Shown: positions 1-64,000 of the stretch, one piece after another | Layout: each line of letters begins with the position of its first letter | How positions within the stretch are numbered: position 1 is the stretch's first letter | Assembly (NCBI GenBank): GCA_050123155.1 | Contig: JASFHP010000005.1 | Span: 16,551-80,550, forward strand | Direction of reading: 5' to 3' | Length of the DNA stretch: 64,000 bases | Origin: Candidatus Bathyarchaeota archaeon | GTDB lineage: Archaea > Thermoproteota > Bathyarchaeia > Bathyarchaeales > Bathyarchaeaceae | Notes under the pieces: model-generated | The model's database searches: none | Told to the model about the DNA's origin: nothing | Seen by the model: only the letters and a program-made list of their open reading frames with translations | Program-made: the position numbers and the translations under genes

Positions 1-2564
1 GTCAAGTTGAAGTCGAAGTCTCCGTCGCCTCGGCGAGTTTCCTCCCAAAAAGAAATAGGGGCTTCGTCCACAATTTGGAATTCGCCCCGTTTGAAAAGGT
101 CGGAGGATGCAGCATCTACCGTCATTAGTACAAAATCTGAATTCTTAGAAGGCGATTGAAAATGTGGTAGTTCATAGAGAATGAAATCCTCGTTTTCAAA
201 CACCTTGAAAAGATAATCCTGAATGGATAGTAGATAACTTACCTCAGAGATGGGACTATATGGCAGAGTCAACGATTTAGCTCGATCCGATTTAGGGAGA
301 ACCAAGTATCTTATGTCAAAGCCTGAGGAAGTGTACATGTTTTCAGATATTAGGTCTAGAAAATGTTCAAGGTCCTCTGTAACTAGGAGAATCGGATGAT
401 AATTGCTTTCTACAAAGCCACGCCCAGAGAATGACTTAACACCCCATATAATGAGTTCTGGAGCCAAGACAGATTCGTTAGGAGTCGAGATGGATCTGAT
501 TGTTTGCATTAGTTCGAGATCACTTGCAGTATTAAAAGACGTGTTCGCAAATCTTTGCACACTTAAAAGGGTTGAAGAAAAACCGCCTATGAAAACTAGC
601 GCTAAGATAAACATTACTAGTATCCTCTTCAATACGTGAATTCGATTGGTTCTTGAATAAGAAAACATTTTGACAACCAAAAAAGAAGAAAGAATGGCAA
701 ATCCTATTCTTGCAAAGTTACTAATGCGTGCTTCATTGAATGGAAGATGAACAATATTAAAAGTCAATAACAAATTGGAGATTCGAGCTAACCCTAATGG
801 AACAATAGAAAGAATGAAACCAAAAATAAGTCCTTTAATTTGTTGGCTTTTGTAGAGAATATAAATCCCTAACACTCCAAGTATTAATGGAAATCCTAAA
901 CGAATCGGATAAAGATACCATGGAACACTTCCACCAGTTGAGTAGATACTCAAAGCAGATAATGTGTAGAACCAGACAATAATGCAGAAGCCCATAAAAT
1001 ATAACATGAGCAACAGTGTAAACTTGGAAAGAACAAATTTTTTTGCTAATGTGCGAAACAGCTGTAAGAGCTTTAATCGTTCGAGAATCGGAGAAAACAT
1101 AAAAGAGCCAAGCACAAGAAGTAAGATCAACAAAAACCTCATATTCATAAAAGCAAAAAGCGAACCAAGCGTTAGGGTGGGCACAAATGCCCAAATGAAA
1201 AAGAGAGAGAAAAACAATCCCATAAAAGTCGCTAAAGAGACTTTGTATGAACAAAACAGGTACTTTTTGTAGAAAAGGGTTATAAAAATAAAGAATGCCA
1301 TGAACATTACCATCTCAACAGTATGCCACAAGAACCCCTGCACGAACACTAGAAATATAATAGTGAGTCTGTTTTTCGGACTTAGATCAACATCTTTCTG
1401 TATCAAATATAAAAGAAGGAATAAACATGACAGCCCGATTATTTGCGGTTGATAAAGAAAGTCAAGAGCATTCATGCCACGTGTTATGTCAAAGGCTCTT
1501 TTTTGTGCCAAACTGATGGCCATATTGAAGTCTGTCCGCTCAAATAAAATTAGGGCTATTGTATACAAGCCGCCAAATCCTGAAAACAAGGTATATATCA
1601 TTGTGGCTGCTGTGCTCATTGTTTTTGATAAAAACTGATTGATTAATAGATAAAACGACAAGATAGGTAGAATTGACAAAAAAGTGAAAAACATATAAGC
1701 GTTGACAAAAGGAAAACCTGCCCCCACAAGAGACAATGCCGAATACAGATAACTATGTGGATAGTCAAGTTCGATGCTTATTAGTGAAATTGGAGCCCCG
1801 TCAATAGTCCGTAATGTGGCTCCGTAATGAACCCACTGGTCATAACCTTGAAAGAATTTATCAGGAAAATGCGTTGTCACAATCGCGAAGATAGCAAAGA
1901 GTAAGATGAGAGCAATAGGAATGAACAAACGAAAGTCAATACTAAAATTTCGTGGTCCCCTGTTACATGATTGAGACAACCCAAATTTAGGAGCAAAGAG
2001 TAGAAATAAAAAGAGAAGTACATTCACTGAAATCAATATATCGAACGCAGTTGCTGTAATGCTCCTCTCTAACAATTTTCCAAGCAACGCTATTAATGAT
2101 GAGAGAAATATGCTTAAATGCACAGAAATTAGTACCCTAGCTAAGAATCCAACAGTTTTTCCATACCCACTAATGAGTTTGAAAACAGCGTAGCCAGGAA
2201 AAAAAGTCGATAGGAGCATGGTCGCCAAAAGTCGTATGTAATTCATAAACGGAATTGTATTCCACTGCATGAAGAAATCAGGTTCTTCCAAAGATCTTAT
2301 GACCAAGACGGCAATAATTGAACATGACCAGATGGTGAACAATAATTTTTCTTCACTGAATCTGTAGTATATTTTTGCAACATAATGTGACCAATTTGGA
2401 GAAAAGATGTGTGTAAGCACGAAGAAAAGCGATGAAAGTGAAAACGAAAATAGAAATCTCATGAACCAAGATATGTTTTGTAGTAACCAAAAGCTCACAA
2501 AAAAAATGAGACCGGTTGTAATAACTGTGGCATATTCTACAACAAACTCGTTGAACCGGTTCAT
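1..2564 (-). CDS. Large polytopic integral membrane protein with hydrophilic C-terminal domain. The 3' end runs off the window (at least 854 codons). It is the terminal gene of glycan operon A.
   Basis: Hand translation of the minus strand from ATG at 2564 (in-frame TAA immediately upstream at 2567-2565) stays open to position 1. The frame was checked by modulo-3 at 836 and at the window edge. It is absent from the ORF track because it is edge-truncated. About 650 aa consist of successive hydrophobic helices, followed by about 200 aa of hydrophilic sequence (..NTSFNTASDLELMQTIRS..). Confidence 0.75.
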   Translation of the reverse strand, partial: MNRFNEFVVEYATVITTGLIFFVSFWLLQNISWFMRFLFSFSLSSLFFVLTHIFSPNWSHYVAKIYYRFSEEKLLFTIWSCSIIAVLVIRSLEEPDFFMQWNTIPFMNYIRLLATMLLSTFFPGYAVFKLISGYGKTVGFLARVLISVHLSIFLSSLIALLGKLLERSITATAFDILISVNVLLFLFLLFAPKFGLSQSCNRGPRNFSIDFRLFIPIALILLFAIFAIVTTHFPDKFFQGYDQWVHYGATLRTIDGAPISLISIELDYPHSYLYSALSLVGAGFPFVNAYMFFTFLSILPILSFYLLINQFLSKTMSTAATMIYTLFSGFGGLYTIALILFERTDFNMAISLAQKRAFDITRGMNALDFLYQPQIIGLSCLFLLLYLIQKDVDLSPKNRLTIIFLVFVQGFLWHTVEMVMFMAFFIFITLFYKKYLFCSYKVSLATFMGLFFSLFFIWAFVPTLTLGSLFAFMNMRFLLILLLVLGSFMFSPILERLKLLQLFRTLAKKFVLSKFTLLLMLYFMGFCIIVWFYTLSALSIYSTGGSVPWYLYPIRLGFPLILGVLGIYILYKSQQIKGLIFGFILSIVPLGLARISNLLLTFNIVHLPFNEARISNFARIGFAILSSFLVVKMFSYSRTNRIHVLKRILVMFILALVFIGGFSSTLLSVQRFANTSFNTASDLELMQTIRSISTPNESVLAPELIIWGVKSFSGRGFVESNYHPILLVTEDLEHFLDLISENMYTSSGFDIRYLVLPKSDRAKSLTLPYSPISEVSYLLSIQDYLFKVFENEDFILYELPHFQSPSKNSDFVLMTVDAASSDLFKRGEFQIVDEAPISFWEETRRGDGDFDFNL

Positions 2565-2625
2565 TTATTGCCCGCTTTTCCGTTTATCTTAAAAAGTGGT
2601 CATCAAGCACTTCGAGTGCCCATTA

Positions 2626-3333
2626 TCAGAGGATAATTTTGTCGTTCACAAATTGATGGGGTATATCTTCAAAGTGTATAACCGTATTATAATTGCTTTC
2701 TAAAACACCATCCGGATCGTAAAGGATCACCGGTGGTTCGTCTTCTCTTAGATCGGACAACTTGGACAAGTCGTCTAAAACATAGATATCCAAAGGGAAT
2801 CTTTTCAGAAATGCGATGCTCCTCTCGAAGAAAACAAATGTGCAAGATTTTAACCCATTGATGATTCCTTTCTTACGGATAACTCTTATGTCTAAATCTG
2901 AGGACTCGGTTATTTTTCCTCTCGAAAGGCTCCCAAAAGCACCGACAGCTAGAATACTCGTTTCTTGTTCGAAACGATTTTTTAATTTAACAATATACTT
3001 CAAGAATTGTGGGATACTCGTTTTCTTATATCCTATATCTTTAAGGAGAACAAACAGATGCCCATTGAAAACCCAATTGAACGTGTGTCCCATCAAGAAA
3101 GCTAAAAGCATCGAAAATTCCAATTTCACAAAGTTCACTAAAAAAGCAGTTATGAAGACGAAAACGATTAGTTCTAATGTTAAACAAAACATTTTCTCAC
3201 AAAAATCCATATGTAGCATACCATGAAATGTCCAATTAGTCCCAACAATTATGGTTTTTTTTGCAAAACTGGGCAAATATTTCATATCGAAAACTTTGCC
3301 ATAATAACTTTTTTTATCCATCCGATTCGCCAA
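2626..3333 (-). CDS. Membrane-anchored nucleotidyltransferase-domain protein (Pol-beta/MNT-like fold)
   Basis: The C-terminal half carries the minimal NTase signature GAFGSLSRGKITESSDLDIRV (GS..DxD). The N-terminal half has 2-3 hydrophobic helices (LELIVFVFITAFLVNFV, MLLAFLMGHTF). The TTG at 3333 abuts the upstream stop; ATG at 3321 is an alternative start. Confidence 0.6.
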   Translation of the reverse strand: MANRMDKKSYYGKVFDMKYLPSFAKKTIIVGTNWTFHGMLHMDFCEKMFCLTLELIVFVFITAFLVNFVKLEFSMLLAFLMGHTFNWVFNGHLFVLLKDIGYKKTSIPQFLKYIVKLKNRFEQETSILAVGAFGSLSRGKITESSDLDIRVIRKKGIINGLKSCTFVFFERSIAFLKRFPLDIYVLDDLSKLSDLREDEPPVILYDPDGVLESNYNTVIHFEDIPHQFVNDKIIL

Positions 3334-3816
3334 TCATACGTTCGCGATTTGTTTCAGAAACGCCGTGATTACACACTGAAGTATATGTCTTTCTTCATTA
3401 TTCACTTTTCCTATTTGTAGGTCTTTGTCCAATAGCAGTCGTTTGAGATTGTCTGTATCATTAGTAACATATATCAATTTTTCATTTTTCAATGCTTCAG
3501 CCAATTCGACGGATGCTTCATCAAGTTTTTCTCCGTATTTTTTAGACCTAGGGAACACAATTAGTGGTTTAGCAGCTACTAATGTATGTATTATGCTCCC
3601 AGCTCCACCATGAGATACGATAACTCTCGATGATTCTATTCGCTTCTTGAATTGTTTAATTGTTTCAAACCTAAACCATTCCCCATTCTTTGGAATGTAG
3701 GTGGTGAAACCGATTTGAAAAACTACACGTTCCGAGATCTCGCCGGCCACAATATCCATAATTCTTAACAATCGTGTGAACTGATATTTTCCGGTTCCCA
3801 CAGTAACAAAAATCAA
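3334..3816 (-). CDS. Alg13-like glycosyltransferase subunit (GT28 C-terminal domain; EpsF/PssE type)
   Basis: N-terminus MIFVTVGTG, then ..VSHGGAGSI..; size is 160 aa. There is a TTGA start/stop overlap with the Alg14-like gene upstream. Confidence 0.75.
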   Translation of the reverse strand: MIFVTVGTGKYQFTRLLRIMDIVAGEISERVVFQIGFTTYIPKNGEWFRFETIKQFKKRIESSRVIVSHGGAGSIIHTLVAAKPLIVFPRSKKYGEKLDEASVELAEALKNEKLIYVTNDTDNLKRLLLDKDLQIGKVNNEERHILQCVITAFLKQIANV

Positions 3817-4274
3817 ACTACTCTACCGCAATACAATGCTCGTTTACCATACTTGTCCAGCAAACTGCGCCATTGTACCAAAAACAAATCCGCTAACGGG
3901 TATGCAAATTTTCCTGTCATTGAAGGAGTTGACACCCTTGTAAATGACTCTATATAAACTATTTTTGCACCTAACAATTTTCCCAAATATAAGAAAGGTA
4001 ATGCTATCTCAGAGCCAGTGGATATTATTAAACGTGGTTTCTCTTTGATTAATATCAACAGTGCATCTAAAGTTGCCAATACAAGAGTTACAGACAAGTT
4101 TAATGGGCCTTCTCCATAATGTTTCAAGAGGTATGAGTTAGAATTATTCAACCAATCCGAACGGTATGTAACCCAGAAACAAGCATAGCGTTGAAAAATA
4201 CTTGAGAGAGACTGCAATTCTGTAAAATGACCACCTGCAGAACAAACCAAACAAATCTTCATACTATTTTTCAT
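3813..4274 (-). CDS. Alg14-like membrane-associated glycosyltransferase subunit (partner of Alg13-like)
   Basis: MKICLVCSAGGHFTELQSL motif (the GGH box typical of the Alg14/PssD/CpsF family). Size is 153 aa, and it lies directly upstream of and overlapping the Alg13-like gene. Confidence 0.75.
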   Translation of the reverse strand: MKNSMKICLVCSAGGHFTELQSLSSIFQRYACFWVTYRSDWLNNSNSYLLKHYGEGPLNLSVTLVLATLDALLILIKEKPRLIISTGSEIALPFLYLGKLLGAKIVYIESFTRVSTPSMTGKFAYPLADLFLVQWRSLLDKYGKRALYCGRVV

Positions 4275-4318
4275 TTTTTTCTTTAGTAAATACTCGGGTT
4301 AATTAGAGGAAATATATA

Positions 4319-5317
4319 CTATATGAAATGTGAAAACAGATCCCCAAAATTCTCAAGTATTTTATTTATTTTCTCATTTGCTTGACTTAAAAAAGGATGC
4401 GAAAAATTGGATACAAACAGACTTGTTACAAAGCGATCAGATTTTTTTCTTTTTTTCTGAATTAGTAATCGTTTTTTTCTGATGTAGGATTTCAATTTAA
4501 GTATGTCAGAATAGGCCCTAATTTTTTTGTGGAGTAGCCCTCGAGAAATACAAAAACAAATCGTTGAGATTTCAATAAGCAGAAGGTAAGGGAATAGCAG
4601 AATTAATGTTCTCTTTGAATAGTTCTTCAATAAAGTAATTATTCGATTTCTTTCTGAGAAAAAAATTTTTCTTGGCAAGTTCGAAGAAGACCCCCAGCGA
4701 TGATAGATGACAGCTGAGGGAACAAATAAACTTCTTAGCCCCATCAATCGTGCTCTCCACCCCCAATCTAAATCTTCTTTATACGCAAAATAAATAGGAT
4801 CAAGATAACCAACTTTCTCGATGGTTTTCCGTGGAAACATAACACATGCCCCAGAAGCATAACCAACACAGTCAACATTTTGATACAACGTTTCCGGTTC
4901 GTTTATACCTCTCATTACAGTGAATCCTCCAAAAGTAATCATATTCCCTGCTGAGTTCAGCAATTTTACGTTGTCATATAATAAAATCTTAGGTTGGTAG
5001 AATGCTGCTTTTTGCTTTTTTGCCACTTCAATTAACTTTCGTATACAAGTTTTTTCCATACAAGTGTCGTAATTCAGCAGTATTATGAAATCTCCTACAG
5101 AGTTGTAGATTCCTAGATTATTACCGATACTGAAACCCAAGTTTCTCTTGAGGGTTATGAGACGAATATCTGGAAATCGATTTTTAGCTAATTTAGCACT
5201 TCCATCTGATGAATTATTGTCCACCAATATCACTTCGAAAGGTTCATAATCTGAATCAAAAAGCGATTGTAGACAGTCTAGAATCACCTCTCTTCCATTG
5301 TAATTTAATACAACCAA
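4319..5317 (-). CDS. Glycosyltransferase family 2
   Basis: (VSL)VVLNYNGREV..EVILVDNNSSDGS..; GT-A fold motifs including a DxD-like YKEDLDW. The listed TTG start truncates the first beta-strand, and the frame is open upstream to 5389 (see finding on ATA at 5386). Confidence 0.8.
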   Translation of the reverse strand: MVVLNYNGREVILDCLQSLFDSDYEPFEVILVDNNSSDGSAKLAKNRFPDIRLITLKRNLGFSIGNNLGIYNSVGDFIILLNYDTCMEKTCIRKLIEVAKKQKAAFYQPKILLYDNVKLLNSAGNMITFGGFTVMRGINEPETLYQNVDCVGYASGACVMFPRKTIEKVGYLDPIYFAYKEDLDWGWRARLMGLRSLFVPSAVIYHRWGSSSNLPRKIFFSERNRIITLLKNYSKRTLILLFPYLLLIEISTICFCISRGLLHKKIRAYSDILKLKSYIRKKRLLIQKKRKKSDRFVTSLFVSNFSHPFLSQANEKINKILENFGDLFSHFI

Positions 5318-5382
5318 ACTTACTAGAGGATTCGATTTTCTATTTGACGTGTAGTTTGAAATTATTAAAATAGAGATCTCTT

Positions 5383-6414
5383 CTATTGTCTACTCTTATG
5401 GTCCAATTGGAGATTTTGAATTTGATGGCGGATCACGTCTTGTAAAATGATCTCATATTCTTCTTTTTTGGTTTTTTGATCTATTGTCAATTTTTTTGTT
5501 CGATAAAGTATTTCTTCTTGTAGAAGTCTCTGTCTAGTGAACATGTCTGCAAATAGGGCCAGTATACCTAGCATAAAACCAATAACCAACATTCCCACGG
5601 TTATTGGTATTAGAGAAGTGAATGGTGAAGTCCTTCCTGTTACGAACCAATTATAAGTAACAAATAGACCAGATGCAAGACCGATCAATAAGAATAGAAG
5701 ACTAATAGACCCAAAGAAGAGGAACGGTCTATAATCTCGTAGAGTTTTAATTATAATACTTAGAGCTTTTGATGTATAGTTATACCAACTTTTTACAACT
5801 CTAGATTTTCCATTATTTCTTTCATCCACTGTTATGGGGACCTCTTTTAATGTTAGCCCCTTAAAAACTAAATCCATAATTGCCTCTTGAGTGTAAGTAA
5901 ATCGCCCCACGGCAGTTAATTTTAAAGCAGCCTCTTTGGAATAAGCTCGGAATCCAGATTGGGAATCGGTGATCTTTTTTCCAATAATAATGCTTAGGAT
6001 CTTAGAAAAAACTCTATTTCCAAGGTTTTTGATCCAATTCATATTGGACTGTTTTGTCTCCTCTAAAAATCTGGAGCCAATAACAAAATCTGCTTCACCA
6101 TTTTCTATCGGTTCAACTAATTTTGGGATATCAATTGGGTCATGTTGTCCATCTGCATCTAATGTCACAATTATATCAGGGTTGTGTTCTAATGCTGCAT
6201 TTATGCCTACTTGAAAAGCTTTTCCTACACCTTTATTGGATTTCAACTTAACAACCTTATCTGCTCCACTATTCATAGCCTTCAAAACCGTACTGTCCCT
6301 CGAACCATCATCAATAACAATAAGAGTGTCAACTATGTTACGAGGAATTCTGACCATCACTTCACCTATAGACTCCTCTTCGTTGAAAGCGGGGATAAGA
6401 ACACAAATTCTCAT
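5383..6414 (-). CDS. DPM1-like GT2 (dolichyl/polyprenyl-phosphate hexose synthase type) with C-terminal transmembrane helices
   Basis: MRICVLIPAFNEEESIGEV..VIDDGSRDST..TLDADGQHDP. Two C-terminal hydrophobic helices (FLFFGSISLLFLLIGLASGLFV; IPITVGMLVIGFMLGILALF). Confidence 0.8.
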   Translation of the reverse strand: MRICVLIPAFNEEESIGEVMVRIPRNIVDTLIVIDDGSRDSTVLKAMNSGADKVVKLKSNKGVGKAFQVGINAALEHNPDIIVTLDADGQHDPIDIPKLVEPIENGEADFVIGSRFLEETKQSNMNWIKNLGNRVFSKILSIIIGKKITDSQSGFRAYSKEAALKLTAVGRFTYTQEAIMDLVFKGLTLKEVPITVDERNNGKSRVVKSWYNYTSKALSIIIKTLRDYRPFLFFGSISLLFLLIGLASGLFVTYNWFVTGRTSPFTSLIPITVGMLVIGFMLGILALFADMFTRQRLLQEEILYRTKKLTIDQKTKKEEYEIILQDVIRHQIQNLQLDHKSRQ

Positions 6415-6821
6415 TTCATATGATAGCCAGAGCTTATTTTTTCAAAAATATTTGACTTACACAGAATTCTACCAAAATGATAAGTGGAGAGTGCACGTAT
6501 CTCGTAAGTTCCAATCTTCAAGCTAAAAAACTTCAAAAACAGAGATTCTACCATCTTCGACAATAACAATCTCTTTCTTGGCTTCAAATAATCGGTCTTT
6601 GCAAGCACCTTGAAAAGCCGCCCCACAACCTTCACCTCATCCTTCGTAGAAACAACAATTGACAGTACAGGTAAGCTTTTCTGGCTACCACCAGAAAATT
6701 TCCTTTTTCGTTTGCCTAAGCTAAGGCTTCTAACCCCAGCAACAACAATAGGAATATTGCACAATGTCCAGGCATACAGCAGAGAGATGACAATAACAGC
6801 AACCAAATGCAGTGGATTCAT
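6411..6821 (-). pseudogene. Decayed 5' remnant of a processive-type GT2, paralogous to 24366-25631
   Basis: The first ~75 codons align with the N-terminus of the 421-aa GT2 (MNPL..YAWTL.NIPIVVAGVR..KRKFSGGSQKSLP..KVVGRL). A 1-nt deletion relative to copy B near 6570-6580 (ctctttcttg versus ctcttttttgt) breaks the frame. Homology then fades, and the catalytic domain and QxxRW motif are missing. Confidence 0.75.
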
Positions 6822-6855
6822 ATCAGCTAAAGCTCTTTGTAGTTACTAGTTGCAC

Positions 6856-7251
6856 CTAAGTCTTGAATGATGAGAGACGGCTAATCGTCAAATACTGGAT
6901 GAAGCCACGGTCTTTAGCCCAGGACTTGGCTGTCCTGTTGCCCCAAGCTTGGCCTGTTTTGGAGATGTTTTCTGCTAGGGTTCGCCCCTCGGTTCTCATG
7001 AGGCGAAATATCCTGCTCTCCATGGCTTCACACAATTTACCAACTATTCGGGAAACCAGTTTGGCTAAAAAGAAGCTGCGTATCCGCTGGACAACTCTGA
7101 TCGTCAAATCTAGAAGCTTTCGCTCACTATGCTTCAGATCTCTGAACCACACGCCTCTACGTCTAGCCTTTAACCTCAACTTAGCCAATGCTTCCCTAGT
7201 AAGAGGGACCGATCTGACGCCATTACTTGATCTTCCTGATTTGACACACAA
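6856..7251 (-). CDS. Uncharacterised Arg/Lys-rich, predicted all-helical protein (copy A); partner of the AbrB-like gene
   Basis: About 80% identical by eye over ~115 aa to 25666-26073. The TTG start is conserved in both copies and lies 29 nt inside the upstream AbrB-like ORF. I recognise no PIN, MazF or other toxin motifs. Confidence 0.65.
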   Translation of the reverse strand: MCVKSGRSSNGVRSVPLTREALAKLRLKARRRGVWFRDLKHSERKLLDLTIRVVQRIRSFFLAKLVSRIVGKLCEAMESRIFRLMRTEGRTLAENISKTGQAWGNRTAKSWAKDRGFIQYLTISRLSSFKT

Positions 7252-7417
7252 CCAAATCGCCCTCTTTCAAATCGTAAGCGTCCCTCAGCTCCTTCGGAAC
7301 AGTGACCCTACCCTCTCTTCTCATGTACACCGTGAAGATGTTCCCCTCTTTCCTGTCACGTGACATCATTTTGAACCCCAAGAAGTTACTCGTGCCTTTC
7401 AATGATATCTGAGACAT
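7223..7417 (-). CDS. AbrB/SpoVT-type small DNA-binding protein (copy A)
   Basis: C-terminal 48 aa MMSRDRKEGNIFTVYMRREGRVTVPKELRDAYDLKEGDLVVCQIRKIK fits the looped-hinge-helix (SpoVT-AbrB) pattern G.v.tvPkelR..l.l.eGD.v. Candidate starts are ATG 7417 (GGAGGG 4 nt upstream) or ATGATG at 7369. The 122-aa track ORF (to 7591) is probably over-extended. Confidence 0.7.
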   Translation of the reverse strand: MSQISLKGTSNFLGFKMMSRDRKEGNIFTVYMRREGRVTVPKELRDAYDLKEGDLVVCQIRKIK

Positions 7418-7886
7418 TTTTCCCTCCACAAATAAAAGATTTACGGTATATTGACGGTACTTAGACCTGAAATGAACGTTTCTCAGAAAAAGAGTGAAAA
7501 TAAAATGTAAAAACGTGTACTCGTAGTTAAGGACACTTCTGGAGTCAAAAATCACCGCACCATCTACGAAATTAACAGAGACAAAACTCAACGATCATAT
7601 TGGCATCGGACACAAAAAAAGGCTACAGCAATTTCTCAAAAGCATTCTAAATCACGGCTCCCATCCAAATCAACCGTATCCACAAAAATTGACAGCATTA
7701 GTTTAAAACGAGAAAAACATGATGTAACACGTATTTCATTCGTGAAGACGTTACTGCGTGTGCTACGCTGTTTAGAGATTAATCGTTTGTCACATGTTGA
7801 TTCTTTCTGTCAACTGCTTATATTTTCTGTTCTGATGATCACCCCAATCTGAAATAAAAATATTGGGAAATGGATTGTCTTAGATG

Positions 7887-8120
7887 TTATTTACTTTCAT
7901 TCGCATCTGATTTAAACTTGATGCGAATTACGCCTAGCATGATCAGAGCTCCGAAAATTCCAATTATAACTAATGCTGGCACCAGAAAAGTCGTTATGAA
8001 GTTTATTGGGGCTACTTCTCCTCCAACCGTTTCATAGCCATTTCCCCATACATTGCCTATGAGAGAAACTGCAACCACAAGAGCCATAACTGTAATCATT
8101 ATTTTAGATGTTCTTTGCAT
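7887..8120 (-). CDS. Small secreted/membrane protein (signal-like N-terminus, C-terminal TM helix and basic tail)
   Basis: 77 aa: N-terminal hydrophobic segment IMITVMALVVAVSLIGNVWG, C-terminal helix LVPALVIIGIFGALIMLGVI followed by RIKFK. Confidence 0.45.
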   Translation of the reverse strand: MQRTSKIMITVMALVVAVSLIGNVWGNGYETVGGEVAPINFITTFLVPALVIIGIFGALIMLGVIRIKFKSDANESK

Positions 8121-8231
8121 TTTTACCCCACCAGTACCCTTCCTATGCGGTAGTTATATATTAGTTTTTCTACTCTAAACCGTATCAATAAGAATTAAAC
8201 AAGCAGTCAGGAAAAATCGTGTGACACAAAA

Positions 8232-10097
8232 ATGCAAAACAAAAAACAAGTTCAGGTTTCACCTAAAATGCAGAAAGCTGTGAATAATTTCTATTTGTTT
8301 TTGGTTGCTTTGTACTTTCTGTTAGCTTCTGCACAGTTAATTAACATACTCGTCAATTTGACTGTTGGAAGCGATGTGGGCACATTTTTCGAATTCATAA
8401 ACGCCTCACTAGACCGCATTATAGTCTATGCTTTAAACTTTGTAACCATGCTCTACATAACAGCAAAGCTTCGGAAGATACTGCCTGTTTTCCTAGTTTT
8501 TGCATACATTCTCGCTAGCTACTTCGTCTTTATTCAAACAGTAGACATGCTTATAATACTGATCAGTTTCGTTGCTCTGGTATGGTTTCTAACAAACCCT
8601 AGGCCATTCTCCACAATGCCGCGGAAGAAAGCGATTTCCCTTCTTGTGGTTTACCTGCTCTTGATTTTAGTCATCATTGAAGTTTCAGCGTTAATCTGCT
8701 GGTTCATCTTTCCCTTCACTCCAAAACTAGGTCAAATGGGAGCCTGCAAATATTTAGTGGATCTGGAAACCAAAATGTTCCTCCTAACAGCTTCTCTTGC
8801 TCCAGTTTTCACACTTTTATTCCTGTTTTCATGGATAACTAAACCCTTCTTTCCCCGTTGCAACACTCTGAGGCGACTCCGCACCTTATTCACTCAAAGC
8901 AACAATCACCCAAAAAACATTTACATAAAAAAAGTCTTCTCTTTACTCCTACTTGCTTGCCCAATCATCCTTTCTTTTCTGATCGCACTTTATCCCTTCG
9001 CACCAAGATTAAACGTGAACATGAACCCAATAGGTGTTGACTTTCCACACTATGAAGAATGGTTAACGAAATCTGCAAATGACAATAACTTTTTCAGCGT
9101 CATTACAAGCTTCTTTTTTGAACATTCAAACCGTCCACTAAGCTTGTTCTTCATATACCTTGTAAAATCTGCCAGCGGTCTCACAGCTTCAACAGTTATC
9201 CAGTTTTCTCCCCTGATTCTATCACCTGCTTTGGTTTCCGCTGTGTACTTTTTTATGCGAGAAACAAAAACCTTGAGTAATGCTTCTTTGCTCGCCGCTT
9301 TCTTGGCAGTTTTCTCCTTTCACATTACTGTTGTAATGTACGGATTTTTGCTCTCGAATTGGATGGCACTCATCGAATTGTATCTGTTCATGGGCTTCTA
9401 CTTCAGCTCTACAAGGAAAAGATCATATAACAAAATGGTGATCACCCTCTTGCTTTCCATCAGCTTACTTTTCACCCATTCATGGACCTGGGAAATGTCA
9501 ATCGGAGTGCTTGCTGCATATTTGCTCCTCACCATAATTCACCATAGAAAAAACTTAACTGTCACTCGCTTCGAAATTCGGTTTCTAATCATCCTAATCT
9601 TGATTAATGTCTTAGTGTGCATTGCAAGAAATTATGTTGTAGGATTACCAGCTGGACACTTTAAGACTTTACAAGTTACCCAGAACACTGTTTCTGTAGG
9701 CGCTTTAGAATCTTTTGGATATGATTTATTCTACACTCTTTTCCATAGGATGTACGGGCTTTTTGTGAACCCAATGGCGTTGTTGCTAGCAGTTTTAGGG
9801 AGTTTCATCATAGTCTCCGATGACACTCCTGTAAATCGGTACTTAACTGCTTGGCTGCTAGGCTCTTGCATCTTTTTTGTCTTAAGCAGCGGATGGGTGA
9901 TAAAAAGTCGAATACTAGCCAATTTGCCTCTTCCCGTTTTGGAAGCAGTGGGCTTAGTTGGCATAACTAATCTGATTAAAAAATTTCTTGATCCTGACAA
10001 AACAGCATTAATCAACCTTTTGACGATATCGTTTATACTGCTGGTGGGCTTGAATTACGCTTTCAGATTCGCCTTTGAAATGGCACAACTAGCGTAA
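8232..10097 (+). CDS. Polytopic integral membrane protein (621 aa, at least 12 predicted helices), associated with the glycan cluster
   Basis: Long uninterrupted ORF that is hydrophobic throughout. Its location in the glycosylation island is the only functional clue; a polymerase, flippase or GT-C role is possible but unsupported by motifs. Confidence 0.7.
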   Translation: MQNKKQVQVSPKMQKAVNNFYLFLVALYFLLASAQLINILVNLTVGSDVGTFFEFINASLDRIIVYALNFVTMLYITAKLRKILPVFLVFAYILASYFVFIQTVDMLIILISFVALVWFLTNPRPFSTMPRKKAISLLVVYLLLILVIIEVSALICWFIFPFTPKLGQMGACKYLVDLETKMFLLTASLAPVFTLLFLFSWITKPFFPRCNTLRRLRTLFTQSNNHPKNIYIKKVFSLLLLACPIILSFLIALYPFAPRLNVNMNPIGVDFPHYEEWLTKSANDNNFFSVITSFFFEHSNRPLSLFFIYLVKSASGLTASTVIQFSPLILSPALVSAVYFFMRETKTLSNASLLAAFLAVFSFHITVVMYGFLLSNWMALIELYLFMGFYFSSTRKRSYNKMVITLLLSISLLFTHSWTWEMSIGVLAAYLLLTIIHHRKNLTVTRFEIRFLIILILINVLVCIARNYVVGLPAGHFKTLQVTQNTVSVGALESFGYDLFYTLFHRMYGLFVNPMALLLAVLGSFIIVSDDTPVNRYLTAWLLGSCIFFVLSSGWVIKSRILANLPLPVLEAVGLVGITNLIKKFLDPDKTALINLLTISFILLVGLNYAFRFAFEMAQLA

Positions 10098-10115
10098 GCG
10101 ATGCTCTCGCATAAT

Positions 10116-10961
10116 TTAAGGAGCATGATACTCCAAAACGACACCATGTTCTGGATCTGCACCTACCTGATTGTTGGTTATTTCAATCGCTTCTGCTACT
10201 GACAACTTTTCTAAATACAAGACTTCAGTAAGATGTAAAATTGCAGTGTCTGAATGAGAAATTAAAACAGGCCCATTCCAAGATATGTACCCAAACGCAC
10301 CTTGATTCATGAATTCTTCAATTATCAACTGATCAAGAGTTCCATCGCAACCCATAGCTATAACAAGCGTACCGTTGAATTTTCCTGTCATGCATCTCTT
10401 TACGAAGCCCCAATTCACGGCAAAGACAGGCTGCGATTCTTCTGTTGCATAAGCTTCTTTCACTAACTGAAACTGCTGTTCTTGCGTGTACTTCCCGACT
10501 GAGTACGGTTCTGCGGTGAAGAGGTAGAGTTGATCTTCATGTAATGCGCTATGCATACGCAAAATGACTAGTTTGTATCCGTTTGGCACGGTCTTCAAAA
10601 AATCCACGGTTACTTCTGTTCCTTGAAAAACATCAACTTCAAATCCTGCTTCCTGCAAAGTCTCTGTTAGCGATCTAGTGAACTCGTCGTTTGGAAGAGT
10701 AACGTATAGAGCGTCAATCAAAGCTGCCTTAAGCGAGCTGTCGCCAGAGTTTTCACCGTTTTCGTTGGTTGAAGAATCAGAGCCAACAAAAGAGGTTGCC
10801 AAGTAGTATGAAACTAGAACTATGATGGAAATAATTATCAGGAGAGTGATTATCGTGTAGATGCGCCGCATTCTTTTTTTATCTGCATAGATTTTGTGTC
10901 TGATTCCTCCGGGTTTTTTCTCAGCCATTATAAGTTTTGTGATGGAAAGCATTTCATTCAC
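10116..10961 (-). CDS. Exported/anchored protein of unknown function with a His/Cys dyad-like pattern
   Basis: N-terminal anchor IYTIITLLIIISIIVLVSYYLA, Ser/Asn-rich linker, then an alpha/beta-looking domain with KLVILRMHSAL and TLVIAMGCDGT. Confidence 0.6.
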   Translation of the reverse strand: MNEMLSITKLIMAEKKPGGIRHKIYADKKRMRRIYTIITLLIIISIIVLVSYYLATSFVGSDSSTNENGENSGDSSLKAALIDALYVTLPNDEFTRSLTETLQEAGFEVDVFQGTEVTVDFLKTVPNGYKLVILRMHSALHEDQLYLFTAEPYSVGKYTQEQQFQLVKEAYATEESQPVFAVNWGFVKRCMTGKFNGTLVIAMGCDGTLDQLIIEEFMNQGAFGYISWNGPVLISHSDTAILHLTEVLYLEKLSVAEAIEITNNQVGADPEHGVVLEYHAP

Positions 10962-11148
10962 TTCGCTAAAAGCTCTTTTTTACGGTCCTCTTGGGGCATA
11001 TTTGTTGTATTGAGCCTAAAAAATTTTGGGTTAAATTCTGAGACAAACGCTAAACCAGTCTTCCGCCAAAAACATCAGAACCTAGACTCTTTTTGTAGCA
11101 CACCTCAAACAAGAAACACAGTTGTGCGTTTGTGGTCAAGGTCCAAAG

Positions 11149-12237
11149 TTAGGCGTCACATAGTTCCTTCACAATTCTTCTTCCAGCATTACCGTCTCCA
11201 AAAGGATTCTTCCAGCTTTTGCTCTTACCAAGCATAAGCCTTGTCATCTTAACTATTTCGTCGGGTCTTGTCCCAGCTAAGACGTTTGATCCCACCTCCA
11301 GCGTTTCAGGCCTCTCAGTATTATCCCTCAAGGTTACGCAGGGAACACCGAGGATACAAGCCTCCTCCTGGATTCCACCCGAATCCGTCAGAATCAGCTT
11401 AGCCTTGTTCTCCAATCTTAGAAAGTGGAGGTACCCAACTGGTTCCATTAGGGTTACGCCTTCAGGGTTCAAGCCAAACTCGCTTATCCTTTTCTTGGCT
11501 CTGGGGTGTATGGGATAAATCACTGGAATCCCGAACTCATCATGGATGAGCCTCAAGCCGTCTAGAATTCCCTGAAACCGCTCTCTATCGTCAACGTTCT
11601 CTTGCCTATGGGCGGTGACAAGAAAGTAATCGTTGCCTTCAGCGTTCAGATCGTCCAAAGTGTCAGATGGATCATTTAGTAATCTAGAATTTTGGATAGC
11701 AACATCCACGATGGTGTTCCCGGTCACGAATATCTTGCTGTCAGGTATTCCCTCCCTGAGAAGGTTCCGTCTAGCCCCCTCTGTGGGAGCAAAAAGGAAG
11801 TCAGACATGTGATCCGTTAACACCCTGTTCGTCTCCTCGGGCATTTCCCTGTCGTAGCTTCTCAGACCAGCCTCAACGTGACCAACCTTAACGCCTAATT
11901 TCGCTGCTGCCAGTGCACCAGCGAGGACACTGTTTGTGTCCCCCTCAACCAAGACGATGTCTGGCTTCTCCTCAACCAGAACTGTTTCCACGCCGGTGAG
12001 CATCTTGGCTGTTTCCTCAGCGTGTGTTCCAGAGCCGACATCTAGGTTGTATTTAGGCTCAGGCATATTAAGCTCTTCAAAAAAAAGCCGGTCCATGCTA
12101 TACGAATAGTGCTGTCCTGTGTGGAGAATGAAGTGGTCTAGCTCTTGGCGTTCAAGCTCCCGGATAACAGGGGACATTTTTATTATCTCGGGTCTAGTTC
12201 CAAGGATGATTGCTGCTTTCACTTTACTCGCCTGCAC
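11149..12237 (-). CDS. wecB: UDP-N-acetylglucosamine 2-epimerase (non-hydrolysing)
   Basis: AAIILGTRPEIIKMSPVI..HTGQHYSYSMD..VEGDTNSVLAGALAAAKL..VGHVEAGLRS..TDSGGIQEEA are family-diagnostic motifs. Length is 362 aa. Confidence 0.9.
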   Translation of the reverse strand: MQASKVKAAIILGTRPEIIKMSPVIRELERQELDHFILHTGQHYSYSMDRLFFEELNMPEPKYNLDVGSGTHAEETAKMLTGVETVLVEEKPDIVLVEGDTNSVLAGALAAAKLGVKVGHVEAGLRSYDREMPEETNRVLTDHMSDFLFAPTEGARRNLLREGIPDSKIFVTGNTIVDVAIQNSRLLNDPSDTLDDLNAEGNDYFLVTAHRQENVDDRERFQGILDGLRLIHDEFGIPVIYPIHPRAKKRISEFGLNPEGVTLMEPVGYLHFLRLENKAKLILTDSGGIQEEACILGVPCVTLRDNTERPETLEVGSNVLAGTRPDEIVKMTRLMLGKSKSWKNPFGDGNAGRRIVKELCDA

Positions 12238-12512
12238 CTAAAGATTACGGTTCCGCCCTCAGTATATGGCTTCCAAGGGTCAAGACATTGTAGATAAGCG
12301 TGCTCTCTGTCCTCAGGCTTAGTCAATCCCAGCTTAACGGGGTCCGCTCCTTCATCTAAGGCTACAGCGTAGTGGAGTATGACGGGGAGGGCGTGCACGC
12401 AGAGCGCATCGGTTTCATTTAGAACTATTCTTGCCCCATCGATCAAGATTCTGTCTCCAGCCTTATGAACGGGGCAAGTTCCTCTGACCTCAACCACTTC
12501 TATCTCCAACAC
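12219..12512 (-). CDS. Small conserved Cys/His protein (resembles the TIGR04076-type family)
   Basis: 97 aa; RGTCPVHKAGDRILIDG motif; overlaps wecB by 19 nt. The family assignment is from memory of the C-P-x-H-x-x-GD signature only. Confidence 0.45.
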   Translation of the reverse strand: MLEIEVVEVRGTCPVHKAGDRILIDGARIVLNETDALCVHALPVILHYAVALDEGADPVKLGLTKPEDREHAYLQCLDPWKPYTEGGTVIFRCRRVK

Positions 12513-12561
12513 TCCGCCTACCTCCTTAACATATCACCAGTGCACAAAGATGCGAAAATGT

Positions 12562-13515
12562 TTATTTGTAGTTGCTGGTTTTTTCTATCGCCTCAATAGT
12601 TGTTTTATATGTTTGGTATATTGCTTCCGCTGCAGCAGCTACTTCTGTTTTCTCTTTTGCGGAAAGAAAGCTGTAAGTAGAGCTGCCAATTAAATTTCCC
12701 ACTCTGCGAGGAACACTAACAAAAACAGGTTCAGACAGTCCACCGAATTTCATGGGTGTAGCTACAGGCAAGACTTCATTTGTGTTTCTGACAATTGCCC
12801 TCACTATATCTCTGAAAGAAGCTGCTGGACCATATTCGGTGCCTCCAATATTGTCTACGATAACTTTGGAGACAGACTTCACGTAGGAGTCGACTTCGGC
12901 TTCGTTAACGGTCTTACATACTGATTTCAAGTATTCATTAAGAGGGACTCCGTTAACTTTCGCGGTTGACCACAGGATGGTTGTATCTTTTCCGTGTTCT
13001 CCCCCCACATATCCTTCAACCGTTGACACGGGTACTTTGAGGATTCTAGCTAATCCGGACCGAAACCTTAACGATTCGAGGTTAGTTCCAGTGCTAATCA
13101 CAAACTCGGCTTCAGAAAATTTTTTGCACACCATTGCCATGGCGTCAACCGGGTTCGTAATCACAACGTATTTTGCAGCCGGGTTGTTTGGCGCCGTTGT
13201 CTCCGCAACATGTTTCACTATTTGTCCGTTTTGAACCGCCAAGTCTCGTCTGCTCATCTTGACCCCCGGGGTTCTGGGCTTTCCAGCAGAAACAAGAATG
13301 ATGTCGGCTCCCTTTACATCTTCGCCCCTTTCGCATGAGATGATGTCAACATCTAAGCTTAGACTTGCGGTTACATGTCTGAGTTCTTCGGCGAAGGCTT
13401 TTGCTAGACCTTTTTTGGTGTCGCAAACGGTTATCGTGTCTGCCAGCTCGGCGCACATTATTGTGTAGGCTGTTGGGCGTCCTACTCGTCCTGCTCCTAT
13501 TTGTGCTATGTGCAA
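12562..13515 (-). CDS. mdh: LDH/MDH-family 2-hydroxyacid dehydrogenase (malate dehydrogenase-like)
   Basis: IAQIGAGRVGRPTAY (Rossmann), SAGKPRTPGVKMSRRDL (substrate loop with Arg), ITNPVDAM, GEHG. Length is 317 aa. Confidence 0.8.
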   Translation of the reverse strand: MHIAQIGAGRVGRPTAYTIMCAELADTITVCDTKKGLAKAFAEELRHVTASLSLDVDIISCERGEDVKGADIILVSAGKPRTPGVKMSRRDLAVQNGQIVKHVAETTAPNNPAAKYVVITNPVDAMAMVCKKFSEAEFVISTGTNLESLRFRSGLARILKVPVSTVEGYVGGEHGKDTTILWSTAKVNGVPLNEYLKSVCKTVNEAEVDSYVKSVSKVIVDNIGGTEYGPAASFRDIVRAIVRNTNEVLPVATPMKFGGLSEPVFVSVPRRVGNLIGSSTYSFLSAKEKTEVAAAAEAIYQTYKTTIEAIEKTSNYK

Positions 13516-13551
13516 TTTGGTTTCCTCTCAGGGTTGTCACGAAGAGGCTTT

Positions 13552-14406
13552 CTAGACGTGACCCTTTTCGATCAAGTATTCACGAAGAGCCTCTTGCCAT
13601 GTTGGCACTTCTATTCCATGTTTAGGCAGCTTTATGCTTTTGAGTGCAGAAAACCGTGGTCTTTTAGCTTTCATAGTTAGCTGTTCTGTCTTTGTTGGCG
13701 TTAAGTCGGGAGTTAAACCTGTGAATTGGAAGATTTGTTCGGCGAACTGATACCATGAGCAGTAGCCTTTGTTTGTAGCGTGATAAACTCCGTATGGAAG
13801 CTGCTTTTCGGCGATTTCTTTTATGATTGAAGAAGCATCTTTGGTGTATGTGGGGCTCATCCACATATCGTCGATGACGGTGATGGGCTCGTTTTTCTTT
13901 GCTTTGGCTATCATCGTTTCCACAAAATTTCCTCCCTTACCGCTTGCTCCTGCCTTGCCGAATACGCTTGCTATTCTGATGATGTAGTGTTTAGAGTTTT
14001 GTTGGATGAAGTGTTCGGCGGCTAGTTTGGAGATTCCGTAAGTGTTGATGGGAGCGGGAACATCGTCTTCGGTGTAGGGTTCCTTTTTTGAGCCATCGAA
14101 AACGTAGTCTGTGCTGATTAATACGGCTGTGGCGTCTATTTCTTTGGTTATCATTGCGACGTTTCTTGCGCCTAAAGCGTTTACGGAAAAAGTTTTCAGA
14201 GGTTCTTCTTCACATTGGTCGGTCTTGTGGAAAGCGGCGGTGTTTATGACCATGTCGGGTTGATGCTTCCTCAGGACAAGGCAGCTGTCGTAATCTGCCA
14301 CTTCAATACAATTATGGATTAAACCGACAACCTCATGTGCAACACCTAAAGTTTTTACCAAATCTGTGCCCAGTTGCCCAGTAGACCCTATAACAGCGAT
14401 TTTCAT
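13552..14406 (-). CDS. rmlD: dTDP-4-dehydrorhamnose reductase
   Basis: MKIAVIGSTGQLGTDL..; STDYVFDG; YGISKLAAE (YxxxK). The start is set at ATG 14406, which forms an ATGA overlap with the upstream gene; the track start at 14472 is an over-extension. Confidence 0.85.
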   Translation of the reverse strand: MKIAVIGSTGQLGTDLVKTLGVAHEVVGLIHNCIEVADYDSCLVLRKHQPDMVINTAAFHKTDQCEEEPLKTFSVNALGARNVAMITKEIDATAVLISTDYVFDGSKKEPYTEDDVPAPINTYGISKLAAEHFIQQNSKHYIIRIASVFGKAGASGKGGNFVETMIAKAKKNEPITVIDDMWMSPTYTKDASSIIKEIAEKQLPYGVYHATNKGYCSWYQFAEQIFQFTGLTPDLTPTKTEQLTMKAKRPRFSALKSIKLPKHGIEVPTWQEALREYLIEKGHV

Positions 14407-15419
14407 AAGATTACACCATTGATTTCCGTGTCTCGAAGAAACTTTTGCATCTCCAATAGATGCTTGTACCACTTGACAGTGATTGTCCGTGGATCATCAG
14501 GGTTTAATCGTTCTTCTTTAAGGGCATCGAACACATTTTTTGCTCCTTTCTTGATTGTGGTCTGTGGTTTGAAGTTTAGGGTTTCTTTGATTTTGCTGAA
14601 GCTTACTCTATAGCTTCGGGTGTCGGGATCGCCGTACCACTCATAGTTGAAGGGCAGATTGCATGCTTCTGCCACCAGTTTGGCTAGGTCGAAGATTTGT
14701 ATGTTCTGTTCGTTGCAACCTACGTTGAAGATTTGACCATTAACGACTTCAGGTTCTGCTTCTAAGACTTTGATAAATGCTTTTGAGGTGTCTTTTATGT
14801 TTACGAAGGGGCGCCACTGTTTCCCGTCTCTCATGATTGGGATTTTTCCGTTTCTGTAGTAGCCTAGAGTCATGCCGTTGATGGCTAAGTCAAACCTCAT
14901 TCTGTACGAAAACCCATAAACCGTAGCCTGCCGGAGAACTGTCGCCGAGAAAGTTTTGTCGGCAAGTGGCAAGACATCCTTTTCCGCCATCATGTTGGCT
15001 TTCGCGTAAGTTGTCAAAGGATTCAAACCCGATTCTTCGGTGATAATCCCCTCTTGAAAGCCGTACACGCTGCAGGTGCTGGCTAAAACGTACTTTTTGA
15101 TGCCGTATTTTTTGGCGAGGCTGGCTACTCTAACTCTTCCCTTGTAGTTTATGTCTAGCGTTTTTTGGGGTTCAAGTTCACCACTGGGGTCGTTAGAGAG
15201 GGCTGCTAGATCAAAGACTGCATCTACATCTTTCAGGATTTCCGGATTAAAAAATCGGATATCGTCTTTAACAAGGGTTATTTTATTAGCTATGTCTTTT
15301 ATCGAATCGGTTCCGAAGAAGAGGCGGTCTAGGCAGGTTACGTTGTAGCCCTTTTCCAGCAGGATTCTGGACAATACAGAGCCTATGTAGCCTGCTCCGC
15401 CAGTCACTAACACATTCAT
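14403..15419 (-). CDS. NAD-dependent epimerase/dehydratase-family SDR (atypical; not a recognisable RmlB)
   Basis: MNVLVTGGAGYIGSVL Rossmann motif. STCSVYG stands where 4,6-dehydratases carry TDEVYG. The active-site region reads TTYAKANMMAEK rather than a clean YxxxK. Confidence 0.75.
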   Translation of the reverse strand: MNVLVTGGAGYIGSVLSRILLEKGYNVTCLDRLFFGTDSIKDIANKITLVKDDIRFFNPEILKDVDAVFDLAALSNDPSGELEPQKTLDINYKGRVRVASLAKKYGIKKYVLASTCSVYGFQEGIITEESGLNPLTTYAKANMMAEKDVLPLADKTFSATVLRQATVYGFSYRMRFDLAINGMTLGYYRNGKIPIMRDGKQWRPFVNIKDTSKAFIKVLEAEPEVVNGQIFNVGCNEQNIQIFDLAKLVAEACNLPFNYEWYGDPDTRSYRVSFSKIKETLNFKPQTTIKKGAKNVFDALKEERLNPDDPRTITVKWYKHLLEMQKFLRDTEINGVIL

Positions 15420-15433
15420 CAGTTATTCTTTTC

Positions 15434-15949
15434 CTACTTGTAGGGTACTCTGAACCAGTCCCATGGTTTGCCCACGCGAGGATCGTTTTTGTTGCCGTTT
15501 ATTTCTGTGGGAATTACGGTCTGGTCGTTCCATGGTTTGCGATGTTCATCTGGATTCTTGTAGTCATAGAGTCTGTTAACGAAATACACCGTTAAAGACG
15601 GCTCGCTGCTGACGGTTTTTGTTCCATGCAAGTATTTGCCAGGTATTCTTACTACAGTTGGTTTTTCGCCGCTGGCTATTACTTCAGCCATTTTTCCGGT
15701 TTTTTCGTCGTATGCGCAGATTTTCATTGCTCCCTTTAGCACTAGAAAGTGGTCTACCTGTCCTCTCAAATGTTTGTGCCAGGCTCTGACCACGTTGGGG
15801 TAGCTGTAGCTCAGGTTTGCCTGTGTTATCTGTTCGTCTTCAAAGAATTCTTTCCAGTCTTGCCGGAAGGCTTCAGCAAAGAAGCCTCGTTCGTCAGGCA
15901 ACAAATTTATCTCGTATGTTTTTACTCCGTCTAGAGCATATTCTTTCAT
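15434..15949 (-). CDS. rmlC: RmlC-like cupin (dTDP-4-dehydrorhamnose 3,5-epimerase-related)
   Basis: DERGFFAEAFR..VVRAWHKHLRGQVDHFLVLKGAMKICAYD matches the RmlC cupin core. ATGA overlap with rmlA. Confidence 0.75.
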   Translation of the reverse strand: MKEYALDGVKTYEINLLPDERGFFAEAFRQDWKEFFEDEQITQANLSYSYPNVVRAWHKHLRGQVDHFLVLKGAMKICAYDEKTGKMAEVIASGEKPTVVRIPGKYLHGTKTVSSEPSLTVYFVNRLYDYKNPDEHRKPWNDQTVIPTEINGNKNDPRVGKPWDWFRVPYK

Positions 15950-17016
15950 ATTTCAACCTCCGAATAGTCACCTACATGAAGTTTTAAGCAGCCATTCCTA
16001 TTGCCTCTGGTTATTTTAGCGTTTTTCCCTATTAGACTCTCTTCCAGCCTATCAACGCCAGTTATCTCTGCGTTCTCTAAGATTACACTGTACTCAATAG
16101 AGCTGTCAACGATTTTTGTTCCGTCACCTATGCTTGTGTACGGTCCAATGAAAGAGTTTTCTATATCACAGCCGTCACCAATGAAGCACGGTCCCCTAAC
16201 AGTGGAGTTAACTACCTTTGCGTTTTCTTGGATAGTGACTCTTCCTTCAATTTTGCTTTCTTGGACTACGCCTTTGATTTCTCGTTTTGTGTATTCGTCT
16301 AGAGCTTTTGCGTTGGCTGTTAGTATGTCATCCTTTTTTCCTGTGTCCAGCCACCAAGTGTTTAGGATTTCTGCTTTTATTTTGAAGCCCATGTTTATCA
16401 TTTCTTGTATGGCGTCTGTGATTTCAAGTTCGCCTCTCCATGAGGGCTTTATCTTGTCTATGGCTTTGAAAATGTTTGTTGAAAAGATGTAGGTGCCGAC
16501 TATGGCGAGGTTTGATGGGGTGTCTTTTGGTTTTTCAACTAATTTTATAATGTTGGCTTTTTCATCCAAGGTTGCTACGCCAAACTTTGTCGGGTCATCT
16601 ACAGGCTTTAGGAGGATGAGGGCATCCATCTTTTCTTTTTTGAATTTTTGTACAAAAGCGGTTAATCCTTGTCCTTGCAGGTTATCGCCTAAGCACATGA
16701 TGAAGCTTTCTTCGCCTAAGAAGGGCTTGGCTGTTTTTACGGCGTGAGCTAGACCTAAGGGTTCTTGGGTGATGTAGGTGACGTCAAATGCCCATTCTGT
16801 TCCGTCTTTAACATATTCTTTTACGTAGTGTCCAGTTTCTGGAGCGATTATTATCCCGATTTGGGTGATGTCTGTTTCGGCTACTTGGTCGAGAACATAG
16901 CCTAGAACAGGTTTGTTGGCTAGAGGAATCAGTTGCTTAGCTAATGTGAAGGTTAATGGTCGAAGTCTGGTTCCTCTGCCACCACTCAATACTAAAGCTT
17001 TCAAGGTTGGCACCAA
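15946..17016 (-). CDS. rmlA: Glucose-1-phosphate thymidylyltransferase (long archaeal form with C-terminal left-handed beta-helix)
   Basis: KALVLSGGRGTRLRPLTFTLAKQLIPLANKPVL signature. The C-terminal hexapeptide-repeat region is (VRGPCFIGDGCDIENSFIGPYTSIGDG). Confidence 0.88.
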   Translation of the reverse strand: MVPTLKALVLSGGRGTRLRPLTFTLAKQLIPLANKPVLGYVLDQVAETDITQIGIIIAPETGHYVKEYVKDGTEWAFDVTYITQEPLGLAHAVKTAKPFLGEESFIMCLGDNLQGQGLTAFVQKFKKEKMDALILLKPVDDPTKFGVATLDEKANIIKLVEKPKDTPSNLAIVGTYIFSTNIFKAIDKIKPSWRGELEITDAIQEMINMGFKIKAEILNTWWLDTGKKDDILTANAKALDEYTKREIKGVVQESKIEGRVTIQENAKVVNSTVRGPCFIGDGCDIENSFIGPYTSIGDGTKIVDSSIEYSVILENAEITGVDRLEESLIGKNAKITRGNRNGCLKLHVGDYSEVEI

Positions 17017-17332
17017 GAGAATAATGCTATTCTTGTGGTTACGCTTTAAAGTTTTGTTGACGTTTCTTACTTGCAGAATTCTTAAAGGACTATAGGGGGA
17101 TTTGTGTTGGCAGAAATTGTGGAGAACTTTGAGGTTAGAAACAAAATTCAGGTTTTAGATGTCCGCTCCCATGCAGGGGAGATGCTAACTATTGGCATTT
17201 TGCTTCTAAGGTTTCTTTCAGATGTTTTGGTTCTTGGGTTATGAATCGATTTTTTGAAAAAATGAAATTTAATTACAATCTGGATGAGACTACAGTCATC
17301 ATCACAAACGTCGGACCGTAAAGCTTATAGAA

Positions 17333-18871
17333 ATGTTGAGAAGAAATCTGCCAAGTAGGCGAGAACATGTGAAAAAACGCTCATTGTCTCTGTTTAAAAA
17401 TACAAGTAGCTTGAAATTTGTCGCGGTTTTTGTTTTGGCTCTGGTTTTGAGAGCGTTGCCAGAGTTTTTAAGTGGAAAGTATCCGGTTGGTTTTGATGCT
17501 TTGGGGGGGTATGTTCCCGCTGTTTTGGCTTTGCCTGATGTTTCGCCGATGAGGTTGTTTGGTTGGGTTCATTCGCCTTTGGCGATTTATTTGCTTTGGT
17601 TTGTTCGTGCAGCGACATCTGTTGATGTTTATTTGTTGCTTAAGGTTGTGGGTCCGGTTTTTTTTGGTTTGTTTGGTGTTTCTTTTTGTTATTTGTTGTC
17701 TCGTGGATTGGGATGGGGTGATAAGAAGAGCTTCTTTGTTTCGGTGTTTCTTCTATTGCAGCCAGCGGTGATGAGGATGGGTTGGGATCAGCTTCGCGAG
17801 GAACTGGGGTTGATGTTTTTGTTTGTGTTGTTGGCTGTAACGAAGATGGATTTGGTGAAGGGGGCAAGGTGTAAGCCTTTCTTGGTTGTTGTTTTGTCTG
17901 TGTTGATTGTTTTTTCGCATCAGCTTGCAGCGATATTGTTTTTTGTTATCGTTATTTTCCAAGTGTTTGGTGTTATGATCAAGAAACGAAAAGAGTTCTG
18001 GTATGGCGTGGCAGCAGTTTTTCCTGCGGCATGTTTCTTTGTTTGGCAACTTTACATGTCGTATTTTGTTGACATTGATTTTAGCGCTCATTTTGTTCCG
18101 CTTCGTTTATCAGGCAATACGGGAAATTTTGTGTTTTCGAATTATTTTTTAAGTGACCCACGTTTTTTGGGTGGGGACTACTGGAGAATTTTGAGTTATG
18201 TTGGATGTTTGAGTTTATACGTTGTTGTTCCGTTGATTCCGCTTGCTGCGAAAGGATTTTTTAAAGACAAAGTTTTCATGCCTATGCTTGGCTGGCTGTG
18301 TGTAATGTCTTTCAGTATTCTTGTTTGCCCATGGTATGCATTCGCGGAGTATTGGTGGTGGATTTTGTTGTTGCCGATTCCGCTTACGGTTTTTGCTGGG
18401 GAGGGGTTGGGTAGGTTGAGGGTGTTTAGTGATTTTAGGCAGTTTAGAAAGGCTATTATTGGCGTTGCGTTGTTGGGGGTGGTGGCTTTTGGTTATGCTG
18501 CATCAGTGATTCCAGTAGGTTACCCTTATGCTTACTATTACATGCCTTCTGGGCTTGTGGAATCTTCAGTCCCACTCGAAGACATACCAGACATAAAATC
18601 TGCATTCCAATGGCTTAATGAGAATGCTCAATTAAACTCTTTTATTGTTGTTCCAGAAAAAATGCAGGGTCTGGCTTACACTGAAACACGTGATGATTTC
18701 TTGATTCGGGTTTTACCGCCGCTACTGACATTAACTGACGAATATCTGCCTGAAAACATTGACACGAAGAGCATTTATGCGGTGGAATACACAAAAAACA
18801 TTGATTCTGAAACATTTTCTGGATTACAGGTGGCAGAATCTGGAAAAATTTCTGTGTTCAAAATGCCATGA
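17333..18871 (+). CDS. Polytopic integral membrane protein (512 aa) with C-terminal soluble region; extreme G/T codon bias in its first ~385 codons
   Basis: Long ORF with at least 10 hydrophobic helices. The minus-strand ORFs overlapping it are low-complexity P/T/Q/K artefacts. Confidence 0.7.
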   Translation: MLRRNLPSRREHVKKRSLSLFKNTSSLKFVAVFVLALVLRALPEFLSGKYPVGFDALGGYVPAVLALPDVSPMRLFGWVHSPLAIYLLWFVRAATSVDVYLLLKVVGPVFFGLFGVSFCYLLSRGLGWGDKKSFFVSVFLLLQPAVMRMGWDQLREELGLMFLFVLLAVTKMDLVKGARCKPFLVVVLSVLIVFSHQLAAILFFVIVIFQVFGVMIKKRKEFWYGVAAVFPAACFFVWQLYMSYFVDIDFSAHFVPLRLSGNTGNFVFSNYFLSDPRFLGGDYWRILSYVGCLSLYVVVPLIPLAAKGFFKDKVFMPMLGWLCVMSFSILVCPWYAFAEYWWWILLLPIPLTVFAGEGLGRLRVFSDFRQFRKAIIGVALLGVVAFGYAASVIPVGYPYAYYYMPSGLVESSVPLEDIPDIKSAFQWLNENAQLNSFIVVPEKMQGLAYTETRDDFLIRVLPPLLTLTDEYLPENIDTKSIYAVEYTKNIDSETFSGLQVAESGKISVFKMP

Positions 18872-18882
18872 ATGAAAAAGGT

Positions 18883-21552
18883 CTACTTGCGACGCAACAC
18901 CTTTATGGTTTCAACGAAAAGCATAATGAAAGCAAACAAAAGAAGCAATATCATTTCAGTGATTACACTATCGGACAGATACATGGATAGAATAAAACCA
19001 TTTATAGGTATACTAGGACTCATCGCAGGATACATTTTAATCCAGTCCCCAGTGTATGACACGAGTAAGCCGTGCATCGCAAAAACTGAGGCGAATGTTA
19101 GTACACTCATCACAAAAAGTTTTGTTCGTCGATTGATTAGTTTATATGATGCAAACAAATACGCTAGTCCAAAAACAAGATAGCGTGCAGTAGTTTTAGT
19201 AAGAAACATTGTAGAAGCAAACATCATTACACTTAGTAATAATGCAGCGGTTCCAGGTGATTTTGCAGTCTTTTTTGTGGCAAGATACACTAATGTCAAA
19301 GAAATTATAATAAATATGATTTCTCCTGCAAGTAGATAAGAAACGCCAAAGACTGGGTCTTTGATGTAATCAGGAACCCACATTCGGTCTCTTGAACGTG
19401 TTCCCCCAAAATAAGTAATAAGTGGCCAGATATTGTATCCATCTGGGGATACTGCGGCGCTTCGTGGATATTGAAATGTTACAGTTCCAAATTGGAAAAC
19501 TCTGAAAAACGTTGAAGATATTAGCATTGACGGAGAAGCTCCAGAGGCGATAAATGGCAAGATAACAGCGATTCCTGATGTAAGACCCGTGATGACACCA
19601 TCAATCAGGTTACGGATTCCAAATTTTCGTATTAGCAAAAAGCCCATCAAAGCTGCGGGTGCAAAAGCGGTAGCTTTTACCATGATTGCAAGTGCGAGAC
19701 TGGAAAACGCAGTTTTCGGATGGTTAGATTCGTATGCCCAAAGTGCCAGAAATAGGAATAGAATCAGAAGGGAATCCTGATGACCCCAAACAGCTGCATC
19801 ATAGATTATAAGAGGATTTAGCAGAAAAGCGAGCATTGTAATAAATGATGTTCGCCAAGAACTGCGATATGTTCTCATTATTTTGAAAACAATGAAGCCA
19901 CACGCCAGAGTAGTTATTGTTTGGAACGATTTTACAACAACGGTAAGAAAAGGGTCGTAAACATTTGGATTTGAAGAAAACAAAAAGTAAATGTGCCCAA
20001 TAACGTAATAGTATAATCCTGCAAGGGGCGAGTAAGCAAAAATCGCATGTTGTGTCCCGGCACCAGCGAACATAGAGGCGGCAGAAGTGACGGCAGGACG
20101 CTGATATAGTGACAAAAGACCATATTTTGCCATATCGTAACTCCAAAGTTTTTGAGAAAACATATCAAATGCATGGTCGCCCAGACCAAACAAAAAGAAG
20201 TATATTATGAATATTCCTACAAAGGTCACAGCAAAAAGACATATCTTGGAATGCTCAAAAAGCTTGAGTTTACCGTAAACAGTTTTTATCAATTTAATTA
20301 AATCTGAAAAATAGAAATATACCACAAATCCCGTCACAACTACTAACGCCAAGAAAGCAATAAGGAACACTGGCGTTAATGGAGCATAAGCCAAAGAATG
20401 AGGCAGAATATTGATAGTTAAATCAGAAATATCAACATCTATTTCTCCTTTGGGACTATCAATATTACCTACAGCAAGTTCATTTAACTCCCAAGTTCCC
20501 ACCGAATTGGGAAAATCTACACCCATATGACTTACTGAACTGAAATTAATAGAACCAACAACATCATCAGGATTCAGTAGGTCTAAGAACACTCTTTTAA
20601 CACCAACAAAATCGTCTTTGAGATAAAAAAAGATTCTATTATCCCAATCAGTGTTTAACCACAATCTAAGAGACTTAGTTGTTCCAGAACCATTCAATAC
20701 CAAAAAGATAGAATCATATGACCCCAAGTCAACAGGGGATTCGAAAACATGTTCGATATAGTTTTGAGCATAACTTCCTTCAGCAATAGTGAACGTATCC
20801 TCAAGATGAATTAAAGTTGAATTTCCTTGCCCCTCCCCAAAATTTTTGGCAGTCCAAAAGTTATCTCCAGCCAAAACTAATGAATCAGAAGCCAATGTAC
20901 TTGCACCCGAAACTTCAACCGAAATCAATCGTGATTGGTCTCTGAGAAGACTCTGAACCTCCGATTGAAAGCTTGCAGTTACAGAATGTGTTCTATTATC
21001 AGCAGTTATTGATATCGATTCAACAGAAGATTGAACTGTACTGATTTCAATTAAAAACTCCACAGGTTGACCGATGGAGTACATGAGCATTTTTTCATTT
21101 CGCATTAAATGACCATTTGAATCATGAAGTTCCAAATGAACAAACTGGTCTGAAGAAGAAAAATGAAGTTGAAGTTGATTAGGATTTAGAGGAAATGAAA
21201 CAATTAGACGCACAGGATATGAGTGAAGAGATTGATTGTTAACAGTTACTTTAAAGGAAGCAGTGTAAGGAAGGTCTGAAAGTGCAAGATGTATGTCCTC
21301 GACACCAGGACCAACACTCTTCACGTTAATGTTGGTTGAATTTAACTGAACGTCAAAATTAGAATTTGACTCAATATACAAATTTGATGCGTCAAAACCA
21401 GAAAGAGTCCCATATGACTCAGAAGTAGGCCAAGGATAAATTATAATCCCAATAATAAGACAGACAAGAAGTATCTTCACCAAGTTGATTCTGTCAGTTG
21501 TTATTTGCTTCAAACTACTTATAACATCACAAACTTTTTCAATCATTTTCAA
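18883..21552 (-). CDS. Giant membrane protein: ~400 aa extracytoplasmic N-terminal domain plus a GT-C-like polytopic C-terminal half. It is the terminal gene of glycan operon B.
   Basis: 889 aa. N-terminal anchor, then a beta-rich domain. The C-terminal half has GLGDHAFDM in the first loop and NPLIIYDAAVWGHQDSLLILFLFLALWAY. These resemble loop motifs of GT-C / DUF2029 / PMT_2-type lipid-linked-sugar transferases, recognised by pattern only. Confidence 0.7.
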   Translation of the reverse strand: MKMIEKVCDVISSLKQITTDRINLVKILLVCLIIGIIIYPWPTSESYGTLSGFDASNLYIESNSNFDVQLNSTNINVKSVGPGVEDIHLALSDLPYTASFKVTVNNQSLHSYPVRLIVSFPLNPNQLQLHFSSSDQFVHLELHDSNGHLMRNEKMLMYSIGQPVEFLIEISTVQSSVESISITADNRTHSVTASFQSEVQSLLRDQSRLISVEVSGASTLASDSLVLAGDNFWTAKNFGEGQGNSTLIHLEDTFTIAEGSYAQNYIEHVFESPVDLGSYDSIFLVLNGSGTTKSLRLWLNTDWDNRIFFYLKDDFVGVKRVFLDLLNPDDVVGSINFSSVSHMGVDFPNSVGTWELNELAVGNIDSPKGEIDVDISDLTINILPHSLAYAPLTPVFLIAFLALVVVTGFVVYFYFSDLIKLIKTVYGKLKLFEHSKICLFAVTFVGIFIIYFFLFGLGDHAFDMFSQKLWSYDMAKYGLLSLYQRPAVTSAASMFAGAGTQHAIFAYSPLAGLYYYVIGHIYFLFSSNPNVYDPFLTVVVKSFQTITTLACGFIVFKIMRTYRSSWRTSFITMLAFLLNPLIIYDAAVWGHQDSLLILFLFLALWAYESNHPKTAFSSLALAIMVKATAFAPAALMGFLLIRKFGIRNLIDGVITGLTSGIAVILPFIASGASPSMLISSTFFRVFQFGTVTFQYPRSAAVSPDGYNIWPLITYFGGTRSRDRMWVPDYIKDPVFGVSYLLAGEIIFIIISLTLVYLATKKTAKSPGTAALLLSVMMFASTMFLTKTTARYLVFGLAYLFASYKLINRRTKLFVMSVLTFASVFAMHGLLVSYTGDWIKMYPAMSPSIPINGFILSMYLSDSVITEMILLLLFAFIMLFVETIKVLRRK

Positions 21553-21575
21553 GTCTTACATGAGTTATAAAATTC

Positions 21576-22322
21576 TTATTTGCGGGTCATTATTACTAGC
21601 GAAATTGTGCCGTGATTAGGTAATACTAGGTTAGCGAATCTTTCAAAAAGGTCAACAAGAACGACAGCGTTCTTTGAAAGGAACTTGTCTGCAAAGGGTT
21701 GCAAAACGTGATAACTTCTGCAAGTGATTGTTGATGAATCAAACTTTAGAAATTTTTGTTTAAGCTTCGAAATAGGAAAGATGTGAAAATGTCCCACAGT
21801 TCTATCAATACTAGCAAGTTTTTTAGGAAAAAGGAAGCCCCATATTCCTCTAAAAACTCCTTCGCATGGAGTAGTTATTACTACCAACCCTTTAGAAACA
21901 CGATGAAGCTCAGAAATAACCTTATCATACGCAGGTATGTGCTCAATAACATCTGCACAGATAACTATGTCAAAAAAGTTGGGTCTAAAAGGAAGCAAAT
22001 CAGAACTAGCACAGATTCGAGCATCAACTAAGCTTCGAACTCGTTTCAGATAAGATTTTGAGATATCCAAACTCACAACATTGCCATCTAAATTTTTTGC
22101 ATATACACTAAGTTCGCCAGAGCCACAACCAGCATCAAGCACAAGATTGTTCTGACGAAGCTCAGAATCCAGCAATTCAAAGACTAAGGACGCTTTCTTT
22201 TGATGATAGCGTCTCTCCCAAAAAGCACTAGAATTATATCGATTAGCATTGGACCCTTCTTGTTCATAGAAAGATCGAATATCAATGCATTGATTATCTT
22301 CAAGTTTGGTCTGCAGTATTAT
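21576..22322 (-). CDS. Class I SAM-dependent methyltransferase
   Basis: VLDAGCGSGELS (motif I) and ADVIEHI. The first canonical start (TTG 22175) leaves only 11 aa before motif I. The frame is open and protein-like for 49 more codons up to a TGA at 22328-22326, so the start is placed provisionally at ATA 22322 (see finding). Confidence 0.7.
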   Translation of the reverse strand: MILQTKLEDNQCIDIRSFYEQEGSNANRYNSSAFWERRYHQKKASLVFELLDSELRQNNLVLDAGCGSGELSVYAKNLDGNVVSLDISKSYLKRVRSLVDARICASSDLLPFRPNFFDIVICADVIEHIPAYDKVISELHRVSKGLVVITTPCEGVFRGIWGFLFPKKLASIDRTVGHFHIFPISKLKQKFLKFDSSTITCRSYHVLQPFADKFLSKNAVVLVDLFERFANLVLPNHGTISLVIMTRK

Positions 22323-23467
22323 GCCTCATTTAAAGATAGCGTATCATTAAGCAGGTGGTCAAATTTGAGGGCTGATTTTTCCCATGTGAAGTTTTGAGCC
22401 CACGAAAATGCGTTCTTTGATAGTTTAGTCCACAATTCTTTGTCGACAAACAGTTTTGTTAATGCATCCGAGAATGCTTCAATGTCGCCGTATGGATAAA
22501 CTAGTCCATTATGGCCGTTTATCACGACATCTCCTGGAACCCCATCACTAACAACAACAGGAGTGCCACACCGATTAGCTTCCATCACAACAATACTAAA
22601 ACCTTCCACAGGAGAAGGCTGAACCAAAACACTTGCTCGTTCCAACAAATCAAGCTTTTCGGCTTCTGAGATGTTAAATCTGAACTCCACGTTATCACTT
22701 ACATCCAAATTTTCAGCTAAACCACGAAGTTCATCAACATAATCAGCGTCAATTTCACTGACTTTACCTGCAATAACAAGCGTGTAGTTTTCGTTAGTTT
22801 TTTTAATGACCTCCGCAAGCGCCATAATCGCATGGTCAGGACGTTTATACCGTCGTATTTTTCCCAACCAAACGATAACATTTTCTCGCTCCTCACTCAT
22901 CTTCGCATTATCAAACAACCCTCCAACACCATCATAAATTACCCGTATGCTCTCGCGGTCAAATCCGAGAGTTGCAAGCTTTTCTCTAGCGCCTTTTGAC
23001 GGATTTATAATAGTGCGCTTCCTGTACAATCTCGCTTGAAAGAACTCAAAAAAAGAAAGAACAGCAGCCACAGGATAGGAGTACTGTTCATGAAAGATTT
23101 TATCATGCTTTTGATGCCAAACTGCAACTAATGGCTCCTTAACATACACTGTGCAAAAAAATGGAAAACGCTGACCGCCAATAGCTTCTTCTACAACAAC
23201 ATCAAAATTGCCTTTCAATCTTTTGATGTACATCTTCAAGATTTTAAAAGGCAAACTCCAAACACCTTTTAACCTAACAAACTCAACTCCATCAATTACT
23301 TCTCTCTTTTTAGAATCTGGAAAACTACTGCAAATAATGGTTACGTGATTGCCTAAGTTGGACAAACCTTTGGCTAATTCCCAGAGATAAAAATCTCCGC
23401 CCACTGCTGATGGATTCATAAAATCTCGGTAAACAATAAATAAAACTCGTAATTGAGGTCCATCCAT
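22319..23467 (-). CDS. GT4-family (GT-B fold) glycosyltransferase
   Basis: ..VGGDFYLWELAKGLSNLGHVT..; C-terminal EGFSIVVMEANRCGTPVVVSD (E-x7-E region). Length is 382 aa. Confidence 0.85.
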   Translation of the reverse strand: MDGPQLRVLFIVYRDFMNPSAVGGDFYLWELAKGLSNLGNHVTIICSSFPDSKKREVIDGVEFVRLKGVWSLPFKILKMYIKRLKGNFDVVVEEAIGGQRFPFFCTVYVKEPLVAVWHQKHDKIFHEQYSYPVAAVLSFFEFFQARLYRKRTIINPSKGAREKLATLGFDRESIRVIYDGVGGLFDNAKMSEERENVIVWLGKIRRYKRPDHAIMALAEVIKKTNENYTLVIAGKVSEIDADYVDELRGLAENLDVSDNVEFRFNISEAEKLDLLERASVLVQPSPVEGFSIVVMEANRCGTPVVVSDGVPGDVVINGHNGLVYPYGDIEAFSDALTKLFVDKELWTKLSKNAFSWAQNFTWEKSALKFDHLLNDTLSLNEA

Positions 23468-23473
23468 AAGAAA

Positions 23474-24268
23474 TCAGTGGAAGATTATGTCCCATAGCAT
23501 TTTTAGTCCCACTTTTAGTCCTAGTAGTTTGTTGCCTCCGGCGCCTTTAGAAACACCCACACGTTTCCGAAAAGTAACCGGAACCTGAACCACCTTCAAC
23601 CCTTTCTTCAAAGCCACCTTCAACATATGCGGAGAGAAATCATGACCACCTGCACTCAAATCGTCAATAATATCCATCAACGCATCTTTCCTGATCGCCC
23701 TCAAAGTACAACCAACATCAGTAAACCGCGCCTTACCCAAAAACTTGGAATTAAAAAACCTCAACTGCAACATCTTAGCCACAAACAAATTCCCCCAAAC
23801 ATAAAACCAATCCATCTGCGAATCAGAATCAACCAAAGCCATATGCGTTCGGCTGCCAACAACCAAATCCGCATCATCCAAAAAAGGAAGCAACTTCCAA
23901 ATATCCCTACCCCTAAAAGTCATATCACCCTCAGACAAAACAATAACATCCGCATCCACACCATACAAAGCCTCCTTCAGCCCCCGCATACAAGCAAAGC
24001 CATAACCCTGCTTATGTTCCTTAACAACCCGAGCCCCAGCATCCTTCGCAAACCTAGCGGTTGCATCTCTACTATTATTATCAACAACAATCACATTAAC
24101 AACATTAAACTGAGAAAGAAACTCATCAACGACATATGGAATAGAAACTTCATCATCATAAGCCGTCAACACAACACACACTCTTTTCTCAAAAAGCGAA
24201 CCCCTAAACGGAACAGCATTATCATCAAAAGCACGCCTAACAACGTCTAACTCGGTCATCACACACAC
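23474..24268 (-). CDS. DPM1-like GT2 (soluble form); extreme G/T codon bias
   Basis: VVLTAYDDEVSIPYVV..VVDNNSRDATARFA..KQGYGFA..LSEGDMTF. Length is 264 aa. Confidence 0.8.
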   Translation of the reverse strand: MCVMTELDVVRRAFDDNAVPFRGSLFEKRVCVVLTAYDDEVSIPYVVDEFLSQFNVVNVIVVDNNSRDATARFAKDAGARVVKEHKQGYGFACMRGLKEALYGVDADVIVLSEGDMTFRGRDIWKLLPFLDDADLVVGSRTHMALVDSDSQMDWFYVWGNLFVAKMLQLRFFNSKFLGKARFTDVGCTLRAIRKDALMDIIDDLSAGGHDFSPHMLKVALKKGLKVVQVPVTFRKRVGVSKGAGGNKLLGLKVGLKMLWDIIFH

Positions 24269-24365
24269 CTAAAACCGCTTTTACAGCCGTAGAATACCGG
24301 AAGCTGTTTCACCGAAAACAGAGTCACTCTGAACAACCACAAAACTAAGGTAAATAACTCACAAA

Positions 24366-25631
24366 TCAAAGCATACAGCCTTCAGATGTAGCCAAATGTT
24401 TTGTTGTTTTTCCCGTTTTTGTTGTCTTTTCCCATTTTCTGGGTCTTCTTAACAAAATCTGGAGAAAAGCATAGGAAGCCACAAAATTCTGGATAAACCA
24501 GTAACAATATATGAAAGGTAACCAAAGAAGGTTCGATACTTTCCGCGGCTTCTCAGCAAAAATCATGGCGATTCCAGCCAGAGCTAATAGAAGAAACGTA
24601 AACAATGTAGTGATGTTAGCCAATAAAATGAATGCTAGGTCGGGCTTCATTGGAATGAAAAGCGATGAGAAAGTAGCAAAGTAACCGATTAAGCAACAAA
24701 TCAAAACAAATGGTCCAGCCAAGGTAATCTCTGCATCTAATGATTTCTTAGTCGGACGTTCTAGTAGACTGCCATACCTAAGGCTTACCTCCATTGTCCC
24801 CCTGAACCACCTCGTTCTCTGCTTAAAGAATCCAGAAACCGTAGCCGGATATTCCTGCCAAGACTTCACATCCGAAGCATAACGGATCTTGTAACCATTT
24901 TTGGTTAGCCTAGCCGCCAACTCCATATCCTCAGATAGAACCTCGCCATTCCATCCTCCCACATTATCAAGAACAGATCTTCTGACAAAGTAACAACTGC
25001 CAGTCAAAGGAACGAAGAGCCCCAATACATCCTTGCCTCTCATATAAGCCTCACACCTCAAAGCCTCCTCTTGGGACACAAATTTGGTCAAAATATTTTC
25101 GTCCTCATTAACCGCAATCAGTCTCCCCTGCACAGCGGCCACTGAAGAGCCCTCAAAGTAACTTGCAGCTCTCAAAAGAAAGTCCGGTTCAGGAACATTG
25201 TCTGCATCAAGGACAGCCACAATCTCCCCACTAACATGCTTGAGAGCCTCCTTTAGAGCCGAGGGCTTCCCATCTGAAACAGAACGCCTCACCAGCTTCA
25301 CTTGACTCTGATGCTTCTCCGCGAATCTCCTGCAAATCTCACCAGTTCTGTCTATACTGCCATCTTCAACAATAACAATCTCTTTTTTGTCTTGAGGATA
25401 ATCGGCCTTCGCGAGCGCCTTGAGAAGCCGACCTACAACTTTCTCTTCATCCTTCACGGGAACAATAAGGGATATTGCGGGCAGGCTTTTCTGGCTGCCA
25501 CCAGAAAATTTCCTTTTTTGTTTGCCTGAGCGAAGGTTTCTGACCCCGGCAACAACAATGGGTATGTTGTACAAGGTCCAGACGTAAATTAGAGTGATAA
25601 CAAGAAAAGTGACAAAATATAGCGGATTCAT
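24366..25631 (-). CDS. Processive-type GT2 (NodC/IcaA/cellulose-synthase-like) with N- and C-terminal TM helices
   Basis: SLIVPVKDEEKVV..IVEDGSIDRT..VLDADNVPEPDF..VLSEDMELA..FKQRTRWFRG (the QxxRW processivity motif). Length is 421 aa. Confidence 0.85.
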   Translation of the reverse strand: MNPLYFVTFLVITLIYVWTLYNIPIVVAGVRNLRSGKQKRKFSGGSQKSLPAISLIVPVKDEEKVVGRLLKALAKADYPQDKKEIVIVEDGSIDRTGEICRRFAEKHQSQVKLVRRSVSDGKPSALKEALKHVSGEIVAVLDADNVPEPDFLLRAASYFEGSSVAAVQGRLIAVNEDENILTKFVSQEEALRCEAYMRGKDVLGLFVPLTGSCYFVRRSVLDNVGGWNGEVLSEDMELAARLTKNGYKIRYASDVKSWQEYPATVSGFFKQRTRWFRGTMEVSLRYGSLLERPTKKSLDAEITLAGPFVLICCLIGYFATFSSLFIPMKPDLAFILLANITTLFTFLLLALAGIAMIFAEKPRKVSNLLWLPFIYCYWFIQNFVASYAFLQILLRRPRKWEKTTKTGKTTKHLATSEGCML

Positions 25632-25665
25632 GTCAGTTGAAGCACTTTGTAGTTTCTAGTTGCAC

Positions 25666-26073
25666 CTAAGTTTTGAAAGCCGACAGGTTACTTACTGTCA
25701 AATATTGGATGAAACCATGATCATTCGCCCAGGACTTAGCTGCTCGGTTACCCCAAGCTTCTCCTATCCCAGCGATCTTCTCAGCTAGGCTTCGCCCCTC
25801 GGTTCTCATGAGGCGAAATATTCTGCTTTCTATGGCTTCACACAATTTACTAACTATTCGGGAAACAATTTTAGCCAAGAGAAAGCTGCGAACCGTTTCG
25901 ACAACGCTGATCGTCAAATTCAGAAGCTTTCTTTCACTATGCTTCAAATCTCTGAACCATGCTCCTCTTCGCAATGCCTTCAGCCTCAGCTTGACCAAAG
26001 CTTCCCTGGTGAGGGGGATAGGTGTTCGAGTGTTCACAGGAGTCTTATTTGATTTTCCTGATTTGACACTCAA
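25666..26073 (-). CDS. Uncharacterised Arg/Lys-rich helical protein (copy B); partner of the AbrB-like gene
   Basis: Paralog of 6856-7251, with the same 29-nt overlap with the upstream AbrB-like ORF. Confidence 0.65.
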   Translation of the reverse strand: MSVKSGKSNKTPVNTRTPIPLTREALVKLRLKALRRGAWFRDLKHSERKLLNLTISVVETVRSFLLAKIVSRIVSKLCEAIESRIFRLMRTEGRSLAEKIAGIGEAWGNRAAKSWANDHGFIQYLTVSNLSAFKT

Positions 26074-26191
26074 CCAAATCTCCCTCCTCGAGATCGTAAG
26101 CGTCCCTGAGTTCTTTCGGAACAGTGACCCTTCCCTCTTTTCTCATGTAAACCGTGAAGGTGATTCCCGCTTTGCTGTTATTTGACATCAT
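26045..26191 (-). CDS. AbrB/SpoVT-type small DNA-binding protein (copy B)
   Basis: Hand-translated and absent from the track because it is under 60 aa: MMSNNSKAGITFTVYMRKEGRVTVPKELRDAYDLEEGDLVECQIRKIK. GGAG lies 6 nt upstream of ATG 26191; the alternative in-frame ATG is at 26215. About 80% identical to copy A. Confidence 0.7.
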   Translation of the reverse strand: MMSNNSKAGITFTVYMRKEGRVTVPKELRDAYDLEEGDLVECQIRKIK

Positions 26192-26760
26192 TCTGAACTC
26201 CGAGGCGCTATCCATCGTTTTTCTATCTTTTTAATTATATTTCTACATTTTTTCTCGATAATTATTAAAGCAATATGAATTCCGGATAAGCAACAGCTGT
26301 TCTGGAAGCCCGCAAATCGTGTGCAACCGGTTGTCATCGCATTGTCCCACCTTTTCCAATTCTGCTGTTTTGCGATGTAGAGTCTTCAGTGGCTGCCGCA
26401 TTTAACAGGTATGAACCTGTAATCTGTATCGGTAATAACAATCCACATTCAGAATCCAAATAGCTAATCCATAAATGAAATGTAAGAACTTGAACAGATG
26501 CTGTTAACGTGCCTTTCAAACTCAAGCTGAACACCGAAAAACGACGTTTTTCTACGTTAACTTATATCAGATCAAATATAAAGATTGTGAATAAAAAAAC
26601 GACAATGTTATTCAGAATTTGAACGTGAACAGATGTTTCTAATCATTTAGAGATATATCAACATGTTATGCATGGTTCACTCAATCTACATGCAGAAGTA
26701 AAAGAGCTGAACGCATAATTTTTGAAATGAACACAACAGAGCAAACATGCAGTTTTTGCA

Positions 26761-27294
26761 TTAACCCGTTTTTCTGTCTCTACCTCGTCCAACATGCAAA
26801 AACTCTGAAACCCGATCAAAAAACGGCATTCTATTTGTATTCCACAGACCCAAAATCAAAATCAAAAAGCTGAAACCCCATAATCCATGCAACTTCCAGT
26901 TCCAAGTGCCAATGAGCCAATACTGCCACATCCACGTCCACTCTCCTGAATAAACTTGACCCCCACTATAAACTAAAAAGAACAGCCAGTCAATTAATCC
27001 TCCCAAATGCGCCAAAAAGAGAGTTAATCCTCGCTTCAGAGCAATATTCATAGATGCCGTGTCTTCATAACTTTGCCATGCAACAAGAACACAAATAGAG
27101 AAGATAGTCACCGAAAGCCCAACTTGATAAGGAATATACCAGGCATAACTGAAGACTAAACCATGGGAATAAAGGGCATGATTTACGACAAAATCAAGTC
27201 CCGTGATGCTCAAAAAGACTGCCAAAACGATTGTTAACCACGCCTTGGACGTACTCAAACGGGACTCTTTCATAGTCAATGCTATCTTGAGCAT
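26761..27294 (-). CDS. Integral membrane protein (4-5 helices, Trp-rich)
   Basis: 177 aa with hydrophobic segments. An isolated gene flanked by two ~0.6 kb non-coding stretches. Confidence 0.55.
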   Translation of the reverse strand: MLKIALTMKESRLSTSKAWLTIVLAVFLSITGLDFVVNHALYSHGLVFSYAWYIPYQVGLSVTIFSICVLVAWQSYEDTASMNIALKRGLTLFLAHLGGLIDWLFFLVYSGGQVYSGEWTWMWQYWLIGTWNWKLHGLWGFSFLILILGLWNTNRMPFFDRVSEFLHVGRGRDRKTG

Positions 27295-27433
27295 TTACAA
27301 AAACTGATTATATAAAGAAACTATCTTTATCCGAAAATAATTCTGTTTGAATAATACTCCGAGATTTGATAATTCACAATATGTGGCCTAAACATGAATC
27401 GTTACTCTTAGCACATACTTAGTTTTCACACAT

Positions 27434-27580
27434 TTATTTTCCGGTCAATGCTCTGGACATCTTGCCGTAAACATTGAGCATTTTGGCTTTTCTGACAGGG
27501 TTTGCTTCGGTGTCTATTCGCCTTCGGATGGTGCGCAATTCGTTTTCCATTCGTCTAATAACAATCAGTTTCTTCTCCAA
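27434..27580 (-). CDS. Possible small coiled-coil protein (38-48 aa)
   Basis: Hand-found ORF (L)EKKLIVIRRMENELRTIRRRIDTEANPVRKAKMLNVYGKMSRALTGK. Starts are TTG 27580 or ATG 27550. There is no homology support. Confidence 0.2.
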   Translation of the reverse strand: MEKKLIVIRRMENELRTIRRRIDTEANPVRKAKMLNVYGKMSRALTGK

Positions 27581-27928
27581 ATCTGCTACCCCAATTTATG
27601 TCATGCTTCATTTTGTCTTATAGGAAATCTGCAAGAATTGGTTTTAAGTCATATGAAGATGTACTATGAATCGATGTTAACTATGTGCACTTAGATTCCG
27701 AATGAAAAAACGCAATGGGTAACTGAGGTTTCTAACTAAAATTTCTTGCAAAACTTTGGGTTTTTTCCCTTGAGACATAACTCCGAGATTCATAAATAAA
27801 GATTGGTTATGTGAATGCTGTAGAACAGCCAGAAAAGAGAAAACAAGTTTTTGGATAGAGAAAAAGCTCTATAGAATGAAGCGGGACTGCTGAATGAACT
27901 GTTGGAGAGTTTTTTGGTGAGGGAAAGG

Positions 27929-28687
27929 TTACGCTTTGATTTTCTCTTTTTTGATCGCTTTTCTGAACGTTTTGTGGCAGTTTTCGCATTTGTATAGTCC
28001 TATTGTTAATTGGAGCCGTTCACCAGAATTGCTAGGTCTTCCAGCCATCTGCCACGTCTTCCCTGGGGTCGCTAGAGTTCCACATTCAGGGCACTCAGCT
28101 ACTTCAGGGTTACCTAAAGCATTTAACAACTCTAGCCTAAGAGCTTCCCCAGTGCTTGACATCCTTGAGATTCTCTCAGCCAACTGAGTTTCTTTGAAGA
28201 CATCGCGGATCCATCGGGCGAAGTCCCCTCTGTTTTGGTGAAAGTCTAGAGAAGCAACTGGAACTTTCGCCACTTTCTTCTTTAGGTCTTCCAGATTGAA
28301 TGCAGCCTCAAAGAGCGGTTTGTTGAAGGCTTCATAAAAGTAGAATCCCCATTCTGGAGTAACTTTTTCTCCCGGTTTTAATGGATTATTCAATTTTGGT
28401 ATGTCTCCACAATCTTGTTTATATTCGTCTAGAAACTTCTTAACTGTTTCTTCCCAGTTTGTGGTAACCATCCTTCGATAGTATACGGTTTCACGTTTGC
28501 GGGGGTCATCAGAAAAGTTTGTCTCAAGATAGCGATTGAAGGCTTGCCTAAGGTTGGAACTGCCGCCAACGTAGATCATCATTTGATTCTTGTCGTAAAA
28601 AGCGTAGACGCCCGTCTCTTCTGGAACGCCTTTTGCTCGCTCTCCCCATAGATACAGTTTACCTTGAATTGGCATCGTATTGACCAA
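27929..28687 (-). CDS. GIY-YIG nuclease-domain protein fused to an unknown central domain and a C-terminal CxxC..CxxC zinc ribbon
   Basis: GVYAFYDKNQMMIYVGGSSNLRQAFNRY matches GIY-(10-11 aa)-YIG followed by the conserved Arg. The C-terminus is CPECG...(34 aa)...CENCHKTF. Confidence 0.65.
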   Translation of the reverse strand: MVNTMPIQGKLYLWGERAKGVPEETGVYAFYDKNQMMIYVGGSSNLRQAFNRYLETNFSDDPRKRETVYYRRMVTTNWEETVKKFLDEYKQDCGDIPKLNNPLKPGEKVTPEWGFYFYEAFNKPLFEAAFNLEDLKKKVAKVPVASLDFHQNRGDFARWIRDVFKETQLAERISRMSSTGEALRLELLNALGNPEVAECPECGTLATPGKTWQMAGRPSNSGERLQLTIGLYKCENCHKTFRKAIKKEKIKA

Positions 28688-28776
28688 GATAAATAATATG
28701 GTAGCGCATATTTATGAAGGCTTTGGCTCTCTCTATCTGCAAACAGCTCAATGAACACAAAAAGAGACCTGATTCT

Positions 28777-29364
28777 TCACTCTTTTTCATATTTATTCCA
28801 TTGGACCATGTCTTTGAGGTCCCACTTGGGCACATGTAATATCCCGTTTTGGTCAAGCCAATAGTTTGTATCTCCATCCTTCACAGTATCTATTACAGGG
28901 TTTTCTGCTGGATACCCCAGAGCAACCACCAACTCGATAGCCAGACTTTCTGGCACATCCAATATTCTACGTAGTCTTTTCCTGTTCACTGACGCTAGAA
29001 TACACGAACCTAAACCTTCATCATACGCAACCATTGAGATGCTCATTGAAGCTATGCTTGCGTCGTGAACCGGAGTTCGACCGCTCTTGTCTAACAACAG
29101 GACAATGTAGGCTCTCGGCATCTCCTCTTCAGTGGGGAAGTAATCAGGCAAATCCACAGCCCAATTCAATGTAGTAAAGACTTGTTTTAGCAACTTTGGA
29201 TCATTAACGATAACATATCGTAGAGGTTGACGATTTCTTCCGGAAGGTGAAAGCCTTGCAGCGTCCACGCATTTTATCAGGGCTTTTTCTTGAACCGCTT
29301 TCTGAAGATACTTTCTGATGGTTCTCCGTTTTCTTATCTTCTCGTATGTATGATTTTTTCCCAA
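28777..29364 (-). CDS. Nitroreductase-family flavoprotein
   Basis: IRKRRTIRKYL..ARLSPSGRNRQPLRYVIV.. is a typical nitroreductase N-terminal signature. Length is 195 aa. Confidence 0.8.
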   Translation of the reverse strand: MGKNHTYEKIRKRRTIRKYLQKAVQEKALIKCVDAARLSPSGRNRQPLRYVIVNDPKLLKQVFTTLNWAVDLPDYFPTEEEMPRAYIVLLLDKSGRTPVHDASIASMSISMVAYDEGLGSCILASVNRKRLRRILDVPESLAIELVVALGYPAENPVIDTVKDGDTNYWLDQNGILHVPKWDLKDMVQWNKYEKE

Positions 29365-29401
29365 TTGATTCTTCCACCTTAAATGAACTGAAGTTTCGAT
29401 C

Positions 29402-29959
29402 CTATTTTGTCAAATATTCGCTTATCTTATTAGCGATTAGGTTGTGGAGGTTTTCTCGGTTCTTGTAGGTTACCTTAAGAATTTCTGTTTCTTCTCTCTT
29501 TTTGATGCTGTCGATTATGGGGTTCTTTAGTCCATAATGGATTGTTCCCATCAGGGGTTTGCTGCTGTCCACAGCTTTAACTAAGGCTTTGCTGAAGGCT
29601 GCTGAAGAAAACTCCATGGGACCTAACTCATCTATCGCCAGTACATCCGCATTTTGAAGTGCATCCAGAATTGCGCCTACGCCAACAACTTCAAGGTCAG
29701 TCGAGTTAACATGGTACTTGCCTATTTTGGGGCCTGTTGGCTGGTTCACGTGGGCTAACCATCCTCTCGTTTCTGTGGACAAATCCATAATTTCGAAGCC
29801 TACTCTTACTCCGCCCTCACGGACCTCACGACAAATCATGCCGCCGACCTCGTAGTTTCTGTTCTTGAGTTCCTTCACTGTTCGACGGAGTACACTTGTT
29901 TTGCCAATTCCCGGCTTTCCAGTCACGAGTATCAGAGGTTTCAACGTGAACACCTGCAT
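29402..29959 (-). CDS. THEP1-type nucleoside-triphosphatase
   Basis: ILVTGKPGIGKTSVL Walker A and VLAIDELGPME Walker B. At 185 aa, size and order match archaeal NTPase THEP1 homologs. Confidence 0.8.
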   Translation of the reverse strand: MQVFTLKPLILVTGKPGIGKTSVLRRTVKELKNRNYEVGGMICREVREGGVRVGFEIMDLSTETRGWLAHVNQPTGPKIGKYHVNSTDLEVVGVGAILDALQNADVLAIDELGPMEFSSAAFSKALVKAVDSSKPLMGTIHYGLKNPIIDSIKKREETEILKVTYKNRENLHNLIANKISEYLTK

Positions 29960-30029
29960 TCTTTAGACGAACCCTAATATCTAGTTTCGACAAATAAAAG
30001 CTTCAGTGTGTACGGAGGAGCTGTGAAGT

Positions 30030-31238
30030 TTGAGCTTCGATTTCCCTGCTGAAACCATAAAAGAGGGAGAAGTCAAAGTAGTGGTTCCCAAGCTTGCTGC
30101 TTACGTGAAAAAGCCTTGTGATTACGCTCCGTCTAAGGCTCCAGTGTTTTACAACCCCACAATGGAGCTGAACAGGGACCTGGCAGTTTTAGCGTTACAA
30201 GCGCATCAGAGGCTTTTGGGCAGAGAGGTTTCAGTTTGTGAGCCTTTGACTGGATGTGGACTTCGGGGTGTAAGATTTGCGGTGGAAGTCGAAGGTGTCC
30301 GCAGGGTTTTTCTGAATGACATTAAGCCAGAAGCGGCTAGGCTTGCAGGCTTCAACGCTGAACTGAACGGCGTAGCGGACTGTGTTGAGGTGTCTAACGA
30401 AGACGCTAACCTTTTTTTGAGCAGACATGCGGCGCCCAGAAAACGGTTTGATTATGTTGATGTTGACCCTTTTGGACCTCCTGTGCCCTACCTAGATTCT
30501 GCCATACGGGCTCTACGTAACAGCGGCTTGCTTGCTTTAACCGCCACGGACATGGCTCCATTATGTGGGGTTCATGCCCGAGCTTGTCTCAGAAAGTATG
30601 GTGGAAAGCCCTTACGCACAGAATATTGTCACGAGCTTGCGGTTCGCCTCTTGATCGGATGCTTAGCCATGATGGCTGCAAAACATGCGATAGGCGTTGA
30701 AGTCTTGTTCAGCCACAGCGTTGACCATTATGTTCGAGCGTATTCGGTTGTTCGTTATGGTGCTAGAGTAGCGGACAAGAGCGTTCAGCAGATGGGATAC
30801 ATTCTTCACTGCTTCTCATGTTTTCACAGAGAAACAGCTTCAGGGATAACCTCTCCACTAAAACGTGTCTGCCCCATTTGTGGAGCAAAGTTGAGTGCTG
30901 CTGGTCCCCTGTGGCTCGGCAGGATAGCGGACAAAAAGTTTTGTTCTCTGATGGAGAGGGAAGCGAAACTAAGAGACTTGAGACAGGAAAAGAGGATTCT
31001 CAAGATGCTGTCTTTGGTTCAGAATGAGGCTGAGGCACCAGTCACCTATTATACGGTGGACAAAATCTGCGACAAGCTGAATCTGCCCATTCCGGCCCTA
31101 AAAAAAGTGATTGACATGATAAGAAAGGCGGGTTTTCAAGTGGTTCCAACACACTTCAACAGTAGAGGCGTTAGAACAAATGCTCCAGCAGACACGGTGA
31201 AAGAAGCTATAGCAGACCTGGCAACCAAAAAAGGGTAG
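30030..31238 (+). CDS. trm1: tRNA (guanine(26)-N2)-dimethyltransferase
   Basis: FYNPTMELNRDLAV.., DPFG.P.PYLDSA.., and a C-terminal Cys cluster (CFSCFH..CPICG). Length is 402 aa. Confidence 0.9.
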   Translation: MSFDFPAETIKEGEVKVVVPKLAAYVKKPCDYAPSKAPVFYNPTMELNRDLAVLALQAHQRLLGREVSVCEPLTGCGLRGVRFAVEVEGVRRVFLNDIKPEAARLAGFNAELNGVADCVEVSNEDANLFLSRHAAPRKRFDYVDVDPFGPPVPYLDSAIRALRNSGLLALTATDMAPLCGVHARACLRKYGGKPLRTEYCHELAVRLLIGCLAMMAAKHAIGVEVLFSHSVDHYVRAYSVVRYGARVADKSVQQMGYILHCFSCFHRETASGITSPLKRVCPICGAKLSAAGPLWLGRIADKKFCSLMEREAKLRDLRQEKRILKMLSLVQNEAEAPVTYYTVDKICDKLNLPIPALKKVIDMIRKAGFQVVPTHFNSRGVRTNAPADTVKEAIADLATKKG

Positions 31239-31361
31239 ATTATACTTTCTGCTGCTGTCCCATCTGGTGGACGGCGACCGCTCATCGAACGTTTTATCTA
31301 CAATACAGTCTAACTTAAATATGCACACGCTATTGCGTAAGTCGGGAACTGAGACGCCAAA

Positions 31362-32351
31362 ATGACTGAGGAGCCAACTCTGGAAAAGAAGAGATACGAA
31401 CGCTTGGAAGACCTTGACATAGGGTCTGCCACCTCCAAAAAGCTGCGGGAACTCGGATTCCACACTGTAGAATCTATCGCCATGGCTACAGCTAAGGAAC
31501 TGGAGAAAGCGGGCATGAGCAAAAAAACCGCTGAACAACTGATCCGCAAAGCTCGATCAAACATACCTTTGCAGTTCATCAGAGGAGATGAACTGGTCAA
31601 GATGCGGCGGAATATTTTGCATTTGACTACAGGGAGCAGCATGCTAGATAACCTGTTGAAAGGCGGCATCGAATCCCAGTCAATCACAGAATTCTATGGA
31701 GAATATGGAAGTGGAAAAAGCCAGATTTGCCATCAACTGTGCGTAAACGTGCAATTGCCTCCTGAACGGGGTGGTTTGAGCAGCGCAGCTCTTTACATAG
31801 ATACAGAGAACACTTTCAGAACTGAACGAATTTTTCAGATGGCAGAAAATTTGGGTTTAGAGCCGGAAGAGGCAATCAAGAACATCATTTTTGCTGAGGC
31901 ATTCACATCTGACCATCAGATGTTTCTTTTAGAGAATGCAGATAAGGTGATTAAAGAAAACGGAGTCCGCTTGATAATCGTAGATTCGTTGACTTCTCAC
32001 TTCAGAAGCGAGTATCTGGGCAGGGAGATGCTGGCTGAGAGGCAACAGAAACTCAACAAACATATGCACAGGCTAATTCGGCTAGCCAGAGCATTCAATG
32101 CGGTAGCTGTTGTTACAAATCAGGTTATGTCCAAACCAGACGTTTTCTTCGGTGATGCCATACATCCGGTAGGCGGTCACATAGTCGCCCACACCAGCCA
32201 CACCCGTATTTTTCTTCGAAAATCTGCCCGAGGACCAGTGAGAATCGCACGTATTGTTTCAAGTCCAAAATTGCCAGAGGGGGAAGGTATATTCAGGATT
32301 TCCGAAAGAGGAATAGAGGACGTTAACGAAGATGGAGGTAGAGTTGATTAG
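31362..32351 (+). CDS. radA: DNA repair and recombination protein RadA
   Basis: N-terminal HhH region (LEDLDIGSATSKKLRELGF), Walker A EFYGEYGSGKSQICHQL, Walker B LIIVDSLTSHFR. Length is 329 aa. Confidence 0.95.
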   Translation: MTEEPTLEKKRYERLEDLDIGSATSKKLRELGFHTVESIAMATAKELEKAGMSKKTAEQLIRKARSNIPLQFIRGDELVKMRRNILHLTTGSSMLDNLLKGGIESQSITEFYGEYGSGKSQICHQLCVNVQLPPERGGLSSAALYIDTENTFRTERIFQMAENLGLEPEEAIKNIIFAEAFTSDHQMFLLENADKVIKENGVRLIIVDSLTSHFRSEYLGREMLAERQQKLNKHMHRLIRLARAFNAVAVVTNQVMSKPDVFFGDAIHPVGGHIVAHTSHTRIFLRKSARGPVRIARIVSSPKLPEGEGIFRISERGIEDVNEDGGRVD

Positions 32352-32732
32352 ATGCCGATTTCAAAGATTTTTGTAGTCAGATTCTTTCAGCTTGTGAAGA
32401 ATAGGCGGTTTGCCGAGGCAGAGCGTGTACTTGAACGGATAAGGTCGAAAACAAACGAGACAGAATGGAATAGTGGATACATCTACGCTCTAGACGGCAT
32501 ACTTTTAGCCCAGAAATCAGGTGACTCGTACTCGTTTATCAAAAACGTGAACTTTGAAGACGAAAACGAGCTGAAAAAATTTAGGAAAGAGTTTCTGAGG
32601 GAATACAAAAACAAGATTCACGCAGATTATGACCGCGGCTTCTTCGCTGCTTGGGCAGATTACATGCTTACATCCAAAAAAGAATTAGCGAACGCAGAAA
32701 AACCCAAGCAATCAGAGAAACTTAAGAAATAA
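32352..32732 (+). CDS. Hypothetical helical protein translationally abutting radA
   Basis: The ATG follows the radA TAG with no spacer (gattagATGccg). 126 aa with TPR-like/helical character. No family recognised. Confidence 0.5.
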   Translation: MPISKIFVVRFFQLVKNRRFAEAERVLERIRSKTNETEWNSGYIYALDGILLAQKSGDSYSFIKNVNFEDENELKKFRKEFLREYKNKIHADYDRGFFAAWADYMLTSKKELANAEKPKQSEKLKK

Positions 32733-32745
32733 TCAACAACTAAGT

Positions 32746-33519
32746 TCATTTAGATGAACTTTGCTTTTTTATTGCCTCGGCTACTGCGAGCTTTGTTGAG
32801 GCGCCAATTAATTCACCTATCTTTGTGTGTCCACCAGTGTATCGTATCTGTCTGCCCAGTTTTCCAGAAACGACTATCATGTTATCGGTTCCTGTGCCTG
32901 TTGCTTGGTTTTCTGGGGAAACCGAGCTTCGGGCATCCATATCCTGAAGGGCAGCGGTCTTTGCTTCCGTAGCCGTAATGATAGCCCGCGCCATAGCCCC
33001 ATCACTTAGATTGGCGTTGATCAAGAGAATTATGTTGATTGTTCCAAGCGTCTTCACAAAATTTCCATCCTGCTCCATCCAATCTGCCTTGTCAACCCCT
33101 GACCTGAGGGCGTTGCCTACTCCTCCGGTAGCCAGACAGGACACTATGAGGCTTCGATATGACTTCTCGCAGACTGCAACGTTTTCCATGTTGGCTATTG
33201 TGCTCAAGAAGCTGAGGTCGCTACGCGGAATTCCCAGCACAGCAGGAAATGTTTCTTCAAATTTCTGATAATTCATCATCGTGACCTCTGACAAGGCAGG
33301 AGGCTGATAGGTGTTGGCGACAAAACTCACCTCTCTGTATCCATCCCAAGTGGAAAGAATCCGACGCTTTTCTCCGAAGGAAACAAGCAGAGTGTTAACC
33401 TCAAAATTCTGAAACTTGTGGTAAAGTATCTCCGCTTTTACGTCTTCTAGTTTTAGTTTGATTCCCCTTTTTTTCATATCATCACCCAAGTTAGGTATTT
33501 TGGTCTCCTGCTTTTTCAA
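32746..33519 (-). CDS. cbiZ: Adenosylcobinamide amidohydrolase
   Basis: Size and motifs (..TLGTINIILLINANLSDGAMARAIITATEAKTAAL..ATGTGTDNMIVV) match my recollection of the CbiZ family. It is divergently paired with cbiB. Confidence 0.7.
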   Translation of the reverse strand: MKKQETKIPNLGDDMKKRGIKLKLEDVKAEILYHKFQNFEVNTLLVSFGEKRRILSTWDGYREVSFVANTYQPPALSEVTMMNYQKFEETFPAVLGIPRSDLSFLSTIANMENVAVCEKSYRSLIVSCLATGGVGNALRSGVDKADWMEQDGNFVKTLGTINIILLINANLSDGAMARAIITATEAKTAALQDMDARSSVSPENQATGTGTDNMIVVSGKLGRQIRYTGGHTKIGELIGASTKLAVAEAIKKQSSSK

Positions 33520-33668
33520 GTAATCCTTAAGTAGCTACTTTATTTTTTCTGTGTGAGCACATAAACTATGGATGGAGAATCCAGCCAAAAACTTATACTT
33601 TAGCAAACGCAACGGTAGAACAAAATTGCTTAGGCATTCACAGTTGTGGGGAATAACCCGTAGAAAGT

Positions 33669-34658
33669 TTGGAAGGAAAAATGTTCGCCATAGAAATTTC
33701 TTTTCTTTTTGATTCTTTGTTAATATTTGTTTTAGCTTTTTTGATTGACCTAGTTTTCGGAGAGCTTCCGGACAGAATTCATCCAACATTATGGATGGGA
33801 AAGATTACAGATTACCTCAAGCCGAAGCTCAAGAACGAAAAACCAAGTATTGAAAAGATTAACGGTGTCCTCCTATGTTTACTGCTTATCATCCTTTTTG
33901 CGGTTCCTGCCTATTTTGTGCTTTTCTGGGTTCGCGAATTCCTCGGTTGGTTACCCTACATTCTTGCATCAGCCATCATACTGAAAACCAGTTTTGCCAT
34001 CAAATGCATGAAACAGTATACTCTGCCGGTTGCAGATGCTGTAGAGAAAGGAGACTATGACAGAGCCAAACAGTTGCTGCCCTTTATTGTAAGACGGAGC
34101 CCAAAGGAGCTGACTGAACGGCACATAATTTCTGCGGCGGTTGAGACCATAGCTGAAGGAACCACAGACGGAATAACTTCACCCTTTTTCTACTTCGCTT
34201 TGTTCGGTGTTCCGGGTGCGGTTGCATTCAGGGTTGTTAACACTTTAGATTCGATGGTTGGATACAAGGATCGCGCTCACATCAACATCGGCTGGTTCTC
34301 AGCGAAAACGGATACAATAGCAAATTACCTTCCAGCCAGACTAACCGCAATTCTGATGATGCTGGCAGCGTTACTGCTGAGAGAAAATTGGAGGGAATCT
34401 TGGAGAATCCTGCAGAGAGACAGAGAAAACACGGCAAGCGTTAATGCGGGGTGGACCATATCAGCGATGGCTGGAGCATTAAACATTCAGTTAGAGAAAC
34501 CGGGCTTCTACAAAATAGGAGACAACAACGACCTGTCGCCGATACATGTCACAAAAGCCTTACGCATAATGACGCTAACAGCCATACTATTCGGTGTCTC
34601 CATAATTCTTCCCCTCCTAGCTTTGAAAACGTTGACAATAGCATGGATTCTTCGATAA
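33669..34658 (+). CDS. cbiB: Adenosylcobinamide-phosphate synthase (CbiB/CobD)
   Basis: DLVFGELPDRIHPTLWMGK.., TDGITSPFFYFALFG.PGA..R..NTLDSMVGY are CobD/CbiB hallmarks. It is a membrane protein of 329 aa (ATG at 33681 is an alternative start). Confidence 0.88.
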   Translation: MEGKMFAIEISFLFDSLLIFVLAFLIDLVFGELPDRIHPTLWMGKITDYLKPKLKNEKPSIEKINGVLLCLLLIILFAVPAYFVLFWVREFLGWLPYILASAIILKTSFAIKCMKQYTLPVADAVEKGDYDRAKQLLPFIVRRSPKELTERHIISAAVETIAEGTTDGITSPFFYFALFGVPGAVAFRVVNTLDSMVGYKDRAHINIGWFSAKTDTIANYLPARLTAILMMLAALLLRENWRESWRILQRDRENTASVNAGWTISAMAGALNIQLEKPGFYKIGDNNDLSPIHVTKALRIMTLTAILFGVSIILPLLALKTLTIAWILR

Positions 34659-34737
34659 CCAAAAAGGAAAAGTTATCGGGTGAACAGCGCGCAGATAAAC
34701 TAGCGGTCCAGAAAGAGTGGCGCCTTCTCTCTGGCTT

Positions 34738-34800
34738 CATATTAGGAGCCTAATAGAGGTACATTGTTGAAAACAGTCTTTTTTCAGAAAATGAAGAGAA
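34738..34800 (+). repeat. Dispersed intergenic repeat, copy 1 (palindromic core ATTAGGAGCCTAAT + ATTGTTGAAAACAG + T6)
   Basis: CATATTAGGAGCCTAATAGAGGTACATTGTTGAAAACAGTCTTTTTTCAGAAAATGAAGAG. It lies between the convergent cbiB and repeat-protein genes. Confidence 0.85.
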
Positions 34801-34829
34801 ACAAGTTGGCTATTGAAAAGATGAAAGTT

Positions 34830-36431
34830 TCAGCTGTTAGGTTTTTTGTTTTTTCTTATTCGGGTTAAACAGAACAGAATTGTTACGATTGCTATGGCGG
34901 CTATGCCTATTGCAGCAACGATCACATGCCAAGTCGAAGGGGTACCGGAGTCGGTGTCAGGAACTGAATCGGGACCATCATCAGAAGTTGAGTCGGTTAC
35001 ATTTACTGTAAAAAAGATAGGTTCTGACGTTCCAACGTTTTCAGAATCATCATTCGCATATACGATGAGAGAATGCGAGCCATCTGTTAACCCTGTCAAA
35101 GTTGTTGCAGTTTCTGTTATGGTCACGTTGTCTTGCCAATCTAAGCTATAACCCATCCACGAAACATCCTCATCAACAGTAAACGCCAAAGTAACATAAT
35201 CTGTGGTGTATGTCTGGTTAGACGGCGAATCAACAATTACAGTGGGAGAAAATATGTCTGGAAAATTGAACCCGATACCAACACCGTATTCGTCAGTCAT
35301 AATTGACCAAATACCATAGGTAGTAGTGGAATACATGGGACCAGCTATTACGTATCCGCTATCAGTATGCTCAACCAACAAACCAATATCATATGCATAG
35401 GTTTGGTTCCACTCCTCGTTTCCATCCGCATCAGTTTTAACCAAAAACCCGTCGTCGTCTGCTAGTACGTATCCGCCATCACTAGTCTCAACCAACAAAC
35501 GAGCCCCATCATAAACTCCAGATCTTCCGTATGTCTGGTTCCACTCCAATTTCCCAAACCTATTAGTTTTAACTAACCAGAAATCTTGTCCACTATCGTC
35601 AAGGGAACTTGTTTCACCAGCTATTGCATATCCGCCATCAGAAGTCTCAACCAGCGCGTAAGCATAATCATAATCAGACTGTCTATATGATTGATTCCAC
35701 TTGGCATTCCCAAACTCGTCAGTTTTAACCAACCAGAAACGATATGGAATAGGAAGGCTTCTATCACCATGATACGAATAACCTGCCAGTGCGTATCCGC
35801 CATCAGAAGTCACGACCAAAGAAGTAATACGACCAGCTATTTCTCTGCTGTATGTTCGGTTCCACTCTTGGTTTCCATCCGCATCAGTCTTAACCAACCA
35901 AAATTTCTCGCTATCATACGAGTCAATATCCCCAAAAGAACATGTGGAACCAGCAATCGCAAAACCGTCATCAGGAGTCACAACCAAAGAGAAGGCGTCT
36001 TCATTCAATCCTCCCCCAAATGTTTGGTTCCATTCAACATTCCCCGACGCATCAGTTTTAACCAACCAAAAATCAACGTTTCCAGCACCAAAAGAAGTTG
36101 TGGAGCCAGCAATTACGTAGCCTCCATCAGAAACCGCGACCACAGAACGAGCCCGTTCGTTACCTGGTCCCCCGTATGTTCTGCTCCACTCAATGGTTCC
36201 AGAAGCATCAAATTTGGTCAAAAAAGCATCATAACTGCGCGCCCAAGAGAAACTTGTCTCACCAGCTACAGCATATCCGCCATCAGAAGTCCCAATTAAC
36301 GAATTAACCAATCCCCCATCATATGTTTGAGCCCACACTGAAGAATCGGCTCCAAACAGAACAACAAAACCAGCACTCGTCAAAACAGAAATCAACAAAC
36401 ATGAAACAAACAGATTTCTACGCACCAACAT
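34830..36431 (-). CDS. Secreted, C-terminally anchored repeat protein (~8 tandem ~45-aa 'DGGY..AG.T...D.WLVKTD..G...WN.TYG' repeats)
   Basis: The start is set at ATG 36431, giving signal-like MLVRRNLFVSCLLISVLTSAGFVVLFG. Repeats are visible by eye. The C-terminus has a Ser/Thr/Asp-rich linker, a TM helix VIVAAIGIAAIAIVTILFCL and a basic tail. The track start at 36518 is probably an over-extension. Confidence 0.75.
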   Translation of the reverse strand: MLVRRNLFVSCLLISVLTSAGFVVLFGADSSVWAQTYDGGLVNSLIGTSDGGYAVAGETSFSWARSYDAFLTKFDASGTIEWSRTYGGPGNERARSVVAVSDGGYVIAGSTTSFGAGNVDFWLVKTDASGNVEWNQTFGGGLNEDAFSLVVTPDDGFAIAGSTCSFGDIDSYDSEKFWLVKTDADGNQEWNRTYSREIAGRITSLVVTSDGGYALAGYSYHGDRSLPIPYRFWLVKTDEFGNAKWNQSYRQSDYDYAYALVETSDGGYAIAGETSSLDDSGQDFWLVKTNRFGKLEWNQTYGRSGVYDGARLLVETSDGGYVLADDDGFLVKTDADGNEEWNQTYAYDIGLLVEHTDSGYVIAGPMYSTTTYGIWSIMTDEYGVGIGFNFPDIFSPTVIVDSPSNQTYTTDYVTLAFTVDEDVSWMGYSLDWQDNVTITETATTLTGLTDGSHSLIVYANDDSENVGTSEPIFFTVNVTDSTSDDGPDSVPDTDSGTPSTWHVIVAAIGIAAIAIVTILFCLTRIRKNKKPNS

Positions 36432-36515
36432 CTCTCCATTGAATATACACTTGCCGAAAACAAGAAAAGCTTTGCGATTAAACCCGCTTTCTCGAATACA
36501 CAGCAAAACATCAAT

Positions 36516-36578
36516 CATATTAGGAGACTAATAGAGGTAGATTGTTGAAAACAGTGTTTTTTCTGGAAATGTGAAGGC
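36516..36578 (+). repeat. Dispersed intergenic repeat, copy 2
   Basis: CATATTAGGAGACTAATAGAGGTAGATTGTTGAAAACAGTGTTTTTTCTGGAAATGTGAAGG. About 85% identical to copy 1 by eye, and it ends 10 nt from the tRNA-Glu 3' end. Confidence 0.85.
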
Positions 36579-36587
36579 AATAATTTT

Positions 36588-36665
36588 TGGTGCTCCGGCC
36601 GGGATTCGAACCCGGGTCTCCGGCTCGAAAGGCCGGAATACTTAGCCAGACTATACTACCGGAGC
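36588..36665 (-). tRNA. tRNA-Glu (anticodon UUC) with genomically encoded CCA
   Basis: Minus strand GCTCCGG-TA-GTATAGTCTGGCTAAGTAT-T-CCGGC-CTTTCGA-GCCGG-AGAC-CCGGG-TTCGAAT-CCCGG-CCGGAGC-A-CCA. It has a 7-bp acceptor stem, a 5-bp anticodon stem, the loop CU-UUC-GA, and a T-loop TTCGAAT. Confidence 0.92.
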
Positions 36666-36718
36666 CTAAGCCAGAGCATCAACCACATAAAACATACATA
36701 CGTTTTAACCTTTCTCCA

Positions 36719-37996
36719 TCAGAAAGATATCTTAGCCGAGGAAGGAGTTCCGCCTATAACCTTCGCCGAAGCAGCACTCACCTCATCCACGTACTTTTCG
36801 TCTGTGTACACCCTGAGGATGTTGATGAAGCCTTTGAGAACATCAAACACCGAAGATATGTCGCTCAGCCGCAGAGGAACCCTCTCTCCTGTCCGGGTCT
36901 TCTGGAAAACAGGAATCTCCATAGGCTCAAGCAATTCAGAGTGATGATACGGCACCGAGGGAACTGTGGGCACATCAATCACAATGGTTTCAGGCTCAAC
37001 TCCCGCCTCTGACGCAATCTTGTTTCTCATCTGCTCCCGAACCTCGTCGACGCTGAAGATGCTGGGCACCATCTTTTCTCGAGCGTAGAAAGTTCTGTCG
37101 TAGGCGCACTTGAGGAGCCTGCGCCTCTCCAAGTTCTCCATTATTCCTCTAGACTTTTCGCATTCTCTCAGTTTGGTCCAAACAGTGTAGTCATTCAAGG
37201 CCAAGTAATCCTGAGGAGAATCAAAGTCCACCAAACCCAGCTCATCCTTTGCTTTCTCCATGGCTGTGGCAAGCATTATCTGAGCGGCTCTTCCAACACG
37301 GTGAAAGTAGATGCTTCTGAACGATTCCAACCTCGCCAACACAAAAGATTCAAGCGCTGACAGGGCTCCCACGTCAACAGCAAGATTTTCGCCCAGAACA
37401 TCCAGCATGTTGATGAGACGAAAAACATCTACATACCCATATTCTGCCCCGGTGTGATGGGTGTCCCTCACCACGAAATCGAGCTTGTCAACGTCTACAG
37501 TGCTTTGAATGACCTGATCCAAGAATGCTTTCCCTTTTCTCCGTAGTTCTCCAACCGCAAGTTTTGCCACCGCATCTGGGTCGTATCCCAGTTCACTGAT
37601 GATGTCCCGTAACTCAGATTTTTGGATAAGCCAGCGGGTCATATCCTCATGGGTTTTGTTCAGGAACTTCACGAGAAGATGCTCAAAAACGTGGGAGAAT
37701 GGACCGTGACCCACATCGTGGAGAAGAGCGGCCATTCTGACTGTTTGAATTTCCTCTTCCGAAAGAAGCGGAGAAATATTCTGATTTTCCGTTAACTTGC
37801 CTGCGAGATACATGACTCCGATGGAGTGCTCGAAGCGAGTGTGGTTTGCTCCTGAATACACGAACTCTGACCCCGCCAACTGCCTTAGCCGGTGAAGCCG
37901 TTGAAAAGGGTAAGAGTCGATGAGCCGCTTCTCTGCTTCGGTGATGTAAACATAGCCGTGAACCGGGTCTTTGATTTCCCCCCAGTATCGCCGCAT
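36719..37996 (-). CDS. HD-domain phosphohydrolase (dGTPase/SAMHD1-like dNTP triphosphohydrolase family)
   Basis: FEHSIGVMYLA.., AALLHDVGHGPFSHVFE, DKLDFVVRD. Length is 425 aa. Confidence 0.8.
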   Translation of the reverse strand: MRRYWGEIKDPVHGYVYITEAEKRLIDSYPFQRLHRLRQLAGSEFVYSGANHTRFEHSIGVMYLAGKLTENQNISPLLSEEEIQTVRMAALLHDVGHGPFSHVFEHLLVKFLNKTHEDMTRWLIQKSELRDIISELGYDPDAVAKLAVGELRRKGKAFLDQVIQSTVDVDKLDFVVRDTHHTGAEYGYVDVFRLINMLDVLGENLAVDVGALSALESFVLARLESFRSIYFHRVGRAAQIMLATAMEKAKDELGLVDFDSPQDYLALNDYTVWTKLRECEKSRGIMENLERRRLLKCAYDRTFYAREKMVPSIFSVDEVREQMRNKIASEAGVEPETIVIDVPTVPSVPYHHSELLEPMEIPVFQKTRTGERVPLRLSDISSVFDVLKGFINILRVYTDEKYVDEVSAASAKVIGGTPSSAKISF

Positions 37997-38083
37997 AGGG
38001 AACGTTTCTCCTCAGCCTTGTCAATCTAGAGCATCATTATTTAAGTTCATCGATAATTAAAAGGGTAGAGGCTGAACCACACA

Positions 38084-38689
38084 GTGAAGAAGGGAATATT
38101 CGTCTGCATCGAAGGCTTGGATGGAAGCGGAAAAACCACCCACGCCTACCGGCTTGTGCAGAACCTGCAGAAAAGAGGATTCAACGCTGTCTACACCACT
38201 GAGCCTGGGCGGGGAGAACTGGGAAAATTTATTCGTGCATCGGTTTTGCAGGGGAAGAAGCGGGTGCCCAGAGTTGTGGAGGCGGTTCTTTTTGCGGTTG
38301 ACCGTGTTGAGCATCTGGAGAAGGATGTGAAGCCGGCGTTGATGGCGGGGAAGGTTGTGGTTTCGGACAGGTGCGTGTACTCGTCTCTTGCGTATCAGGG
38401 GGCGGCGGGGCTGGACCTGAAATGGATTGAGGAGATTAACAGGTTTGCTCTTCCACCTGATTTGGCGTTGTATATTGATGTGCCGCCTGAGGTTGTGGTG
38501 AAGAGGATACGGCGGAAGAAGTCTGTTATGGAGAGGCTGGAGACCCAACGGAGAGTAAAAGAGGTTTACATGAAGTTTGTGGACAACGGAAATCTCATTT
38601 CTATCGACGGGGACAGAAAGAAAAGCGAAGTAGAACAAAACATTCTGAAGGTAATCCTAGATTTTCTGGAGAATCATAAAACATCTTGA
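38084..38689 (+). CDS. tmk: Thymidylate kinase
   Basis: GIFVCIEGLDGSGKTT P-loop, SDRCVYSSLAYQG, and a LID-like RIRRKK. GTG start. The overlapping minus-strand 193-aa ORF is rejected. Confidence 0.88.
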   Translation: MKKGIFVCIEGLDGSGKTTHAYRLVQNLQKRGFNAVYTTEPGRGELGKFIRASVLQGKKRVPRVVEAVLFAVDRVEHLEKDVKPALMAGKVVVSDRCVYSSLAYQGAAGLDLKWIEEINRFALPPDLALYIDVPPEVVVKRIRRKKSVMERLETQRRVKEVYMKFVDNGNLISIDGDRKKSEVEQNILKVILDFLENHKTS

Positions 38690-38726
38690 CCAAACGGTTC
38701 GTTGTTGATGAAAAGTTCTGCGAAGT

Positions 38727-39305
38727 TTAGACGATGTATGGTTGGTTTGGTTTTTCTAGGTCTTTAATGAGTTCCATGGCTTGCTTAGACGCGGGCATGC
38801 CAGTTAATGGGATTCCCTTGAGGAGAGACCAGGGAGTGTTTTCAGCCAATGTTGTGGCTATGTGGTCTTCCCCGAAACATTGCTTTGATATATCATAAAC
38901 TAGGGAGCGGACCTCAGCCTCTGAGATGTGCCCCAACGCGTGAAGGTACTCGTGGGTTAAGATGCTGTAAACGAAAGCGTTAACAAGCTTCTTCGACTTT
39001 GTCACCGCCTCCACAATGTTGACCAGTCTCCTGTTCAGAACAATGTTGTTTGTGCCCAGCTGATGGTACGCACCCAAATGAAGAGGCAAATCATCCAAGA
39101 AAAGCAACATACCCCGTCTATGCTCGCCTAAACAAACTTGAACGGTTTCCTTAACTATCTCCCAAATTCCGCGGAAGCCCTCAGCATCGTCAATCCTTAA
39201 ACAGTAATTCTCAACCATAGGTAACTCTTTTTCGGTCTTCGACTCTTCGTCTCTCCTGAGACGATCTGGTTGAAAGCTTACGGAAGCCAATTTTATCGCG
39301 ATCAT
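38727..39305 (-). CDS. Putative zinc metallopeptidase-like protein (HExxH)
   Basis: SILTHEYLHALGHI contains HEYLH followed by G-H. The likely true start is ATG 39218 (MVENYCLRIDD..). Confidence 0.5.
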   Translation of the reverse strand: MIAIKLASVSFQPDRLRRDEESKTEKELPMVENYCLRIDDAEGFRGIWEIVKETVQVCLGEHRRGMLLFLDDLPLHLGAYHQLGTNNIVLNRRLVNIVEAVTKSKKLVNAFVYSILTHEYLHALGHISEAEVRSLVYDISKQCFGEDHIATTLAENTPWSLLKGIPLTGMPASKQAMELIKDLEKPNQPYIV

Positions 39306-39386
39306 TATTACCTTCTAGTAACTTCTCACTATTTATACATATCACTTCTTGGCGCCACATTATATCGCCGAAAGCATCCCAACCTA

Positions 39387-39920
39387 TTATAAGCTGACTT
39401 TCTTGAAATCCCCAAAAAACAGCGGCATCAACTGCCTCTGGGGCAACTCAACGTTTATTTGTTTAACCAAAAACTCTGTCAAGTCATCTAAGGGAACCCG
39501 CTGCGTTCCCTTCTCATGGCGAATCCTCAGTTCCAAGCTGCCTTCTTGGAATGAGAAACGGAGCACACAATAATCGAACTTCAATGGAACCCGTTTACCG
39601 CCATCCCTGACACTGTGATAACAGACAGCGAAGAAAAAATCTAAAGTCTCCAACTCTGTTTCGTCAACGCTCTTCAGGCACTGCTCAAGCTCCTTCTGGT
39701 CCAAAAAATTGAAGCCAGCGCCATCAGCCACGCCGAACTCGAAACGGACCTCGCAATTCTGTTTCAAATAGGGAGTTACGGCGCCCAAATCAAAGGTTTC
39801 CTGATTCAGACGATGAAAGGTGCAGAGAATAGCCTTCTGGACCTCTTTAGCTGAGTCATGATACTCAAAAAGGGTTATACCGTGAACGTTTTCGGGAAAA
39901 TTTTCGTAACGCCCAAGCAA
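39387..39920 (-). CDS. Conserved hypothetical protein
   Basis: 177-aa ORF with globular-looking composition, co-directional with its neighbours. No motif recognised. Confidence 0.5.
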   Translation of the reverse strand: MLGRYENFPENVHGITLFEYHDSAKEVQKAILCTFHRLNQETFDLGAVTPYLKQNCEVRFEFGVADGAGFNFLDQKELEQCLKSVDETELETLDFFFAVCYHSVRDGGKRVPLKFDYCVLRFSFQEGSLELRIRHEKGTQRVPLDDLTEFLVKQINVELPQRQLMPLFFGDFKKVSL

Positions 39921-39942
39921 CCCAAACGCCTTTTGTTCCGGA

Positions 39943-40293
39943 TTAGGATGACTTTTTCATCTTTCGTATCCTTTCAAGATTCTCCAGAAGAGTTGACAGG
40001 GTGGCTCCAAGGCTGTTAAGTTTCTCTGCATCCGTTTCTTCTGCAAGCTGTTTCTCTATCGCCTGAATCTTAACTAGGATTGTTGATTCCAGACTAGAGA
40101 ATTTATCACCCTCTGGTTCCGGCTCTCCCTCTCGGACAATCATGACCCGCTTTTGGCAGCTGGCGCACCACAGGTTTCCGCTTCTTAGTTTGAAGAGAGG
40201 TGAAGCACAGGCTGGACAGGAATGCTCGGTGAGGGTGGCTCCCTGCCTAAGCAAGTCCGCCATAGCTTTGATGTTTTTTGAATCTTTAGTCAC
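39943..40293 (-). CDS. UPF0148-type zinc-ribbon protein (autoantigen p27-like)
   Basis: CPACASPLFKLRSGNLWCASCQKRV zinc ribbon after a helical N-terminus, with a coiled-coil C-terminus. Length is 116 aa. Confidence 0.65.
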   Translation of the reverse strand: MTKDSKNIKAMADLLRQGATLTEHSCPACASPLFKLRSGNLWCASCQKRVMIVREGEPEPEGDKFSSLESTILVKIQAIEKQLAEETDAEKLNSLGATLSTLLENLERIRKMKKSS

Positions 40294-40491
40294 GTCAAAC
40301 CCTTCTGAACAAGCTTTACGGTTTAGAGAATATATTTTTGCCGTCAGTTAATTAACTATCTATTCCGTGTTTCATCTAGAAACTGATTATTGAATGATTT
40401 ATGCTCCGTAAACGGTATAAATCGCCGCCTATTTATAGGATAAGAATAAATAGGTTACATCTCGTTTAAGCATGTTAATGGAGGCTTCTAT

Positions 40492-40770
40492 ATGGTTAGA
40501 AAAAAGAAATTACAGGAATATGAGGAGAGAATAGGAGAAGCCATGAATGTTCTTGGCATGGTTTCCGAAGACACCACCACTCCAAGAAACATAAGAAGAG
40601 CCGCGAAACAAGCAATCTCAGCCCTACAGGTCTCCGAAAACACCCCCGCAGTCAGAGCAGCCAACGCCATATCCATTCTGGACGAGATTCTGCAGGACCC
40701 CAACATGCCCCCCTACACCAGAGTGAAGCTCTGGAATGTGATGAGCCTACTTGAAGCCATAAAAGACTGA
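40492..40770 (+). CDS. UPF0147-family small helical protein
   Basis: ..EDTTTPRNIRRAAKQAI..L........R.ANAISILDEI..DPNMP.YTR..LW is the signature as I recall it for archaeal UPF0147. GGAGG lies 8 nt upstream of the ATG. Confidence 0.65.
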   Translation: MVRKKKLQEYEERIGEAMNVLGMVSEDTTTPRNIRRAAKQAISALQVSENTPAVRAANAISILDEILQDPNMPPYTRVKLWNVMSLLEAIKD

Positions 40771-40968
40771 AACCCCGGCAGGACTATCCGTGCATGTTTT
40801 CTTTCACACCCAATTCCTTACAGGCACCATAACAGCGGAAGCTTCACCCGTTTTCATTCGAATCTTGTTTAGGTTTTTTGGAGTTTTGCATGCCTAAAAG
40901 CTTTTGACAGACTTACATCCACCTTATTAGCTGGATTGGGTATTGCAGAAATTCTGAAAGGATGAGAT

Positions 40969-41607
40969 ATGAACAAGTTCAACAGGGACATAGAGATTCT
41001 ATTGGCAAAGTTGAACAGTGACACAGACGAAGAAGCACAGAAAAAACTGGTTGCGCTAAGGGATAAGCTGATTCGCTTGCATGAAGAGAACGTTGTCAAG
41101 ATCAACCACTCAGTCATGGAGCTGGTATGCGCTAAGCACCTGATTCTTAAGGGTTACGAAGTGGACATTGAGCGCCCAATAGATGGACTGGTATGTGACC
41201 TGTACGGCGTGAAGGGGTTAGGATCCCACATCGTTGAGGTGGAGACCGGTTTCATTCCCCCAAGTCATGCTCTTGACCCCGCCAACTACCGCAAATCAAG
41301 GATATCCAGCAAAATAATCCGATATGGCAACCACTCAGACAAGTTTGCCTTAGGCGTGCCACCTTACTATCTGCTGCAGATTCCCGATATCTTGGTTAAA
41401 CCTCCCAGAGACAGAACCCCCAAAGATTTGAAGTATCTCAAAACCCTCTGTGACCTCTACTACAAGAATCCGCCCGTTAGCCTCGAAGAAATCAGAAACG
41501 CGCGCATCCACAACATCTACATAATAGACGTGGACGAAATAACCATAAAGGAAGCTGACCCTGCAACCTACCTGAAAAAACGGGACAGCTTTTCGCTGCC
41601 AACATAA
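40969..41607 (+). CDS. Hypothetical protein with a possible PD-(D/E)xK (Hjc/restriction-endonuclease-like) core
   Basis: ELVCAKHLILKGYEVDIERPIDGLVCDLYGVKGLGSHIVEVETG resembles the E...D...(E/D)xK nuclease fold order, but the final Lys is Thr. Confidence 0.45.
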   Translation: MNKFNRDIEILLAKLNSDTDEEAQKKLVALRDKLIRLHEENVVKINHSVMELVCAKHLILKGYEVDIERPIDGLVCDLYGVKGLGSHIVEVETGFIPPSHALDPANYRKSRISSKIIRYGNHSDKFALGVPPYYLLQIPDILVKPPRDRTPKDLKYLKTLCDLYYKNPPVSLEEIRNARIHNIYIIDVDEITIKEADPATYLKKRDSFSLPT

Positions 41608-41694
41608 AAAAGGAAAAGCAAAAAGTTTTCTCCGAGGCTTGTGCTGCTAAGCTTCTTATATGCTGTGCACCAAGTTTAGGTTGGTGAACTTGTA

Positions 41695-42477
41695 ATGGTG
41701 ACAGTTTCCTCGAATCTGATAAACGATCATCTGGATGAACCGAAGGTTGAGCAGATGTTTCGGTTGCTGGAAACCGATTTGGAGGTCCAGAATACTCTCC
41801 GCATGTCGAACGTGATGGCTGTTAAACGTTTGAAATATAATGACCACGGTCCGGTTCACTCCAAAATAGTTGCGGGAAGTGCCCTAGAAATTTTTGAACT
41901 CTTAATTCAAGAAGCCACACCTACAACGGTCCAAAACAAAGTTTGCTCTCTTGAAGACGCCAAAGTCGTTGTCTTATGTGGGTCATATCTGCACGACGTG
42001 GGGAACAGTGTTCATCGGATCGACCATCATTTCCACAGCTGTGTGATAGCCAACCCCATCTTGGACAGACTTCTGAAGAAGGTTTATCCCGAAGACCCGG
42101 CTTTGGCGGTGAGGCTGAAGTCTGAGATACTGAACTGCATCTTTTCTCATGAAGATGAAGTTGACTGTTTGAGCTTGGAGGCTGGAGTGGCGAAGATAGC
42201 TGATGGGACGGATATGGCTCGGGGAAGGACCAGAATTCCTTACAGAACAGGCAAAGTGGACATTCACTCGCTTTCCGCTTTATCCATAACCAAGGTGGAG
42301 ATTGAGAAGGGAAAACGGAAGCCTGTTCAAATCTTGGTTAACATGAACAATCCTGCGGGCGTCTTCCAGATAGAAGAGGTGCTGGAGAAGAAACTGAAAA
42401 CTTCAGGCATACAGGATTTGGTTGACGTTATAGCCGTAGAAAAAGGAGTGCAAATAAGAAGAAAAAAAGTTCACTAA
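41695..42477 (+). CDS. HD-domain metal-dependent phosphohydrolase
   Basis: HGPVHSKIVAG.. and GSYLHDVGNSVHRIDHH (H..HD motif). Length is 260 aa. Confidence 0.7.
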   Translation: MVTVSSNLINDHLDEPKVEQMFRLLETDLEVQNTLRMSNVMAVKRLKYNDHGPVHSKIVAGSALEIFELLIQEATPTTVQNKVCSLEDAKVVVLCGSYLHDVGNSVHRIDHHFHSCVIANPILDRLLKKVYPEDPALAVRLKSEILNCIFSHEDEVDCLSLEAGVAKIADGTDMARGRTRIPYRTGKVDIHSLSALSITKVEIEKGKRKPVQILVNMNNPAGVFQIEEVLEKKLKTSGIQDLVDVIAVEKGVQIRRKKVH

Positions 42478-42514
42478 AGCCCAATTTACGAAATTTTCTA
42501 ACAGTTTGTTGCCT

Positions 42515-42580
42515 CCTATTAGGAGCCTAATAACAGTGTATTGTTGAAAAACAGCTTTTTCTGCTATAGAAATTGAGAAA
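42515..42580 (+). repeat. Dispersed intergenic repeat, copy 3
   Basis: CCTATTAGGAGCCTAATAACAGTGTATTGTTGAAAAACAGCTTTTTCTGCTATAGAAATTGAG. It lies between the convergent HD and YegP genes. Confidence 0.8.
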
Positions 42581-42626
42581 AAAGGAGGAAGATAGGGTGA
42601 TGCCGGATAGTTGGAATTATCGCCTG

Positions 42627-43394
42627 TTAAGGTTTCTTTCTTAGGTAGAAGAGAACTCTGATTCTGTAAGTGTCGGTTTGTGATGGATTATACTTTTCGT
42701 TTCCTCCGAATCTGGCGAAAACCTCTACGGAGTCATCCCACCAGTCCTGCTGTTTCGCTTTCCAGTCTATACTGAAATCTCCATCTTTGTTTGTCATTCC
42801 AGAGACAAGCACATCGTTACCCATGAAAGATCTGTCTCTCTCGTAAATGTCGATTTTTGCGTCTCCTACCCCTTTACTGGCGTCGCTGGTCATCAGCTTT
42901 CCTTCGAAAGTTACTATCGAATTCAAATCTACGCTAGTGGGAGGACAAGACATCTTAAGAGTAGTGTCCACTGCACCAGCGGCTGGTTGCATCGGAGCTT
43001 CAGCCACTTCCTCCATAACCTGATCCACAGTCAAGTCGTCTATCTCTGCGTCGCAACTTTTTTGCACTGCCTCGATTCCATTCATGCAGCCCTGTTTGCT
43101 TTCATACGCTTCACTGGCTGCAATTATCTCTCCGTTAGGAGCACTCAAATTGAATCTGAACTTTGAAGCTACATCAGTGAAAACCACATATTTGGGGTGC
43201 GGCAGCGTCTCTGCTCCAATTGTCGTGTCTTCTATTTTGGAGTCACAATTCTTTTGTACAGATTTTACGCCGTTCATGCAACCTGCCTTGCTCTCATAGG
43301 CTTCACTAACAGCCACTATTTTGTTGTTTGCTGCGACAAGTCTGAATCTAAATTTGCCTGCGATGTCCTTGTATACCTGATATTTTGCTTTCAA
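42627..43394 (-). CDS. Tandem YegP (DUF1508) domain protein with a C-terminal beta-sandwich-like domain
   Basis: Two repeats, KFRFRLVAANNKIVAVSEAYESKAGCMNGVKSVQKN and KFRFNLSAPNGEIIAASEAYESKQGCMNGIEAVQKS. The C-terminal ~110 aa resembles a carboxypeptidase-regulatory/prealbumin-like domain. Confidence 0.7.
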   Translation of the reverse strand: MKAKYQVYKDIAGKFRFRLVAANNKIVAVSEAYESKAGCMNGVKSVQKNCDSKIEDTTIGAETLPHPKYVVFTDVASKFRFNLSAPNGEIIAASEAYESKQGCMNGIEAVQKSCDAEIDDLTVDQVMEEVAEAPMQPAAGAVDTTLKMSCPPTSVDLNSIVTFEGKLMTSDASKGVGDAKIDIYERDRSFMGNDVLVSGMTNKDGDFSIDWKAKQQDWWDDSVEVFARFGGNEKYNPSQTDTYRIRVLFYLRKKP

Positions 43395-43502
43395 AACATT
43401 TCCCCTGCATTAACTACTGTGCATTAGATTAATAAAAAAGGTTTTCTGCTGAGTTTTCCCTAATCTCTGCACTGTTGTTATCCGAAAATTCTGGGTTTAG
43501 GT

Positions 43503-44645
43503 TCAAAGTAACCAGCCGAAAAACAGCCTGTACAGCCGATGTTCCAAGATTGTTAGGGGTTTGGCTCTTCCGAATACGCGGAAATAGTCTTTTCCCATAG
43601 CCTCAATCATGTCTCCTATATCATATCTGGGAAACAGGCAAGACGAGATTATGAGCCTCCCCCACTCGCCCCGCTCCAACTCATGGAGCAGCTTGGTGCC
43701 TTTGCCTGTCTCCACCTCGAAATAGTAGGTGTCATAGTTCGGAGAAACGTAAGGCAGGTCATCAAGCTGCTGCATAAACGCTCCCTCGGTGGCGCTGTAC
43801 ATCTCCACTAGCGGAACCTCACCGAAAAGTTTCCTGAGAACAGGACCATACTTGAACTGAATCTTTCTCACGCTGGTGCAGACGAGCAGCTTAAAATTCC
43901 ACAGGTCTTTGGGCGGTTTTCCATGTTTCCGCTTAACGTATCTGGCAAAAGAAAGAATCACAGGCGTTACTCCAATAACGGCAACCACAGGCTGATTCAA
44001 GGCTCTCTGGTAAACCAGCTCGAATCGTTTCTCCCAGTCAGGTCTGCTTATGCCGGAGCCCAGCGCATCTATTTCCTCCTGTCTGGGCAATAGACTGACC
44101 TGATTCAGCATGGGATTGAGTTTCGCGTAGGTTCCTGAGCTGTACCCATAAGTGATCTGCTGTCCACCCGCATCTATGGTGGTCACTGATGAAGGAAAAT
44201 TGAGATTCAGTATCTTTCCCGCCAACACATCCATGCTGTTCTTTCTGAGGGCATAGTTTGTTATGCCTCGTGCTCCGCACATGAAAATCTGTTCAATGTG
44301 GGTCTTTGTAACTGGCAAAACTTTGGACTCGCCTGTGGAGCCTCTGGTCATAACCCAGCATACAGGCTGCTCAGACAGGATGATGGAGTAGTTGCCGGCT
44401 TTAACTTCCTCAAGATATAGACGAAGACCAGCATAGTTGATTGTCGGAAAGTTGGTTCGAAATGCAGCTGCATCCTTCACTTCGTGAACCGAGCGCCTTT
44501 TCCCATAAACTGTTTTCGCGTATCCTTCAAGCAGTTTCTCTAGGACCTGCTGCTGCGCCTCCGCGGGATTCTTCAATGATTCATGCCAAGGAGATACAAT
44601 GTGCTTCAGGATGTCTACGCCAATCATTGCTGACCCAACAACCAA
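43503..44645 (-). CDS. GH3-like / adenylate-forming-superfamily protein (short form)
   Basis: MTRGSTGESKVLPVT resembles the SSGTT-x-GK-x-K-x-IP nucleotide-binding motif of GH3-type amido synthetases. Length is 380 aa. Confidence 0.4.
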   Translation of the reverse strand: MVVGSAMIGVDILKHIVSPWHESLKNPAEAQQQVLEKLLEGYAKTVYGKRRSVHEVKDAAAFRTNFPTINYAGLRLYLEEVKAGNYSIILSEQPVCWVMTRGSTGESKVLPVTKTHIEQIFMCGARGITNYALRKNSMDVLAGKILNLNFPSSVTTIDAGGQQITYGYSSGTYAKLNPMLNQVSLLPRQEEIDALGSGISRPDWEKRFELVYQRALNQPVVAVIGVTPVILSFARYVKRKHGKPPKDLWNFKLLVCTSVRKIQFKYGPVLRKLFGEVPLVEMYSATEGAFMQQLDDLPYVSPNYDTYYFEVETGKGTKLLHELERGEWGRLIISSCLFPRYDIGDMIEAMGKDYFRVFGRAKPLTILEHRLYRLFFGWLL

Positions 44646-44695
44646 CAGGGAACAAAGTTGCAGTTTCTTTTAACGGAAATATGTTGCATATGCAT

Positions 44696-45094
44696 CTATG
44701 GTCTCGGATGCTTTCCCTTAGCCCTCATTGCGCCTATTAGTACTCCCAGTATCACGACTGCGCCAACTATGATTAAGAAGACAGGAAAGACGGAACGCAA
44801 AGTAATAGCACCCGTTACTGTGAGATAGAAAATAATGCCCAAACATATCAAGACGAAACCACCAAATAATGAGCCGAAAACGCTGTACTCTTGCTTCTCA
44901 TACTTCTCCGCATGCTCTCCTTTCTCCATCTTCTCCTCTTTTTCATGGCTCTCATATTTTTCCTCTTTCTCAGCCTTCTCGCTTCTGTAACGTTCAGCCG
45001 GTCTAGCTGCTGTAACTTTCAAAGTGGCGCCGCACTTGGGACAAAAAGCCATTTCCTCTTTGACTTCTGAGCCACACTTCTGACAATAAGGCAT
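44696..45094 (-). CDS. Zinc-ribbon membrane protein with Glu/Lys-rich linker
   Basis: MPYCQKCGSEVKEEMAFCPKCGATL, an EKEEKYESHEKEEKMEKGEHAEKYEK low-complexity segment, then two TM helices. Confidence 0.6.
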   Translation of the reverse strand: MPYCQKCGSEVKEEMAFCPKCGATLKVTAARPAERYRSEKAEKEEKYESHEKEEKMEKGEHAEKYEKQEYSVFGSLFGGFVLICLGIIFYLTVTGAITLRSVFPVFLIIVGAVVILGVLIGAMRAKGKHPRP

Positions 45095-45206
45095 AAAATT
45101 TCACCTTTACACAATTCTACTGCTCTATTATTTGAATGATGAGTATTTAAAACATATAGTCAGCCATTCATAGAGAAGTATTATAAGCTCTTAACGCGAA
45201 AAGAAA

Positions 45207-45716
45207 ATGACTGAAGTGAATTACTTGAGCAAAAGCAAGGAGACACCCCGCCGATATCAAGAGGAACTCTTCACCGCCATTTCTATCGGATTTTTCCTTC
45301 TTCTTGCGGGAACCCTCTTTGTCATCAACACTGACCTGTTCGGCAGCATTCTTGACTTCTTTAAAGACTTCAAGTTAGTTGATGTCCCACACACAAACAT
45401 GATATTCCCTGCCCCAGAGTCTCCGCAACTACACTTGACAGTCTATCAGGCTGCTAGACAATTCAGCATCGCTTTAGGCGTATTCCAAATAGTCATCCTG
45501 GCACTACGATTCTTTATTCCTTCATCATGGAGAAAAAGATCAGAAACAGTAGGTAGTTTTGTTTACTGGGTAGGAGCAAGTTTTCTCATTCAATACTTCC
45601 TTATCGACTCCACGCTCGACTACACGCAATGGTTCGCATTCTGGTCCACAATACTGATTCTCGGCGGCGTTTCCATAATCGCAAGAGCAGCTGTTATGGC
45701 AGCTACGCGAATCTAA
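45207..45716 (+). CDS. Integral membrane protein (4 helices)
   Basis: 169-aa ORF with hydrophobic segments. Confidence 0.55.
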   Translation: MTEVNYLSKSKETPRRYQEELFTAISIGFFLLLAGTLFVINTDLFGSILDFFKDFKLVDVPHTNMIFPAPESPQLHLTVYQAARQFSIALGVFQIVILALRFFIPSSWRKRSETVGSFVYWVGASFLIQYFLIDSTLDYTQWFAFWSTILILGGVSIIARAAVMAATRI

Positions 45717-45847
45717 TGGTGTCGTCTGAATGTGAATCTTCCAAACAACCCACAATTTCTATTCACAACATTGCAGATTATTATGAAAAATCAATAACTT
45801 TATCTTGTCCCATAAAATTTGATACTATATACAAAGGAAGCTGTGGA

Positions 45848-46351
45848 ATGGTTTCGCGCTTAAGGAACCTCTACTTCTGGGCTACAGTTGTAATACTTCT
45901 TATCACAGTTTATCTATCGTTTGGCACATACGTTGGTTGGTTTCAGTTAGGCTCTTTTGTTGGTTCATACCGTCTTAATCATTGGTTGGGTTGGATAGGC
46001 GTCGCTTTTGTTGCAATATGCACTCCACTGTATCACTTTCTGAAACGACGTTACCCTAAAAGAGCGAAAACACTTTTGGGCACCCACGTCATAGGCAACC
46101 TGCTTTCCTTCATGTTAATCTCAGTTCATTTTGCTTCACAGTTAGGTAGACCCGCACAATTCTTTCCCGATCTAGGAACTGGAATCGTCTTGTATCCCAT
46201 AATGATAATACTGGTTATAACAGGGTTCACTCAAAGATTCCAAATCGGAAGCAGTTTTTTAAGAAAATGGCGATTTCTACACACCAGCATGGCAACAACA
46301 TTCTATCTGGTAATCATAGTTCACATACTGCAGGGATTAGGCTTTCTGTAA
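45848..46351 (+). CDS. Integral membrane protein with conserved-looking His in helices
   Basis: The start is set at ATG 45848 (AGGAAG upstream), giving MVSRLRNLYFWATVVILL... The track's 45629 start overlaps the previous gene and looks non-coding. Confidence 0.5.
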   Translation: MVSRLRNLYFWATVVILLITVYLSFGTYVGWFQLGSFVGSYRLNHWLGWIGVAFVAICTPLYHFLKRRYPKRAKTLLGTHVIGNLLSFMLISVHFASQLGRPAQFFPDLGTGIVLYPIMIILVITGFTQRFQIGSSFLRKWRFLHTSMATTFYLVIIVHILQGLGFL

Positions 46352-46432
46352 TCTATGTAACCATCAGAATTTCCGATTTTAGACTAGAAGGCTTAAGAAA
46401 AGCCATCAACCACTGAAACTGATCAGCAGTTT

Positions 46433-48544
46433 TCAGAAGGGATAGGAGCAAGTTGGGCAACCGCCTGAGTACTCGGAGTCTGCGCTTACATGTTTTTCAG
46501 TGGCAAGTTCTTTGGTTAAAAGCGGGCCCACATACAGAACCTGCTCCTTTTTGCTTCCGTAACGATAAACTGTTATCCCCTTACACTTCAGCTTGTAAGC
46601 CAGCAGATACACCCTCCTAACGTCCTCCACGGTAGCGTCGGGCGGAAGATTCACTGTCTTCGACACAGCATTGTCAACGTACTTCTGGAAAGCCGCCTGC
46701 ATCCGCACATGCCACTCCGGGTCGATGTCCAAGGACGTCACAAAGACTCTTCGCACATCCTCTGGAACCGCCTCCATTTCTTGTATAGAACCCGTCTTCG
46801 CAATCTCAAGCATCAACTCCCTGCTGTAAAAGCCCCTCTCCCTAGCTATCTGCTCGAATGTGGGCTGTGTCTCCAGCAGCCGTGTGCCCTCCATGACGTT
46901 TCGAACAAAAGCCACCGCAAAGATGGGCTCTATTCCCCCTGAGCAACCGCCGATTATGCTTATTGTTCCTGTGGGCGCAACCGTGGTGACCGTAGAGTTG
47001 CGAATTGTCTTGTAGCCCCGCTTTTCCCAGATGCTGCCCCTGAAGTTGGGGAAAGCTCCCCTTTTCTCTCCTATCTCAACAGATTTCTTCGTAGCCTCGT
47101 CACTGACAAACTTCATCACCTTTTCTCCCATCTCCAAGGCTTCCTCCGAATCATAGGCAATACTTAACATAATCAGCATGTCCGCGAAGCCCATGACTCC
47201 CAAACCAATTTTTCTGTTAGCCCGTGTGACTTCGCCGATTTCCTTGATGGGATACTTGTTCACGTCGATTACGTTGTCCAAGAAGTGAACGGCTGTTCTA
47301 ACGGTTCTTCTCAGTTTCTCCCAGTCCACTTCTCTGTCCTTAATCATTTTAGCCAAGTTGATGGAGCCCAGATTGCATGACTCGAAAGGCAGCAGCGGCT
47401 GTTCTCCACACGGGTTTGTGCTCCGAATCTTTCCCACCTCAGGAGTTGGATTATGCCTGTTTATTTCATCAATAAAGATGAGGCCAGGGTCACCTGTTCT
47501 CCAAGCGTTGGATGCTATCAGGTCGAAAACGTGGCGAGCCCGCAGTTTCGATTCAGCCTTTCCGCTTCTAGGATTCATCAAATCATACTCAGCATCTTTC
47601 TTCACTGCATCCATAAACTGGTCCGTAACCGCCACTGAAATGTTGAAGTTAGTCAAAATTCCTTCTCGCGACTTCACTTCAATGAACTTCAGAATATCCG
47701 GGTGATTCACATCCAGTATTGCCATGTTGGCTCCTCTTCTTCGCCCCCCCTGCTTAATCACGTTGGTGGCGGCGTCATAGATGGTCATAAAAGAGACTGG
47801 CCCAGAGGCTACTCCCTTGGTTGAGCCCACTATGTCTCCTGCGGGTCTCAGCTTCGAGAAGGAGAATCCTGTTCCCCCGCCAGACTGATGAATCAGAGCC
47901 ATGTGCTTTAGTGTGGTGAATATTCCATCTATCGAGTCTTCCACGGGCAAAACGAAACAGGCGGAGAGTTGACCAAGTCTGGTGCCCGCATTCATGAGGG
48001 TCGGAGAGTTAGGTAGAAACTCGCGGGCTGCCATAACTTGATAAAACATTTCTTCTGTTCTTTCAACATCAGATTTCTTGTCGTAGATGAGGTCAGCCTT
48101 AGCCACTGCTTTGGCGACTCTGCGGAACATTTGGCTGGGGGTCTCGATGACTTTGCCCTCATAGTCTTTCATGAGGTACCTGTTTTTCAGCACTTTAATG
48201 GCGTTGACTCCCAGCTTCAGGTCATCAGTGACGCCGAAAAACTTTTTCTGCTCTCTGATTTCTGTTCGTTTTTGGCGGTACAGGATGTATGCTTTAGCCA
48301 CGTCAGCGTAACCGTTTCTGATGAGAACTTCCTCAACGAGGTCCTGAACGTTTTCCACGCTGGGTATCTTATTTTCGAAGCGTTCGTTAAGGAGCCGCAC
48401 AACCTCTTCTGAAAGTTTTCTTGCAAGTTTCTCATCCTCTCTCTTGACAGCCTTTAATGCCTTAAGAATGGCGTCAGCTATCTTGTTTTCATCAAAATCT
48501 ACTATCCGTCCGTCCCTTTTTTTAATCTTAGAAACTCTAACCAA
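46433..48544 (-). CDS. nrdJ: Class II (adenosylcobalamin-dependent) ribonucleotide reductase with N-terminal ATP-cone
   Basis: ATP-cone VSKIKKRDGRIVDFDENKI, active-site NPCGEQPL, SCNLGSINL, and a C-terminal Cys pair (GGCPTCSY). Length is 703 aa. Confidence 0.9.
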   Translation of the reverse strand: MVRVSKIKKRDGRIVDFDENKIADAILKALKAVKREDEKLARKLSEEVVRLLNERFENKIPSVENVQDLVEEVLIRNGYADVAKAYILYRQKRTEIREQKKFFGVTDDLKLGVNAIKVLKNRYLMKDYEGKVIETPSQMFRRVAKAVAKADLIYDKKSDVERTEEMFYQVMAAREFLPNSPTLMNAGTRLGQLSACFVLPVEDSIDGIFTTLKHMALIHQSGGGTGFSFSKLRPAGDIVGSTKGVASGPVSFMTIYDAATNVIKQGGRRRGANMAILDVNHPDILKFIEVKSREGILTNFNISVAVTDQFMDAVKKDAEYDLMNPRSGKAESKLRARHVFDLIASNAWRTGDPGLIFIDEINRHNPTPEVGKIRSTNPCGEQPLLPFESCNLGSINLAKMIKDREVDWEKLRRTVRTAVHFLDNVIDVNKYPIKEIGEVTRANRKIGLGVMGFADMLIMLSIAYDSEEALEMGEKVMKFVSDEATKKSVEIGEKRGAFPNFRGSIWEKRGYKTIRNSTVTTVAPTGTISIIGGCSGGIEPIFAVAFVRNVMEGTRLLETQPTFEQIARERGFYSRELMLEIAKTGSIQEMEAVPEDVRRVFVTSLDIDPEWHVRMQAAFQKYVDNAVSKTVNLPPDATVEDVRRVYLLAYKLKCKGITVYRYGSKKEQVLYVGPLLTKELATEKHVSADSEYSGGCPTCSYPF

Positions 48545-48722
48545 CGTTGGCCCCCAAAATACTAATGTTCACAGCTACTTTAAGGTATAACCCTCAATTT
48601 GCGAAAAAATGCGATGATGCAATCTGAAACTTGATTCTTTTTTAGAAAAAATGAAAAAAGGGAAGGGGAGATTTTCGGGGTTTCAGTGCCCTGATGGATT
48701 CTTGTGCCCGTCATCCGCGGGA

Positions 48723-50108
48723 TTAGTAAGGAAGGGTTTCCAGCCAAGGATAAAGAGACCTTATTTTGTTTACAGCCTGTTGCACTTTTTCCTGTGGGTA
48801 ATCGTATGGTAGTAGTTTGCCGTGGTTGTAGTCGTCGTATGCTTGCATGTCAAAGTAGCCGTGACCGCACAGCAGAAAGAGCAGGGTCTTCTCTTCTCCA
48901 GTCTCCTTGCATCTTAAAGCCTCATCGATGACAGCTTTAATGGCATGGTTTGGCTCGGGAGCAGGCACTATAACCTCGCTTTTTATGAAAGTTTTTGCGG
49001 CGTCGAATACCTCTACCTGATTATAGGCTGCAGTTTTCAACATACCTGCCTCATTTAAGGCGCTTAATGTGGGGGCTATACCGTGGTAGCGTAGACCTCC
49101 AGCATGAATTGGTGGGGGTATAAAATCGTGACCCAAAGTATGCATCTTAACTAGAGGTGTTATCTTCGCTGTGTCGCCGTGATCATACATATATTCGCCT
49201 TTGGTAATTGACGGGCAGGCTGTGGCTTCAGTGGCTATGAACTTGGTATCTTTTGGTGCTTTTCCTGAAACTTTGTCGTAGTAGAATGGCCAGAATAGAC
49301 CTGAGAAGCTGCTGCCTCCGCCTATGCATCCATAGATTTCGTCTGGATAATCGTCTACCAATGCAAGCTGTTTCTTAGCTTCCTGTCCCACCACTGTTTG
49401 ATGCAAAAGAACATGATTGAAGACGCTGCCTATACCATAATTCGTTGTTGGATTATTCAATGCATCTTCTACAGCTTCACTGATTGCAATCCCTAGGCTT
49501 CCAGTGCTGTCAGGGTCTTCAGCCAAAATTTTTCTGCCAGACTCTGTTTGGTTGCTTGGACTGGCGTAAACCTCGGCGTCATAAGTTTCCATCAGAACCC
49601 TTCGGTAAGGCTTTTGGTCGTAGCTGGCTCTGACCATGTATACTGTGCAATCGAGACCAAAAGTCATGCAGCCAAAAGCGAAAGCTGAACCCCACTGACC
49701 GGCTCCGGTTTCGGTGGACATCCGTTCTTTGCCTGCTTTCATGTTGTAGTAAGCTTGTGGAACAGCAGTGTTGGGTTTGTGGCTTCCTGAGGGGCTGACT
49801 CCCTCATACTTGTAATAGATTTTGGCTGGGGTTTTAAGTGCCTTTTCTAGTCGAGTGGCTCTGAACATTGGTGTGGGTCTCCACAGGCTGTAGATTTCCC
49901 GCACTTCGTCGGGGATGTCTATCCATCGTTCCTTGCTCAGTTCTTGTCCGATGATTTCTTTGGGGAAAATTTTGGGAACGATGCCGGGTCCAGGTTCATG
50001 CGTCTCTGTTTCTATAAAGGGCGGCATCGGTTTAGGCAGGTCAGGTAGTATGCAGTACCATTGTTTGGGTATTTCTTCTTCGTCTAGCACTATTTTTTTG
50101 CGTACCAT
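48723..50108 (-). CDS. trpB2: TrpB2-type tryptophan synthase beta-like PLP enzyme
   Basis: [17 protein letters not shown] (PLP lysine), [10 protein letters not shown], and the long N-terminal extension typical of TrpB2. Length is 461 aa. There is no trpA nearby. Confidence 0.85.
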
Positions 50109-50199
50109 TAATGTTCACTTCTTTTCTGTTTTGAGGAATTAACCTTTTTTACCATGAAGCATTTATATAAGCTTTGCCGTACAAAAGCATACCTTAAGG

Positions 50200-50712
50200 T
50201 TGATATATGTGTGGAGCCAAATCAAAGAATTCTTCAAAGAATTGCCAGCACAACAACGCGTTGCGCAACTTTTGTTTGAGCGGGGCTTCCAAGTCCATGA
50301 AGACGGCAAAGTAGTAAGCGGTGGAATAGAGATACCTCACACCCAGATTGCAAAGGAAGTGGGTGTTGAGCGCCGAGCCGTTGACAGCACAGTTCAAACG
50401 ATACTCTTGAAGAGTGAACTGAAGAGGATTTACATGAATCTTAGGCAAGTGTGCTCGCTGCAGGAGGTTGCTCGCGAGTTTAATCTGAGTGTGATTGTTT
50501 TTGTTCCTGAAAACGCTAGCCAGACAGGCATTATAGCCGATGTTACGAAGATCGTGTCAGAGAGTGGGCTCAGTATACGGCAGGCTCTGGCTGAAGACCA
50601 CAGCACAAGTGAGCACCCCAAATTAACTCTGATTCTTGAGGGCGACATTCCTTCAGATTTGATTGGTGAGATAAGGAGACTGCCTGGAACCAGAAGCATC
50701 ACAGTGTATTAG
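50200..50712 (+). CDS. ACT-domain regulator-like protein (archaeal 'regulator of amino acid metabolism' type)
   Basis: N-terminal wHTH-like QRVAQLLFERGF..HTQIAKEVGVERRAVDSTVQ. The C-terminal ACT-like region is (VIVFVPENASQTGIIADVTKIVSESGLSIRQ). Confidence 0.6.
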   Translation: MIYVWSQIKEFFKELPAQQRVAQLLFERGFQVHEDGKVVSGGIEIPHTQIAKEVGVERRAVDSTVQTILLKSELKRIYMNLRQVCSLQEVAREFNLSVIVFVPENASQTGIIADVTKIVSESGLSIRQALAEDHSTSEHPKLTLILEGDIPSDLIGEIRRLPGTRSITVY

Positions 50713-51262
50713 ATTCTCTGTCAAGATAGAGGTTGATGGCGGAGTACATTATCCATGCGAGAACAAGTTTTGACACTGTTTCTGGAACCGCAATGCCAAT
50801 GCTGAATATGTTCAATGCGTAAAGTAACCATGAGAACATAACTATAATGAAGGTGAGAAGTGCCACAGCTGACCTTTTTTCCACAGTATATACAATGGAA
50901 GTGAAGCTCAGCATCACGAAGTGCGGCACCGCCGCAGCATAATGAAGAGAACCGTACACCTCATTAAAAGTTGCCAGCAACTGAACTAGAAAGGTTGAAA
51001 CCAAAAGGCAGAGGCTACTGTATTTGGCGTGTTTTTTGAAAACAGTTAACGAGTAGATCATGATAAGAAAACCTGCAAGCAGCATTCCGAGGTTAAATAT
51101 GGATGCGGCGTCGCTGGTGACTGCATGCCCGAGGTCGCTTAGCATGTTGCTTTCCCAGCTGAACCATGGCGAAAGAACCAAAGACAATGCGATGGAACCG
51201 TAGACCATTAAGGGTCCAAAAACGCCGAACAATGCGTAGGCTCGTTCCTCCATGATCTGCAA
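50699..51262 (-). CDS. Integral membrane protein (DUF998-like)
   Basis: 187 aa, 6 helices; SPWFSWESNMLSDLGH near the N-terminus resembles DUF998. Confidence 0.5.
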   Translation of the reverse strand: MQIMEERAYALFGVFGPLMVYGSIALSLVLSPWFSWESNMLSDLGHAVTSDAASIFNLGMLLAGFLIMIYSLTVFKKHAKYSSLCLLVSTFLVQLLATFNEVYGSLHYAAAVPHFVMLSFTSIVYTVEKRSAVALLTFIIVMFSWLLYALNIFSIGIAVPETVSKLVLAWIMYSAINLYLDRESNTL

Positions 51263-51312
51263 CTCCGCTGAAAAGTAACTTTGTTGATTGGATGCTTATA
51301 ACAGAATTCCTT

Positions 51313-51720
51313 TCAGGTATAACTCGTGGACTTCACTTCCTTCGCCGCTCCGCCCTCGATTATCTGCTGTTCAAGTTCCTCCAGCTTGCATTTGCATCTT
51401 GAAACGTCGGCAACCACAACCCATTCAGCCGATTTTCCTCTACGAAGAGTCCTCGATTCGCTGGAAAGAAGATCAACCCCCATACTTGCCAGAATGTTCG
51501 CCGCTTTTGCGAGGGCACCGGGCATATCCGAGAAGGCGATGCGGAATTCAACCAGTTTTGCTTCCGGGTCAGCGAAGGGAACGATCCGAACCTCTTTCTC
51601 ATCTAAATCAGCTACCAGCATGACATACATTCCCTCGGAGAGTCTCACGGCTTCGCGGAGATGGGAGGGCATGGTTATTCTTCCCCTGGAGTCGATTCGA
51701 ACTATTTCTGTCATTCGCAT
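51313..51720 (-). CDS. AbrB/SpoVT-domain plus ACT-domain fusion regulator
   Basis: N-terminus VRIDSRGRITMPSHLREAVRLSEGMYV (AbrB type). The C-terminus FRIAFSDMPGALAKAANILASMGVDLLSSES is an ACT beta-alpha-beta unit. It is divergent from the his operon. Confidence 0.7.
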   Translation of the reverse strand: MRMTEIVRIDSRGRITMPSHLREAVRLSEGMYVMLVADLDEKEVRIVPFADPEAKLVEFRIAFSDMPGALAKAANILASMGVDLLSSESRTLRRGKSAEWVVVADVSRCKCKLEELEQQIIEGGAAKEVKSTSYT

Positions 51721-51754
51721 GTTGTTTTGTCTCCCTTATTTTCTTGCAGAAACC

Positions 51755-51763
51755 TTTATATAA
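51755..51763 (+). promoter_or_regulatory. Candidate archaeal TATA box (TTTATATAA) with purine-rich BRE-like AGAAAC upstream, for the his operon
   Basis: Consensus-like TTTATATA in the 95-bp divergent intergenic region, about 53 nt upstream of ATG 51816 and 66 nt upstream of the hisZ frame. Confidence 0.4.
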
Positions 51764-51828
51764 GATGTGCGGAATATGGGTTTCAACCCACAAATTACCC
51801 ATTGGAGGACAAACGATGACAAGGAGGA

Positions 51829-53106
51829 ATAACATTCACCAGACTACACACCCCAAAAGGAACAAGAGACTACCTGCCTAACGAAGTCAAAAAATACCGC
51901 TACATCGAGAACCAGCTGAGAAAAACTTTTGAACTATGGAACTACAGCGAAGTCCGCTCCCCCACCATCGAATTCGTCGAAACCCTATCCACAGGCGTGG
52001 GGTCCGAGCTCGTAGACACCATGTTCAAGTTCCAAGACTTCGACGGAAAGCTTCTGGCATTAAGAGCAGAAATGACGGCGCCAGTCGCCAGAATCGTGAC
52101 AACCAGAATGTCGTCTGCGCCAGAGCCGATTCGCCTATTTTACGTCAACAATGTTTTCAGGTACAGCCAATCTTACCTCAAGAGAGAACGAGAGTTCTGT
52201 CAGGCAGGAGTTGAACTTGTAGGCTGCAACACGCCAGAGGCTGACGGGGAGATACTGTCTCTGTTTATATCATCCCTCAAGCAGGTGGGCTTACAGGAAG
52301 TGAGAATTGACTTAGGTCACGCCAGCCTACTTAAAGACCTATTGAATGCGGCGGGATTGGATGAGCAGCAGAAAGTTTCTGTTTATGGTCTCCTAGCGTG
52401 CCGAGACTTGGTGGGACTAAAGAAGTTCATGGATCAGAACAGTTTTCCCTCAAACTTAAGAGATGCTTTTCTTCAGCTTTCTCGCTGCAGAAGATTAGGT
52501 GAAGTTTCGTCAATTTCTCTCAACGGCTCAAAATACGATGAACTGAACAAGCAGATAGAAAGTCTCTTGGAGCTTCAGGAAATCCTGTCGAACTATGAGA
52601 TAGATGACTTTGTGTTCTTCGACTTTTCTTTGACAAAAAAGATTGAATACTACACTGGGATGGTGTTCGAGGCTTCTGTTCCAAACTTGGGTCTGCCCCT
52701 CGGCGGCGGAGGCAGATACGACAACTTTATCGAAAAATTTGGAAAACTGAGGCTGCCCGCAACAGGCTTCGCTCTGGAAATAGGGAAAATCCTCCAAGCC
52801 CTCACCTCACAGGGTTTCGAAATTCCAGAATCCTCGAAAGCTAAGGTTGTTGTGGCATCCAAATTCAGGGACGCGGCAGTAGAGGCGGTTAAGGCTCTTC
52901 GTGAATCCGGAGTCATCGCCTCACTGGAAATAACAAAGAGATGCCTAGAGAAAACGATGGAATATGGAAAGCTTACGGAGACGGATTACGTGGTTTCGGT
53001 TGGTTCATCCCTTAAATCTCCATTAACAGTTTACGACGTGAAATCAAACGTTTCAAGAGACGTAATGCTCGAAACTTTCTTGGAAGAAGTCGGAGGTCAA
53101 TGTTGA
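51829..53106 (+). CDS. hisZ: ATP phosphoribosyltransferase regulatory subunit (HisRS-like)
   Basis: (I)TFTRLHTPKGTRDYLPNEVKKYRYIENQL.. is the HisS/HisZ N-terminal motif, and it lies upstream of the first canonical in-frame start (GTG 51997). There is no anticodon-binding domain, and a short hisG follows. The start codon is unresolved (ATA 51829, or a frameshift from ATG 51816). Confidence 0.8.
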   Translation: MTFTRLHTPKGTRDYLPNEVKKYRYIENQLRKTFELWNYSEVRSPTIEFVETLSTGVGSELVDTMFKFQDFDGKLLALRAEMTAPVARIVTTRMSSAPEPIRLFYVNNVFRYSQSYLKREREFCQAGVELVGCNTPEADGEILSLFISSLKQVGLQEVRIDLGHASLLKDLLNAAGLDEQQKVSVYGLLACRDLVGLKKFMDQNSFPSNLRDAFLQLSRCRRLGEVSSISLNGSKYDELNKQIESLLELQEILSNYEIDDFVFFDFSLTKKIEYYTGMVFEASVPNLGLPLGGGGRYDNFIEKFGKLRLPATGFALEIGKILQALTSQGFEIPESSKAKVVVASKFRDAAVEAVKALRESGVIASLEITKRCLEKTMEYGKLTETDYVVSVGSSLKSPLTVYDVKSNVSRDVMLETFLEEVGGQC

Positions 53107-53107
53107 A

Positions 53108-53749
53108 ATGAATAAGAAGATTCGCATCGCGATACCCAACAAGGGTCGCCTGAAGGAACCGGCGATTGAGGCGCTGGGGCGGGCAGGAATAGAAGTCTTG
53201 GAAGAGGATAGAGCTTACGTTTCCAAGACCTCTGACCCAAAATTCGAGGCAATCTTCGCCAGAGCCAACGACATACCAGTCTATGTACACTATGGTGCAG
53301 TAGACTTGGGCATCACCGGTCGCGACCTGATTCTGGAAAGAGACGCAGATGTTCTCGAGTTACTGGACCTAGAATTCGGAAAGTGCACTCTCGTTGCTGC
53401 AGTTCCAGAAGATTCAACCATAAATTCTGTGGGTGAGGTTCCTGCTCTGGCAAGGGTTGCAACTGGATTCCCGAACATAACCAGAAAGTTTTTCGAAAAA
53501 ACTGGAAAACAGGTGGAAGTTTTGGAGGTCAGCGGAACAGCAGAACTTGCGCCTAAACTGGGTTTGGCTCAGATAATCGTAGACCTCACATCAACTGGCG
53601 AAACTCTGAGAAAAAACAAGCTCAGAATAATTGGAACAATTCTTGAATCAACCAGCAGACTAGCCTGCAACAAAATCGCGTACAGAACCTTCGAGAAGCA
53701 AATCAGCGAGCTTCTAGCCAGAATGCGAGGAGGGACAGAAGAAGAATGA
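53108..53749 (+). CDS. hisG: ATP phosphoribosyltransferase, short form
   Basis: IRIAIPNKGRL.., DIPVYV..G..DLGITG.D, DLTSTGETLR. At 213 aa it is the short form, consistent with dependence on HisZ. Confidence 0.92.
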   Translation: MNKKIRIAIPNKGRLKEPAIEALGRAGIEVLEEDRAYVSKTSDPKFEAIFARANDIPVYVHYGAVDLGITGRDLILERDADVLELLDLEFGKCTLVAAVPEDSTINSVGEVPALARVATGFPNITRKFFEKTGKQVEVLEVSGTAELAPKLGLAQIIVDLTSTGETLRKNKLRIIGTILESTSRLACNKIAYRTFEKQISELLARMRGGTEEE

Positions 53750-55047
53750 GAATTCTATCATCTCAGGAATTCAAAGAGCAAACGCTCAACCAAGTGCTGA
53801 ACAGAGGAAAATCGGACATATCCTCAATTGAATCCTCAGTTAGAAAGATAGTAGCTGATGTCAGAGAACAGGGCGACAAAGCCCTTCTGAGGTATACAGA
53901 AAAGTTTGACAATGTGCGTCTCCCCGAATCCAAACTGAAGGTTGACGAGAGGGAAATCAAGGAAGCATACAAAAGGCTGAAACAAAGCCAAACTATCGCC
54001 TTACGGAAAGCAGCAGACAACATCGCCAGCTTCCACAAGAAACAGCTCAGAGCCAAGTGGACCATGCAAACCGCGGAGGGAGTAACCCTTGGGCAGGTCA
54101 CCAGACCCCTAGCATCTGTTGGCGTCTACGTTCCTGGAGGAAAAGCAGCCTATCCGTCTTCGGTGCTGATGTGCGCCATGCCCGCTAAGGTGGCTGGAGT
54201 AGAAAAGATCATTGTGTGTTCGCCGCCCGGAAAGGGTGGAGACGTTAATCCGTCGCTTTTGGTTGCAGCCGACATAGCGGGAGTGAGTGAGGTGTATCGG
54301 GTTGGAGGAGCACAAGCCATAGCTGCCATGGCATACGGCACAGAAACGGTGCCAAAAGTAGACAAGATCGTGGGTCCGGGAAACGTTTTCGTGACAACAG
54401 CCAAACTGGAAGTAAGCCGGGACGTGGCTATAGATGTTCCAGCTGGACCAAGCGAGGTTCTGATAATCGCAGACGAATCTGGCAACGCCTCCTTCATAGC
54501 CGCTGACCTTCTTGCCCAAGCGGAACACGACCCCCAAGCATGGGCGATTCTTCTAACCACATCCGAAGCTTTAGCGTCAGCGGTTAAGGAGGAACTTTAC
54601 AGGCAGATGAAGAATCTCTCCAGAACAGAAATCATCAACTCTTCCATACAACAGAGAGGGCTAATAGTGACTGTTAGGAACATCGAAGAGGCGATAGAAT
54701 ACTCGAACCTGATTGCCCCTGAGCACCTGCAGATACAAACAGATAATCCCAATGATGTCCTCCGTAAGATTCGGAACGCTGGAGCAGTATTCTTGGGCAG
54801 ATATTCACCAGTAGCTTTCGGCGATTACTCTTCAGGGTTGAATCATGTTCTTCCCACGGCAGGCTACGCAAAAATTTACTCCGGTCTCTCAAGCCTAGAT
54901 TTTGTTAAGACAATGAACTTTCTCCAGTGCAGCAAGGAAGGCTGTCGGAGCCTGAAAGAAACAACTGTTGCTATCGCAGAGATGGAGGGTTTTGATGCAC
55001 ACGCAAAATCTGTCACCATCAGGGAGGAGAAAAAAAGTGAAGATTAA
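53746..55047 (+). CDS. hisD: Histidinol dehydrogenase
   Basis: [45 protein letters not shown] overlap with hisG. Confidence 0.93.
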
Positions 55048-56128
55048 AGACTTGGTTCAAAAGGAAGTCAGAGACCTTTCCTGCTACGAAGTCAAAACCA
55101 TACTTGGGCAAAAGAAACAAGAAGAACTCGTGAAGATGAACCTGAATGAAAATTTTGCCATGTCAACTGAGACTATACAAGAACTGTTGCTTGAAGCTTG
55201 CCGAAGCATCGATGTTCGTGCGTATCCGCCTCCACGCGGCAGCCTAGCCATCAAAGCTATCTCCCGCTTCCTCGGCGTCAGCGAATCTGAGGTCTCTGTG
55301 GCGAACGGTGCAGATGAGGTCATGGACTTGTTAATGAAAGTGTTTGTTCGTAAGGGTTCGAAGGTTATGGTGGTTGAGCCGTCGTTTCCGATGTATACGT
55401 TCTTTGCGCAGCTGTATGGCGGCAGTGCGGTTCATGTGTTGCTCAGACCAGACTTCAGTTTGGATGTTGACGCCATATTGAATAAGGCGGACAATGATAC
55501 TCGACTGCTTTTCGTTTGTTCACCAAACAACCCAACAGGCAACCAGTTCCGAGAAGCGAACATCAAAAGGCTATTGCAGGAATTCAAGGGTGTCGTCGTT
55601 GTGGATGAAGCCTACGTTGACTTCGCTCAAGGTTCGGTCATAGACTGGGTGAAAGAATATGAAAATCTTGCTGTTTTACGAAGCTTTTCGAAGGCGTTCG
55701 GCTTGGCTGGGCTCCGTCTCGGCTACCTTGTTTCAAGCGCTTCAATCGTAGAGTATGTTCAGAGGGTTGTGGGACCCTTCAACGTGAATTCAGTAACCCA
55801 ACAAACCATAGCATTGGCTCTAGAGAAATGGAGCTACTTTGAACAGCAAATCAAATATGTAGTCAATGAACGGGAATGGCTGATGAAAAAGCTAAGACAA
55901 ATCGATGGAGTAAACCCGTATCCTTCAAGCGCAAACTTCATCCTATTCAAAGTAACCAAACCAAACCTCACCTCTGCAGCCGTAGCTGAGAGAATGGAAA
56001 GCAGAAACGTGCTGGTGAAAGATAGGGGGCACCTACCGCTCCTGGAGAATTGCATACGCGTCACGGTTGGAAGCCGAAACATGAACCAAGCATTCCTTTC
56101 AGCCCTGAAGGAGAGTCTGGAGGAGTAG
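55037..56128 (+). CDS. hisC: Histidinol-phosphate aminotransferase
   Basis: LNENF...YPPP, NPNNPTGN, VVDEAY.DF, RSFSKAFGLAGLRLGY (PLP lysine). The start is set at GTG 55037 (VKIKDLV..), which overlaps hisD by 11 nt. Confidence 0.9.
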   Translation: MKIKDLVQKEVRDLSCYEVKTILGQKKQEELVKMNLNENFAMSTETIQELLLEACRSIDVRAYPPPRGSLAIKAISRFLGVSESEVSVANGADEVMDLLMKVFVRKGSKVMVVEPSFPMYTFFAQLYGGSAVHVLLRPDFSLDVDAILNKADNDTRLLFVCSPNNPTGNQFREANIKRLLQEFKGVVVVDEAYVDFAQGSVIDWVKEYENLAVLRSFSKAFGLAGLRLGYLVSSASIVEYVQRVVGPFNVNSVTQQTIALALEKWSYFEQQIKYVVNEREWLMKKLRQIDGVNPYPSSANFILFKVTKPNLTSAAVAERMESRNVLVKDRGHLPLLENCIRVTVGSRNMNQAFLSALKESLEE

Positions 56129-56133
56129 AAGGA

Positions 56134-57330
56134 ATGGTTTACCAACTGTTGAACGAGGAAAGGCGGATATACGTGAGGGAAGACTCCGAAGAGCCTCTTC
56201 GTGGGATAGAAAAGATAATCTTCGACTTCGATGGGGTGCTTGTTCAAACCAGCCAGTCTTACCGCCAGACAGTGAGAAAGGTTGTTGACTACTACTTCCT
56301 AGAACTATTGGGTCTCGAAGGCGAAGAAGGAAAGCTGGCTACCCTACGGGACATCCAGAAGTTCAAGGACACGGGACTATACAACAACGATTGGAACCTC
56401 TCCTACACCTTCATAACCTACTACCTAACCCTCATAATGAGAGAGCTGGAACAAAAAGGCGCCCTCAAAGAATTCACAAAACAATTCTACATCCTCCAGT
56501 TCTTGGACATCAAAAGCTTCACTCAGTCGCTCCTAAACGTTAGTGACTTCCTTAAGCGCTACGAAATCACCGCCGCAGACCTTGCCAACCTGAAAGACAA
56601 CGGCATCATAAATTTGGATTTGTTCTTGGCGCAAGCCAAACTTGAAAAACCTAAACCCATCGAAACATCGCTTGTGGGAGTCGATCCAGAAGTTGCAGAG
56701 GATGAACAGCTTCTTGTCAGAAAGCTGGTGCCCTATGACCTTGAGAAGCCTGATCTGCTGAAGCGACTGTTTGAGGAAACCTATCTGGGCAAAGAATTGT
56801 TCACCAAAATTTATGCTGCCCAATCATTCTTCAAATTTGACGGAAGCTTCATAGACAAAGAAACGTTCATTCCCACCAAGCAGACCATGGAACTGCTTCG
56901 CAGACAGTTTGGCACGTTCGGAATCTACTCGGGAAGACCCAGACCCCAAGGTATGTACATCCTAGAAAAATACGGTTACACTGGATACTTTGACGAAAAA
57001 GAATCCGTGTTTCTCGGAGACCTCCTCAAGTCCGAGGATAAAATGGAAAAGCTTGGGAAACCAGACCCCACCCTCTTCATCGAGTTGATAGAGAAACTTG
57101 TTGACCGAGAAACTGGAGTGGCGTATGTGGGAGACGGAATCGCCGACGCCCTGCTGGTTGAAAATGCAAGGTCTGAGGGTGCCGAGAATTTGTTGTTTCT
57201 GGGTGTTATGTCCTCATCGGAGGATTCAAATAAGCTTTTTACTGAATACGGCAAACATGGGGCTGACGTAATTATGACCGATGCAAATGACATTCCATTC
57301 ATGCTCAAAAGTTTGGGAGGAAGTGTTTGA
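56134..57330 (+). CDS. HAD-superfamily hydrolase with an unusually large cap insertion; candidate histidinol-phosphatase
   Basis: HAD motifs I FDFDGVL, II GIYSGRPR, III GKPDP, IV VGDGIADA. About 240 aa lie between motifs I and II. It is the only non-his-annotatable gene in the operon, sitting between hisC and hisB. The start is ATG 56134. Confidence 0.7.
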   Translation: MVYQLLNEERRIYVREDSEEPLRGIEKIIFDFDGVLVQTSQSYRQTVRKVVDYYFLELLGLEGEEGKLATLRDIQKFKDTGLYNNDWNLSYTFITYYLTLIMRELEQKGALKEFTKQFYILQFLDIKSFTQSLLNVSDFLKRYEITAADLANLKDNGIINLDLFLAQAKLEKPKPIETSLVGVDPEVAEDEQLLVRKLVPYDLEKPDLLKRLFEETYLGKELFTKIYAAQSFFKFDGSFIDKETFIPTKQTMELLRRQFGTFGIYSGRPRPQGMYILEKYGYTGYFDEKESVFLGDLLKSEDKMEKLGKPDPTLFIELIEKLVDRETGVAYVGDGIADALLVENARSEGAENLLFLGVMSSSEDSNKLFTEYGKHGADVIMTDANDIPFMLKSLGGSV

Positions 57331-57331
57331 A

Positions 57332-57910
57332 ATGAGAAAAGTGAAGGTTGAAAGAAAAACCAAAGAAGTAGAAATAGCCGTGGAGTTAAACGTTGACGGA
57401 AAAGGAAACGCAGATGTGGAGACGGGAATCAAGTTTCTGGACCACATGCTGGTCACTCTAGCGAAGCATGGGCTATTCGACCTGAAAGTCAAAGCAGACG
57501 GAGACCTACCACACCACGTCAGCGAGGATGTAGCATTGGTTCTAGGCGAAGCGCTACGTAAAGTGGTGGCTGAAGGGAAGGGCATCAAACGGTTCGGCTC
57601 AGCCTACGTTCCCATGGACGAATCATTGGCAAGAGCGGCTGTGGACTTGGGCGGAAGAGCCTACTCGATTCGAAACCTCAGACTGATGCAAGCGCAGGTC
57701 GAAGACATGAAAACCGAGGACATGGAACACTTCTTCGACTCCTTAGCCCAAGCCTCGAAAGCAAACATTCACGTAACAGTCATCTACGGCAGCAACGAAC
57801 ACCACAAAGTAGAGGCGGCTGTGAAAGCCTTAGCCTTGGCATTAAGACAAGCATTAACCATTGAGCCGAGAATCGGAGACCAGGTTCCAAGCGCAAAGGG
57901 GGTTCTGTAA
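57332..57910 (+). CDS. hisB: Imidazoleglycerol-phosphate dehydratase
   Basis: RKTKEVEI.V.L..DG.G, GI.FLDHML, DLPHHVSEDVALVLG, NEHHKVEA. ATG 57332 is preceded by GGGAGG. Confidence 0.92.
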   Translation: MRKVKVERKTKEVEIAVELNVDGKGNADVETGIKFLDHMLVTLAKHGLFDLKVKADGDLPHHVSEDVALVLGEALRKVVAEGKGIKRFGSAYVPMDESLARAAVDLGGRAYSIRNLRLMQAQVEDMKTEDMEHFFDSLAQASKANIHVTVIYGSNEHHKVEAAVKALALALRQALTIEPRIGDQVPSAKGVL

Positions 57911-58521
57911 CGGCACCGCAAGTTGCAGTTGTGAACTATGGCGTGGGAAACCTGAGAAGCATCACGAGAGGACTCGAAAAATCGGGAGCAACCGTAGAGA
58001 TAACCCACAACCCAACAAATCTGCGCCGCTCTGATGCCATAGTTCTTCCAGGCGTCGGCGCCTTTGCCCCCGCAGTCAAAAACATGGCACCAATAACTGA
58101 TGTTGTAGCTGAGACAATGAAGAACGGCAAACCTATCCTTGGAGTGTGTTTAGGTCTTCAGCTCCTGTTCACGCGTAGCAGCGAAGGCGGATCAGTCAAT
58201 GGACTGGACTTTATTTCAGGAGACATCGTCAAGTTGCCTGAAACTGTGAAGACTCCCCAGATGGGATGGAACACCCTTAACATGGTGCAGTCGCATCCGC
58301 TGCTTGAGGGCGTTAAAGACGGCTCTTACGTCTATTTCGTTCACTCATACTATCCGCAGCCCACAGACCCACAGGTAATCGTAGCAACCACAGAATACGG
58401 GGTCAGGTTTCCTTCAATGGTTGCAAAAAAGAACCTGTTTGCTACACAGTTTCACCCAGAAAAAAGCAGCAAAACAGGATTAACCATGCTGAAGAACTTC
58501 GTGAGGATCGTGAAGAGGTAA
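57907..58521 (+). CDS. hisH: Imidazole glycerol phosphate synthase, glutamine amidotransferase subunit
   Basis: (QVAVV)NYGVGNLRSI, LPGVGAF, GVCLGLQLL (nucleophile Cys), FHPEKS. The first canonical start (GTG 57931) removes the conserved first beta-strand. The provisional start is GTA 57907, which overlaps the hisB TAA (see finding). Confidence 0.85.
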   Translation, partial: VTAPQVAVVNYGVGNLRSITRGLEKSGATVEITHNPTNLRRSDAIVLPGVGAFAPAVKNMAPITDVVAETMKNGKPILGVCLGLQLLFTRSSEGGSVNGLDFISGDIVKLPETVKTPQMGWNTLNMVQSHPLLEGVKDGSYVYFVHSYYPQPTDPQVIVATTEYGVRFPSMVAKKNLFATQFHPEKSSKTGLTMLKNFVRIVKR

Positions 58522-58526
58522 CCGAG

Positions 58527-59246
58527 ATGATAGTTATCCCCGCAGTCGACATTCTGGACGGAAAATGTGTTCGGCTTGTCCGAGGAGACCCTAGCAGAAG
58601 CAAGATCTACTACGATAATCCGGTGGAGGCGGCTCAACTGCTGGAAGAGCAAGGGGCAGAATTCCTTCATCTGATTGACTTGGATGCCGCGTTAGGTTCT
58701 GGACAAAACTTGGAAACAATCAAAAACGTGTTAGAGAATATCAGTGTGAAGGTGCAGATTGGCGGAGGAATCAGAACCTTGGAAAAGGCTGATGCTCTGC
58801 TGAAACTTGGCGCCTATCGAGTGATCTTCGGAACAACCGCAGTCAACAATCCCCCATTGGTTCAAGAGGCGGTTAGACAGCACGGGCCAGAAAGCGTTGC
58901 CGTAGCCATAGACGAGAAAGACGGGAAAGTGGCAGTTCACGGCTGGAAGAACAGGTCCGAAATAGATTGCTTGAGCCTCGCCCGCACATTCGAAGGGATG
59001 GGAGTCGGCGCCTTAATCTTCACGCCAATCAGCGTGGACGGAACCTTGAAGGGACCAGTAATAGAAAAAACCGTGAAGCTGGTGGAAGCGGTGAAGACTC
59101 CTGTTATCGCGTCTGGTGGCGTAGCCAGCCTTGAAGACTTGGTTGCGCTAACTGGAACTGGCGTGGAGGGTGTGGTGGTTGGCACTGCACTTTACGAGAA
59201 AAGGTTTACATTAAGGGAGGCTTTGGAGGCGGTGAAAGGATGTTAG
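58527..59246 (+). CDS. hisA: ProFAR isomerase
   Basis: [31 protein letters not shown], and a SGGV region. Length is 239 aa. Confidence 0.92.
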
Positions 59247-60049
59247 CTAAGAGAATCGTGCCCTGCTTGGACGTCAAGGATGGAAAGGTTGTGAAGGGCG
59301 TTCAGTTCGTGAACCTGAAAGTTGAGGGAGACCCGCCTGAGCTTGCTGCAGCTTATGAGGAGCAGGGAGCGGATGAGCTGGTTTTCCTTGACATAACTGC
59401 TTCCTACGAGAAGAGGGACACTACATTGAAGGTGGTGAAAAAAACCTCGGATATGATTTCTATTCCCTTCACTGTGGGCGGGGGCATCCGAAACATCAAT
59501 GACATACAGAATGCTCTCTCCAGCGGGGCAGACAAGGTTTCCGTGAACACTGCGGCGGTGAGAGCACCCAATCTTGTGAAGGAATCGGCTGAAGTTTTCG
59601 GCAGCCAATGTATTGTTGTTGCCATAGACGCGAAAAGAGTTTACGTGGACAAAAGTTTGCCTGACAGGACGGTTGTAGATACTCCTAAAGGAAAATGCTG
59701 GTGGGAAGTCTACGTTGAGGGAGGAAGAGTGCCCACTGGAGTAGATGCGATTGCTTGGGCTAAAAACGTGAAGGAGTTGGGTGCAGGGGAACTGCTGCCA
59801 ACAAGCATGGACTGCGACGGAGTACAAACGGGTTATGACATTGAGTTGACGCGAACCATGAGCAAGGTAACCAATCTGCCGATAATTGCCAGCGGAGGCG
59901 CCGGAAACCTTGAACACATCTACGAGGTTTTGACGGAGGGAGACGCTGACGCCGCCCTAGCTGCTTCGATTTTTCATAGGGGTCAGTATTCTGTGGGAGA
60001 AGTTAAGAGCTACCTTTCAGAAAAAGGAGTGCCCATGCGGCTAGTATAA
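59240..60049 (+). CDS. hisF: Imidazole glycerol phosphate synthase, cyclase subunit
   Basis: [40 protein letters not shown]. Length is 269 aa. Confidence 0.93.
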
Positions 60050-60055
60050 CTGAGG

Positions 60056-60751
60056 TTGAGAAAATTGGTGTTACAACTTGATGAAAACGAGATTAACGAG
60101 TTCGTGAAAAAGGTCGACTTTGAGAAGGGTAAAGGTCTTGTTCCCGCTGTGGTTCAGGACGCATCAGACGGTCGGGTGCTGATGCAGGCTTACATGAATG
60201 AGGAAGCAGTACGGTTGACTTTGGCGAGTGGCAAGACACATTTCTGGAGCAGAACCAAGAACAGACTGTGGATGAAAGGCGAAGAGTCTGGGCACTATTC
60301 ACTAGTGCAGAATGCGGTTTTGGACTGTGATGATGATGCGATTCTGTTCAAGGTTCAGCAGATAGGGCCAGTGTGCCACACAGGCGAAGAAACGTGCTTC
60401 TACAAGCCCATAAAGCCCGAAGAAGCGGTGGCGGTTGATGCGAAGATGCTTGAGAGGCTTTTCGAAGTCGTAAAAGAGCGGATTCGAAACCCCACTGAGA
60501 AATCGTATGTTTCCCGCCTGACTGCAGAAGGAGAGGATGCTGTCCTCCAGAAGATAGGGGAAGAAGCAACAGAAATAGTGCTTGCAGCAAAAGCGAACAA
60601 CGCCAAAGATGTTACGCATGAAGCCGCAGACGTGATCTTCCACATCATGGTGATGTTCGCCCAAAAGGGCATCCCACTTAATAGCATCTTCGAAGAGCTG
60701 GAGCGCCGACACAAAAACAAAACAGAAAAATCACAGAAGCAAAGTAAATAA
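60056..60751 (+). CDS. hisIE: Bifunctional phosphoribosyl-AMP cyclohydrolase / phosphoribosyl-ATP pyrophosphatase
   Basis: The HisI part is LVPAVVQD...VLMQAYMN.EA...T...G...FWSR.....W.KGE.SG (with CDDDAILFKV, CHTG). The HisE part is SYVS.L...G.D.V.QKIGEEA.E. Length is 231 aa. Confidence 0.9.
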   Translation: MRKLVLQLDENEINEFVKKVDFEKGKGLVPAVVQDASDGRVLMQAYMNEEAVRLTLASGKTHFWSRTKNRLWMKGEESGHYSLVQNAVLDCDDDAILFKVQQIGPVCHTGEETCFYKPIKPEEAVAVDAKMLERLFEVVKERIRNPTEKSYVSRLTAEGEDAVLQKIGEEATEIVLAAKANNAKDVTHEAADVIFHIMVMFAQKGIPLNSIFEELERRHKNKTEKSQKQSK

Positions 60752-60781
60752 CGGCTTTTTCTAGGACATTATGTTCACTGT

Positions 60782-61852
60782 TTGGTTGGGCAAGAAATGA
60801 GTTGGGAAAAAACGTTAGACCGTTATGGTGCAGTTATCGAGGAGCGCCTCAGAACGTTTCTGGACAAAGCCGTAGAAGAGGCGGCGGATTATCATCCCTT
60901 CATTGGGAAGGTTTACGGTGACGTTGAAGAGTTTGTGCTCCGGAAAGGCAAACGGCTGGCTTCCTGCAGCACGCTCCTCACGTACAAGGGCTACAGCGGA
61001 AAGGTTGACAGCAGAATCTTGGATGTCTGCGTTGGAATTGAGCTGTACCGCCACGCAATTCTGGTCCACGACGACATAGTTGACATGGACAATCAGCGAA
61101 GAGGCGGAAAAACGTTGCACAAAGAATTCACGGACAGCTACAGCCCCTACAACAGCCGATTCGGAGAAGCAGCCGCCATCTTCGCCGGCAACATCGTATA
61201 CGCCCTTGCGGTACGCGCCATAATGGACTCGGGTTTTCCAGAAGAGACCGTTAACAGGGTGCTGCTTCTGCTTTCTGAGGGCTACCGGGCGGTTAACGAG
61301 AGCCAAATCCTCGACCTACAGTTCGAGCACAAGGATGTAGATGTTGAGGAGTGGCGTGTTATGGCAGGCAAAAGAGCCGCCTCGCTCTTCAAGGTTACGC
61401 TGCTTGCGGGCGCAATTCTAGGAGACGCTTCAGAGAAGGACAGATCCTTGTTAGGAGAAGCAGCCGAGAACATGGGCTACTCGTTTGACATCCAAGACGA
61501 CATCATCGACAGCTTCGCTCCCAAAGACGAGTATGGCAGATCACCGTGCCTGGACATCTCCAAAAACAAGAAGCCCCTCCACATAATCTATGCACTAAAC
61601 TCGGAGGACCAAACAAAATCTGAGGCTTTGAAATGTCTTCTCGGCAAAGAATTCCTCAACATAGGGGAGGTAGAGTTGGCTAGGAAGTTGCTGCGGGAAA
61701 GTGGAGGACTGGACGCAGCAAAACAGGAGTCAAAGAAACACGCTGAACAGGCTAAAGCGCTCATAACCCAAACAAGCCTAGCTGAGGACGTTAAAGAATT
61801 CTTCAGCAGCTTCATCGGATACATAGAAGAAAGCCTAAACTGGTACAAATAG
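60782..61852 (+). CDS. Polyprenyl diphosphate synthase (trans-IPPS; GGPP/GFPP synthase type)
   Basis: First Asp-rich motif ILVHDDIVDMDNQRRG, second FDIQDDIID. Length is 356 aa (ATG 60797 is an alternative start). Confidence 0.88.
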   Translation: MVGQEMSWEKTLDRYGAVIEERLRTFLDKAVEEAADYHPFIGKVYGDVEEFVLRKGKRLASCSTLLTYKGYSGKVDSRILDVCVGIELYRHAILVHDDIVDMDNQRRGGKTLHKEFTDSYSPYNSRFGEAAAIFAGNIVYALAVRAIMDSGFPEETVNRVLLLLSEGYRAVNESQILDLQFEHKDVDVEEWRVMAGKRAASLFKVTLLAGAILGDASEKDRSLLGEAAENMGYSFDIQDDIIDSFAPKDEYGRSPCLDISKNKKPLHIIYALNSEDQTKSEALKCLLGKEFLNIGEVELARKLLRESGGLDAAKQESKKHAEQAKALITQTSLAEDVKEFFSSFIGYIEESLNWYK

Positions 61853-61859
61853 AAGCAAG

Positions 61860-61915
61860 CATATTAGGAGCCTAACAAGGGTATACTTGTAAGAAAATGC
61901 TTTTAGCTTTTTTAC
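61860..61915 (+). repeat. Dispersed intergenic repeat, copy 4 (most diverged)
   Basis: CATATTAGGAGCCTAACAAGGGTATACTTGTAAGAAAATGCTTTTAGCTTTTTTAC. It lies between the convergent prenyl synthase and SBP genes. Confidence 0.7.
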
Positions 61916-61989
61916 TATTACACTAGACATGCTGTTTACCTCAAGAGATTACATGACCATGCGCGCGCATAGTAAGATTAGATACTTGA

Positions 61990-63369
61990 TTAACTAATGT
62001 TATCCCATGGTCCAGGCCAATCAGGAAAAGTGATGGTTGCTCCTGCTTCTTCCATGATCTTTCTGGGATCAACAGGCACTTGGACTCCATCTTGCCACTG
62101 AAAACCCATAACAATGGGATAATCTGCGTTTGGATCGTTAGCGTCCTTTCCCATCATTAAAGCATGTGATTCAGTGAAAACAAAATTCCTTGCATTAGAG
62201 GTTTCAACACTAGTCTCCTCCAAAGCCTCAATAACAGCATCAGTATCAATGGTCCCAGCTCGCTCAATGGCATCAGCCAAAACGAATTTAATTCCATCAT
62301 AATAATTAGCTCCACCCCAAGTAATAGTCTCACCCCACCTATTCATGTACGCATCTCTGGTCTGCAAAGTTTTGCTAGTAAACGGATAACCGGCAGTAGT
62401 TGGAACAGTACCAAAATCCATATGATTACACTTTCCCTCCGTCCACTCCCAACCATTAGGATTAGAAGCCAACGAATTCACTCCCCCAAAAACAAGCATT
62501 GGAGATTGGCGATCATAATACTCCTTACAGAAAGGTATCCCCCCATCTAATGCAATCAGTGGGAGCAACACTTCTACTCCTGCAGATTCAGCAGCAGAAA
62601 AATAACTTGAAAAATCGACAGTTCCTAATGGAAAAGTTCCTTTGTATACCAGCTCAAAACCATTTTCTGGAAGAAAAACATCAAATGCTTCTCTAGTTTC
62701 CTTATTCCATTCTAAATCTTCAGCCAAATAACCAATCTTGTTAAATCCCGTCAGTTCTCTGATATGTATCATGCTGTCTGTCATCCCTAACTTCCCACTA
62801 GTAGCATTGAACTGGATGCTGAAATAATACTTGAATGTGTCATAGTCATCCAGAACCCTCTGGGTTATTTCGTCAGGATTAGTAGCTCCTGCAATACAGA
62901 TAATTTTGTGTTGGGCAATGATGTCCTGGACTGAAGTTTCTGCCTGACCACCAACGCCTCCCACAATAAAATCTACCTTATGAACTGTTATTAGTCTGGT
63001 TAAGGCATTAGTCAGAACAACTGGATCTCCCCCGCCATCATCATCCTCACCGATCAATTCTACTTGCCTGCCCAGTATTCCTCCTTCTGCGTTGATTTCC
63101 TCGACAGCCAGTATTGCACCTTGCCAATAGGGTCTACCCAATACGCCATCCAAATCACCTAAGAAACCAATCTTGATTGGTTCAGAAGTCTGGTTTTCTC
63201 CACTTAACAATACATAAGCAGTTCCTCCTCCTACTGCAGCAACAGCAATTATGGCAATCAGAATAATTGATTGAATCTTTGTTAATGCTTTGGAATCTAA
63301 CAATGTTCTCCCTTTGTACCTTGGTATTCTTGTATAAATATTAAAATATTTTCTATTGCCTGAAGTCAC
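61990..63369 (-). CDS. ABC transporter substrate-binding protein (type I periplasmic-binding fold, LivJ/K-like) with N-terminal anchor
   Basis: N-terminal helix IILIAIIAVAAVGGGTAYVLL, then IKIGFLGDLDGVLGRPYWQGAILAVEEINAEGGILGRQVEL, typical of the branched-chain amino-acid-binding family. Confidence 0.75.
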   Translation of the reverse strand: MTSGNRKYFNIYTRIPRYKGRTLLDSKALTKIQSIILIAIIAVAAVGGGTAYVLLSGENQTSEPIKIGFLGDLDGVLGRPYWQGAILAVEEINAEGGILGRQVELIGEDDDGGGDPVVLTNALTRLITVHKVDFIVGGVGGQAETSVQDIIAQHKIICIAGATNPDEITQRVLDDYDTFKYYFSIQFNATSGKLGMTDSMIHIRELTGFNKIGYLAEDLEWNKETREAFDVFLPENGFELVYKGTFPLGTVDFSSYFSAAESAGVEVLLPLIALDGGIPFCKEYYDRQSPMLVFGGVNSLASNPNGWEWTEGKCNHMDFGTVPTTAGYPFTSKTLQTRDAYMNRWGETITWGGANYYDGIKFVLADAIERAGTIDTDAVIEALEETSVETSNARNFVFTESHALMMGKDANDPNADYPIVMGFQWQDGVQVPVDPRKIMEEAGATITFPDWPGPWDNIS

Positions 63370-63405
63370 AACAAATTATTTCAATACTAACAAAGTAGTA
63401 ATGGG

Positions 63406-64000
63406 TTGTTGATAGCTTTGAATAACGCTAGCTTGGAGTCCCTTTTGGATAAAGCAAAAGATTGCGAAAATAAATATGAATGGCTCCAGGCTATAGAGTA
63501 TTATAACAAAATTCTGGATTTAATCTCAAAAGAAAACAATCTTTCTGAAGCTATTGTATTTTATGAGAGAATAGGTTTTTGTTATTTTAGATCAAGTCTT
63601 CAAGCTAAAAAAATTGAACTGAATAAGGATAGAATGAATCTGGCTGTAAAAGCCCATGAAAAGGCTGTGAGAATAGCTGAAACATTAAACGAAAAAAACA
63701 ATCAATCTATAATAAATCATAACTTGGGATGGATTACTTTCCTAAAAGCTTGGATTGAAACTAATTTATTCAAAAAGAAAGTCTTATTGGATGAATGGTG
63801 GAAACTTTGGAAAAAGAATTTGCAAATTTTCAATGAAGTAGATGATCAAAAGTCAGTTGGAATAGTCTACAACAATCTTCTTGAATTTTGCAGAGTAGAT
63901 AGATTCTTTGTTGTAGCTGATCATTCAGAAAATGAGAAAATTGCAGAAGAATGTATTCAAATGGGCGAGAAAGCTATTAAAATATTTTCAAAAGAAAACA
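63406..64000 (+). CDS. TPR-like helical repeat protein, N-terminal fragment (runs off the window)
   Basis: Hand translation from TTG 63406/63409/63418 stays open to 64000: ..LESLLDKAKDCENKYEWLQAIEYYNKILDL..AIVFYERIGFCYF... It is not in the track because it is edge-truncated. Confidence 0.55.
   Translation, partial: MLIALNNASLESLLDKAKDCENKYEWLQAIEYYNKILDLISKENNLSEAIVFYERIGFCYFRSSLQAKKIELNKDRMNLAVKAHEKAVRIAETLNEKNNQSIINHNLGWITFLKAWIETNLFKKKVLLDEWWKLWKKNLQIFNEVDDQKSVGIVYNNLLEFCRVDRFFVVADHSENEKIAEECIQMGEKAIKIFSKEN

Follow-up and report, generated by a model that had tools for sequence, protein, structure and literature searches.

Gene cluster and methyltransferase frame

The analyzed window, a stretch of 64,000 nucleotides from an uncultured Candidatus Bathyarchaeota archaeon, carries on its minus strand a gene cluster with the conserved order GT2-GT2-GT4-methyltransferase-membrane protein (Table 1). 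The 3' end of the GT4 glycosyltransferase gene reads GAG GCA TAA. Its adjacency to the methyltransferase gene is retained in the related loci L001, L087, L104-L106, and L107 and on the contig carrying P0013. The cluster is most likely a conserved Bathyarchaeial operon for glycan synthesis, in which the methyltransferase would be intact and functional.

Table 1. Features of the methyltransferase locus, in the direction of transcription (positions in the window)
Feature	Position	Strand	Comment
GT4 glycosyltransferase gene, 382 aa	22319..23467	-	Stop TAA 22321-22319; Pfam Glycos_transf_1 (E 1.8e-35) and Glyco_transf_4
In-frame TGA	22326..22328	-	Upstream bound on any methyltransferase start
GAGG, Shine-Dalgarno-like motif	22324..22327	-	Inside the last GT4 codons
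Methyltransferase ORF	21576..22322	-	248 codons from ATA 22322 or 246 from CTG 22316; stop TAA 21578-21576
Near-cognate cluster	22314..22322	-	Three adjacent in-frame codons: ATA, ATA, CTG
ATA	22322-22320	-	4-nt overlap (ATAA) with GT4 stop
ATA	22319-22317	-	1-nt overlap (TAATA) with GT4 stop
CTG	22316-22314	-	2 nt past GT4 stop
ATT	22286-22284	-	Positional homolog of the TTG start in L087/P0065 (MDIRSFYE); 32 nt downstream of GT4 stop
ATT	22280-22278	-	NCBI PGAP start of MGD9131099.1; 38 nt downstream of GT4 stop
TTG, first canonical start in the methyltransferase frame	22173..22175	-	Leu51 of the open frame, within predicted helix 35-55
Polytopic membrane protein gene, 889 aa	18883..21552	-	Last cluster gene, downstream of methyltransferase; homologs with a weak MptA_B family match

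The methyltransferase frame is open from position 22325, its 5' end reads TGA (22328-22326) GGC ATA (22322) ATA (22319) CTG (22316) CAG ACC, and the first ATG, GTG, or TTG codon in its translation is TTG 22175. The product is a class I SAM-dependent methyltransferase: it contains motif I (GxGxG) as VLDAGCGSG and matches the Pfam domains Methyltransf_11, 25, 31, and 23 with E values of 1e-16 to 1e-12 (Methyltransf_11, E 1.3e-16). The AF2 model (mean pLDDT 92, pTM 0.88) has a Rossmann-like seven-strand fold with an N-terminal helical cap, and more than 1000 methyltransferase structures in PDB match it, the best being the sugar O-methyltransferases RebM and AtmM (E about 1e-13, full-length alignment). 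As the encoding gene sits in a glycosyltransferase operon, the protein is probably a sugar O-methyltransferase as well, although identity to RebM and AtmM is only 19-21% and the TM-scores of 0.56-0.66 do not single these two out among class I methyltransferases.

Conserved coding sequence upstream of TTG 22175

The original prediction, that the frame remains protein-like upstream of TTG 22175 while containing no ATG, GTG, or TTG, was confirmed, and the peptide quoted for this stretch is exact. Such a 50-codon run is only mildly unusual for coding sequence, being found in 3.4% of the 50-codon windows within genes here; the signal that matters for the extension is homology and not the openness of the frame. 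The 49-aa extension is conserved in about 23 homologs of 240-265 aa, which keep the pattern FYExEG...RYDSxxFWERRYHxKKA across this stretch and cover 93-99% of the 249-aa open frame. A family HMM, built with the window sequence left out, aligns to residues 11-249, that is, upstream of TTG 22175 and of both ATT codons, and the Methyltransf_23 match (residues 37-192) also begins upstream of the TTG. Thus, on the evidence of homology, the 49-50 codons upstream of TTG 22175 are real, conserved coding sequence.

A start at TTG 22175 would leave only 11 residues ahead of VLDAGCGSG, and it had been argued on this ground that the TTG is not the true start; homolog conservation, the HMM, and the AF2 model all agree. 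In the model, residues 1-10 are disordered, confident helices span residues 16-26 and 35-55, and a strand follows at 61-65, so that the ordered region extends from about residue 14-16 onward. Both helices belong to the fold, and initiation at the TTG would cut the second one. Residues 1-10 are poorly conserved as well as disordered, and initiation slightly further downstream, by a few codons, would leave the fold unharmed.

The closest non-identical sequence to the methyltransferase of the window is only 64% identical to it. When the genome contigs were scanned with the family alignment, which was keyed on generic SAM motifs, only distant unrelated methyltransferases and no close relatives were found. 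A pattern scan of metagenomes for FWERRYHxK gave 16 loci, one of which (L101) contains a full-length homolog, the others having short ORFs or no in-frame FWERRYH.

Existing annotations disagree, with three pipelines producing three different N-termini for this protein (199, 188, and 234 aa), all of them probably wrong. The JGI call of 199 aa begins at TTG 22175. The NCBI PGAP product of 234 aa (MGD9131099.1, MRSFYEQ...) uses the non-canonical ATT 22280, an automatic call that is no proof of use. PGAP assigns a homology-guided rare start elsewhere on the same contig too, beginning the hisZ product (MGD9131134.1) with ATA, but ATT 22280 lies 12-14 codons downstream of the codons favored by homology, by the position of the Shine-Dalgarno-like motif, and by overlap geometry.

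Candidate start codons at the GT4 junction

ATA had been named as the only junction codon, whereas three near-cognate codons, ATA, ATA, and CTG, are in fact adjacent here, and ATT occurs at 22286 and 22280. The called N-termini of the homologs cluster 29-35 codons ahead of the FW motif (FWERRYH), and the three adjacent codons stand at -33, -32, and -31. Thus a near-cognate codon occupies the family start position, and homology supports coding between it and the first canonical start of the frame.

The junction in relatives indicates how this arrangement could have arisen. In L104-L106 and L107 it reads ...A TAG TG TTG, that is, ATA GTG TTG in the methyltransferase frame with a 1-nt overlap of TAG and GTG. 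The called start is the GTG next to the ATA, followed by the TTG, and the ATA itself is a by-product of the last GT4 codon and the stop. The first ATA of this ATA-GTG-TTG series is therefore ancestral, and these relatives do not use it as their start. The positional homolog of their GTG is ATA 22319, and that of their TTG is CTG 22316, to which the TTG of L001 corresponds as well. On the contig carrying P0013, the two genes overlap by 4 nt. As the relatives use GTG, TTG, or ATG, the near-cognate start is not conserved among orthologs, the same junction being found only in copies that are 100% identical.

A GAGG motif (AAGGA in L107) precedes the methyltransferase start in L001, L087, L104, and L107, in differing GT4 codon contexts. 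In the window its distance is 7 nt to CTG, 4 nt to ATA 22319, and 1 nt to ATA 22322. Where genes of the window bear a Shine-Dalgarno motif, the first base of GGAGG or GAGG stands 11-17 nt ahead of the start codon. Among the three codons only CTG fits this spacing, because GAGG starts 11 nt upstream of it, at the low end of the range. A TATA-like sequence at 22336-22329, CTTTAAAT, which is not shared by L104, could in principle drive transcripts with a short leader.

We consider it reasonably probable that the true N-terminus lies at the GT4 stop and that an intact, functional methyltransferase is initiated there at a near-cognate codon. The GTG with its 1-nt stop overlap and the TTG behind it, both ancestral, would have changed to ATA and CTG in this lineage. 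Initiation would then occur at ATA 22322, ATA 22319, or CTG 22316. The ribosomes would come directly from termination at the GT4 stop (-4 or -1 nt overlap, or +2 nt gap), be placed by the GAGG in the GT4 end, or both, and the output would probably be below that of a canonical start. The predicted N-terminal peptide is (M/I)ILQTKLEDNQCIDIR, with residues 2-13 being ILQTKLEDNQC; the three starts give the same protein except for 1-2 residues of the disordered tail.

The earlier proposal of a start within the ATAA overlap thus holds for the junction and its coupled-pair geometry, but a start at ATA 22322 specifically is not established: the GTG and TTG of relatives follow this codon, and the GAGG is too close to it by the spacing seen elsewhere in the window. 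The -4 overlap and the geometry of the hisZ start (see below) favor ATA 22322, positional homology with the GTG of relatives would favor ATA 22319, and Shine-Dalgarno spacing together with homology to the TTG would favor CTG 22316.

In archaea, overlaps of -4 and -1 nt couple translation by termination-reinitiation, usually with a Shine-Dalgarno motif (PMC6728339), and a spacing of about 20 nt abolishes coupling (PMC10666635). The gene pair studied here resembles archaeal and bacterial stop-start coupled pairs in being co-directional operon neighbors with ATAA (-4) and TAATA (-1) overlaps and a CTG at +2 nt, the relatives having TAGTG and a 4-nt overlap; the internal GAGG, conserved in relatives, corresponds to the motif that is frequent but not obligatory in such pairs. 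The ATGA/TTGA overlaps to which the junction had been likened (3813-3816, 14403-14406, and 53746-53749) are real, and two more were found at 6411-6414 and 15946-15949, tight overlaps being common in the window. The difference is that ATA overlaps the stop and CTG follows 2 nt on, instead of ATG, GTG, or TTG. Coupling at a near-cognate restart codon was not shown in the systems tested (PMC6728339, PMC10666635), and to date only AUG, GUG, and UUG have been documented as start codons in archaea (PMC7531240). In E. coli, initiation at AUA, AUU, AUC, or CUG reaches only 1-2% of that at AUG, although infC and pcnB have confirmed AUU starts (bioRxiv 10.1101/063800). These two genes share with the methyltransferase a conserved N-terminus without AUG, GUG, or UUG and a near-cognate codon at the start position. 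The AUU of infC is conserved and autoregulatory through IF3, whereas the near-cognates observed here are lineage-specific replacements of GTG and TTG, in an archaeon, with no evident regulatory logic.

Initiation further inside the gene, at ATT 22280 or ATT 22286, is rather unlikely. MGD9131099.1 begins at the former, the TTG start of L087 falls exactly at the position of the latter, a few homologs (P0022, P0025, and P0065) have equally short N-termini, and the protein is structured only from about the same point. However, no Shine-Dalgarno-like motif was seen upstream of either codon, most homologs begin 8-14 residues further upstream, in line with the HMM alignment from residue 11, and the sister locus L001 has CTT, which is not a start codon, at the position of ATT 22286. 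Both codons are also disfavored because their distance from the GT4 stop exceeds the coupling range in tested systems (PMC10666635).

Alternatively, a recent loss of the start could have silenced the gene, or left a truncated, probably inactive product made from TTG 22175 or GTG 22142, turning it into an incipient pseudogene. As the near-cognates are absent from relatives, a very recent loss of expression is possible, and all relatives have kept canonical starts. Near-cognate starts are very inefficient in the organisms tested (10.1101/063800), functional genes have only extremely rarely switched from a canonical codon to CUG or AUU (PMC5622118), and the JGI and Logan gene callers yield truncated products only. 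We nevertheless regard silencing as unlikely. The frame is free of frameshifts and stops over 248 codons, and 15 of the 15 family-invariant residues are retained. The window methyltransferase is 63% and 61% identical to the outgroups L087 and L104, compared to 55% and 53% for the sister L001, which has a canonical start; since the window copy is the closer one, constraint on it does not appear relaxed. Thus neither further lesions, nor lost conserved residues, nor accelerated evolution, the marks of a start-loss pseudogene, are present. Moreover, the two ancestral start codons (6 nt) have taken three substitutions and the remainder of the gene shows no damage, a pattern more readily understood if initiation had already shifted to another start. 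The hisZ gene, needed with the short-form HisG, is in the same condition in two strains.

An error of sequencing or assembly, or a minority variant, masking a true ATG or GTG at 22319-22317 or TTG at 22316-22314 is very improbable. A single G-to-A change at 22317 is enough to turn TAATG into TAATA, but at least two separate substitutions are needed for both ATA and CTG, and a second strain, with 7 SNPs elsewhere, shows the parallel hisZ arrangement unchanged. Over 5547 nt including the junction, the Logan contig SRR11698124_132232 matches the window with 100% identity, although it may share the source population, or even the same reads, with the window assembly. As judged from these comparisons, the ATA-ATA-CTG junction is no assembler artefact. 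Because the junction is the same in the second assembly and constraint is not relaxed, the methyltransferase is in all likelihood a living gene with its start at the junction with GT4.

A GT4-methyltransferase fusion made by programmed -1 ribosomal frameshifting just before the GT4 stop is hardly conceivable. The methyltransferase frame is indeed -1 relative to GT4, and in L005/P0015 the GT4 C-terminus continues in frame into the methyltransferase. It is ruled out by the fact that both frames are open over two GT4 codons only (GAG GCA) and by the missing slippery X XXY YYZ site, re-pairing of tRNA-Ala from GCA to GGC and of tRNA-Glu from GAG to UGA being impossible. In addition, the closest relatives have separate genes, each with its own start.

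Other genes clearly or probably without canonical starts

The hisZ gene, which accompanies a short-form HisG and belongs to a his operon that is intact in all other respects, is clearly, as read from its sequence, the second gene of the window lacking a canonical start. The ATG of the L108 homolog is replaced in it by ACA, so that ATA 51829 alone remains at the start, with the same GAGG-N-ATA geometry as in the methyltransferase. Its frame is intact, the constraint test having covered the methyltransferase only. Translation of hisZ from the well-placed but out-of-frame ATG 51816, combined with an indel or +1 shift within the CCCCAAAAGG run, was rejected, because coding in the hisZ frame can be followed to a point before this run, where the N-terminus of the homolog P0066 (MFTKLHTPKG) matches the in-frame TFTRLHTPKG of the window. 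A GT2 gene with an ATAG overlap probably lacks a canonical start as well.

These changes form a series: ATA-GTG-TTG to ATA-ATA-CTG in the methyltransferase, ATA-ATG to ATA-ACA in hisZ, and the ATAG overlap of GT2. It may tentatively be suggested that start selection is relaxed in this lineage, with a few percent of genes being initiated at AUA, and perhaps at CUG and AUU; a canonical start could then be lost from any gene with an in-frame ATA immediately before it. Gene finders rely on AUG, GUG, and UUG as the sole archaeal starts. That the methyltransferase and hisZ have stayed intact after losing their canonical starts suggests either that stop-start coupling can tolerate near-cognate restart codons in archaea or that AUA serves for initiation more readily in this lineage than in model organisms. 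Either outcome bears on the variation of start-codon stringency (aIF1, aIF2, and initiator tRNA) among archaea and on the number of truncated proteins in MAG annotations, whereas genes that are silently dying would present an ordinary annotation problem.

The search for further cases covered 27 other ORFs with at least 7 open codons before the first canonical start and yielded no more start-less genes by Pfam matches, a weak negative, as domains rarely reach N-termini. The affected genes would number 2-3 of about 66 in the window. The sole tRNA gene of the window is that for tRNA-Glu.

Coding potential upstream of the first canonical start

The original prediction held that the minus-strand class I SAM-dependent methyltransferase gene extends 49 codons upstream of TTG 22175, the earliest ATG, GTG or TTG in its frame, and begins at a non-canonical ATA in an ATAA overlap with the stop codon of the preceding glycosyltransferase gene GT4 (see the table). 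Re-reading the window DNA confirmed its coordinates, peptide and ATAA overlap. The methyltransferase frame, shifted by one base relative to GT4, is open after TGA 22328-22326 and continues GGC ATA(22322) ATA(22319) CTG(22316) CAG ACC AAA. Since 3.4% of the in-gene 50-codon windows of this DNA contain no canonical start, the start-free stretch alone is unremarkable.

Genes without a canonical start at the expected position, and the gene preceding the methyltransferase
Gene	Coordinates	Strand	First ATG/GTG/TTG	Remarks
GT4 glycosyltransferase	23467-22319	minus		382 aa, 3' end ...AAT GAG GCA TAA
methyltransferase	21576-22322	minus	TTG 22175
hisZ (ATP phosphoribosyltransferase regulatory subunit)	51817-53106, start region 51820-51840	plus	GTG 51997	no canonical start
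GT2 glycosyltransferase	4319-5317 from TTG, open frame to 5389	minus	TTG 5317	probable third start-less case

The 249-aa open frame, used as a query, retrieved about 25 homologs of 240-265 aa covering 93-99% of its length, together with the JGI call of the methyltransferase itself (P0001, 199 aa from TTG 22175). Conserved in their alignment are FYExEG, RYDSxxFWERRYHxKKA and a helix running into motif I, and the window protein retains 15 of 15 invariant columns. The Pfam Methyltransf_23 match begins at residue 37, 14 residues upstream of TTG 22175, and an HMM of the homologs, made without the window protein, matches residues 11-249. The AlphaFold2 model computed with the homolog alignment (pLDDT 92) shows disorder at residues 1-10 and two helices, 16-26 and 35-55, packed against the Rossmann core; according to this model, starting at TTG 22175 (residue 51) would remove helix 1 entirely and helix 2 for the most part. 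Among solved structures, those that match best are full-length class I methyltransferases, with RebM and AtmM, both sugar O-methyltransferases, at the top. The extension is therefore real coding sequence. The three public pipelines propose three starts, namely JGI TTG 22175, Logan GTG 22142 (188 aa), and NCBI PGAP ATT 22280 (MGD9131099.1, 234 aa, MRSFYEQ...), and none of them agrees with the start that homology supports, at the GT4 junction.

The GT4/methyltransferase junction and its possible start codons

The gene order GT2-GT2-GT4-methyltransferase-membrane protein (~890 aa) is common to the related loci L001, L087, L104-106, and L107. The called N-termini of homologs mostly lie 29-35 codons before the FW motif; in the window, ATA, ATA, and CTG stand at -33, -32, and -31, and ATT codons at -21 and -19. 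The start is best judged from the junction DNA. It reads GAG GAA GTA TAG-TG TTG in L104-106 and AAG GAA TAG-TG TTG in L107, that is, ATA GTG TTG in the methyltransferase frame, with the GT4 TAG sharing one base with GTG. The window has GAG GCA TAA-TA CTG, or ATA ATA CTG, where ATA 22319 aligns with the GTG of these relatives and CTG 22316 with their TTG. The frequently seen TAATG form would arise as an intermediate if the shared base alone changed from G to A. Thus, although the predicted ATAA overlap exists, its ATA 22322 is not peculiar to the window: the relatives L104-107 also have it, formed by the last base of GT4 and the TA of the stop. The sister locus L001 has TTG at the CTG 22316 position, 14 nt past its GT4 stop, and the contig carrying the homolog P0013 has a 4-nt GT4/methyltransferase overlap.

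All relatives examined carry GAGG (AAGGA in L107) inside GT4 or at its end, and the codon context differs among them. Where window genes have a clear GGAGG or GAGG, the distance from the first base of GAGG to the start codon is 11-17 nt; for the junction GAGG this distance is 11 nt to CTG, 8 nt to ATA 22319, and 5 nt to ATA 22322. Overlaps of -4 and -1 nt lead to translational coupling by termination-reinitiation in both Haloferax and E. coli, usually with a Shine-Dalgarno (SD) sequence present (PMC6728339). We consider it rather probable that the methyltransferase is functional and initiated at the ATA-ATA-CTG cluster, with ribosomes starting at one of the three codons, aided by the stop-start overlap and/or GAGG. 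The three codons cannot be distinguished computationally. ATA 22322 has the -4 overlap, a GAGG-N-ATA geometry as in hisZ and, again as in hisZ, the position of an ancestral in-frame ATA directly 5' of the lost canonical start; ATA 22319 has homology with GTG in a -1 overlap; and CTG 22316 has homology with TTG and the most favourable SD spacing. Which codon is used affects only one or two residues of the disordered tail.

Among the less likely explanations, a recently silenced gene or truncated product is improbable. No frameshift or stop was found across the 248 methyltransferase codons. Protein identities of GT2, GT4, and the membrane protein (70-79%) make the window and L001 sisters, with L087 and L104 as outgroups. 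The window methyltransferase is 63%/61% identical to the L087/L104 proteins versus 55%/53% for that of L001, so evolution has not been faster in the lineage that lacks a canonical start. The ATA-ATA-CTG junction is shared only by identical copies, which leaves room for a very recent silencing. Slightly less credible still is initiation at the ATT chosen by PGAP. The TTG start of L087 aligns with ATT 22286, but in the window neither ATT 22286 nor ATT 22280 has an SD-like motif before it, and they lie 32 and 38 nt past the GT4 stop, whereas coupling is nearly abolished at a spacing of ~20 nt (PMC10666635).

A sequence error at the junction is very improbable, as the Logan contig of run SRR11698124, possibly from the same population, is 100% identical over 5547 nt, junction included, which makes an assembler artefact unlikely. 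Hardly to be entertained is a GT4-methyltransferase frameshift fusion, for which L005 (595-1644, P0015) provides a parallel: there the C-terminal part of GT4 is in frame with the methyltransferase in a 349-aa product, and the N-terminal part is called separately. Either the fusion is natural, which would support a functional link between the two enzymes, or the contig is damaged or of low quality.

The end of GT4 also contains a TATA-like CTTTAAAT (22329-22336, minus strand), ~10-15 nt upstream of ATA/ATA/CTG, which is not conserved in L104. Should it act as an internal promoter, transcription would start past these codons, which would favour the ATT codons.

Other genes lacking a canonical start

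All window ORFs were screened for long open stretches 5' of the first canonical start and then compared with Pfam. In hisZ, the tRNA-synt_His match (model position 1) begins at open-frame residue 14, 46 residues upstream of the first canonical codon. The frame reads TGA CAA GGA GGA ATA(51829) ACA TTC ACC AGA, and the homolog P0066 from L108 (81% identity) begins MFTKLHTPKG, encoded by GGA GGA ATA ATG TTC ACA; its ATG is ACA in the window. The only near-cognate codon left is ATA 51829, one codon upstream of ACA and preceded by AGGAGG plus one nucleotide, and this is exactly the NCBI PGAP start (MGD9131134.1, 425 aa). A second strain, L109, comes from another metagenome and differs by 7 SNPs over 2986 nt; its start region is identical and it has GTA at 51997, which confirms GTG 51997 as an internal valine.

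GT2 is probably a third such gene. Its TTG falls inside the beta-1 strand, and of the 150 homolog alignments listed, the majority start 2-14 residues before it, where NPLVS resembles SPLVS and NPLIS of relatives. The 24 open codons upstream contain no ATG, GTG, or TTG; ATA 5386-5384 forms an ATAG overlap with the TAG of the preceding gene, and ATC, ATT, ATA, and ATT follow further in. NCBI and JGI both retain the TTG (332 aa). The Pfam comparison, weak near N-termini, revealed no further start-less genes in the window.

According to reviews, archaea start translation at AUG, GUG, and UUG (PMC7531240). AUA, AUC, AUU, and CUG initiate at 1-2% of AUG in E. coli, where the confirmed non-canonical starts are those of infC and pcnB only (bioRxiv 10.1101/063800); between close genomes, canonical starts switch to CUG/AUU at about 1e-5 to 4e-4 per start (PMC5622118). 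The methyltransferase junction resembles classic coupled pairs in geometry, but its restart codon is near-cognate. Given the rarity of such switches and the low efficiency of AUA and CUG, this arrangement together with hisZ, a second clear case, within 64 kb is unusual, though not unprecedented in kind; the NCBI pipeline already gives genes of this contig non-canonical starts. That the whole lineage starts genes at AUA, as two to three genes would suggest, is plausible but doubtful.

The first canonical start of the ~66 long window ORFs is ATG in 27 cases, TTG in 26, and GTG in 13. Weak start codons are thus unusually frequent, their share being inflated by the first-start heuristic: in an RmlD-like gene, for instance, Pfam places the start at ATG 14406, not GTG 14472.

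Upstream of hisZ, a near-perfect archaeal TATA box TTTATATAA (51755-51763, plus strand) is followed by GGAGGA (51804-51809) and by an out-of-frame ATG 51816, in ATGA with the hisZ-frame TGA, which opens a 21-codon ORF overlapping the hisZ start. All these elements (51755-51881) are kept in L108 (1700-1850), and the small ORF may be a regulatory upstream ORF.

Follow-up and report, generated by a model that had tools for sequence, protein, structure and literature searches.

Our analysis revealed that four similar sequences in the window (the whole 64,000-nucleotide stretch of bathyarchaeal DNA analysed here) belong to a genuine, apparently undescribed family of dispersed repeats, for which the searches yielded over 200 additional copies. 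We favour, at about even confidence, reading this family as a non-coding, interspersed, REP/MITE-like non-autonomous repeat specific to the lineage of Bathyarchaeum-type Bathyarchaeia. Among the three roles proposed in the first-pass annotation of this DNA (a terminator or insulator cassette, a small-RNA gene family, or a miniature mobile or recombination-type element), the last best fits the observed subfamilies, arrays, composites and insertion/deletion polymorphism.

Four copies in the window

The coordinates and shared plus-strand orientation of the four copies (Table 1) were confirmed. A repeat search grouped copies 1–4 into one family over 45 nt (100/93/78/73% identity), while copies 1–3 could be compared over 57 nt (100/91/68%). 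A 13-mer core (ATTAGGAGCCTAA, up to two mismatches) matched the window six times, comprising the four sites and two palindromic self-hits, versus 1.33 ± 1.10 matches in shuffled sequences (six reached in 0 of 100 shuffles), and a profile built from ~110 relatives picked out these four sites and no others in the 64 kb (E values 1e-17 to 5e-8). The four copies are far beyond chance. The two-part structure ascribed to all of them holds for copies 1–3; copy 4 retains the head only, its second half (ACTTGTAAGAAAATG) having diverged.

Table 1 Coordinates of repeat copies and neighbouring features in the window.
Feature	Position	Strand	Composition	Profile match (64-kb window)
Copy 1	34738–34815	+	Repeat family member, V1 class GAGGTAC; CAT 34738–34740; head TATTAG-GAGC-CTAATA 34740–34755; V1 34756–34762; block 2 ATTGTTGAAAAC 34763–34774; T6 34779–34784; CAG+A4 34785–34791; then A-rich tail	nhmmer, 34734–34803, E 1.9e-17
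Copy 2	36516–36587	+	Spacer GAGA; V1 GAGGTAG; head 36518–36533; block 2 36541–36552; T6 36557–36562; CTG 36563–36565; tail abuts tRNA-Glu 3' end	E 9.9e-18
Copy 3	42515–42590	+	CCT replaces CAT; spacer GAGC; V1 ACAGTGT; head 42517–42532; block 2 ATTGTTGAAAAA 42540–42551; T5 42556–42560; CTG 42561–42563	E 1.7e-13
Copy 4 (decayed)	61860–61941	+	Head nearly intact, TATTAG-GAGC-CTAACA, 61862–61877; block 2 degenerate (ACTTGTAAGAAAA); T4 61901–61904; T6 61908–61913	E 5.1e-8
tRNA-Glu(UUC)	36588–36665	-	Neighbour, outside repeat; 3' end is right-hand limit of copy 2	
562-aa repeat-containing protein gene	34830–36518	-	Context, outside repeat	

The reported distances to flanking genes also hold. Plus-strand stops of cbiB (34658), an HD-domain gene (42477) and a polyprenyl synthetase gene (61852) lie 80, 38 and 8 nt before copies 1, 3 and 4, and minus-strand 3' ends lie 72–130 nt past the copy starts: the stop of the 562-aa ORF (34830), ahead of which copy 1 ends, tRNA-Glu (36588), a DUF1508 gene (42627) and a solute-binding-protein gene (61990). 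The description of all four as lying in convergent gaps does not extend to copy 2, which is flanked by two minus-strand genes, since on its left it faces the 5' end of the 562-aa ORF. The adjoining tRNA-Glu(UUC) was called by ARAGORN and by the Rfam tRNA model (63.7 bits); the copy 2 orthologue adjoins tRNA-Glu in L012, L058, L087, L001 and L107, and in five genomes the T-run keeps a constant distance of ~29–32 nt from the tRNA end. The 562-aa ORF contains a signal-peptide-like stretch after Met30, its product is probably secreted and its real start is probably near 36431; a Pfam search returned no match.

The repeat unit and its hosts

The unit consists of CAT, the near-palindromic head TATTAG-N4-CTAATA, seven variable nucleotides, the block ATTGTTGAAAA, 3–5 nt, T5–7, CWG, an A run and an A/C-rich tail of ~30 nt. 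Its polarity is fixed, its left end (CAT) is sharp and it has no start codon; besides single units, head-to-tail arrays of 2–3 units are found. The length of 50–65 nt first assigned to it is too short, given the extent of the tail past the T-run and an array period of 82–92 nt; the full unit spans ~80–90 nt. Both the ATTGTTGAAAA block and the right arm of the head (CTAATA, ~100%) are invariant in the family, and the T5–7/CWG/A4–5 module forms a quasi-palindrome, with T4–5 on the opposite strand arising from CWG-A4–5 and GAAAA. The variable segments, V1 and V2, come in discrete classes that are linked to each other.

At least 104 stretches in GTDB genomes carry the repeat, and the matches listed all come from Bathyarchaeia MAGs except for two short contigs, which are probably misbinned. 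An independent scan with the right half only found 120 stretches in sediment metagenomes, with the full head present in 102 of 124 unique right-half matches. Overall, copies come essentially exclusively from Bathyarchaeum/Bathyarchaeia genomes and sediment metagenomes; a search of viral contigs gave 0 matches. In 1.48 Mb of flanking sequence all 211 palindromes are family copies, and head and block 2 never occur separately. The density in the window (4 copies per 64 kb, or about one per 16 kb) would amount to about a hundred copies in a genome of 1.5 Mb. Contigs frequently end inside the repeat.

The dyad had been described as a 6-2-6 arrangement too tight for an RNA hairpin. Family-wide its form is 6-4-6 (TATTAG-NNNN-CTAATA), so that a tetraloop hairpin is sterically possible, and 6-2-6 or 7-2-7 forms are confined to the GAGC variant. 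The related proposal, that the dyad is read by its sequence and does not act as a paired RNA stem, was borne out: changes at its 6 pairs were compensatory in 0 cases versus one-sided in 33, and a subfamily making up 20% carries an uncompensated T.T mismatch. Recognition of the repeat by sequence, not by structure, is the best reading of these data.

Placement and orientation

Copies are intergenic in 131 of 133 cases and occupy gaps ~90–190 nt longer than those without a copy, lying less than 50 nt from gene 3' ends versus 100–400 nt from 5' ends. The first-pass annotation placed them always at 3' ends in convergent gaps. A preference for gene 3' ends is real, with 24% of convergent gaps occupied compared with 12% of tandem and 10% of divergent ones (a roughly two-fold convergent enrichment), but "always" does not hold for the family, as all four gap types occur: classified by the strands of the flanking genes, contexts number 52 (+,-), 43 (+,+), 43 (-,-) and 34 (-,+). 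Orientation does not depend on the direction of the flanking genes, (+,+) and (-,-) contexts being equally frequent (43 each). Adjacent copies on a contig tend to point the same way, by 24:7 (18:6, p = 0.023; plus 6:1), a tally that includes pairs 15–150 kb apart.

Family dynamics and origin

Individual genomes contain their own amplified composites, with copies 77–90% identical: three of 230 nt in CAYNQS, five of 115–170 nt in JAOZIF and four of 150 nt in CAZJLG. Homology among the three CAYNQS triplets starts exactly at CAT and stops after the last T-run; this composite was also met in other metagenome contigs, frequently with a decayed first unit. At one site a copy persists in six genomes whose flanks are 72–82% identical. 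The conserved blocks of these orthologues are invariant, while V1, V2 and spacer swap wholesale between subfamily types, and one of the six genomes has a flipped 4-nt spacer. L043 lacks a 262-nt stretch, containing a doublet, that L015 carries. Neither duplicated flanks (target-site duplications) nor terminal inverted repeats were found at the copies, which excludes classical MITE transposition.

On our favoured reading, a trans-acting factor that recognises its sequence would copy or overwrite the repeat, or else gene conversion among copies would do so, and the repeat would settle harmlessly just past the 3' ends of genes, ahead of the next promoter. The T-run on one strand and the A-run on the other would probably serve secondarily as a transcription stop or punctuation in either direction. 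In the window, the first T5+ run past the stops of cbiB, the HD-domain gene and the polyprenyl synthetase gene is inside the repeat, and across the family this is true for 25 of 36 head-side genes, suggesting that the T-run/A-run module may stop transcription. Several observations temper this interpretation: no mobilising enzyme emerged from the surroundings, with no Y1-HUH-like ORF found in the 1.48 Mb of flanking sequence and transposases not enriched among 150 flanking proteins; many copies keep their position from species to species and have invariant blocks, which fits host function under purifying selection equally well; the break in the sole presence/absence case (L015/L043) is not at the repeat's own boundaries; and, as regards the secondary stop role, T5+ runs follow stop codons hardly more often than A5+ runs in these genomes (33–37% versus 28–32%), while 27 (-,-) contexts hold no plus-strand gene for the T-run to stop.

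Such a host function, which we regard as a distinctly less probable primary explanation, would make each copy a factor-dependent bidirectional terminator or insulator kept alike by selection and not by spread, with a DNA-binding protein on CTAATA-N7-ATTGTTGAAAA (together with the left half-site) acting as a roadblock and the T-run/A-run pair releasing polymerase on either side. The convergent enrichment and proximity to stop codons agree with this scenario, as do the T5–7 on one strand and T4–5 on the other, the invariance of the blocks at orthologous sites across species, the constant linkage of head and block 2, and the protein-site behaviour of the dyad. On the tail side the first T5+ run is inside the repeat for 13 of 38 genes, besides the 25 of 36 on the head side. 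However, the repeat occupies only ~7% of gaps in the window, and 34 of 172 copies lie in divergent gaps without a nearby 3' end. Nor do these genomes use oligo-T as a general 3' signal, and selection at individual sites leaves subfamilies, composites, arrays and V1/V2 swaps between orthologues unexplained.

The shared orientation of neighbouring copies, together with its independence from gene direction, raises an unlikely alternative in which orientation follows the direction of replication: an HUH-type enzyme would recognise the head as an imperfect hairpin on one DNA strand (by the logic of IS200/IS605, REP-RAYT or IS91/Helitron), or else the repeat would be a polar chromosomal signal. The lack of duplicated flanks and inverted ends, the single sharp end with its subterminal imperfect palindrome, the head-to-tail arrays and the spacer flipped in situ, as hairpin-mediated template switching predicts, are all compatible with a single-strand-DNA element. 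Set against this are the failure to find an HUH protein in the flanking 1.48 Mb and a report of only IS200-type Y1 transposases in Archaea, with REP-associated subclasses reported only from Bacteria (PMC6006769). Some close same-orientation pairs may be split tandem arrays, and all window copies are on the plus strand whether they lie before or after the GC-skew turn at ~48 kb, a turn that reflects gene strand and at which orc1/cdc6 was not found.

Homology breakpoints could instead mark a recombination site, that is, an attC- or dif-like gene-cassette boundary with exchange at the dyad and polarity set by its asymmetric centre (AG or CT), though we consider this improbable. Copies 1 and 2, which match at 93% over 45 nt, flank the 562-aa ORF as direct repeats, paralogues of this surface-protein gene lie near repeat copies in L012, L035, L053, L078, L081 and L037, and the GAGC/GCTC variants form 7-2-7 dyads like serine-recombinase crossover sites. 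Homology to the closest relatives breaks off at the repeat or within it for each of the four window copies: at 34785, right past the T-run of copy 1 (L139, 90%); at 36512/36513, where synteny of copy 2 with L012 (91%) and L107 (85%) begins; at 42560 in copy 3 (L183, 86%); and at 61863 in copy 4 (L174, which has a doublet at the equivalent place). This link consists of a handful of hand-read cases, however, and in other sets of orthologues synteny holds to the left and right of the copy. The sparse spacing of copies is unlike that of cassette arrays, tyrosine recombinases account for just 2 of the 150 flanking proteins, and a neighbouring 2.4-kb indel (38673–38727) in L107 involves no repeat copy.

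The small-RNA proposal (small RNA genes or 3'-UTR motifs, with the hairpin and variable 7-nt segment as a seed) is very improbable: it would account for the fixed polarity, the variable segment between conserved blocks, the terminal T-run and a tail motif, CA[AG](n)CA[AG], found in 92 of 223 copies versus 25.6 ± 4.2 in shuffles, which could pair with UUGUUG while tolerating A/G variation as U-A or U.G, but this motif lies past the T-run and occurs in just 41% of copies, RNAalifold on 123 sequences gave only a 6-bp hairpin of -3.5 kcal/mol with zero covariation (and likewise on a 168-column composite alignment), folding of both strands was no better than that of shuffles (z -0.86 to +0.94), Rfam returned nothing for the repeat with E relaxed to 10, the left flank is not conserved and no conserved promoter was found upstream, and C/D boxes are absent.

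Comparison with known systems

The favoured REP/MITE-like interpretation draws on several resemblances. Like REP/BIME elements (REPINs, mobilised by RAYTs), the repeat is short and extragenic, joins an imperfect palindrome to a conserved tag, reaches (by extrapolation) roughly a hundred copies per genome, and is strictly intergenic, often just after genes; composite arrays, vertical persistence within a lineage, genome-specific subfamilies and proposed roles in termination and at mRNA 3' ends are also shared. In contrast to REP/BIME, its palindrome is A/T-rich and 6 bp long, not G+C-rich, it lacks the GTAG/CGTC tag, its arrays are head-to-tail instead of alternating or inverted, it includes the long invariant non-palindromic block and the T/A-run module, and no RAYT was found in the 1.48 Mb of flanks.

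With MITEs, Correia/NEMIS, ERIC, BOX, RUP and MIRU it shares a non-coding, intergenic and modular nature, subfamilies and copy-number differences among genomes, and some of those elements work as terminators or as promoters; direct tandem arrays of 50–90-nt units are also seen in MIRU and BOX. It differs from this group in its archaeal host and in lacking terminal inverted repeats and target-site duplication, and no related transposase was identified. PATEs (derived from IS200/IS605), IS91 and Helitron-like elements similarly have neither inverted ends nor duplicated flanks, and show a subterminal imperfect hairpin by one sharp end, same-strand hairpin arrays and a tendency of neighbours to share orientation, whereas most copies here have one hairpin instead of a left-end/right-end pair, no TnpA/TnpB lies nearby and no conserved target tetranucleotide is established. 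Finally, archaeal oligo-T terminators resemble the repeat in having T5–7 soon after a stop, with T4–5 on the opposite strand, an arrangement suited to convergent genes; ordinary ones, however, lack a conserved 60-nt cassette with invariant non-T blocks, the orientation of this repeat ignores the upstream gene, and 3' ends in these genomes show scarcely any oligo-T enrichment.

The repeat family and its hosts

The four repeat copies flagged by the first-pass annotation were confirmed at their positions in the window, starting at 34738, 36516, 42515 and 61860, all on the + strand. Repeat finding clustered them as a single family (45 nt at 100/93/78/73% identity; 57 nt at 100/91/68% for copies 1–3), with the second half of copy 4 decayed. 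A 13-mer core yielded six matches at ≤2 mismatches in the window (the four sites and two palindromic self-hits), while shuffles yielded 1.33 ± 1.10 matches and 0 of 100 reached six. A profile HMM built from ~110 relatives recovered precisely these four sites in 64 kb and no others.

Scanning one genome per GTDB species with the exact pattern returned at least 104 stretches, and all those listed came from Bathyarchaeum/Bathyarchaeia MAGs (including the complete chromosome CP070820.1) except for two short contigs labelled as bacteria. One of the two shares its tRNA-Glu junction with the window and has probably been binned wrongly. An independent metagenome scan, which used the right half of the unit only (ATTGTTGAAAA-N3-6-TTTTTTCWG), returned at least 120 stretches, with the full head (the dyad TATTAG-N4-CTAATA) present on 102 of the 124 unique matches listed. 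The expectation that further copies exist elsewhere was thus borne out, with >200 family copies carrying the 6-4-6 dyad, as was the placement outside coding regions (131 of 133 copies intergenic). Since the window is ~90% identical to two repeat-bearing Bathyarchaeia loci (L012 and L139) in syntenic genes, it must itself come from a Bathyarchaeum-type genome. Copies occur about once per 16 kb, and extrapolation from four per 64 kb gives an estimated ~100 per genome. A viral origin was rejected, as IMG/VR viral contigs gave no match to either of two patterns. Rfam returned no match, neither at the gathering threshold nor at E up to 10, and no prior description of the family turned up in full-text searches of the literature or in the paper describing the genus Bathyarchaeum.

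Short-read assemblies of these MAGs evidently break at the repeat. Eight loci of the MAG JAENXI are contigs of 500–900 nt holding little beyond one repeat copy, and contigs from five other loci terminate within a copy.

Anatomy of the unit

Read in its fixed polarity, the unit consists of CAT, TATTAG, a 4-nt spacer, CTAATA, a 7-nt segment (V1), the invariant block ATTGTTGAAAA(C), a second variable segment of 3–5 nt (V2), T5-7, C(T/A)G, A4-5 (T5 instead in one unit type), CC-AAG and an A/C-rich tail. Its left end (CATATTAG) and its right end (the A/C-rich tail) are unrelated. The left edge is sharp at CAT, and conservation fades along the tail. Two observations set its length at ~80–90 nt, namely the tandem period of 82–92 nt and the constant 29–32 nt between the T-run and the tRNA-Glu 3' end in five genomes. 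V1 falls into a few discrete classes (GAGGTAC, RCAG-NNN and ATACTTC), each tied to particular V2 types. The T5-CWG-A5 module is a quasi-palindrome in itself, in which either centre occurs.

The first-pass annotation described the head as a tight 6-2-6 dyad. Its family-wide form is 6-4-6; the 6-2-6 or 7-2-7 geometry belongs to the GAGC spacer variant only. Spacers in an unbiased sample of 102 were GAGA (33), GAGC (17) and GCTC, the flipped form (13), followed by AAGA, TAGT, TATA and others. The dyad in this sample showed 33 one-sided changes versus 0 compensated ones, a subfamily comprising 20% of copies (CATATTTG...CTAATA) carries a T.T mismatch without compensation, and the right arm CTAATA is essentially invariant, indicating that sequence rather than pairing is conserved. 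All 211 ATTAG-N4-CTAAT palindromes in 1.48 Mb lay within family copies, so the head and the invariant block are never found apart, and solo palindromes acting as operator sites elsewhere were rejected, none occurring in that sequence. A closing helix between the flanks was likewise rejected, as flank-to-flank complementarity did not exceed that of permuted partners.

Genomic placement and transcription punctuation

The first-pass annotation placed the repeat always at convergent gene 3' ends. Its distances from the copies to stop codons and to minus-strand 3' ends are correct, and copy 2 is an exception to the convergent setting: it is flanked by two minus-strand genes, a tRNA-Glu that faces it with its 3' end (36588) and a 562-aa ORF (34830–36518) that faces it with its 5' end. 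Family-wide, with genes called by a simple longest-ORF caller and ARAGORN, all four flanking arrangements occur, at frequencies indicating that repeat orientation is unrelated to the direction of adjoining genes (for example, 43 versus 43 tandem loci).

Directions of the genes flanking the repeat (upstream, downstream), relative to the repeat
Arrangement	Genome loci	Metagenome loci	Combined
(+,-) convergent	28	24	52
(-,-)	27	16	43
(+,+)	25	18	43
(-,+) divergent	16	18	34

Repeat position is not random. In the loci, a repeat was present in 24% of the convergent gaps, in 12% of the tandem ones and in 10% of the divergent ones. Copies mostly lay <50 nt from 3' ends and 100–400 nt from 5' ends, and gaps with a repeat were 90–190 nt longer than those without. 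The adjoining genes in the window encode CbiB, CbiZ, HD proteins, a polyprenyl synthetase, a solute-binding protein and DUF1508; elsewhere they include eIF2-alpha, PAC2 and phosphoglycerate mutase. This diversity of housekeeping functions among 150 flanking proteins argues against a linked gene family. Copies also adjoin the 3' ends of tRNA-Gly and tRNA-Val genes (two loci each), in either orientation, and the tRNA-Glu(UUC) of the window (36588–36665, -) has a genomically encoded CCA end.

The first T5+ after the cbiB, HD and polyprenyl synthetase genes in the window lies within the repeat. Family-wide, the same was true on the head side (the CAT end) for 25 of 36 genes and on the tail side (the A/C-rich end) for 13 of 38. 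Because T-runs are present on both strands of the unit, it may plausibly act as a bidirectional transcription stop. A scan with bacterial promoter and terminator models made no call at the repeat sites.

These patterns invite the reading that the repeat is a factor-dependent terminator or insulator selected by the host, which we regard as unlikely. In repeat-free gaps of the genome loci and the window, T5+ runs occurred within 80 nt past 33–37% of stop codons versus 28–32% for A5+; oligo-T is thus no clear general termination signal in this lineage. T-runs are also kept in (-,-) contexts, where a + strand gene is absent. Together with the indifference of orientation to genes, these results led us not to take termination as the main purpose of the repeat; any terminator activity would likely be a side effect or a co-opted role.

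Evolution of the family and mobility

Copies occur as singles, doublets and triplets, and all doublets and triplets are head-to-tail with a period of 82–92 nt. Several MAGs have amplified composites of their own at 77–90% identity: three 230-nt triplets in CAYNQS, five 115–170-nt units in JAOZIF and four 150-nt doublets in CAZJLG. Homology among the CAYNQS triplets starts exactly at CAT and stops past the last T-run; this composite was found again on additional metagenome contigs, frequently with a decayed first unit. Several repeat sites are conserved across species. At one gap orthologous among six genomes (flanks 72–82% identical), the copy is kept with invariant conserved blocks, yet V1, V2 and tail are exchanged as a whole for those of other family types. 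A doublet is present in one of these genomes, and in one the 4-nt spacer is reverse-complemented in situ. Such exchanges beside invariant blocks suggest conversion or re-insertion, by which other members of the family overwrite orthologous copies, more than slow divergence under local selection. A 262-nt stretch with a doublet is present in locus L015 and missing from L043, and the edges of this indel differ from those of the repeat. The 6–12 nt left of a copy resembled that copy's tail no more closely than tails elsewhere in the family, giving no sign of a target-site duplication.

Neighbouring sites on a contig tended to share orientation (18:6, p = 0.023; 6:1 in the metagenome set; 24:7 in total), including pairs tens of kb apart. 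An element moving through single-stranded DNA by an HUH-type enzyme, or one whose polarity follows replication, would be oriented along the chromosome, and we consider this explanation quite unlikely. A motif search for HUH..Y ORFs of the RAYT-like Y1 type found none in 1.48 Mb of loci. A replication origin was not identified in the window, orc1/cdc6 not being found near the GC-skew turn.

At each of the four window copies, homology to the closest relatives, read by hand, ends at the repeat or within it (34785, 36512/36513, 42560 and 61863), and alignments of 3.8 and 9.2 kb span many gaps without a repeat. Our impression is that synteny breaks at the window copies are associated with the repeat; other orthologous repeat sets keep synteny on both sides. 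A recombination or cassette site would account for such breaks, yet it is very unlikely given one copy per ~16 kb and only two integrases among the 150 flanking proteins, which is no enrichment. Transposases were not enriched among them either.

Neighbouring genes and gene-content change

The 562-aa ORF is bracketed by copies 1 and 2. It contains six or seven internal repeats of ~52–56 aa (nucleotide period 156–168). Its N-terminus past Met30 resembles a signal peptide, a hydrophobic anchor lies at the C-terminus, and Pfam gave no match. Paralogues (30–47% identity) lie near repeat copies at six other loci. The short gap at 38673–38727 is a hotspot of gene-content change: locus L107 has 2.4 kb with a 708-aa ORF there, L012 carries both a repeat copy and a gene paralogous to the 562-aa ORF, and in L183 synteny is lost.

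Two paralogous segments 18.8 kb apart (6545–7382 and 25354–26204; 78–88% identical) contain small ORFs without assigned function, one with a weak MazE-like match, and each adjoins a family-2 glycosyltransferase gene. G+C is 0.34–0.40 at 1–10000 and 62001–64000, compared to 0.44–0.51 in the remainder of the window. As glycosyltransferases are located in these low-G+C ends, they may be horizontally acquired or surface-polysaccharide gene regions.

RNA, coding and promoter readings

The first-pass annotation listed a small-RNA gene family among candidate roles, a proposal that did not hold up. RNAalifold of 123 copies produced only a 6-bp hairpin (-3.5 kcal/mol) with 0 covarying pairs, a 168-column alignment of composite units contained no covarying pair, and the four window copies, folded on both strands, were no more stable than shuffles (z -0.86 to +0.94). 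With neither covariation, C/D boxes nor an Rfam match, a structured small RNA was rejected and an sRNA gene is highly improbable. The TTGTTGA...CTGA likeness to a C/D-box sRNA is superficial, lacking C, D' and RUGAUGA boxes. The CARCAR tail motif is enriched; its pairing with the invariant block was rejected, as the motif occurs in only 41% of copies and also left of CAT. This second location suggests that CARCAR probably represents tails of neighbouring or decayed units.

Coding readings fared no better. A + strand ORF from the TTG at 34764 spans 34, 10 and 11 codons in copies 1–3, the frame not being kept because T-run lengths vary, and a leaderless minus-strand start at the conserved ATG (the reverse complement of CAT) gives a median ORF of 18 codons over 104 copies. 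Both promoter readings look weak on sequence grounds alone: a + strand promoter (BRE-like GGAGA, then TAATA) would place its start site within the T-run, and only 45% of copies face a gene that a - strand promoter could serve. In one orthologous gap seen at six loci (3700–3800 of L045), a strongly conserved block reads ...TTGGAAACGTAAATAGGTGTGTTCGCACAA... in the sense of the gene it would serve and sits 40–110 nt away from the repeat head. It looks like the BRE/TATA promoter of the adjoining gene and hints at the form of real promoters in this lineage.

A CRISPR repeat or mini-array was also considered, as 37 nt ending in GAAAAC are similar in appearance. It was rejected since arrays have at most three units, V1 and V2 differ inside units, and the 'spacers' are conserved between paralogous arrays.

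A proposed lineage-specific, REP- or MITE-like interspersed repeat

We favour, with about as much doubt as confidence, a lineage-specific, non-autonomous interspersed repeat, REP/BIME- or MITE-like, that would be recognised by sequence through a putative factor and lies near gene 3' ends, possibly serving as transcription punctuation. Such a repeat would tolerate or exploit sites just past gene 3' ends. A bolder version, rather unlikely as a whole, is that this is the first archaeal REP-like system: a host-maintained polar repeat whose orientation would track replication rather than transcription, with a putative factor reading CTAATA-N7-ATTGTTGAAAA, doubling as bidirectional punctuation where oligo-T terminators are scarce. 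That sequence might be read by an enzyme of the HUH type, by a recombinase or by a protein acting as a roadblock.

Bathyarchaeia count among the most abundant archaea in sediments, and for one representative a sustained enrichment culture is now available. For this group, the repeat provides a lineage marker and an explanation of broken MAG assemblies, whose contigs end in it, and is likely a place where arrays expand and rearrangements concentrate. Should the T/A-run module halt transcription, or should a dedicated protein bind the conserved blocks, the repeat would offer a handle on termination and insulation in Bathyarchaeia. This would be of value, as oligo-T does not serve as a general 3' signal in these genomes. 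If its orientation follows replication, the repeat would represent a polar signal of a kind rare on archaeal chromosomes.

Comparison with known systems

REP, BIME and MITE elements are well studied in bacteria and poorly charted in archaea. The repeat fails the defining tests of REP-RAYT systems (tag and inverted pairs, with no enzyme found in 1.48 Mb of loci), MITEs, integron attC sites, CRISPR and known RNA families, and we place it in none of them. The R''-L''...L'-R' cores of attC (RYYYAAC/GTTRRRY) are absent from its consensus, and attC sites form dense arrays next to an integrase, unlike these sparse copies. MITEs have terminal inverted repeats and target-site duplications, whereas the repeat has neither. 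It shares that absence with IS200/IS605-type PATEs, which carry left and right same-strand hairpins; repeat arrays also carry same-strand hairpins, though most copies have a single one. Like archaeal oligo-T terminators, window copies 1, 3 and 4 place a T5+ just past a co-oriented gene, as at most head-side genes family-wide, but the orientation of the repeat disregards gene direction.

With REP/REPIN-RAYT systems it shares a short imperfect palindrome, high copy number and extragenic placement. Their tag is GTAG or CGTC, while here CA(T) flanks an A/T-rich palindrome, and REPINs and BIMEs form inverted pairs, in contrast to the exclusively head-to-tail arrays of the repeat. Only IS200-type Y1 transposases, and not the REP-associated subclasses, have been reported in Archaea (PMC6006769), so a true REP-like system here would be new.

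What the first reader, a model, noticed from the sequence alone, without database searches (positions are those of the whole stretch)
56134..57330. Large-capped HAD hydrolase sits in the only empty slot of a complete his operon: candidate novel histidinol-phosphatase
hisZ, G, D, C, B, H, A, F and IE cover every step of histidine biosynthesis except histidinol-phosphate phosphatase. The single unassigned operon gene lies between hisC (which makes histidinol-P) and hisB. It has all four HAD motifs: FDFDGVL, GIYSGRPR, GKPDP and VGDGIADA. It is 399 aa with about 240 aa between motifs I and II, far larger than the caps of the known HAD-type (HisB-N/DDDD) enzymes. It is unrelated to the PHP or IMPase-type phosphatases that fill this step elsewhere.
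Basis: partly seen in the sequence, partly recalled or inferred. Interest (0 to 1): 0.6.

Follow-up and report, generated by a model that had tools for sequence, protein, structure and literature searches.

The report
Archaeal-type histidinol-phosphate phosphatase, already described
The unassigned gene in this archaeal histidine operon is very probably the missing histidinol-phosphate phosphatase, but it belongs to a large-capped HAD enzyme family whose activity was shown experimentally in 2024, so it is a new member of a known kind, not a new enzyme type.

Summary
Window 56134-57330 (+) encodes a 398-aa HAD hydrolase with all four catalytic motifs. It sits 5 nt after hisC and 1 nt before hisB, in a Bathyarchaeia operon hisZ-G-D-C-[HAD]-B-H-A-F-IE. 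The functional guess, histidinol-phosphate phosphatase (HolPase), is well supported.

- Relatives down to 24-29% identity occupy the same slot, directly upstream of hisB, in Nitrososphaerales, marine Thermoproteota, other Bathyarchaeia and a bacterium. Two more bacterial relatives follow a HisA/HisF-family gene.
- The best-conserved parts of the protein are the cap segments that carry the published substrate-binding fingerprint.

The novelty claim fails. Kinateder et al. 2024 (PMC10804674) purified Nmar_1556 (nmHisN), the HAD gene between hisC and hisB of Nitrosopumilus. They showed specific HolPase activity, described its single large helical cap, and found homologues in Thaumarchaeota and Bathyarchaeota.

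This protein carries Y43/K78/D86 of their Y24/D25/K56/E64 fingerprint. It has R44 where nmHisN has D25, the variant they could only call 'likely'. The conserved operon position of R-type members is modest new support for that call.

Pfam and NCBIfam still give only generic HAD names. I could not retrieve the Nmar_1556 sequence, so family membership rests on a Nitrososphaerales orthologue in the same slot.

The parts
56134..57330 (+). hisN-like gene: 398-aa HAD-superfamily phosphatase with a large helical C1 cap (nmHisN-type HolPase candidate)
   Evidence: ORF and motifs; PF00702/PF13419 and TIGR01548 at 83.6 bits; AF2 model pLDDT 94
56221..56241 (+). HAD motif I FDFDGVL (D31 nucleophile, D33 general acid/base)
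   Evidence: D31 and D33 invariant in 132 relatives
56257..56394 (+). Cap segment with the published HolPase fingerprint: Y43 (=Y24), R44 (=D25), V47 (=I28), I74 (=I52), K78 (=K56), D86 (=E64), within S-Y-R...F-K-D-T-G-L-Y-N-N-D-W
   Evidence: fingerprint definition from PMC10804674
56455..56748 (+). Residues 108-205: six-helix insertion in the cap, absent from the short-cap relative 6iah and least conserved part of the protein
   Evidence: family profile matches 6iah in two stretches that skip about 80 profile positions; helices 111-198; conservation by region
56749..56874 (+). Residues 206-247: last cap helix and linker with near-invariant F213, E215, G219, G238, E243 (RLFEETYLG...G.I..E)
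56920..56943 (+). HAD motif II GIYSGRPR (S266)
57055..57069 (+). HAD motif III GKPDP (K309, invariant)
57127..57150 (+). HAD motif IV VGDGIADA (D334, D338; Mg2+ ligands)
51820..53106 (+). hisZ (ATP-PRT regulatory subunit); start uncertain, no canonical start codon upstream of the conserved GTRDYLP motif
53108..53749 (+). hisG (short form)
53746..55047 (+). hisD
55037..56128 (+). hisC (GTG start inferred from 363-aa orthologues and an upstream GGGAGGAG)
57332..57910 (+). hisB (monofunctional IGP dehydratase, no phosphatase domain)
   Evidence: NCBIfam alignment starts at residue 17-18 of the longer ORF; ATG and Shine-Dalgarno-like site
57931..58521 (+). hisH
58527..59246 (+). hisA
59240..60049 (+). 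hisF
60056..60751 (+). hisIE (fused)

Best explanation
The gene encodes the histidinol-phosphate phosphatase (EC 3.1.3.15) of this Bathyarchaeia genome. It is a member of the archaeal nmHisN/toHisN lineage of HAD phosphatases. Inferred mechanism, standard for HAD phosphatases: D31 attacks the phosphate of L-histidinol phosphate to form an aspartyl-phosphate. D33 acts as general acid/base. S266 and K309 hold the phosphoryl group. D334 and D338 hold Mg2+. Specificity comes from the helical cap that closes over the site. Y43, K78 and D86, with N84, W87 and the F213-E215-G219 helix, are inferred to contact the imidazole and amino groups, as mapped by alanine scanning in nmHisN. The enzyme takes the product of the upstream gene (hisC) and hands histidinol to HisD. 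Tight spacing with hisC and hisB suggests co-translation. Shown here: the gene, motifs, fold, homology and conserved operon slot. Inferred: substrate, residue roles and coupling.
For: (1) The operon holds every his step except HolPase, and this is its only unassigned gene. (2) Literature: Nmar_1556, the HAD gene between hisC and hisB of N. maritimus, is a specific HolPase (kcat 0.79 s-1, KM 73 uM, nine other phosphoesters not hydrolysed). It has one large helical cap insertion, and homologues occur in Thaumarchaeota and Bathyarchaeota. (3) A Nitrososphaerales protein in exactly that slot (P0406, L018/L019) aligns end to end with ours: 29% identity, E 3e-34. Its AF2 model has a nine-helix cap; ours has ten. 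(4) Relatives of 24-43% identity lie directly upstream of hisB in L011-L016, L022 and L023. Two bacterial relatives follow a HisA/HisF-family (PF00977) gene in L017 and L020. Only one of the relatives checked outside the query's own clade, on a 4 kb contig, showed no his neighbour. The four longer Bathyarchaeia loci from the genome scan have a matching ORF layout around the gene (L005, L008, L009), and L004 shares the upstream regulator and promoter block. (5) The family profile hits the Thermococcus phosphatase 6iah, a relative of the proven toHisN, at E 1.6e-33. (6) Fingerprint positions Y43, K78, D86, V47 and I74 match nmHisN or toHisN states. (7) The fingerprint-bearing cap segments are the most conserved regions of the protein.
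Against: No enzyme assay exists for this protein or for any R44-type member. Position 44 is Arg where nmHisN has D25, and D25A lowers kcat/KM about 220-fold; the authors call the function of R-type sequences likely but less certain. I could not retrieve the Nmar_1556 sequence itself, so homology to it is shown through a proxy. Only 64 kb of the genome was visible, so a second HolPase elsewhere cannot be excluded. The score to TIGR01548 is below its trusted cut-off. The Thermococcus relative Tt82 (6iah) is, from my recollection of its publication title, reported to have diverse substrate specificity.
Confidence: 0.87

Rival explanations
1. A HAD phosphatase with another or a broad substrate range (for example phosphoglycolate or sugar phosphates, as the JGI label 'phosphoglycolate phosphatase-like' suggests) that merely rides in the his operon. 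HolP would then be hydrolysed by an enzyme encoded elsewhere.
For: Database names are generic. Weak NCBIfam hits to phosphoglycolate phosphatase and beta-phosphoglucomutase models. R44 replaces the D25 that matters in nmHisN. The solved relative 6iah is, from my recollection of its publication title, described as having diverse substrate specificity.
Against: The generic names are COG0546-type transfers. The slot next to hisB is kept over 24-29% identity and across archaea and bacteria, which a passenger gene would not show. No other candidate lies in the window. The operon has no other gap.
Confidence: 0.07
2. A HolPase whose extra about 100-residue helical subdomain (108-205) and N-terminal beta-hairpin (1-24) add a second role, such as docking to HisC or HisB for channelling, or regulation.
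For: The insertion and hairpin are absent from short-cap relatives but kept in length in Bathyarchaeia and Nitrososphaeria. They are modelled with confidence. The gene is tightly packed between hisC and hisB.
Against: These are the least conserved parts of the protein. nmHisN is a monomer and is active alone. Bacterial his-linked relatives have shorter caps.
Confidence: 0.05
3. A catalytically inactive HAD-like protein with a structural or regulatory role.
For: None found.
Against: All catalytic residues of motifs I-IV are intact, and invariant or nearly so in the family.
Confidence: 0.01

Closest known systems
nmHisN (Nmar_1556) of Nitrosopumilus maritimus, archaeal HAD-type HolPase (Kinateder et al. 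2024, PMC10804674)
   Same: HAD core. A single very large all-helical cap between motifs I and II. Gene between hisC and hisB. Fingerprint Y, K and accessory hydrophobics conserved. Family reported in Thaumarchaeota and Bathyarchaeota. A Nitrososphaerales orthologue in that slot aligns full length with ours.
   Different: R44 instead of D25, and D86 instead of E64 (the toHisN state). Three extra residues between Y and K. About 20 extra N-terminal residues forming a beta-hairpin, judged from the published numbering. No YDKE-type sequence appeared among the 150 closest representatives (E up to 1e-18), so nmHisN-like sequences are probably more distant than those. No assay for this protein.
toHisN (Thermococcus onnurineus HolPase, Lee et al. 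2008 as cited in PMC10804674) and its solved relative Tt82, PDB 6iah
   Same: Same HAD lineage: family profile against 6iah E 1.6e-33, Foldseek TM 0.71 on the target length. D at the E64 position. Shared cap helices and the F..YLG helix.
   Different: 6iah is 240 aa and lacks the roughly 80-100 residue insertion (our 108-205) and the N-terminal hairpin. It has a YDRD fingerprint against our YRKD.
TIGR01548 (HAD-SF-IA-hyp1), NCBIfam 'hypothetical equivalog'
   Same: Best NCBIfam match for our protein and for all 132 relatives tested.
   Different: The 197-position model lacks the cap insertion. Our score of 83.6 bits is below the 140.2 cut-off. The model carries no function name.
PDB 1qyi, Staphylococcus aureus Q8NW41, structural-genomics protein of unknown function
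   Same: Best structural match: 380 aa, TM 0.62-0.64, Foldseek E 5.7e-10. Full-length match to the family profile, E 8.2e-33. It is a solved example of the long-cap architecture.
   Different: 18% identity. Fingerprint F-D-K-N, with N at the D86 position. Function and gene context unknown to me.
HisB-N of E. coli (HAD-IIIA/DDDD HolPase), paHisN (PSPase-like HAD), PHP-type HisJ/HisK, IMPase-type HisN
   Same: Same reaction. HisB-N and paHisN share only the HAD core chemistry.
   Different: HisB-N and paHisN have small, unrelated caps. No hit of our protein to TIGR01656, PHP or IMPase models.

Membership tests
nmHisN-type archaeal HolPase (Kinateder et al. 2024) | HAD Rossmann-like core with motifs I-IV intact | tested here: met
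   D31/D33, S266, K309, D334/D338; PF00702; AF2 model pLDDT 94
nmHisN-type archaeal HolPase (Kinateder et al. 2024) | One large all-helical cap insertion between motif I and motif II (nine helices in nmHisN) | tested here: met
   Ten helices at residues 43-227; nine in the Nitrososphaerales orthologue P0406; published description
nmHisN-type archaeal HolPase (Kinateder et al. 2024) | Fingerprint Y24 | tested here: met
   Y43; Y in 122 of 137 relatives
nmHisN-type archaeal HolPase (Kinateder et al. 2024) | Fingerprint D25 | tested here: not met
   R44, the state the paper reports for its Euryarchaeota cluster II and delta-proteobacterial clusters and rates 'likely HolPase, less reliable'. The position varies in the family (R 53, D 37, N 20; F in the Nitrososphaerales orthologue).
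nmHisN-type archaeal HolPase (Kinateder et al. 2024) | Fingerprint K56 (or R, as in toHisN) | tested here: met
   K78; K 84 and R 52 of 137
nmHisN-type archaeal HolPase (Kinateder et al. 2024) | Fingerprint E64 (or D, as in toHisN) | tested here: met
   D86 in NNDW; D in 131 of 137
nmHisN-type archaeal HolPase (Kinateder et al. 2024) | Accessory hydrophobic residues I28 and I52 | tested here: met
   V47 and I74
nmHisN-type archaeal HolPase (Kinateder et al. 2024) | Gene located in a his cluster between hisC and hisB | tested here: met
   Window; also L014, L016, L018/19, L022, L023
nmHisN-type archaeal HolPase (Kinateder et al. 2024) | Significant sequence similarity to Nmar_1556 itself | not testable with these tools
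Proxy: Nitrososphaerales orthologue P0406 in the same slot, 29% identity over the full length, E 3e-34.
nmHisN-type archaeal HolPase (Kinateder et al. 2024) | Mg2+-dependent, specific hydrolysis of L-histidinol phosphate | not testable with these tools
   Needs an enzyme assay or complementation
TIGR01548 (HAD-SF-IA-hyp1) | Score at or above the curated cut-off of 140.2 bits | tested here: not met
   83.6 bits, in two stretches interrupted by the cap insertion. It is still the best model for all 132 relatives.
HisB-N / HAD-IIIA (DDDD) HolPase | Match to TIGR01656/TIGR01261-type histidinol-phosphatase domain; small cap; usually fused to IGPD | tested here: not met
   No such hit for our protein at E up to 0.01. 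hisB here is monofunctional; the match to the bifunctional model NF003937 covers only its IGPD half, positions 165-355.
PHP-type (HisJ/HisK) and IMPase-type (HisN) HolPases | PHP (PF02811) or inositol monophosphatase (PF00459) domain | tested here: not met
   Neither domain is in this protein nor in any of about 60 ORFs of the window

The most novel reading that the evidence does not exclude
R44-type members (R44 always paired with K78, against D44 paired with R78) could form a mechanistically distinct sub-class. They would bind histidinol phosphate through a re-wired charge network. The about 100-residue helical insertion and the N-terminal hairpin would then serve a second role, such as docking to HisC or HisB for channelling. 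That would make this a new variant rather than a plain orthologue of nmHisN.
Probability: 0.1. Interest if true: 0.5.

Novelty: new member of a known kind. Interest (0 to 1): 0.25.

Why it matters
HolPase is the step of histidine biosynthesis most often left unassigned. GapMind 2026 reports it missing in 20% of prototrophic genomes. This locus shows that the nmHisN-type enzyme fills the gap in Bathyarchaeia. It also shows that members with Arg at the D25 position keep the hisC-hisB slot in archaea and in a bacterium. That strengthens a functional assignment the 2024 paper could only call likely.

The practical gain is in annotation. Pfam and NCBIfam return only generic HAD or TIGR01548 labels for all 132 relatives tested, and the source names seen for the sequences retrieved here are 'HAD family hydrolase', 'hypothetical protein' or 'phosphoglycolate phosphatase-like'. 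It does not change what is known about how histidine is made.

Tried and rejected
- **Retrieving Nmar_1556.** The paper has no held supplement. The single genome-contig scan went to the query and returned only Bathyarchaeia. A search seeded with the K/E-type representative P0167 returned Nitrososphaerota, Nitrososphaerales and Bathyarchaeia proteins, but no named N. maritimus entry and no YDKE fingerprint. I used the Nitrososphaerales orthologue P0406 as a proxy.
- **Profile search of the 5.8-billion database with the family alignment.** Close Bathyarchaeia sequences swamped the listing. It added only four distant hits.
- **'The large cap is unusual'.** Rejected: the motif I to motif II distance is 160-245 residues in essentially all 137 relatives.
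- **'Family members are not his-linked'.** Three bacterial relatives first looked unlinked. For two of them the cut-off upstream gene proved to be a HisA/HisF-family (PF00977) gene.
- **Known RNA element in the conserved block upstream of hisZ.** Rfam found nothing.
- **HisB-N, paHisN, PHP and IMPase membership.** Considered and rejected on domain evidence.

Full report
**Observation**

Window 56134-57330 (+) is a 398-codon ORF plus stop. Its ATG lies 5 nt after the hisC stop and is preceded by GGAGGAG. Its TGA lies 1 nt before the hisB ATG at 57332.
- FDFDGVL at 30-36
- GIYSGRPR at 263-270
- GKPDP at 308-312
- VGDGIADA at 332-339

The nucleophile D31 and the motif II serine S266 are 235 residues apart. 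Pfam assigns PF00702 and PF13419. Equivalog-level NCBIfam models identify the neighbours as hisZ, hisG, hisD, hisC, hisB (dehydratase only), hisH, hisA, hisF and fused hisIE. An identical protein is on record from a 'Candidatus Bathyarchaeota archaeon' MAG.

**What is already known**

A literature search found Kinateder et al. 2024 (PMC10804674). They started from a 2009 note that Thaumarchaeota carry an uncharacterised hydrolase gene between hisC and hisB.
- They purified Nmar_1556 of Nitrosopumilus maritimus and showed specific HolPase activity: kcat 0.79 s-1, KM 73 uM, and nine other phosphoesters not hydrolysed.
- They described a HAD fold with one large cap insertion of nine helices.
- They defined a fingerprint by alanine scanning: Y24, D25, K56, E64, with accessory I28 and I52.
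- Their similarity network has a cluster of Thaumarchaeota and Bathyarchaeota sequences. A second, euryarchaeal cluster and some delta-proteobacterial sequences have Arg at position 25. The authors rated those 'likely' HolPases, with less certainty.
- The Thermococcus enzyme toHisN (fingerprint YDRD) is a distant homologue with a smaller cap.

**Is this protein in that family?**

I could not obtain the Nmar_1556 sequence itself. The link rests on four lines of evidence.

1. *Family size and shape.* An exhaustive search of 1.84 billion cluster representatives found 354 relatives at E below 1e-10. The top 150 are mostly 300-440 aa. In an alignment of 137 of them, the motif I to motif II distance is 160-245 residues, so the big cap is a family trait.
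2. *Fingerprint.* The published positions map to Y43, R44, V47, I74, K78 and D86. The spacing fits the published numbering after a 3-residue indel. The family shows YRKD (47), YDRD (34) and YNRD (14). These are the states the paper reports, except that its commonest state, nmHisN's own YDKE, did not appear among the relatives retrieved here.
3. *Thaumarchaeal orthologue.* P0406, named 'HAD family hydrolase [Nitrososphaerales archaeon]', sits in hisG-D-C-[HAD]-B-H-A-F-I (L018/L019). It aligns with ours over the full length at 29% identity, E 3e-34. Its AF2 model (pLDDT 93) has nine cap helices, as published for nmHisN. Our model (pLDDT 94, pTM 0.91) has ten.
4. *Solved relatives.* The family profile matches the Thermococcus phosphatase 6iah at E 1.6e-33 and the S. 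aureus protein 1qyi at E 8.2e-33. These are also the two best Foldseek hits.

**Gene context**

They are.
- The three longest Bathyarchaeia loci from the genome scan (L005, L008, L009; 65-70% identity) have a matching ORF layout around the gene. L004 (73% identity) shares the upstream regulator and promoter block.
- Relatives at 24-43% identity lie directly upstream of hisB in these loci:
  - AT-rich marine Thermoproteota contigs (L011-13, L015);
  - L014;
  - a hydrothermal-vent contig (L016);
  - Nitrososphaerales (L018/19);
  - a second, divergent Bathyarchaeia type (L023);
  - a bacterium-like contig with PlsY and a response regulator (L022, YRKD type).
- Two bacterial relatives that first looked unlinked lie directly downstream of a HisA/HisF-family (PF00977) gene.
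- One relative, on a 4 kb contig, shows no his neighbour.

**Anatomy and likely mechanism**

The core should work as any HAD phosphatase. D31 is the nucleophile and D33 the acid/base. S266 and K309 sit on the phosphate, and D334 and D338 on Mg2+. This is inferred from the superfamily.

The cap has two kinds of sequence. Segments 42-107 and 206-247 are shared with the short-cap relative 6iah and are the best-conserved parts of the protein, better than the core. Segment 108-205 (six helices) and the N-terminal hairpin 1-24 are the least conserved. The near-invariant cap residues S42, Y43, G81, N84, D86, W87, F213, E215, G219, G238 and E243 all lie in the shared segments. So substrate recognition most likely resides there, as mapped in nmHisN. 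The insertion is probably structural.

Position 44 is variable (R, D, N, F and others) and co-varies with 78: R44 goes with K78 in 53 of 53 sequences, and D44 with R78 in 36 of 37. Shared ancestry could explain this, so I treat it as a lead only.

**Limits**

- No assay exists for an R44-type member.
- Only 64 kb of the genome could be checked for other HolPases, and none was found.
- NCBIfam places the protein nearest TIGR01548 but below its cut-off (83.6 against 140.2 bits). All 132 relatives behave the same way, and no library names the family as a HolPase.

**Verdict**

The function call is right, at about 0.87 confidence. The enzyme type is already known, so this is a new member of a known kind. 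The residual value is better annotation, plus contextual support for the R-type subgroup.

**Side observation: candidate his regulator**

Upstream of hisZ lies a block of about 53 nt, GAAACCTTTATATAAGATGTGCGGAATATGGGTTTCAACCCACAAATTACCCA. It contains a TATA box and the palindrome GGGTT-TC-AACCC. It is almost invariant in six Bathyarchaeia loci (1-2 substitutions each), four of which have HAD proteins only 65-73% identical to the window's.

The divergent neighbour (51313-51720, minus strand) is a 135-aa protein. It has an ACT domain that just reaches the Pfam cut-off and a weak AbrB/MazE-like N-terminus. It is conserved at 78-93% identity in five of those loci. This looks like a candidate amino-acid-responsive regulator with its operator. 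I followed it up only partly.

Noticed in passing
window 51745-51805 (also L004, L005, L008, L009, L010 upstream of hisZ): A block of about 53 nt, GAAACCTTTATATAAGATGTGCGGAATATGGGTTTCAACCCACAAATTACCCA, with an archaeal TATA box and the perfect palindrome GGGTT-TC-AACCC. It is nearly invariant (1-2 substitutions each) in six Bathyarchaeia loci, four of which have HAD proteins only 65-73% identical to the window's. No Rfam match. It is probably the his promoter plus an operator.
   Followed up: partly
window 51313-51720 (-): A 135-aa gene divergent from the his operon. It has an ACT domain (27.7 bits, cut-off 27) after a weak AbrB/MazE/MraZ-like N-terminus. It is 78-93% conserved beside the his operon in five related loci. 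Candidate amino-acid-sensing regulator of the operon.
   Followed up: partly
window 50200-50712 (+): A second small protein (170 aa) with faint ACT and helix-turn-helix signals. ORFs of similar size lie at the same place in L005, L008 and L009.
   Followed up: no
window 51816-51997: hisZ has no ATG, GTG or TTG between the in-frame stop (51817-51819) and the conserved N-terminal GTRDYLP motif. An ATG at 51816 is one base out of frame, and a strong AAGGAGG lies just upstream. L005 shows the same problem, so this is a non-canonical start or a shared frameshift rather than a one-off error.
   Followed up: partly
protein residues 44 and 78 (window 56263-56265 and 56365-56367): Across 137 relatives, Arg at position 44 always goes with Lys at 78 (53 of 53), and Asp at 44 goes with Arg at 78 (36 of 37). 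This may be charge compensation in the active site, or it may only reflect shared ancestry.
   Followed up: partly
PDB 1qyi (S. aureus Q8NW41): A 2003 structural-genomics protein of unknown function is a full-length member of this long-cap HAD family (profile E 8.2e-33, TM 0.62-0.64). Its fingerprint is F-D-K-N. Its substrate and gene context are unknown to me.
   Followed up: no
L022 8722-10041 and 7775-8221: In a bacterium-like his operon that carries a YRKD-type relative between hisC and hisB, a DDE transposase gene sits between hisH and hisA, and an acetyltransferase gene sits between hisB and hisH.
   Followed up: no
L011 6492-7117 and L013 4409-4801, compared with L012 6159-6788: hisB is called as two short pieces or truncated in two marine contigs, but intact (209 aa) in a near-identical third. 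These are probably assembly frameshifts.
   Followed up: no
window 1-26000: A glycosylation and nucleotide-sugar cluster: GT2 and GT4 transferases, Alg14/GT28 pair, UDP-GlcNAc 2-epimerase, RmlA/C/D-like genes. Several stretches have lower G+C (34-40% against 44-51% elsewhere). Large ORFs without any Pfam hit lie at 8232-10097 (621 aa), 17333-18871 (512 aa) and 18883-21552 (889 aa).
   Followed up: no
window 34830-36518 (-), 42627-43394 (-), 43503-44645 (-): A 562-aa ORF with no Pfam hit, a protein with two DUF1508 repeats, and a GH3-family N-terminal domain protein.
   Followed up: no
window 60056-60751: hisI and hisE are fused here. The Nitrososphaerales, marine Thermoproteota and type-B Bathyarchaeia operons fetched carry only a PRA-CH (hisI) gene of about 110 aa at that position. 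A 2024 survey (PMC11237513) lists split HisI/HisE pairs for Bathyarchaeota.
   Followed up: no
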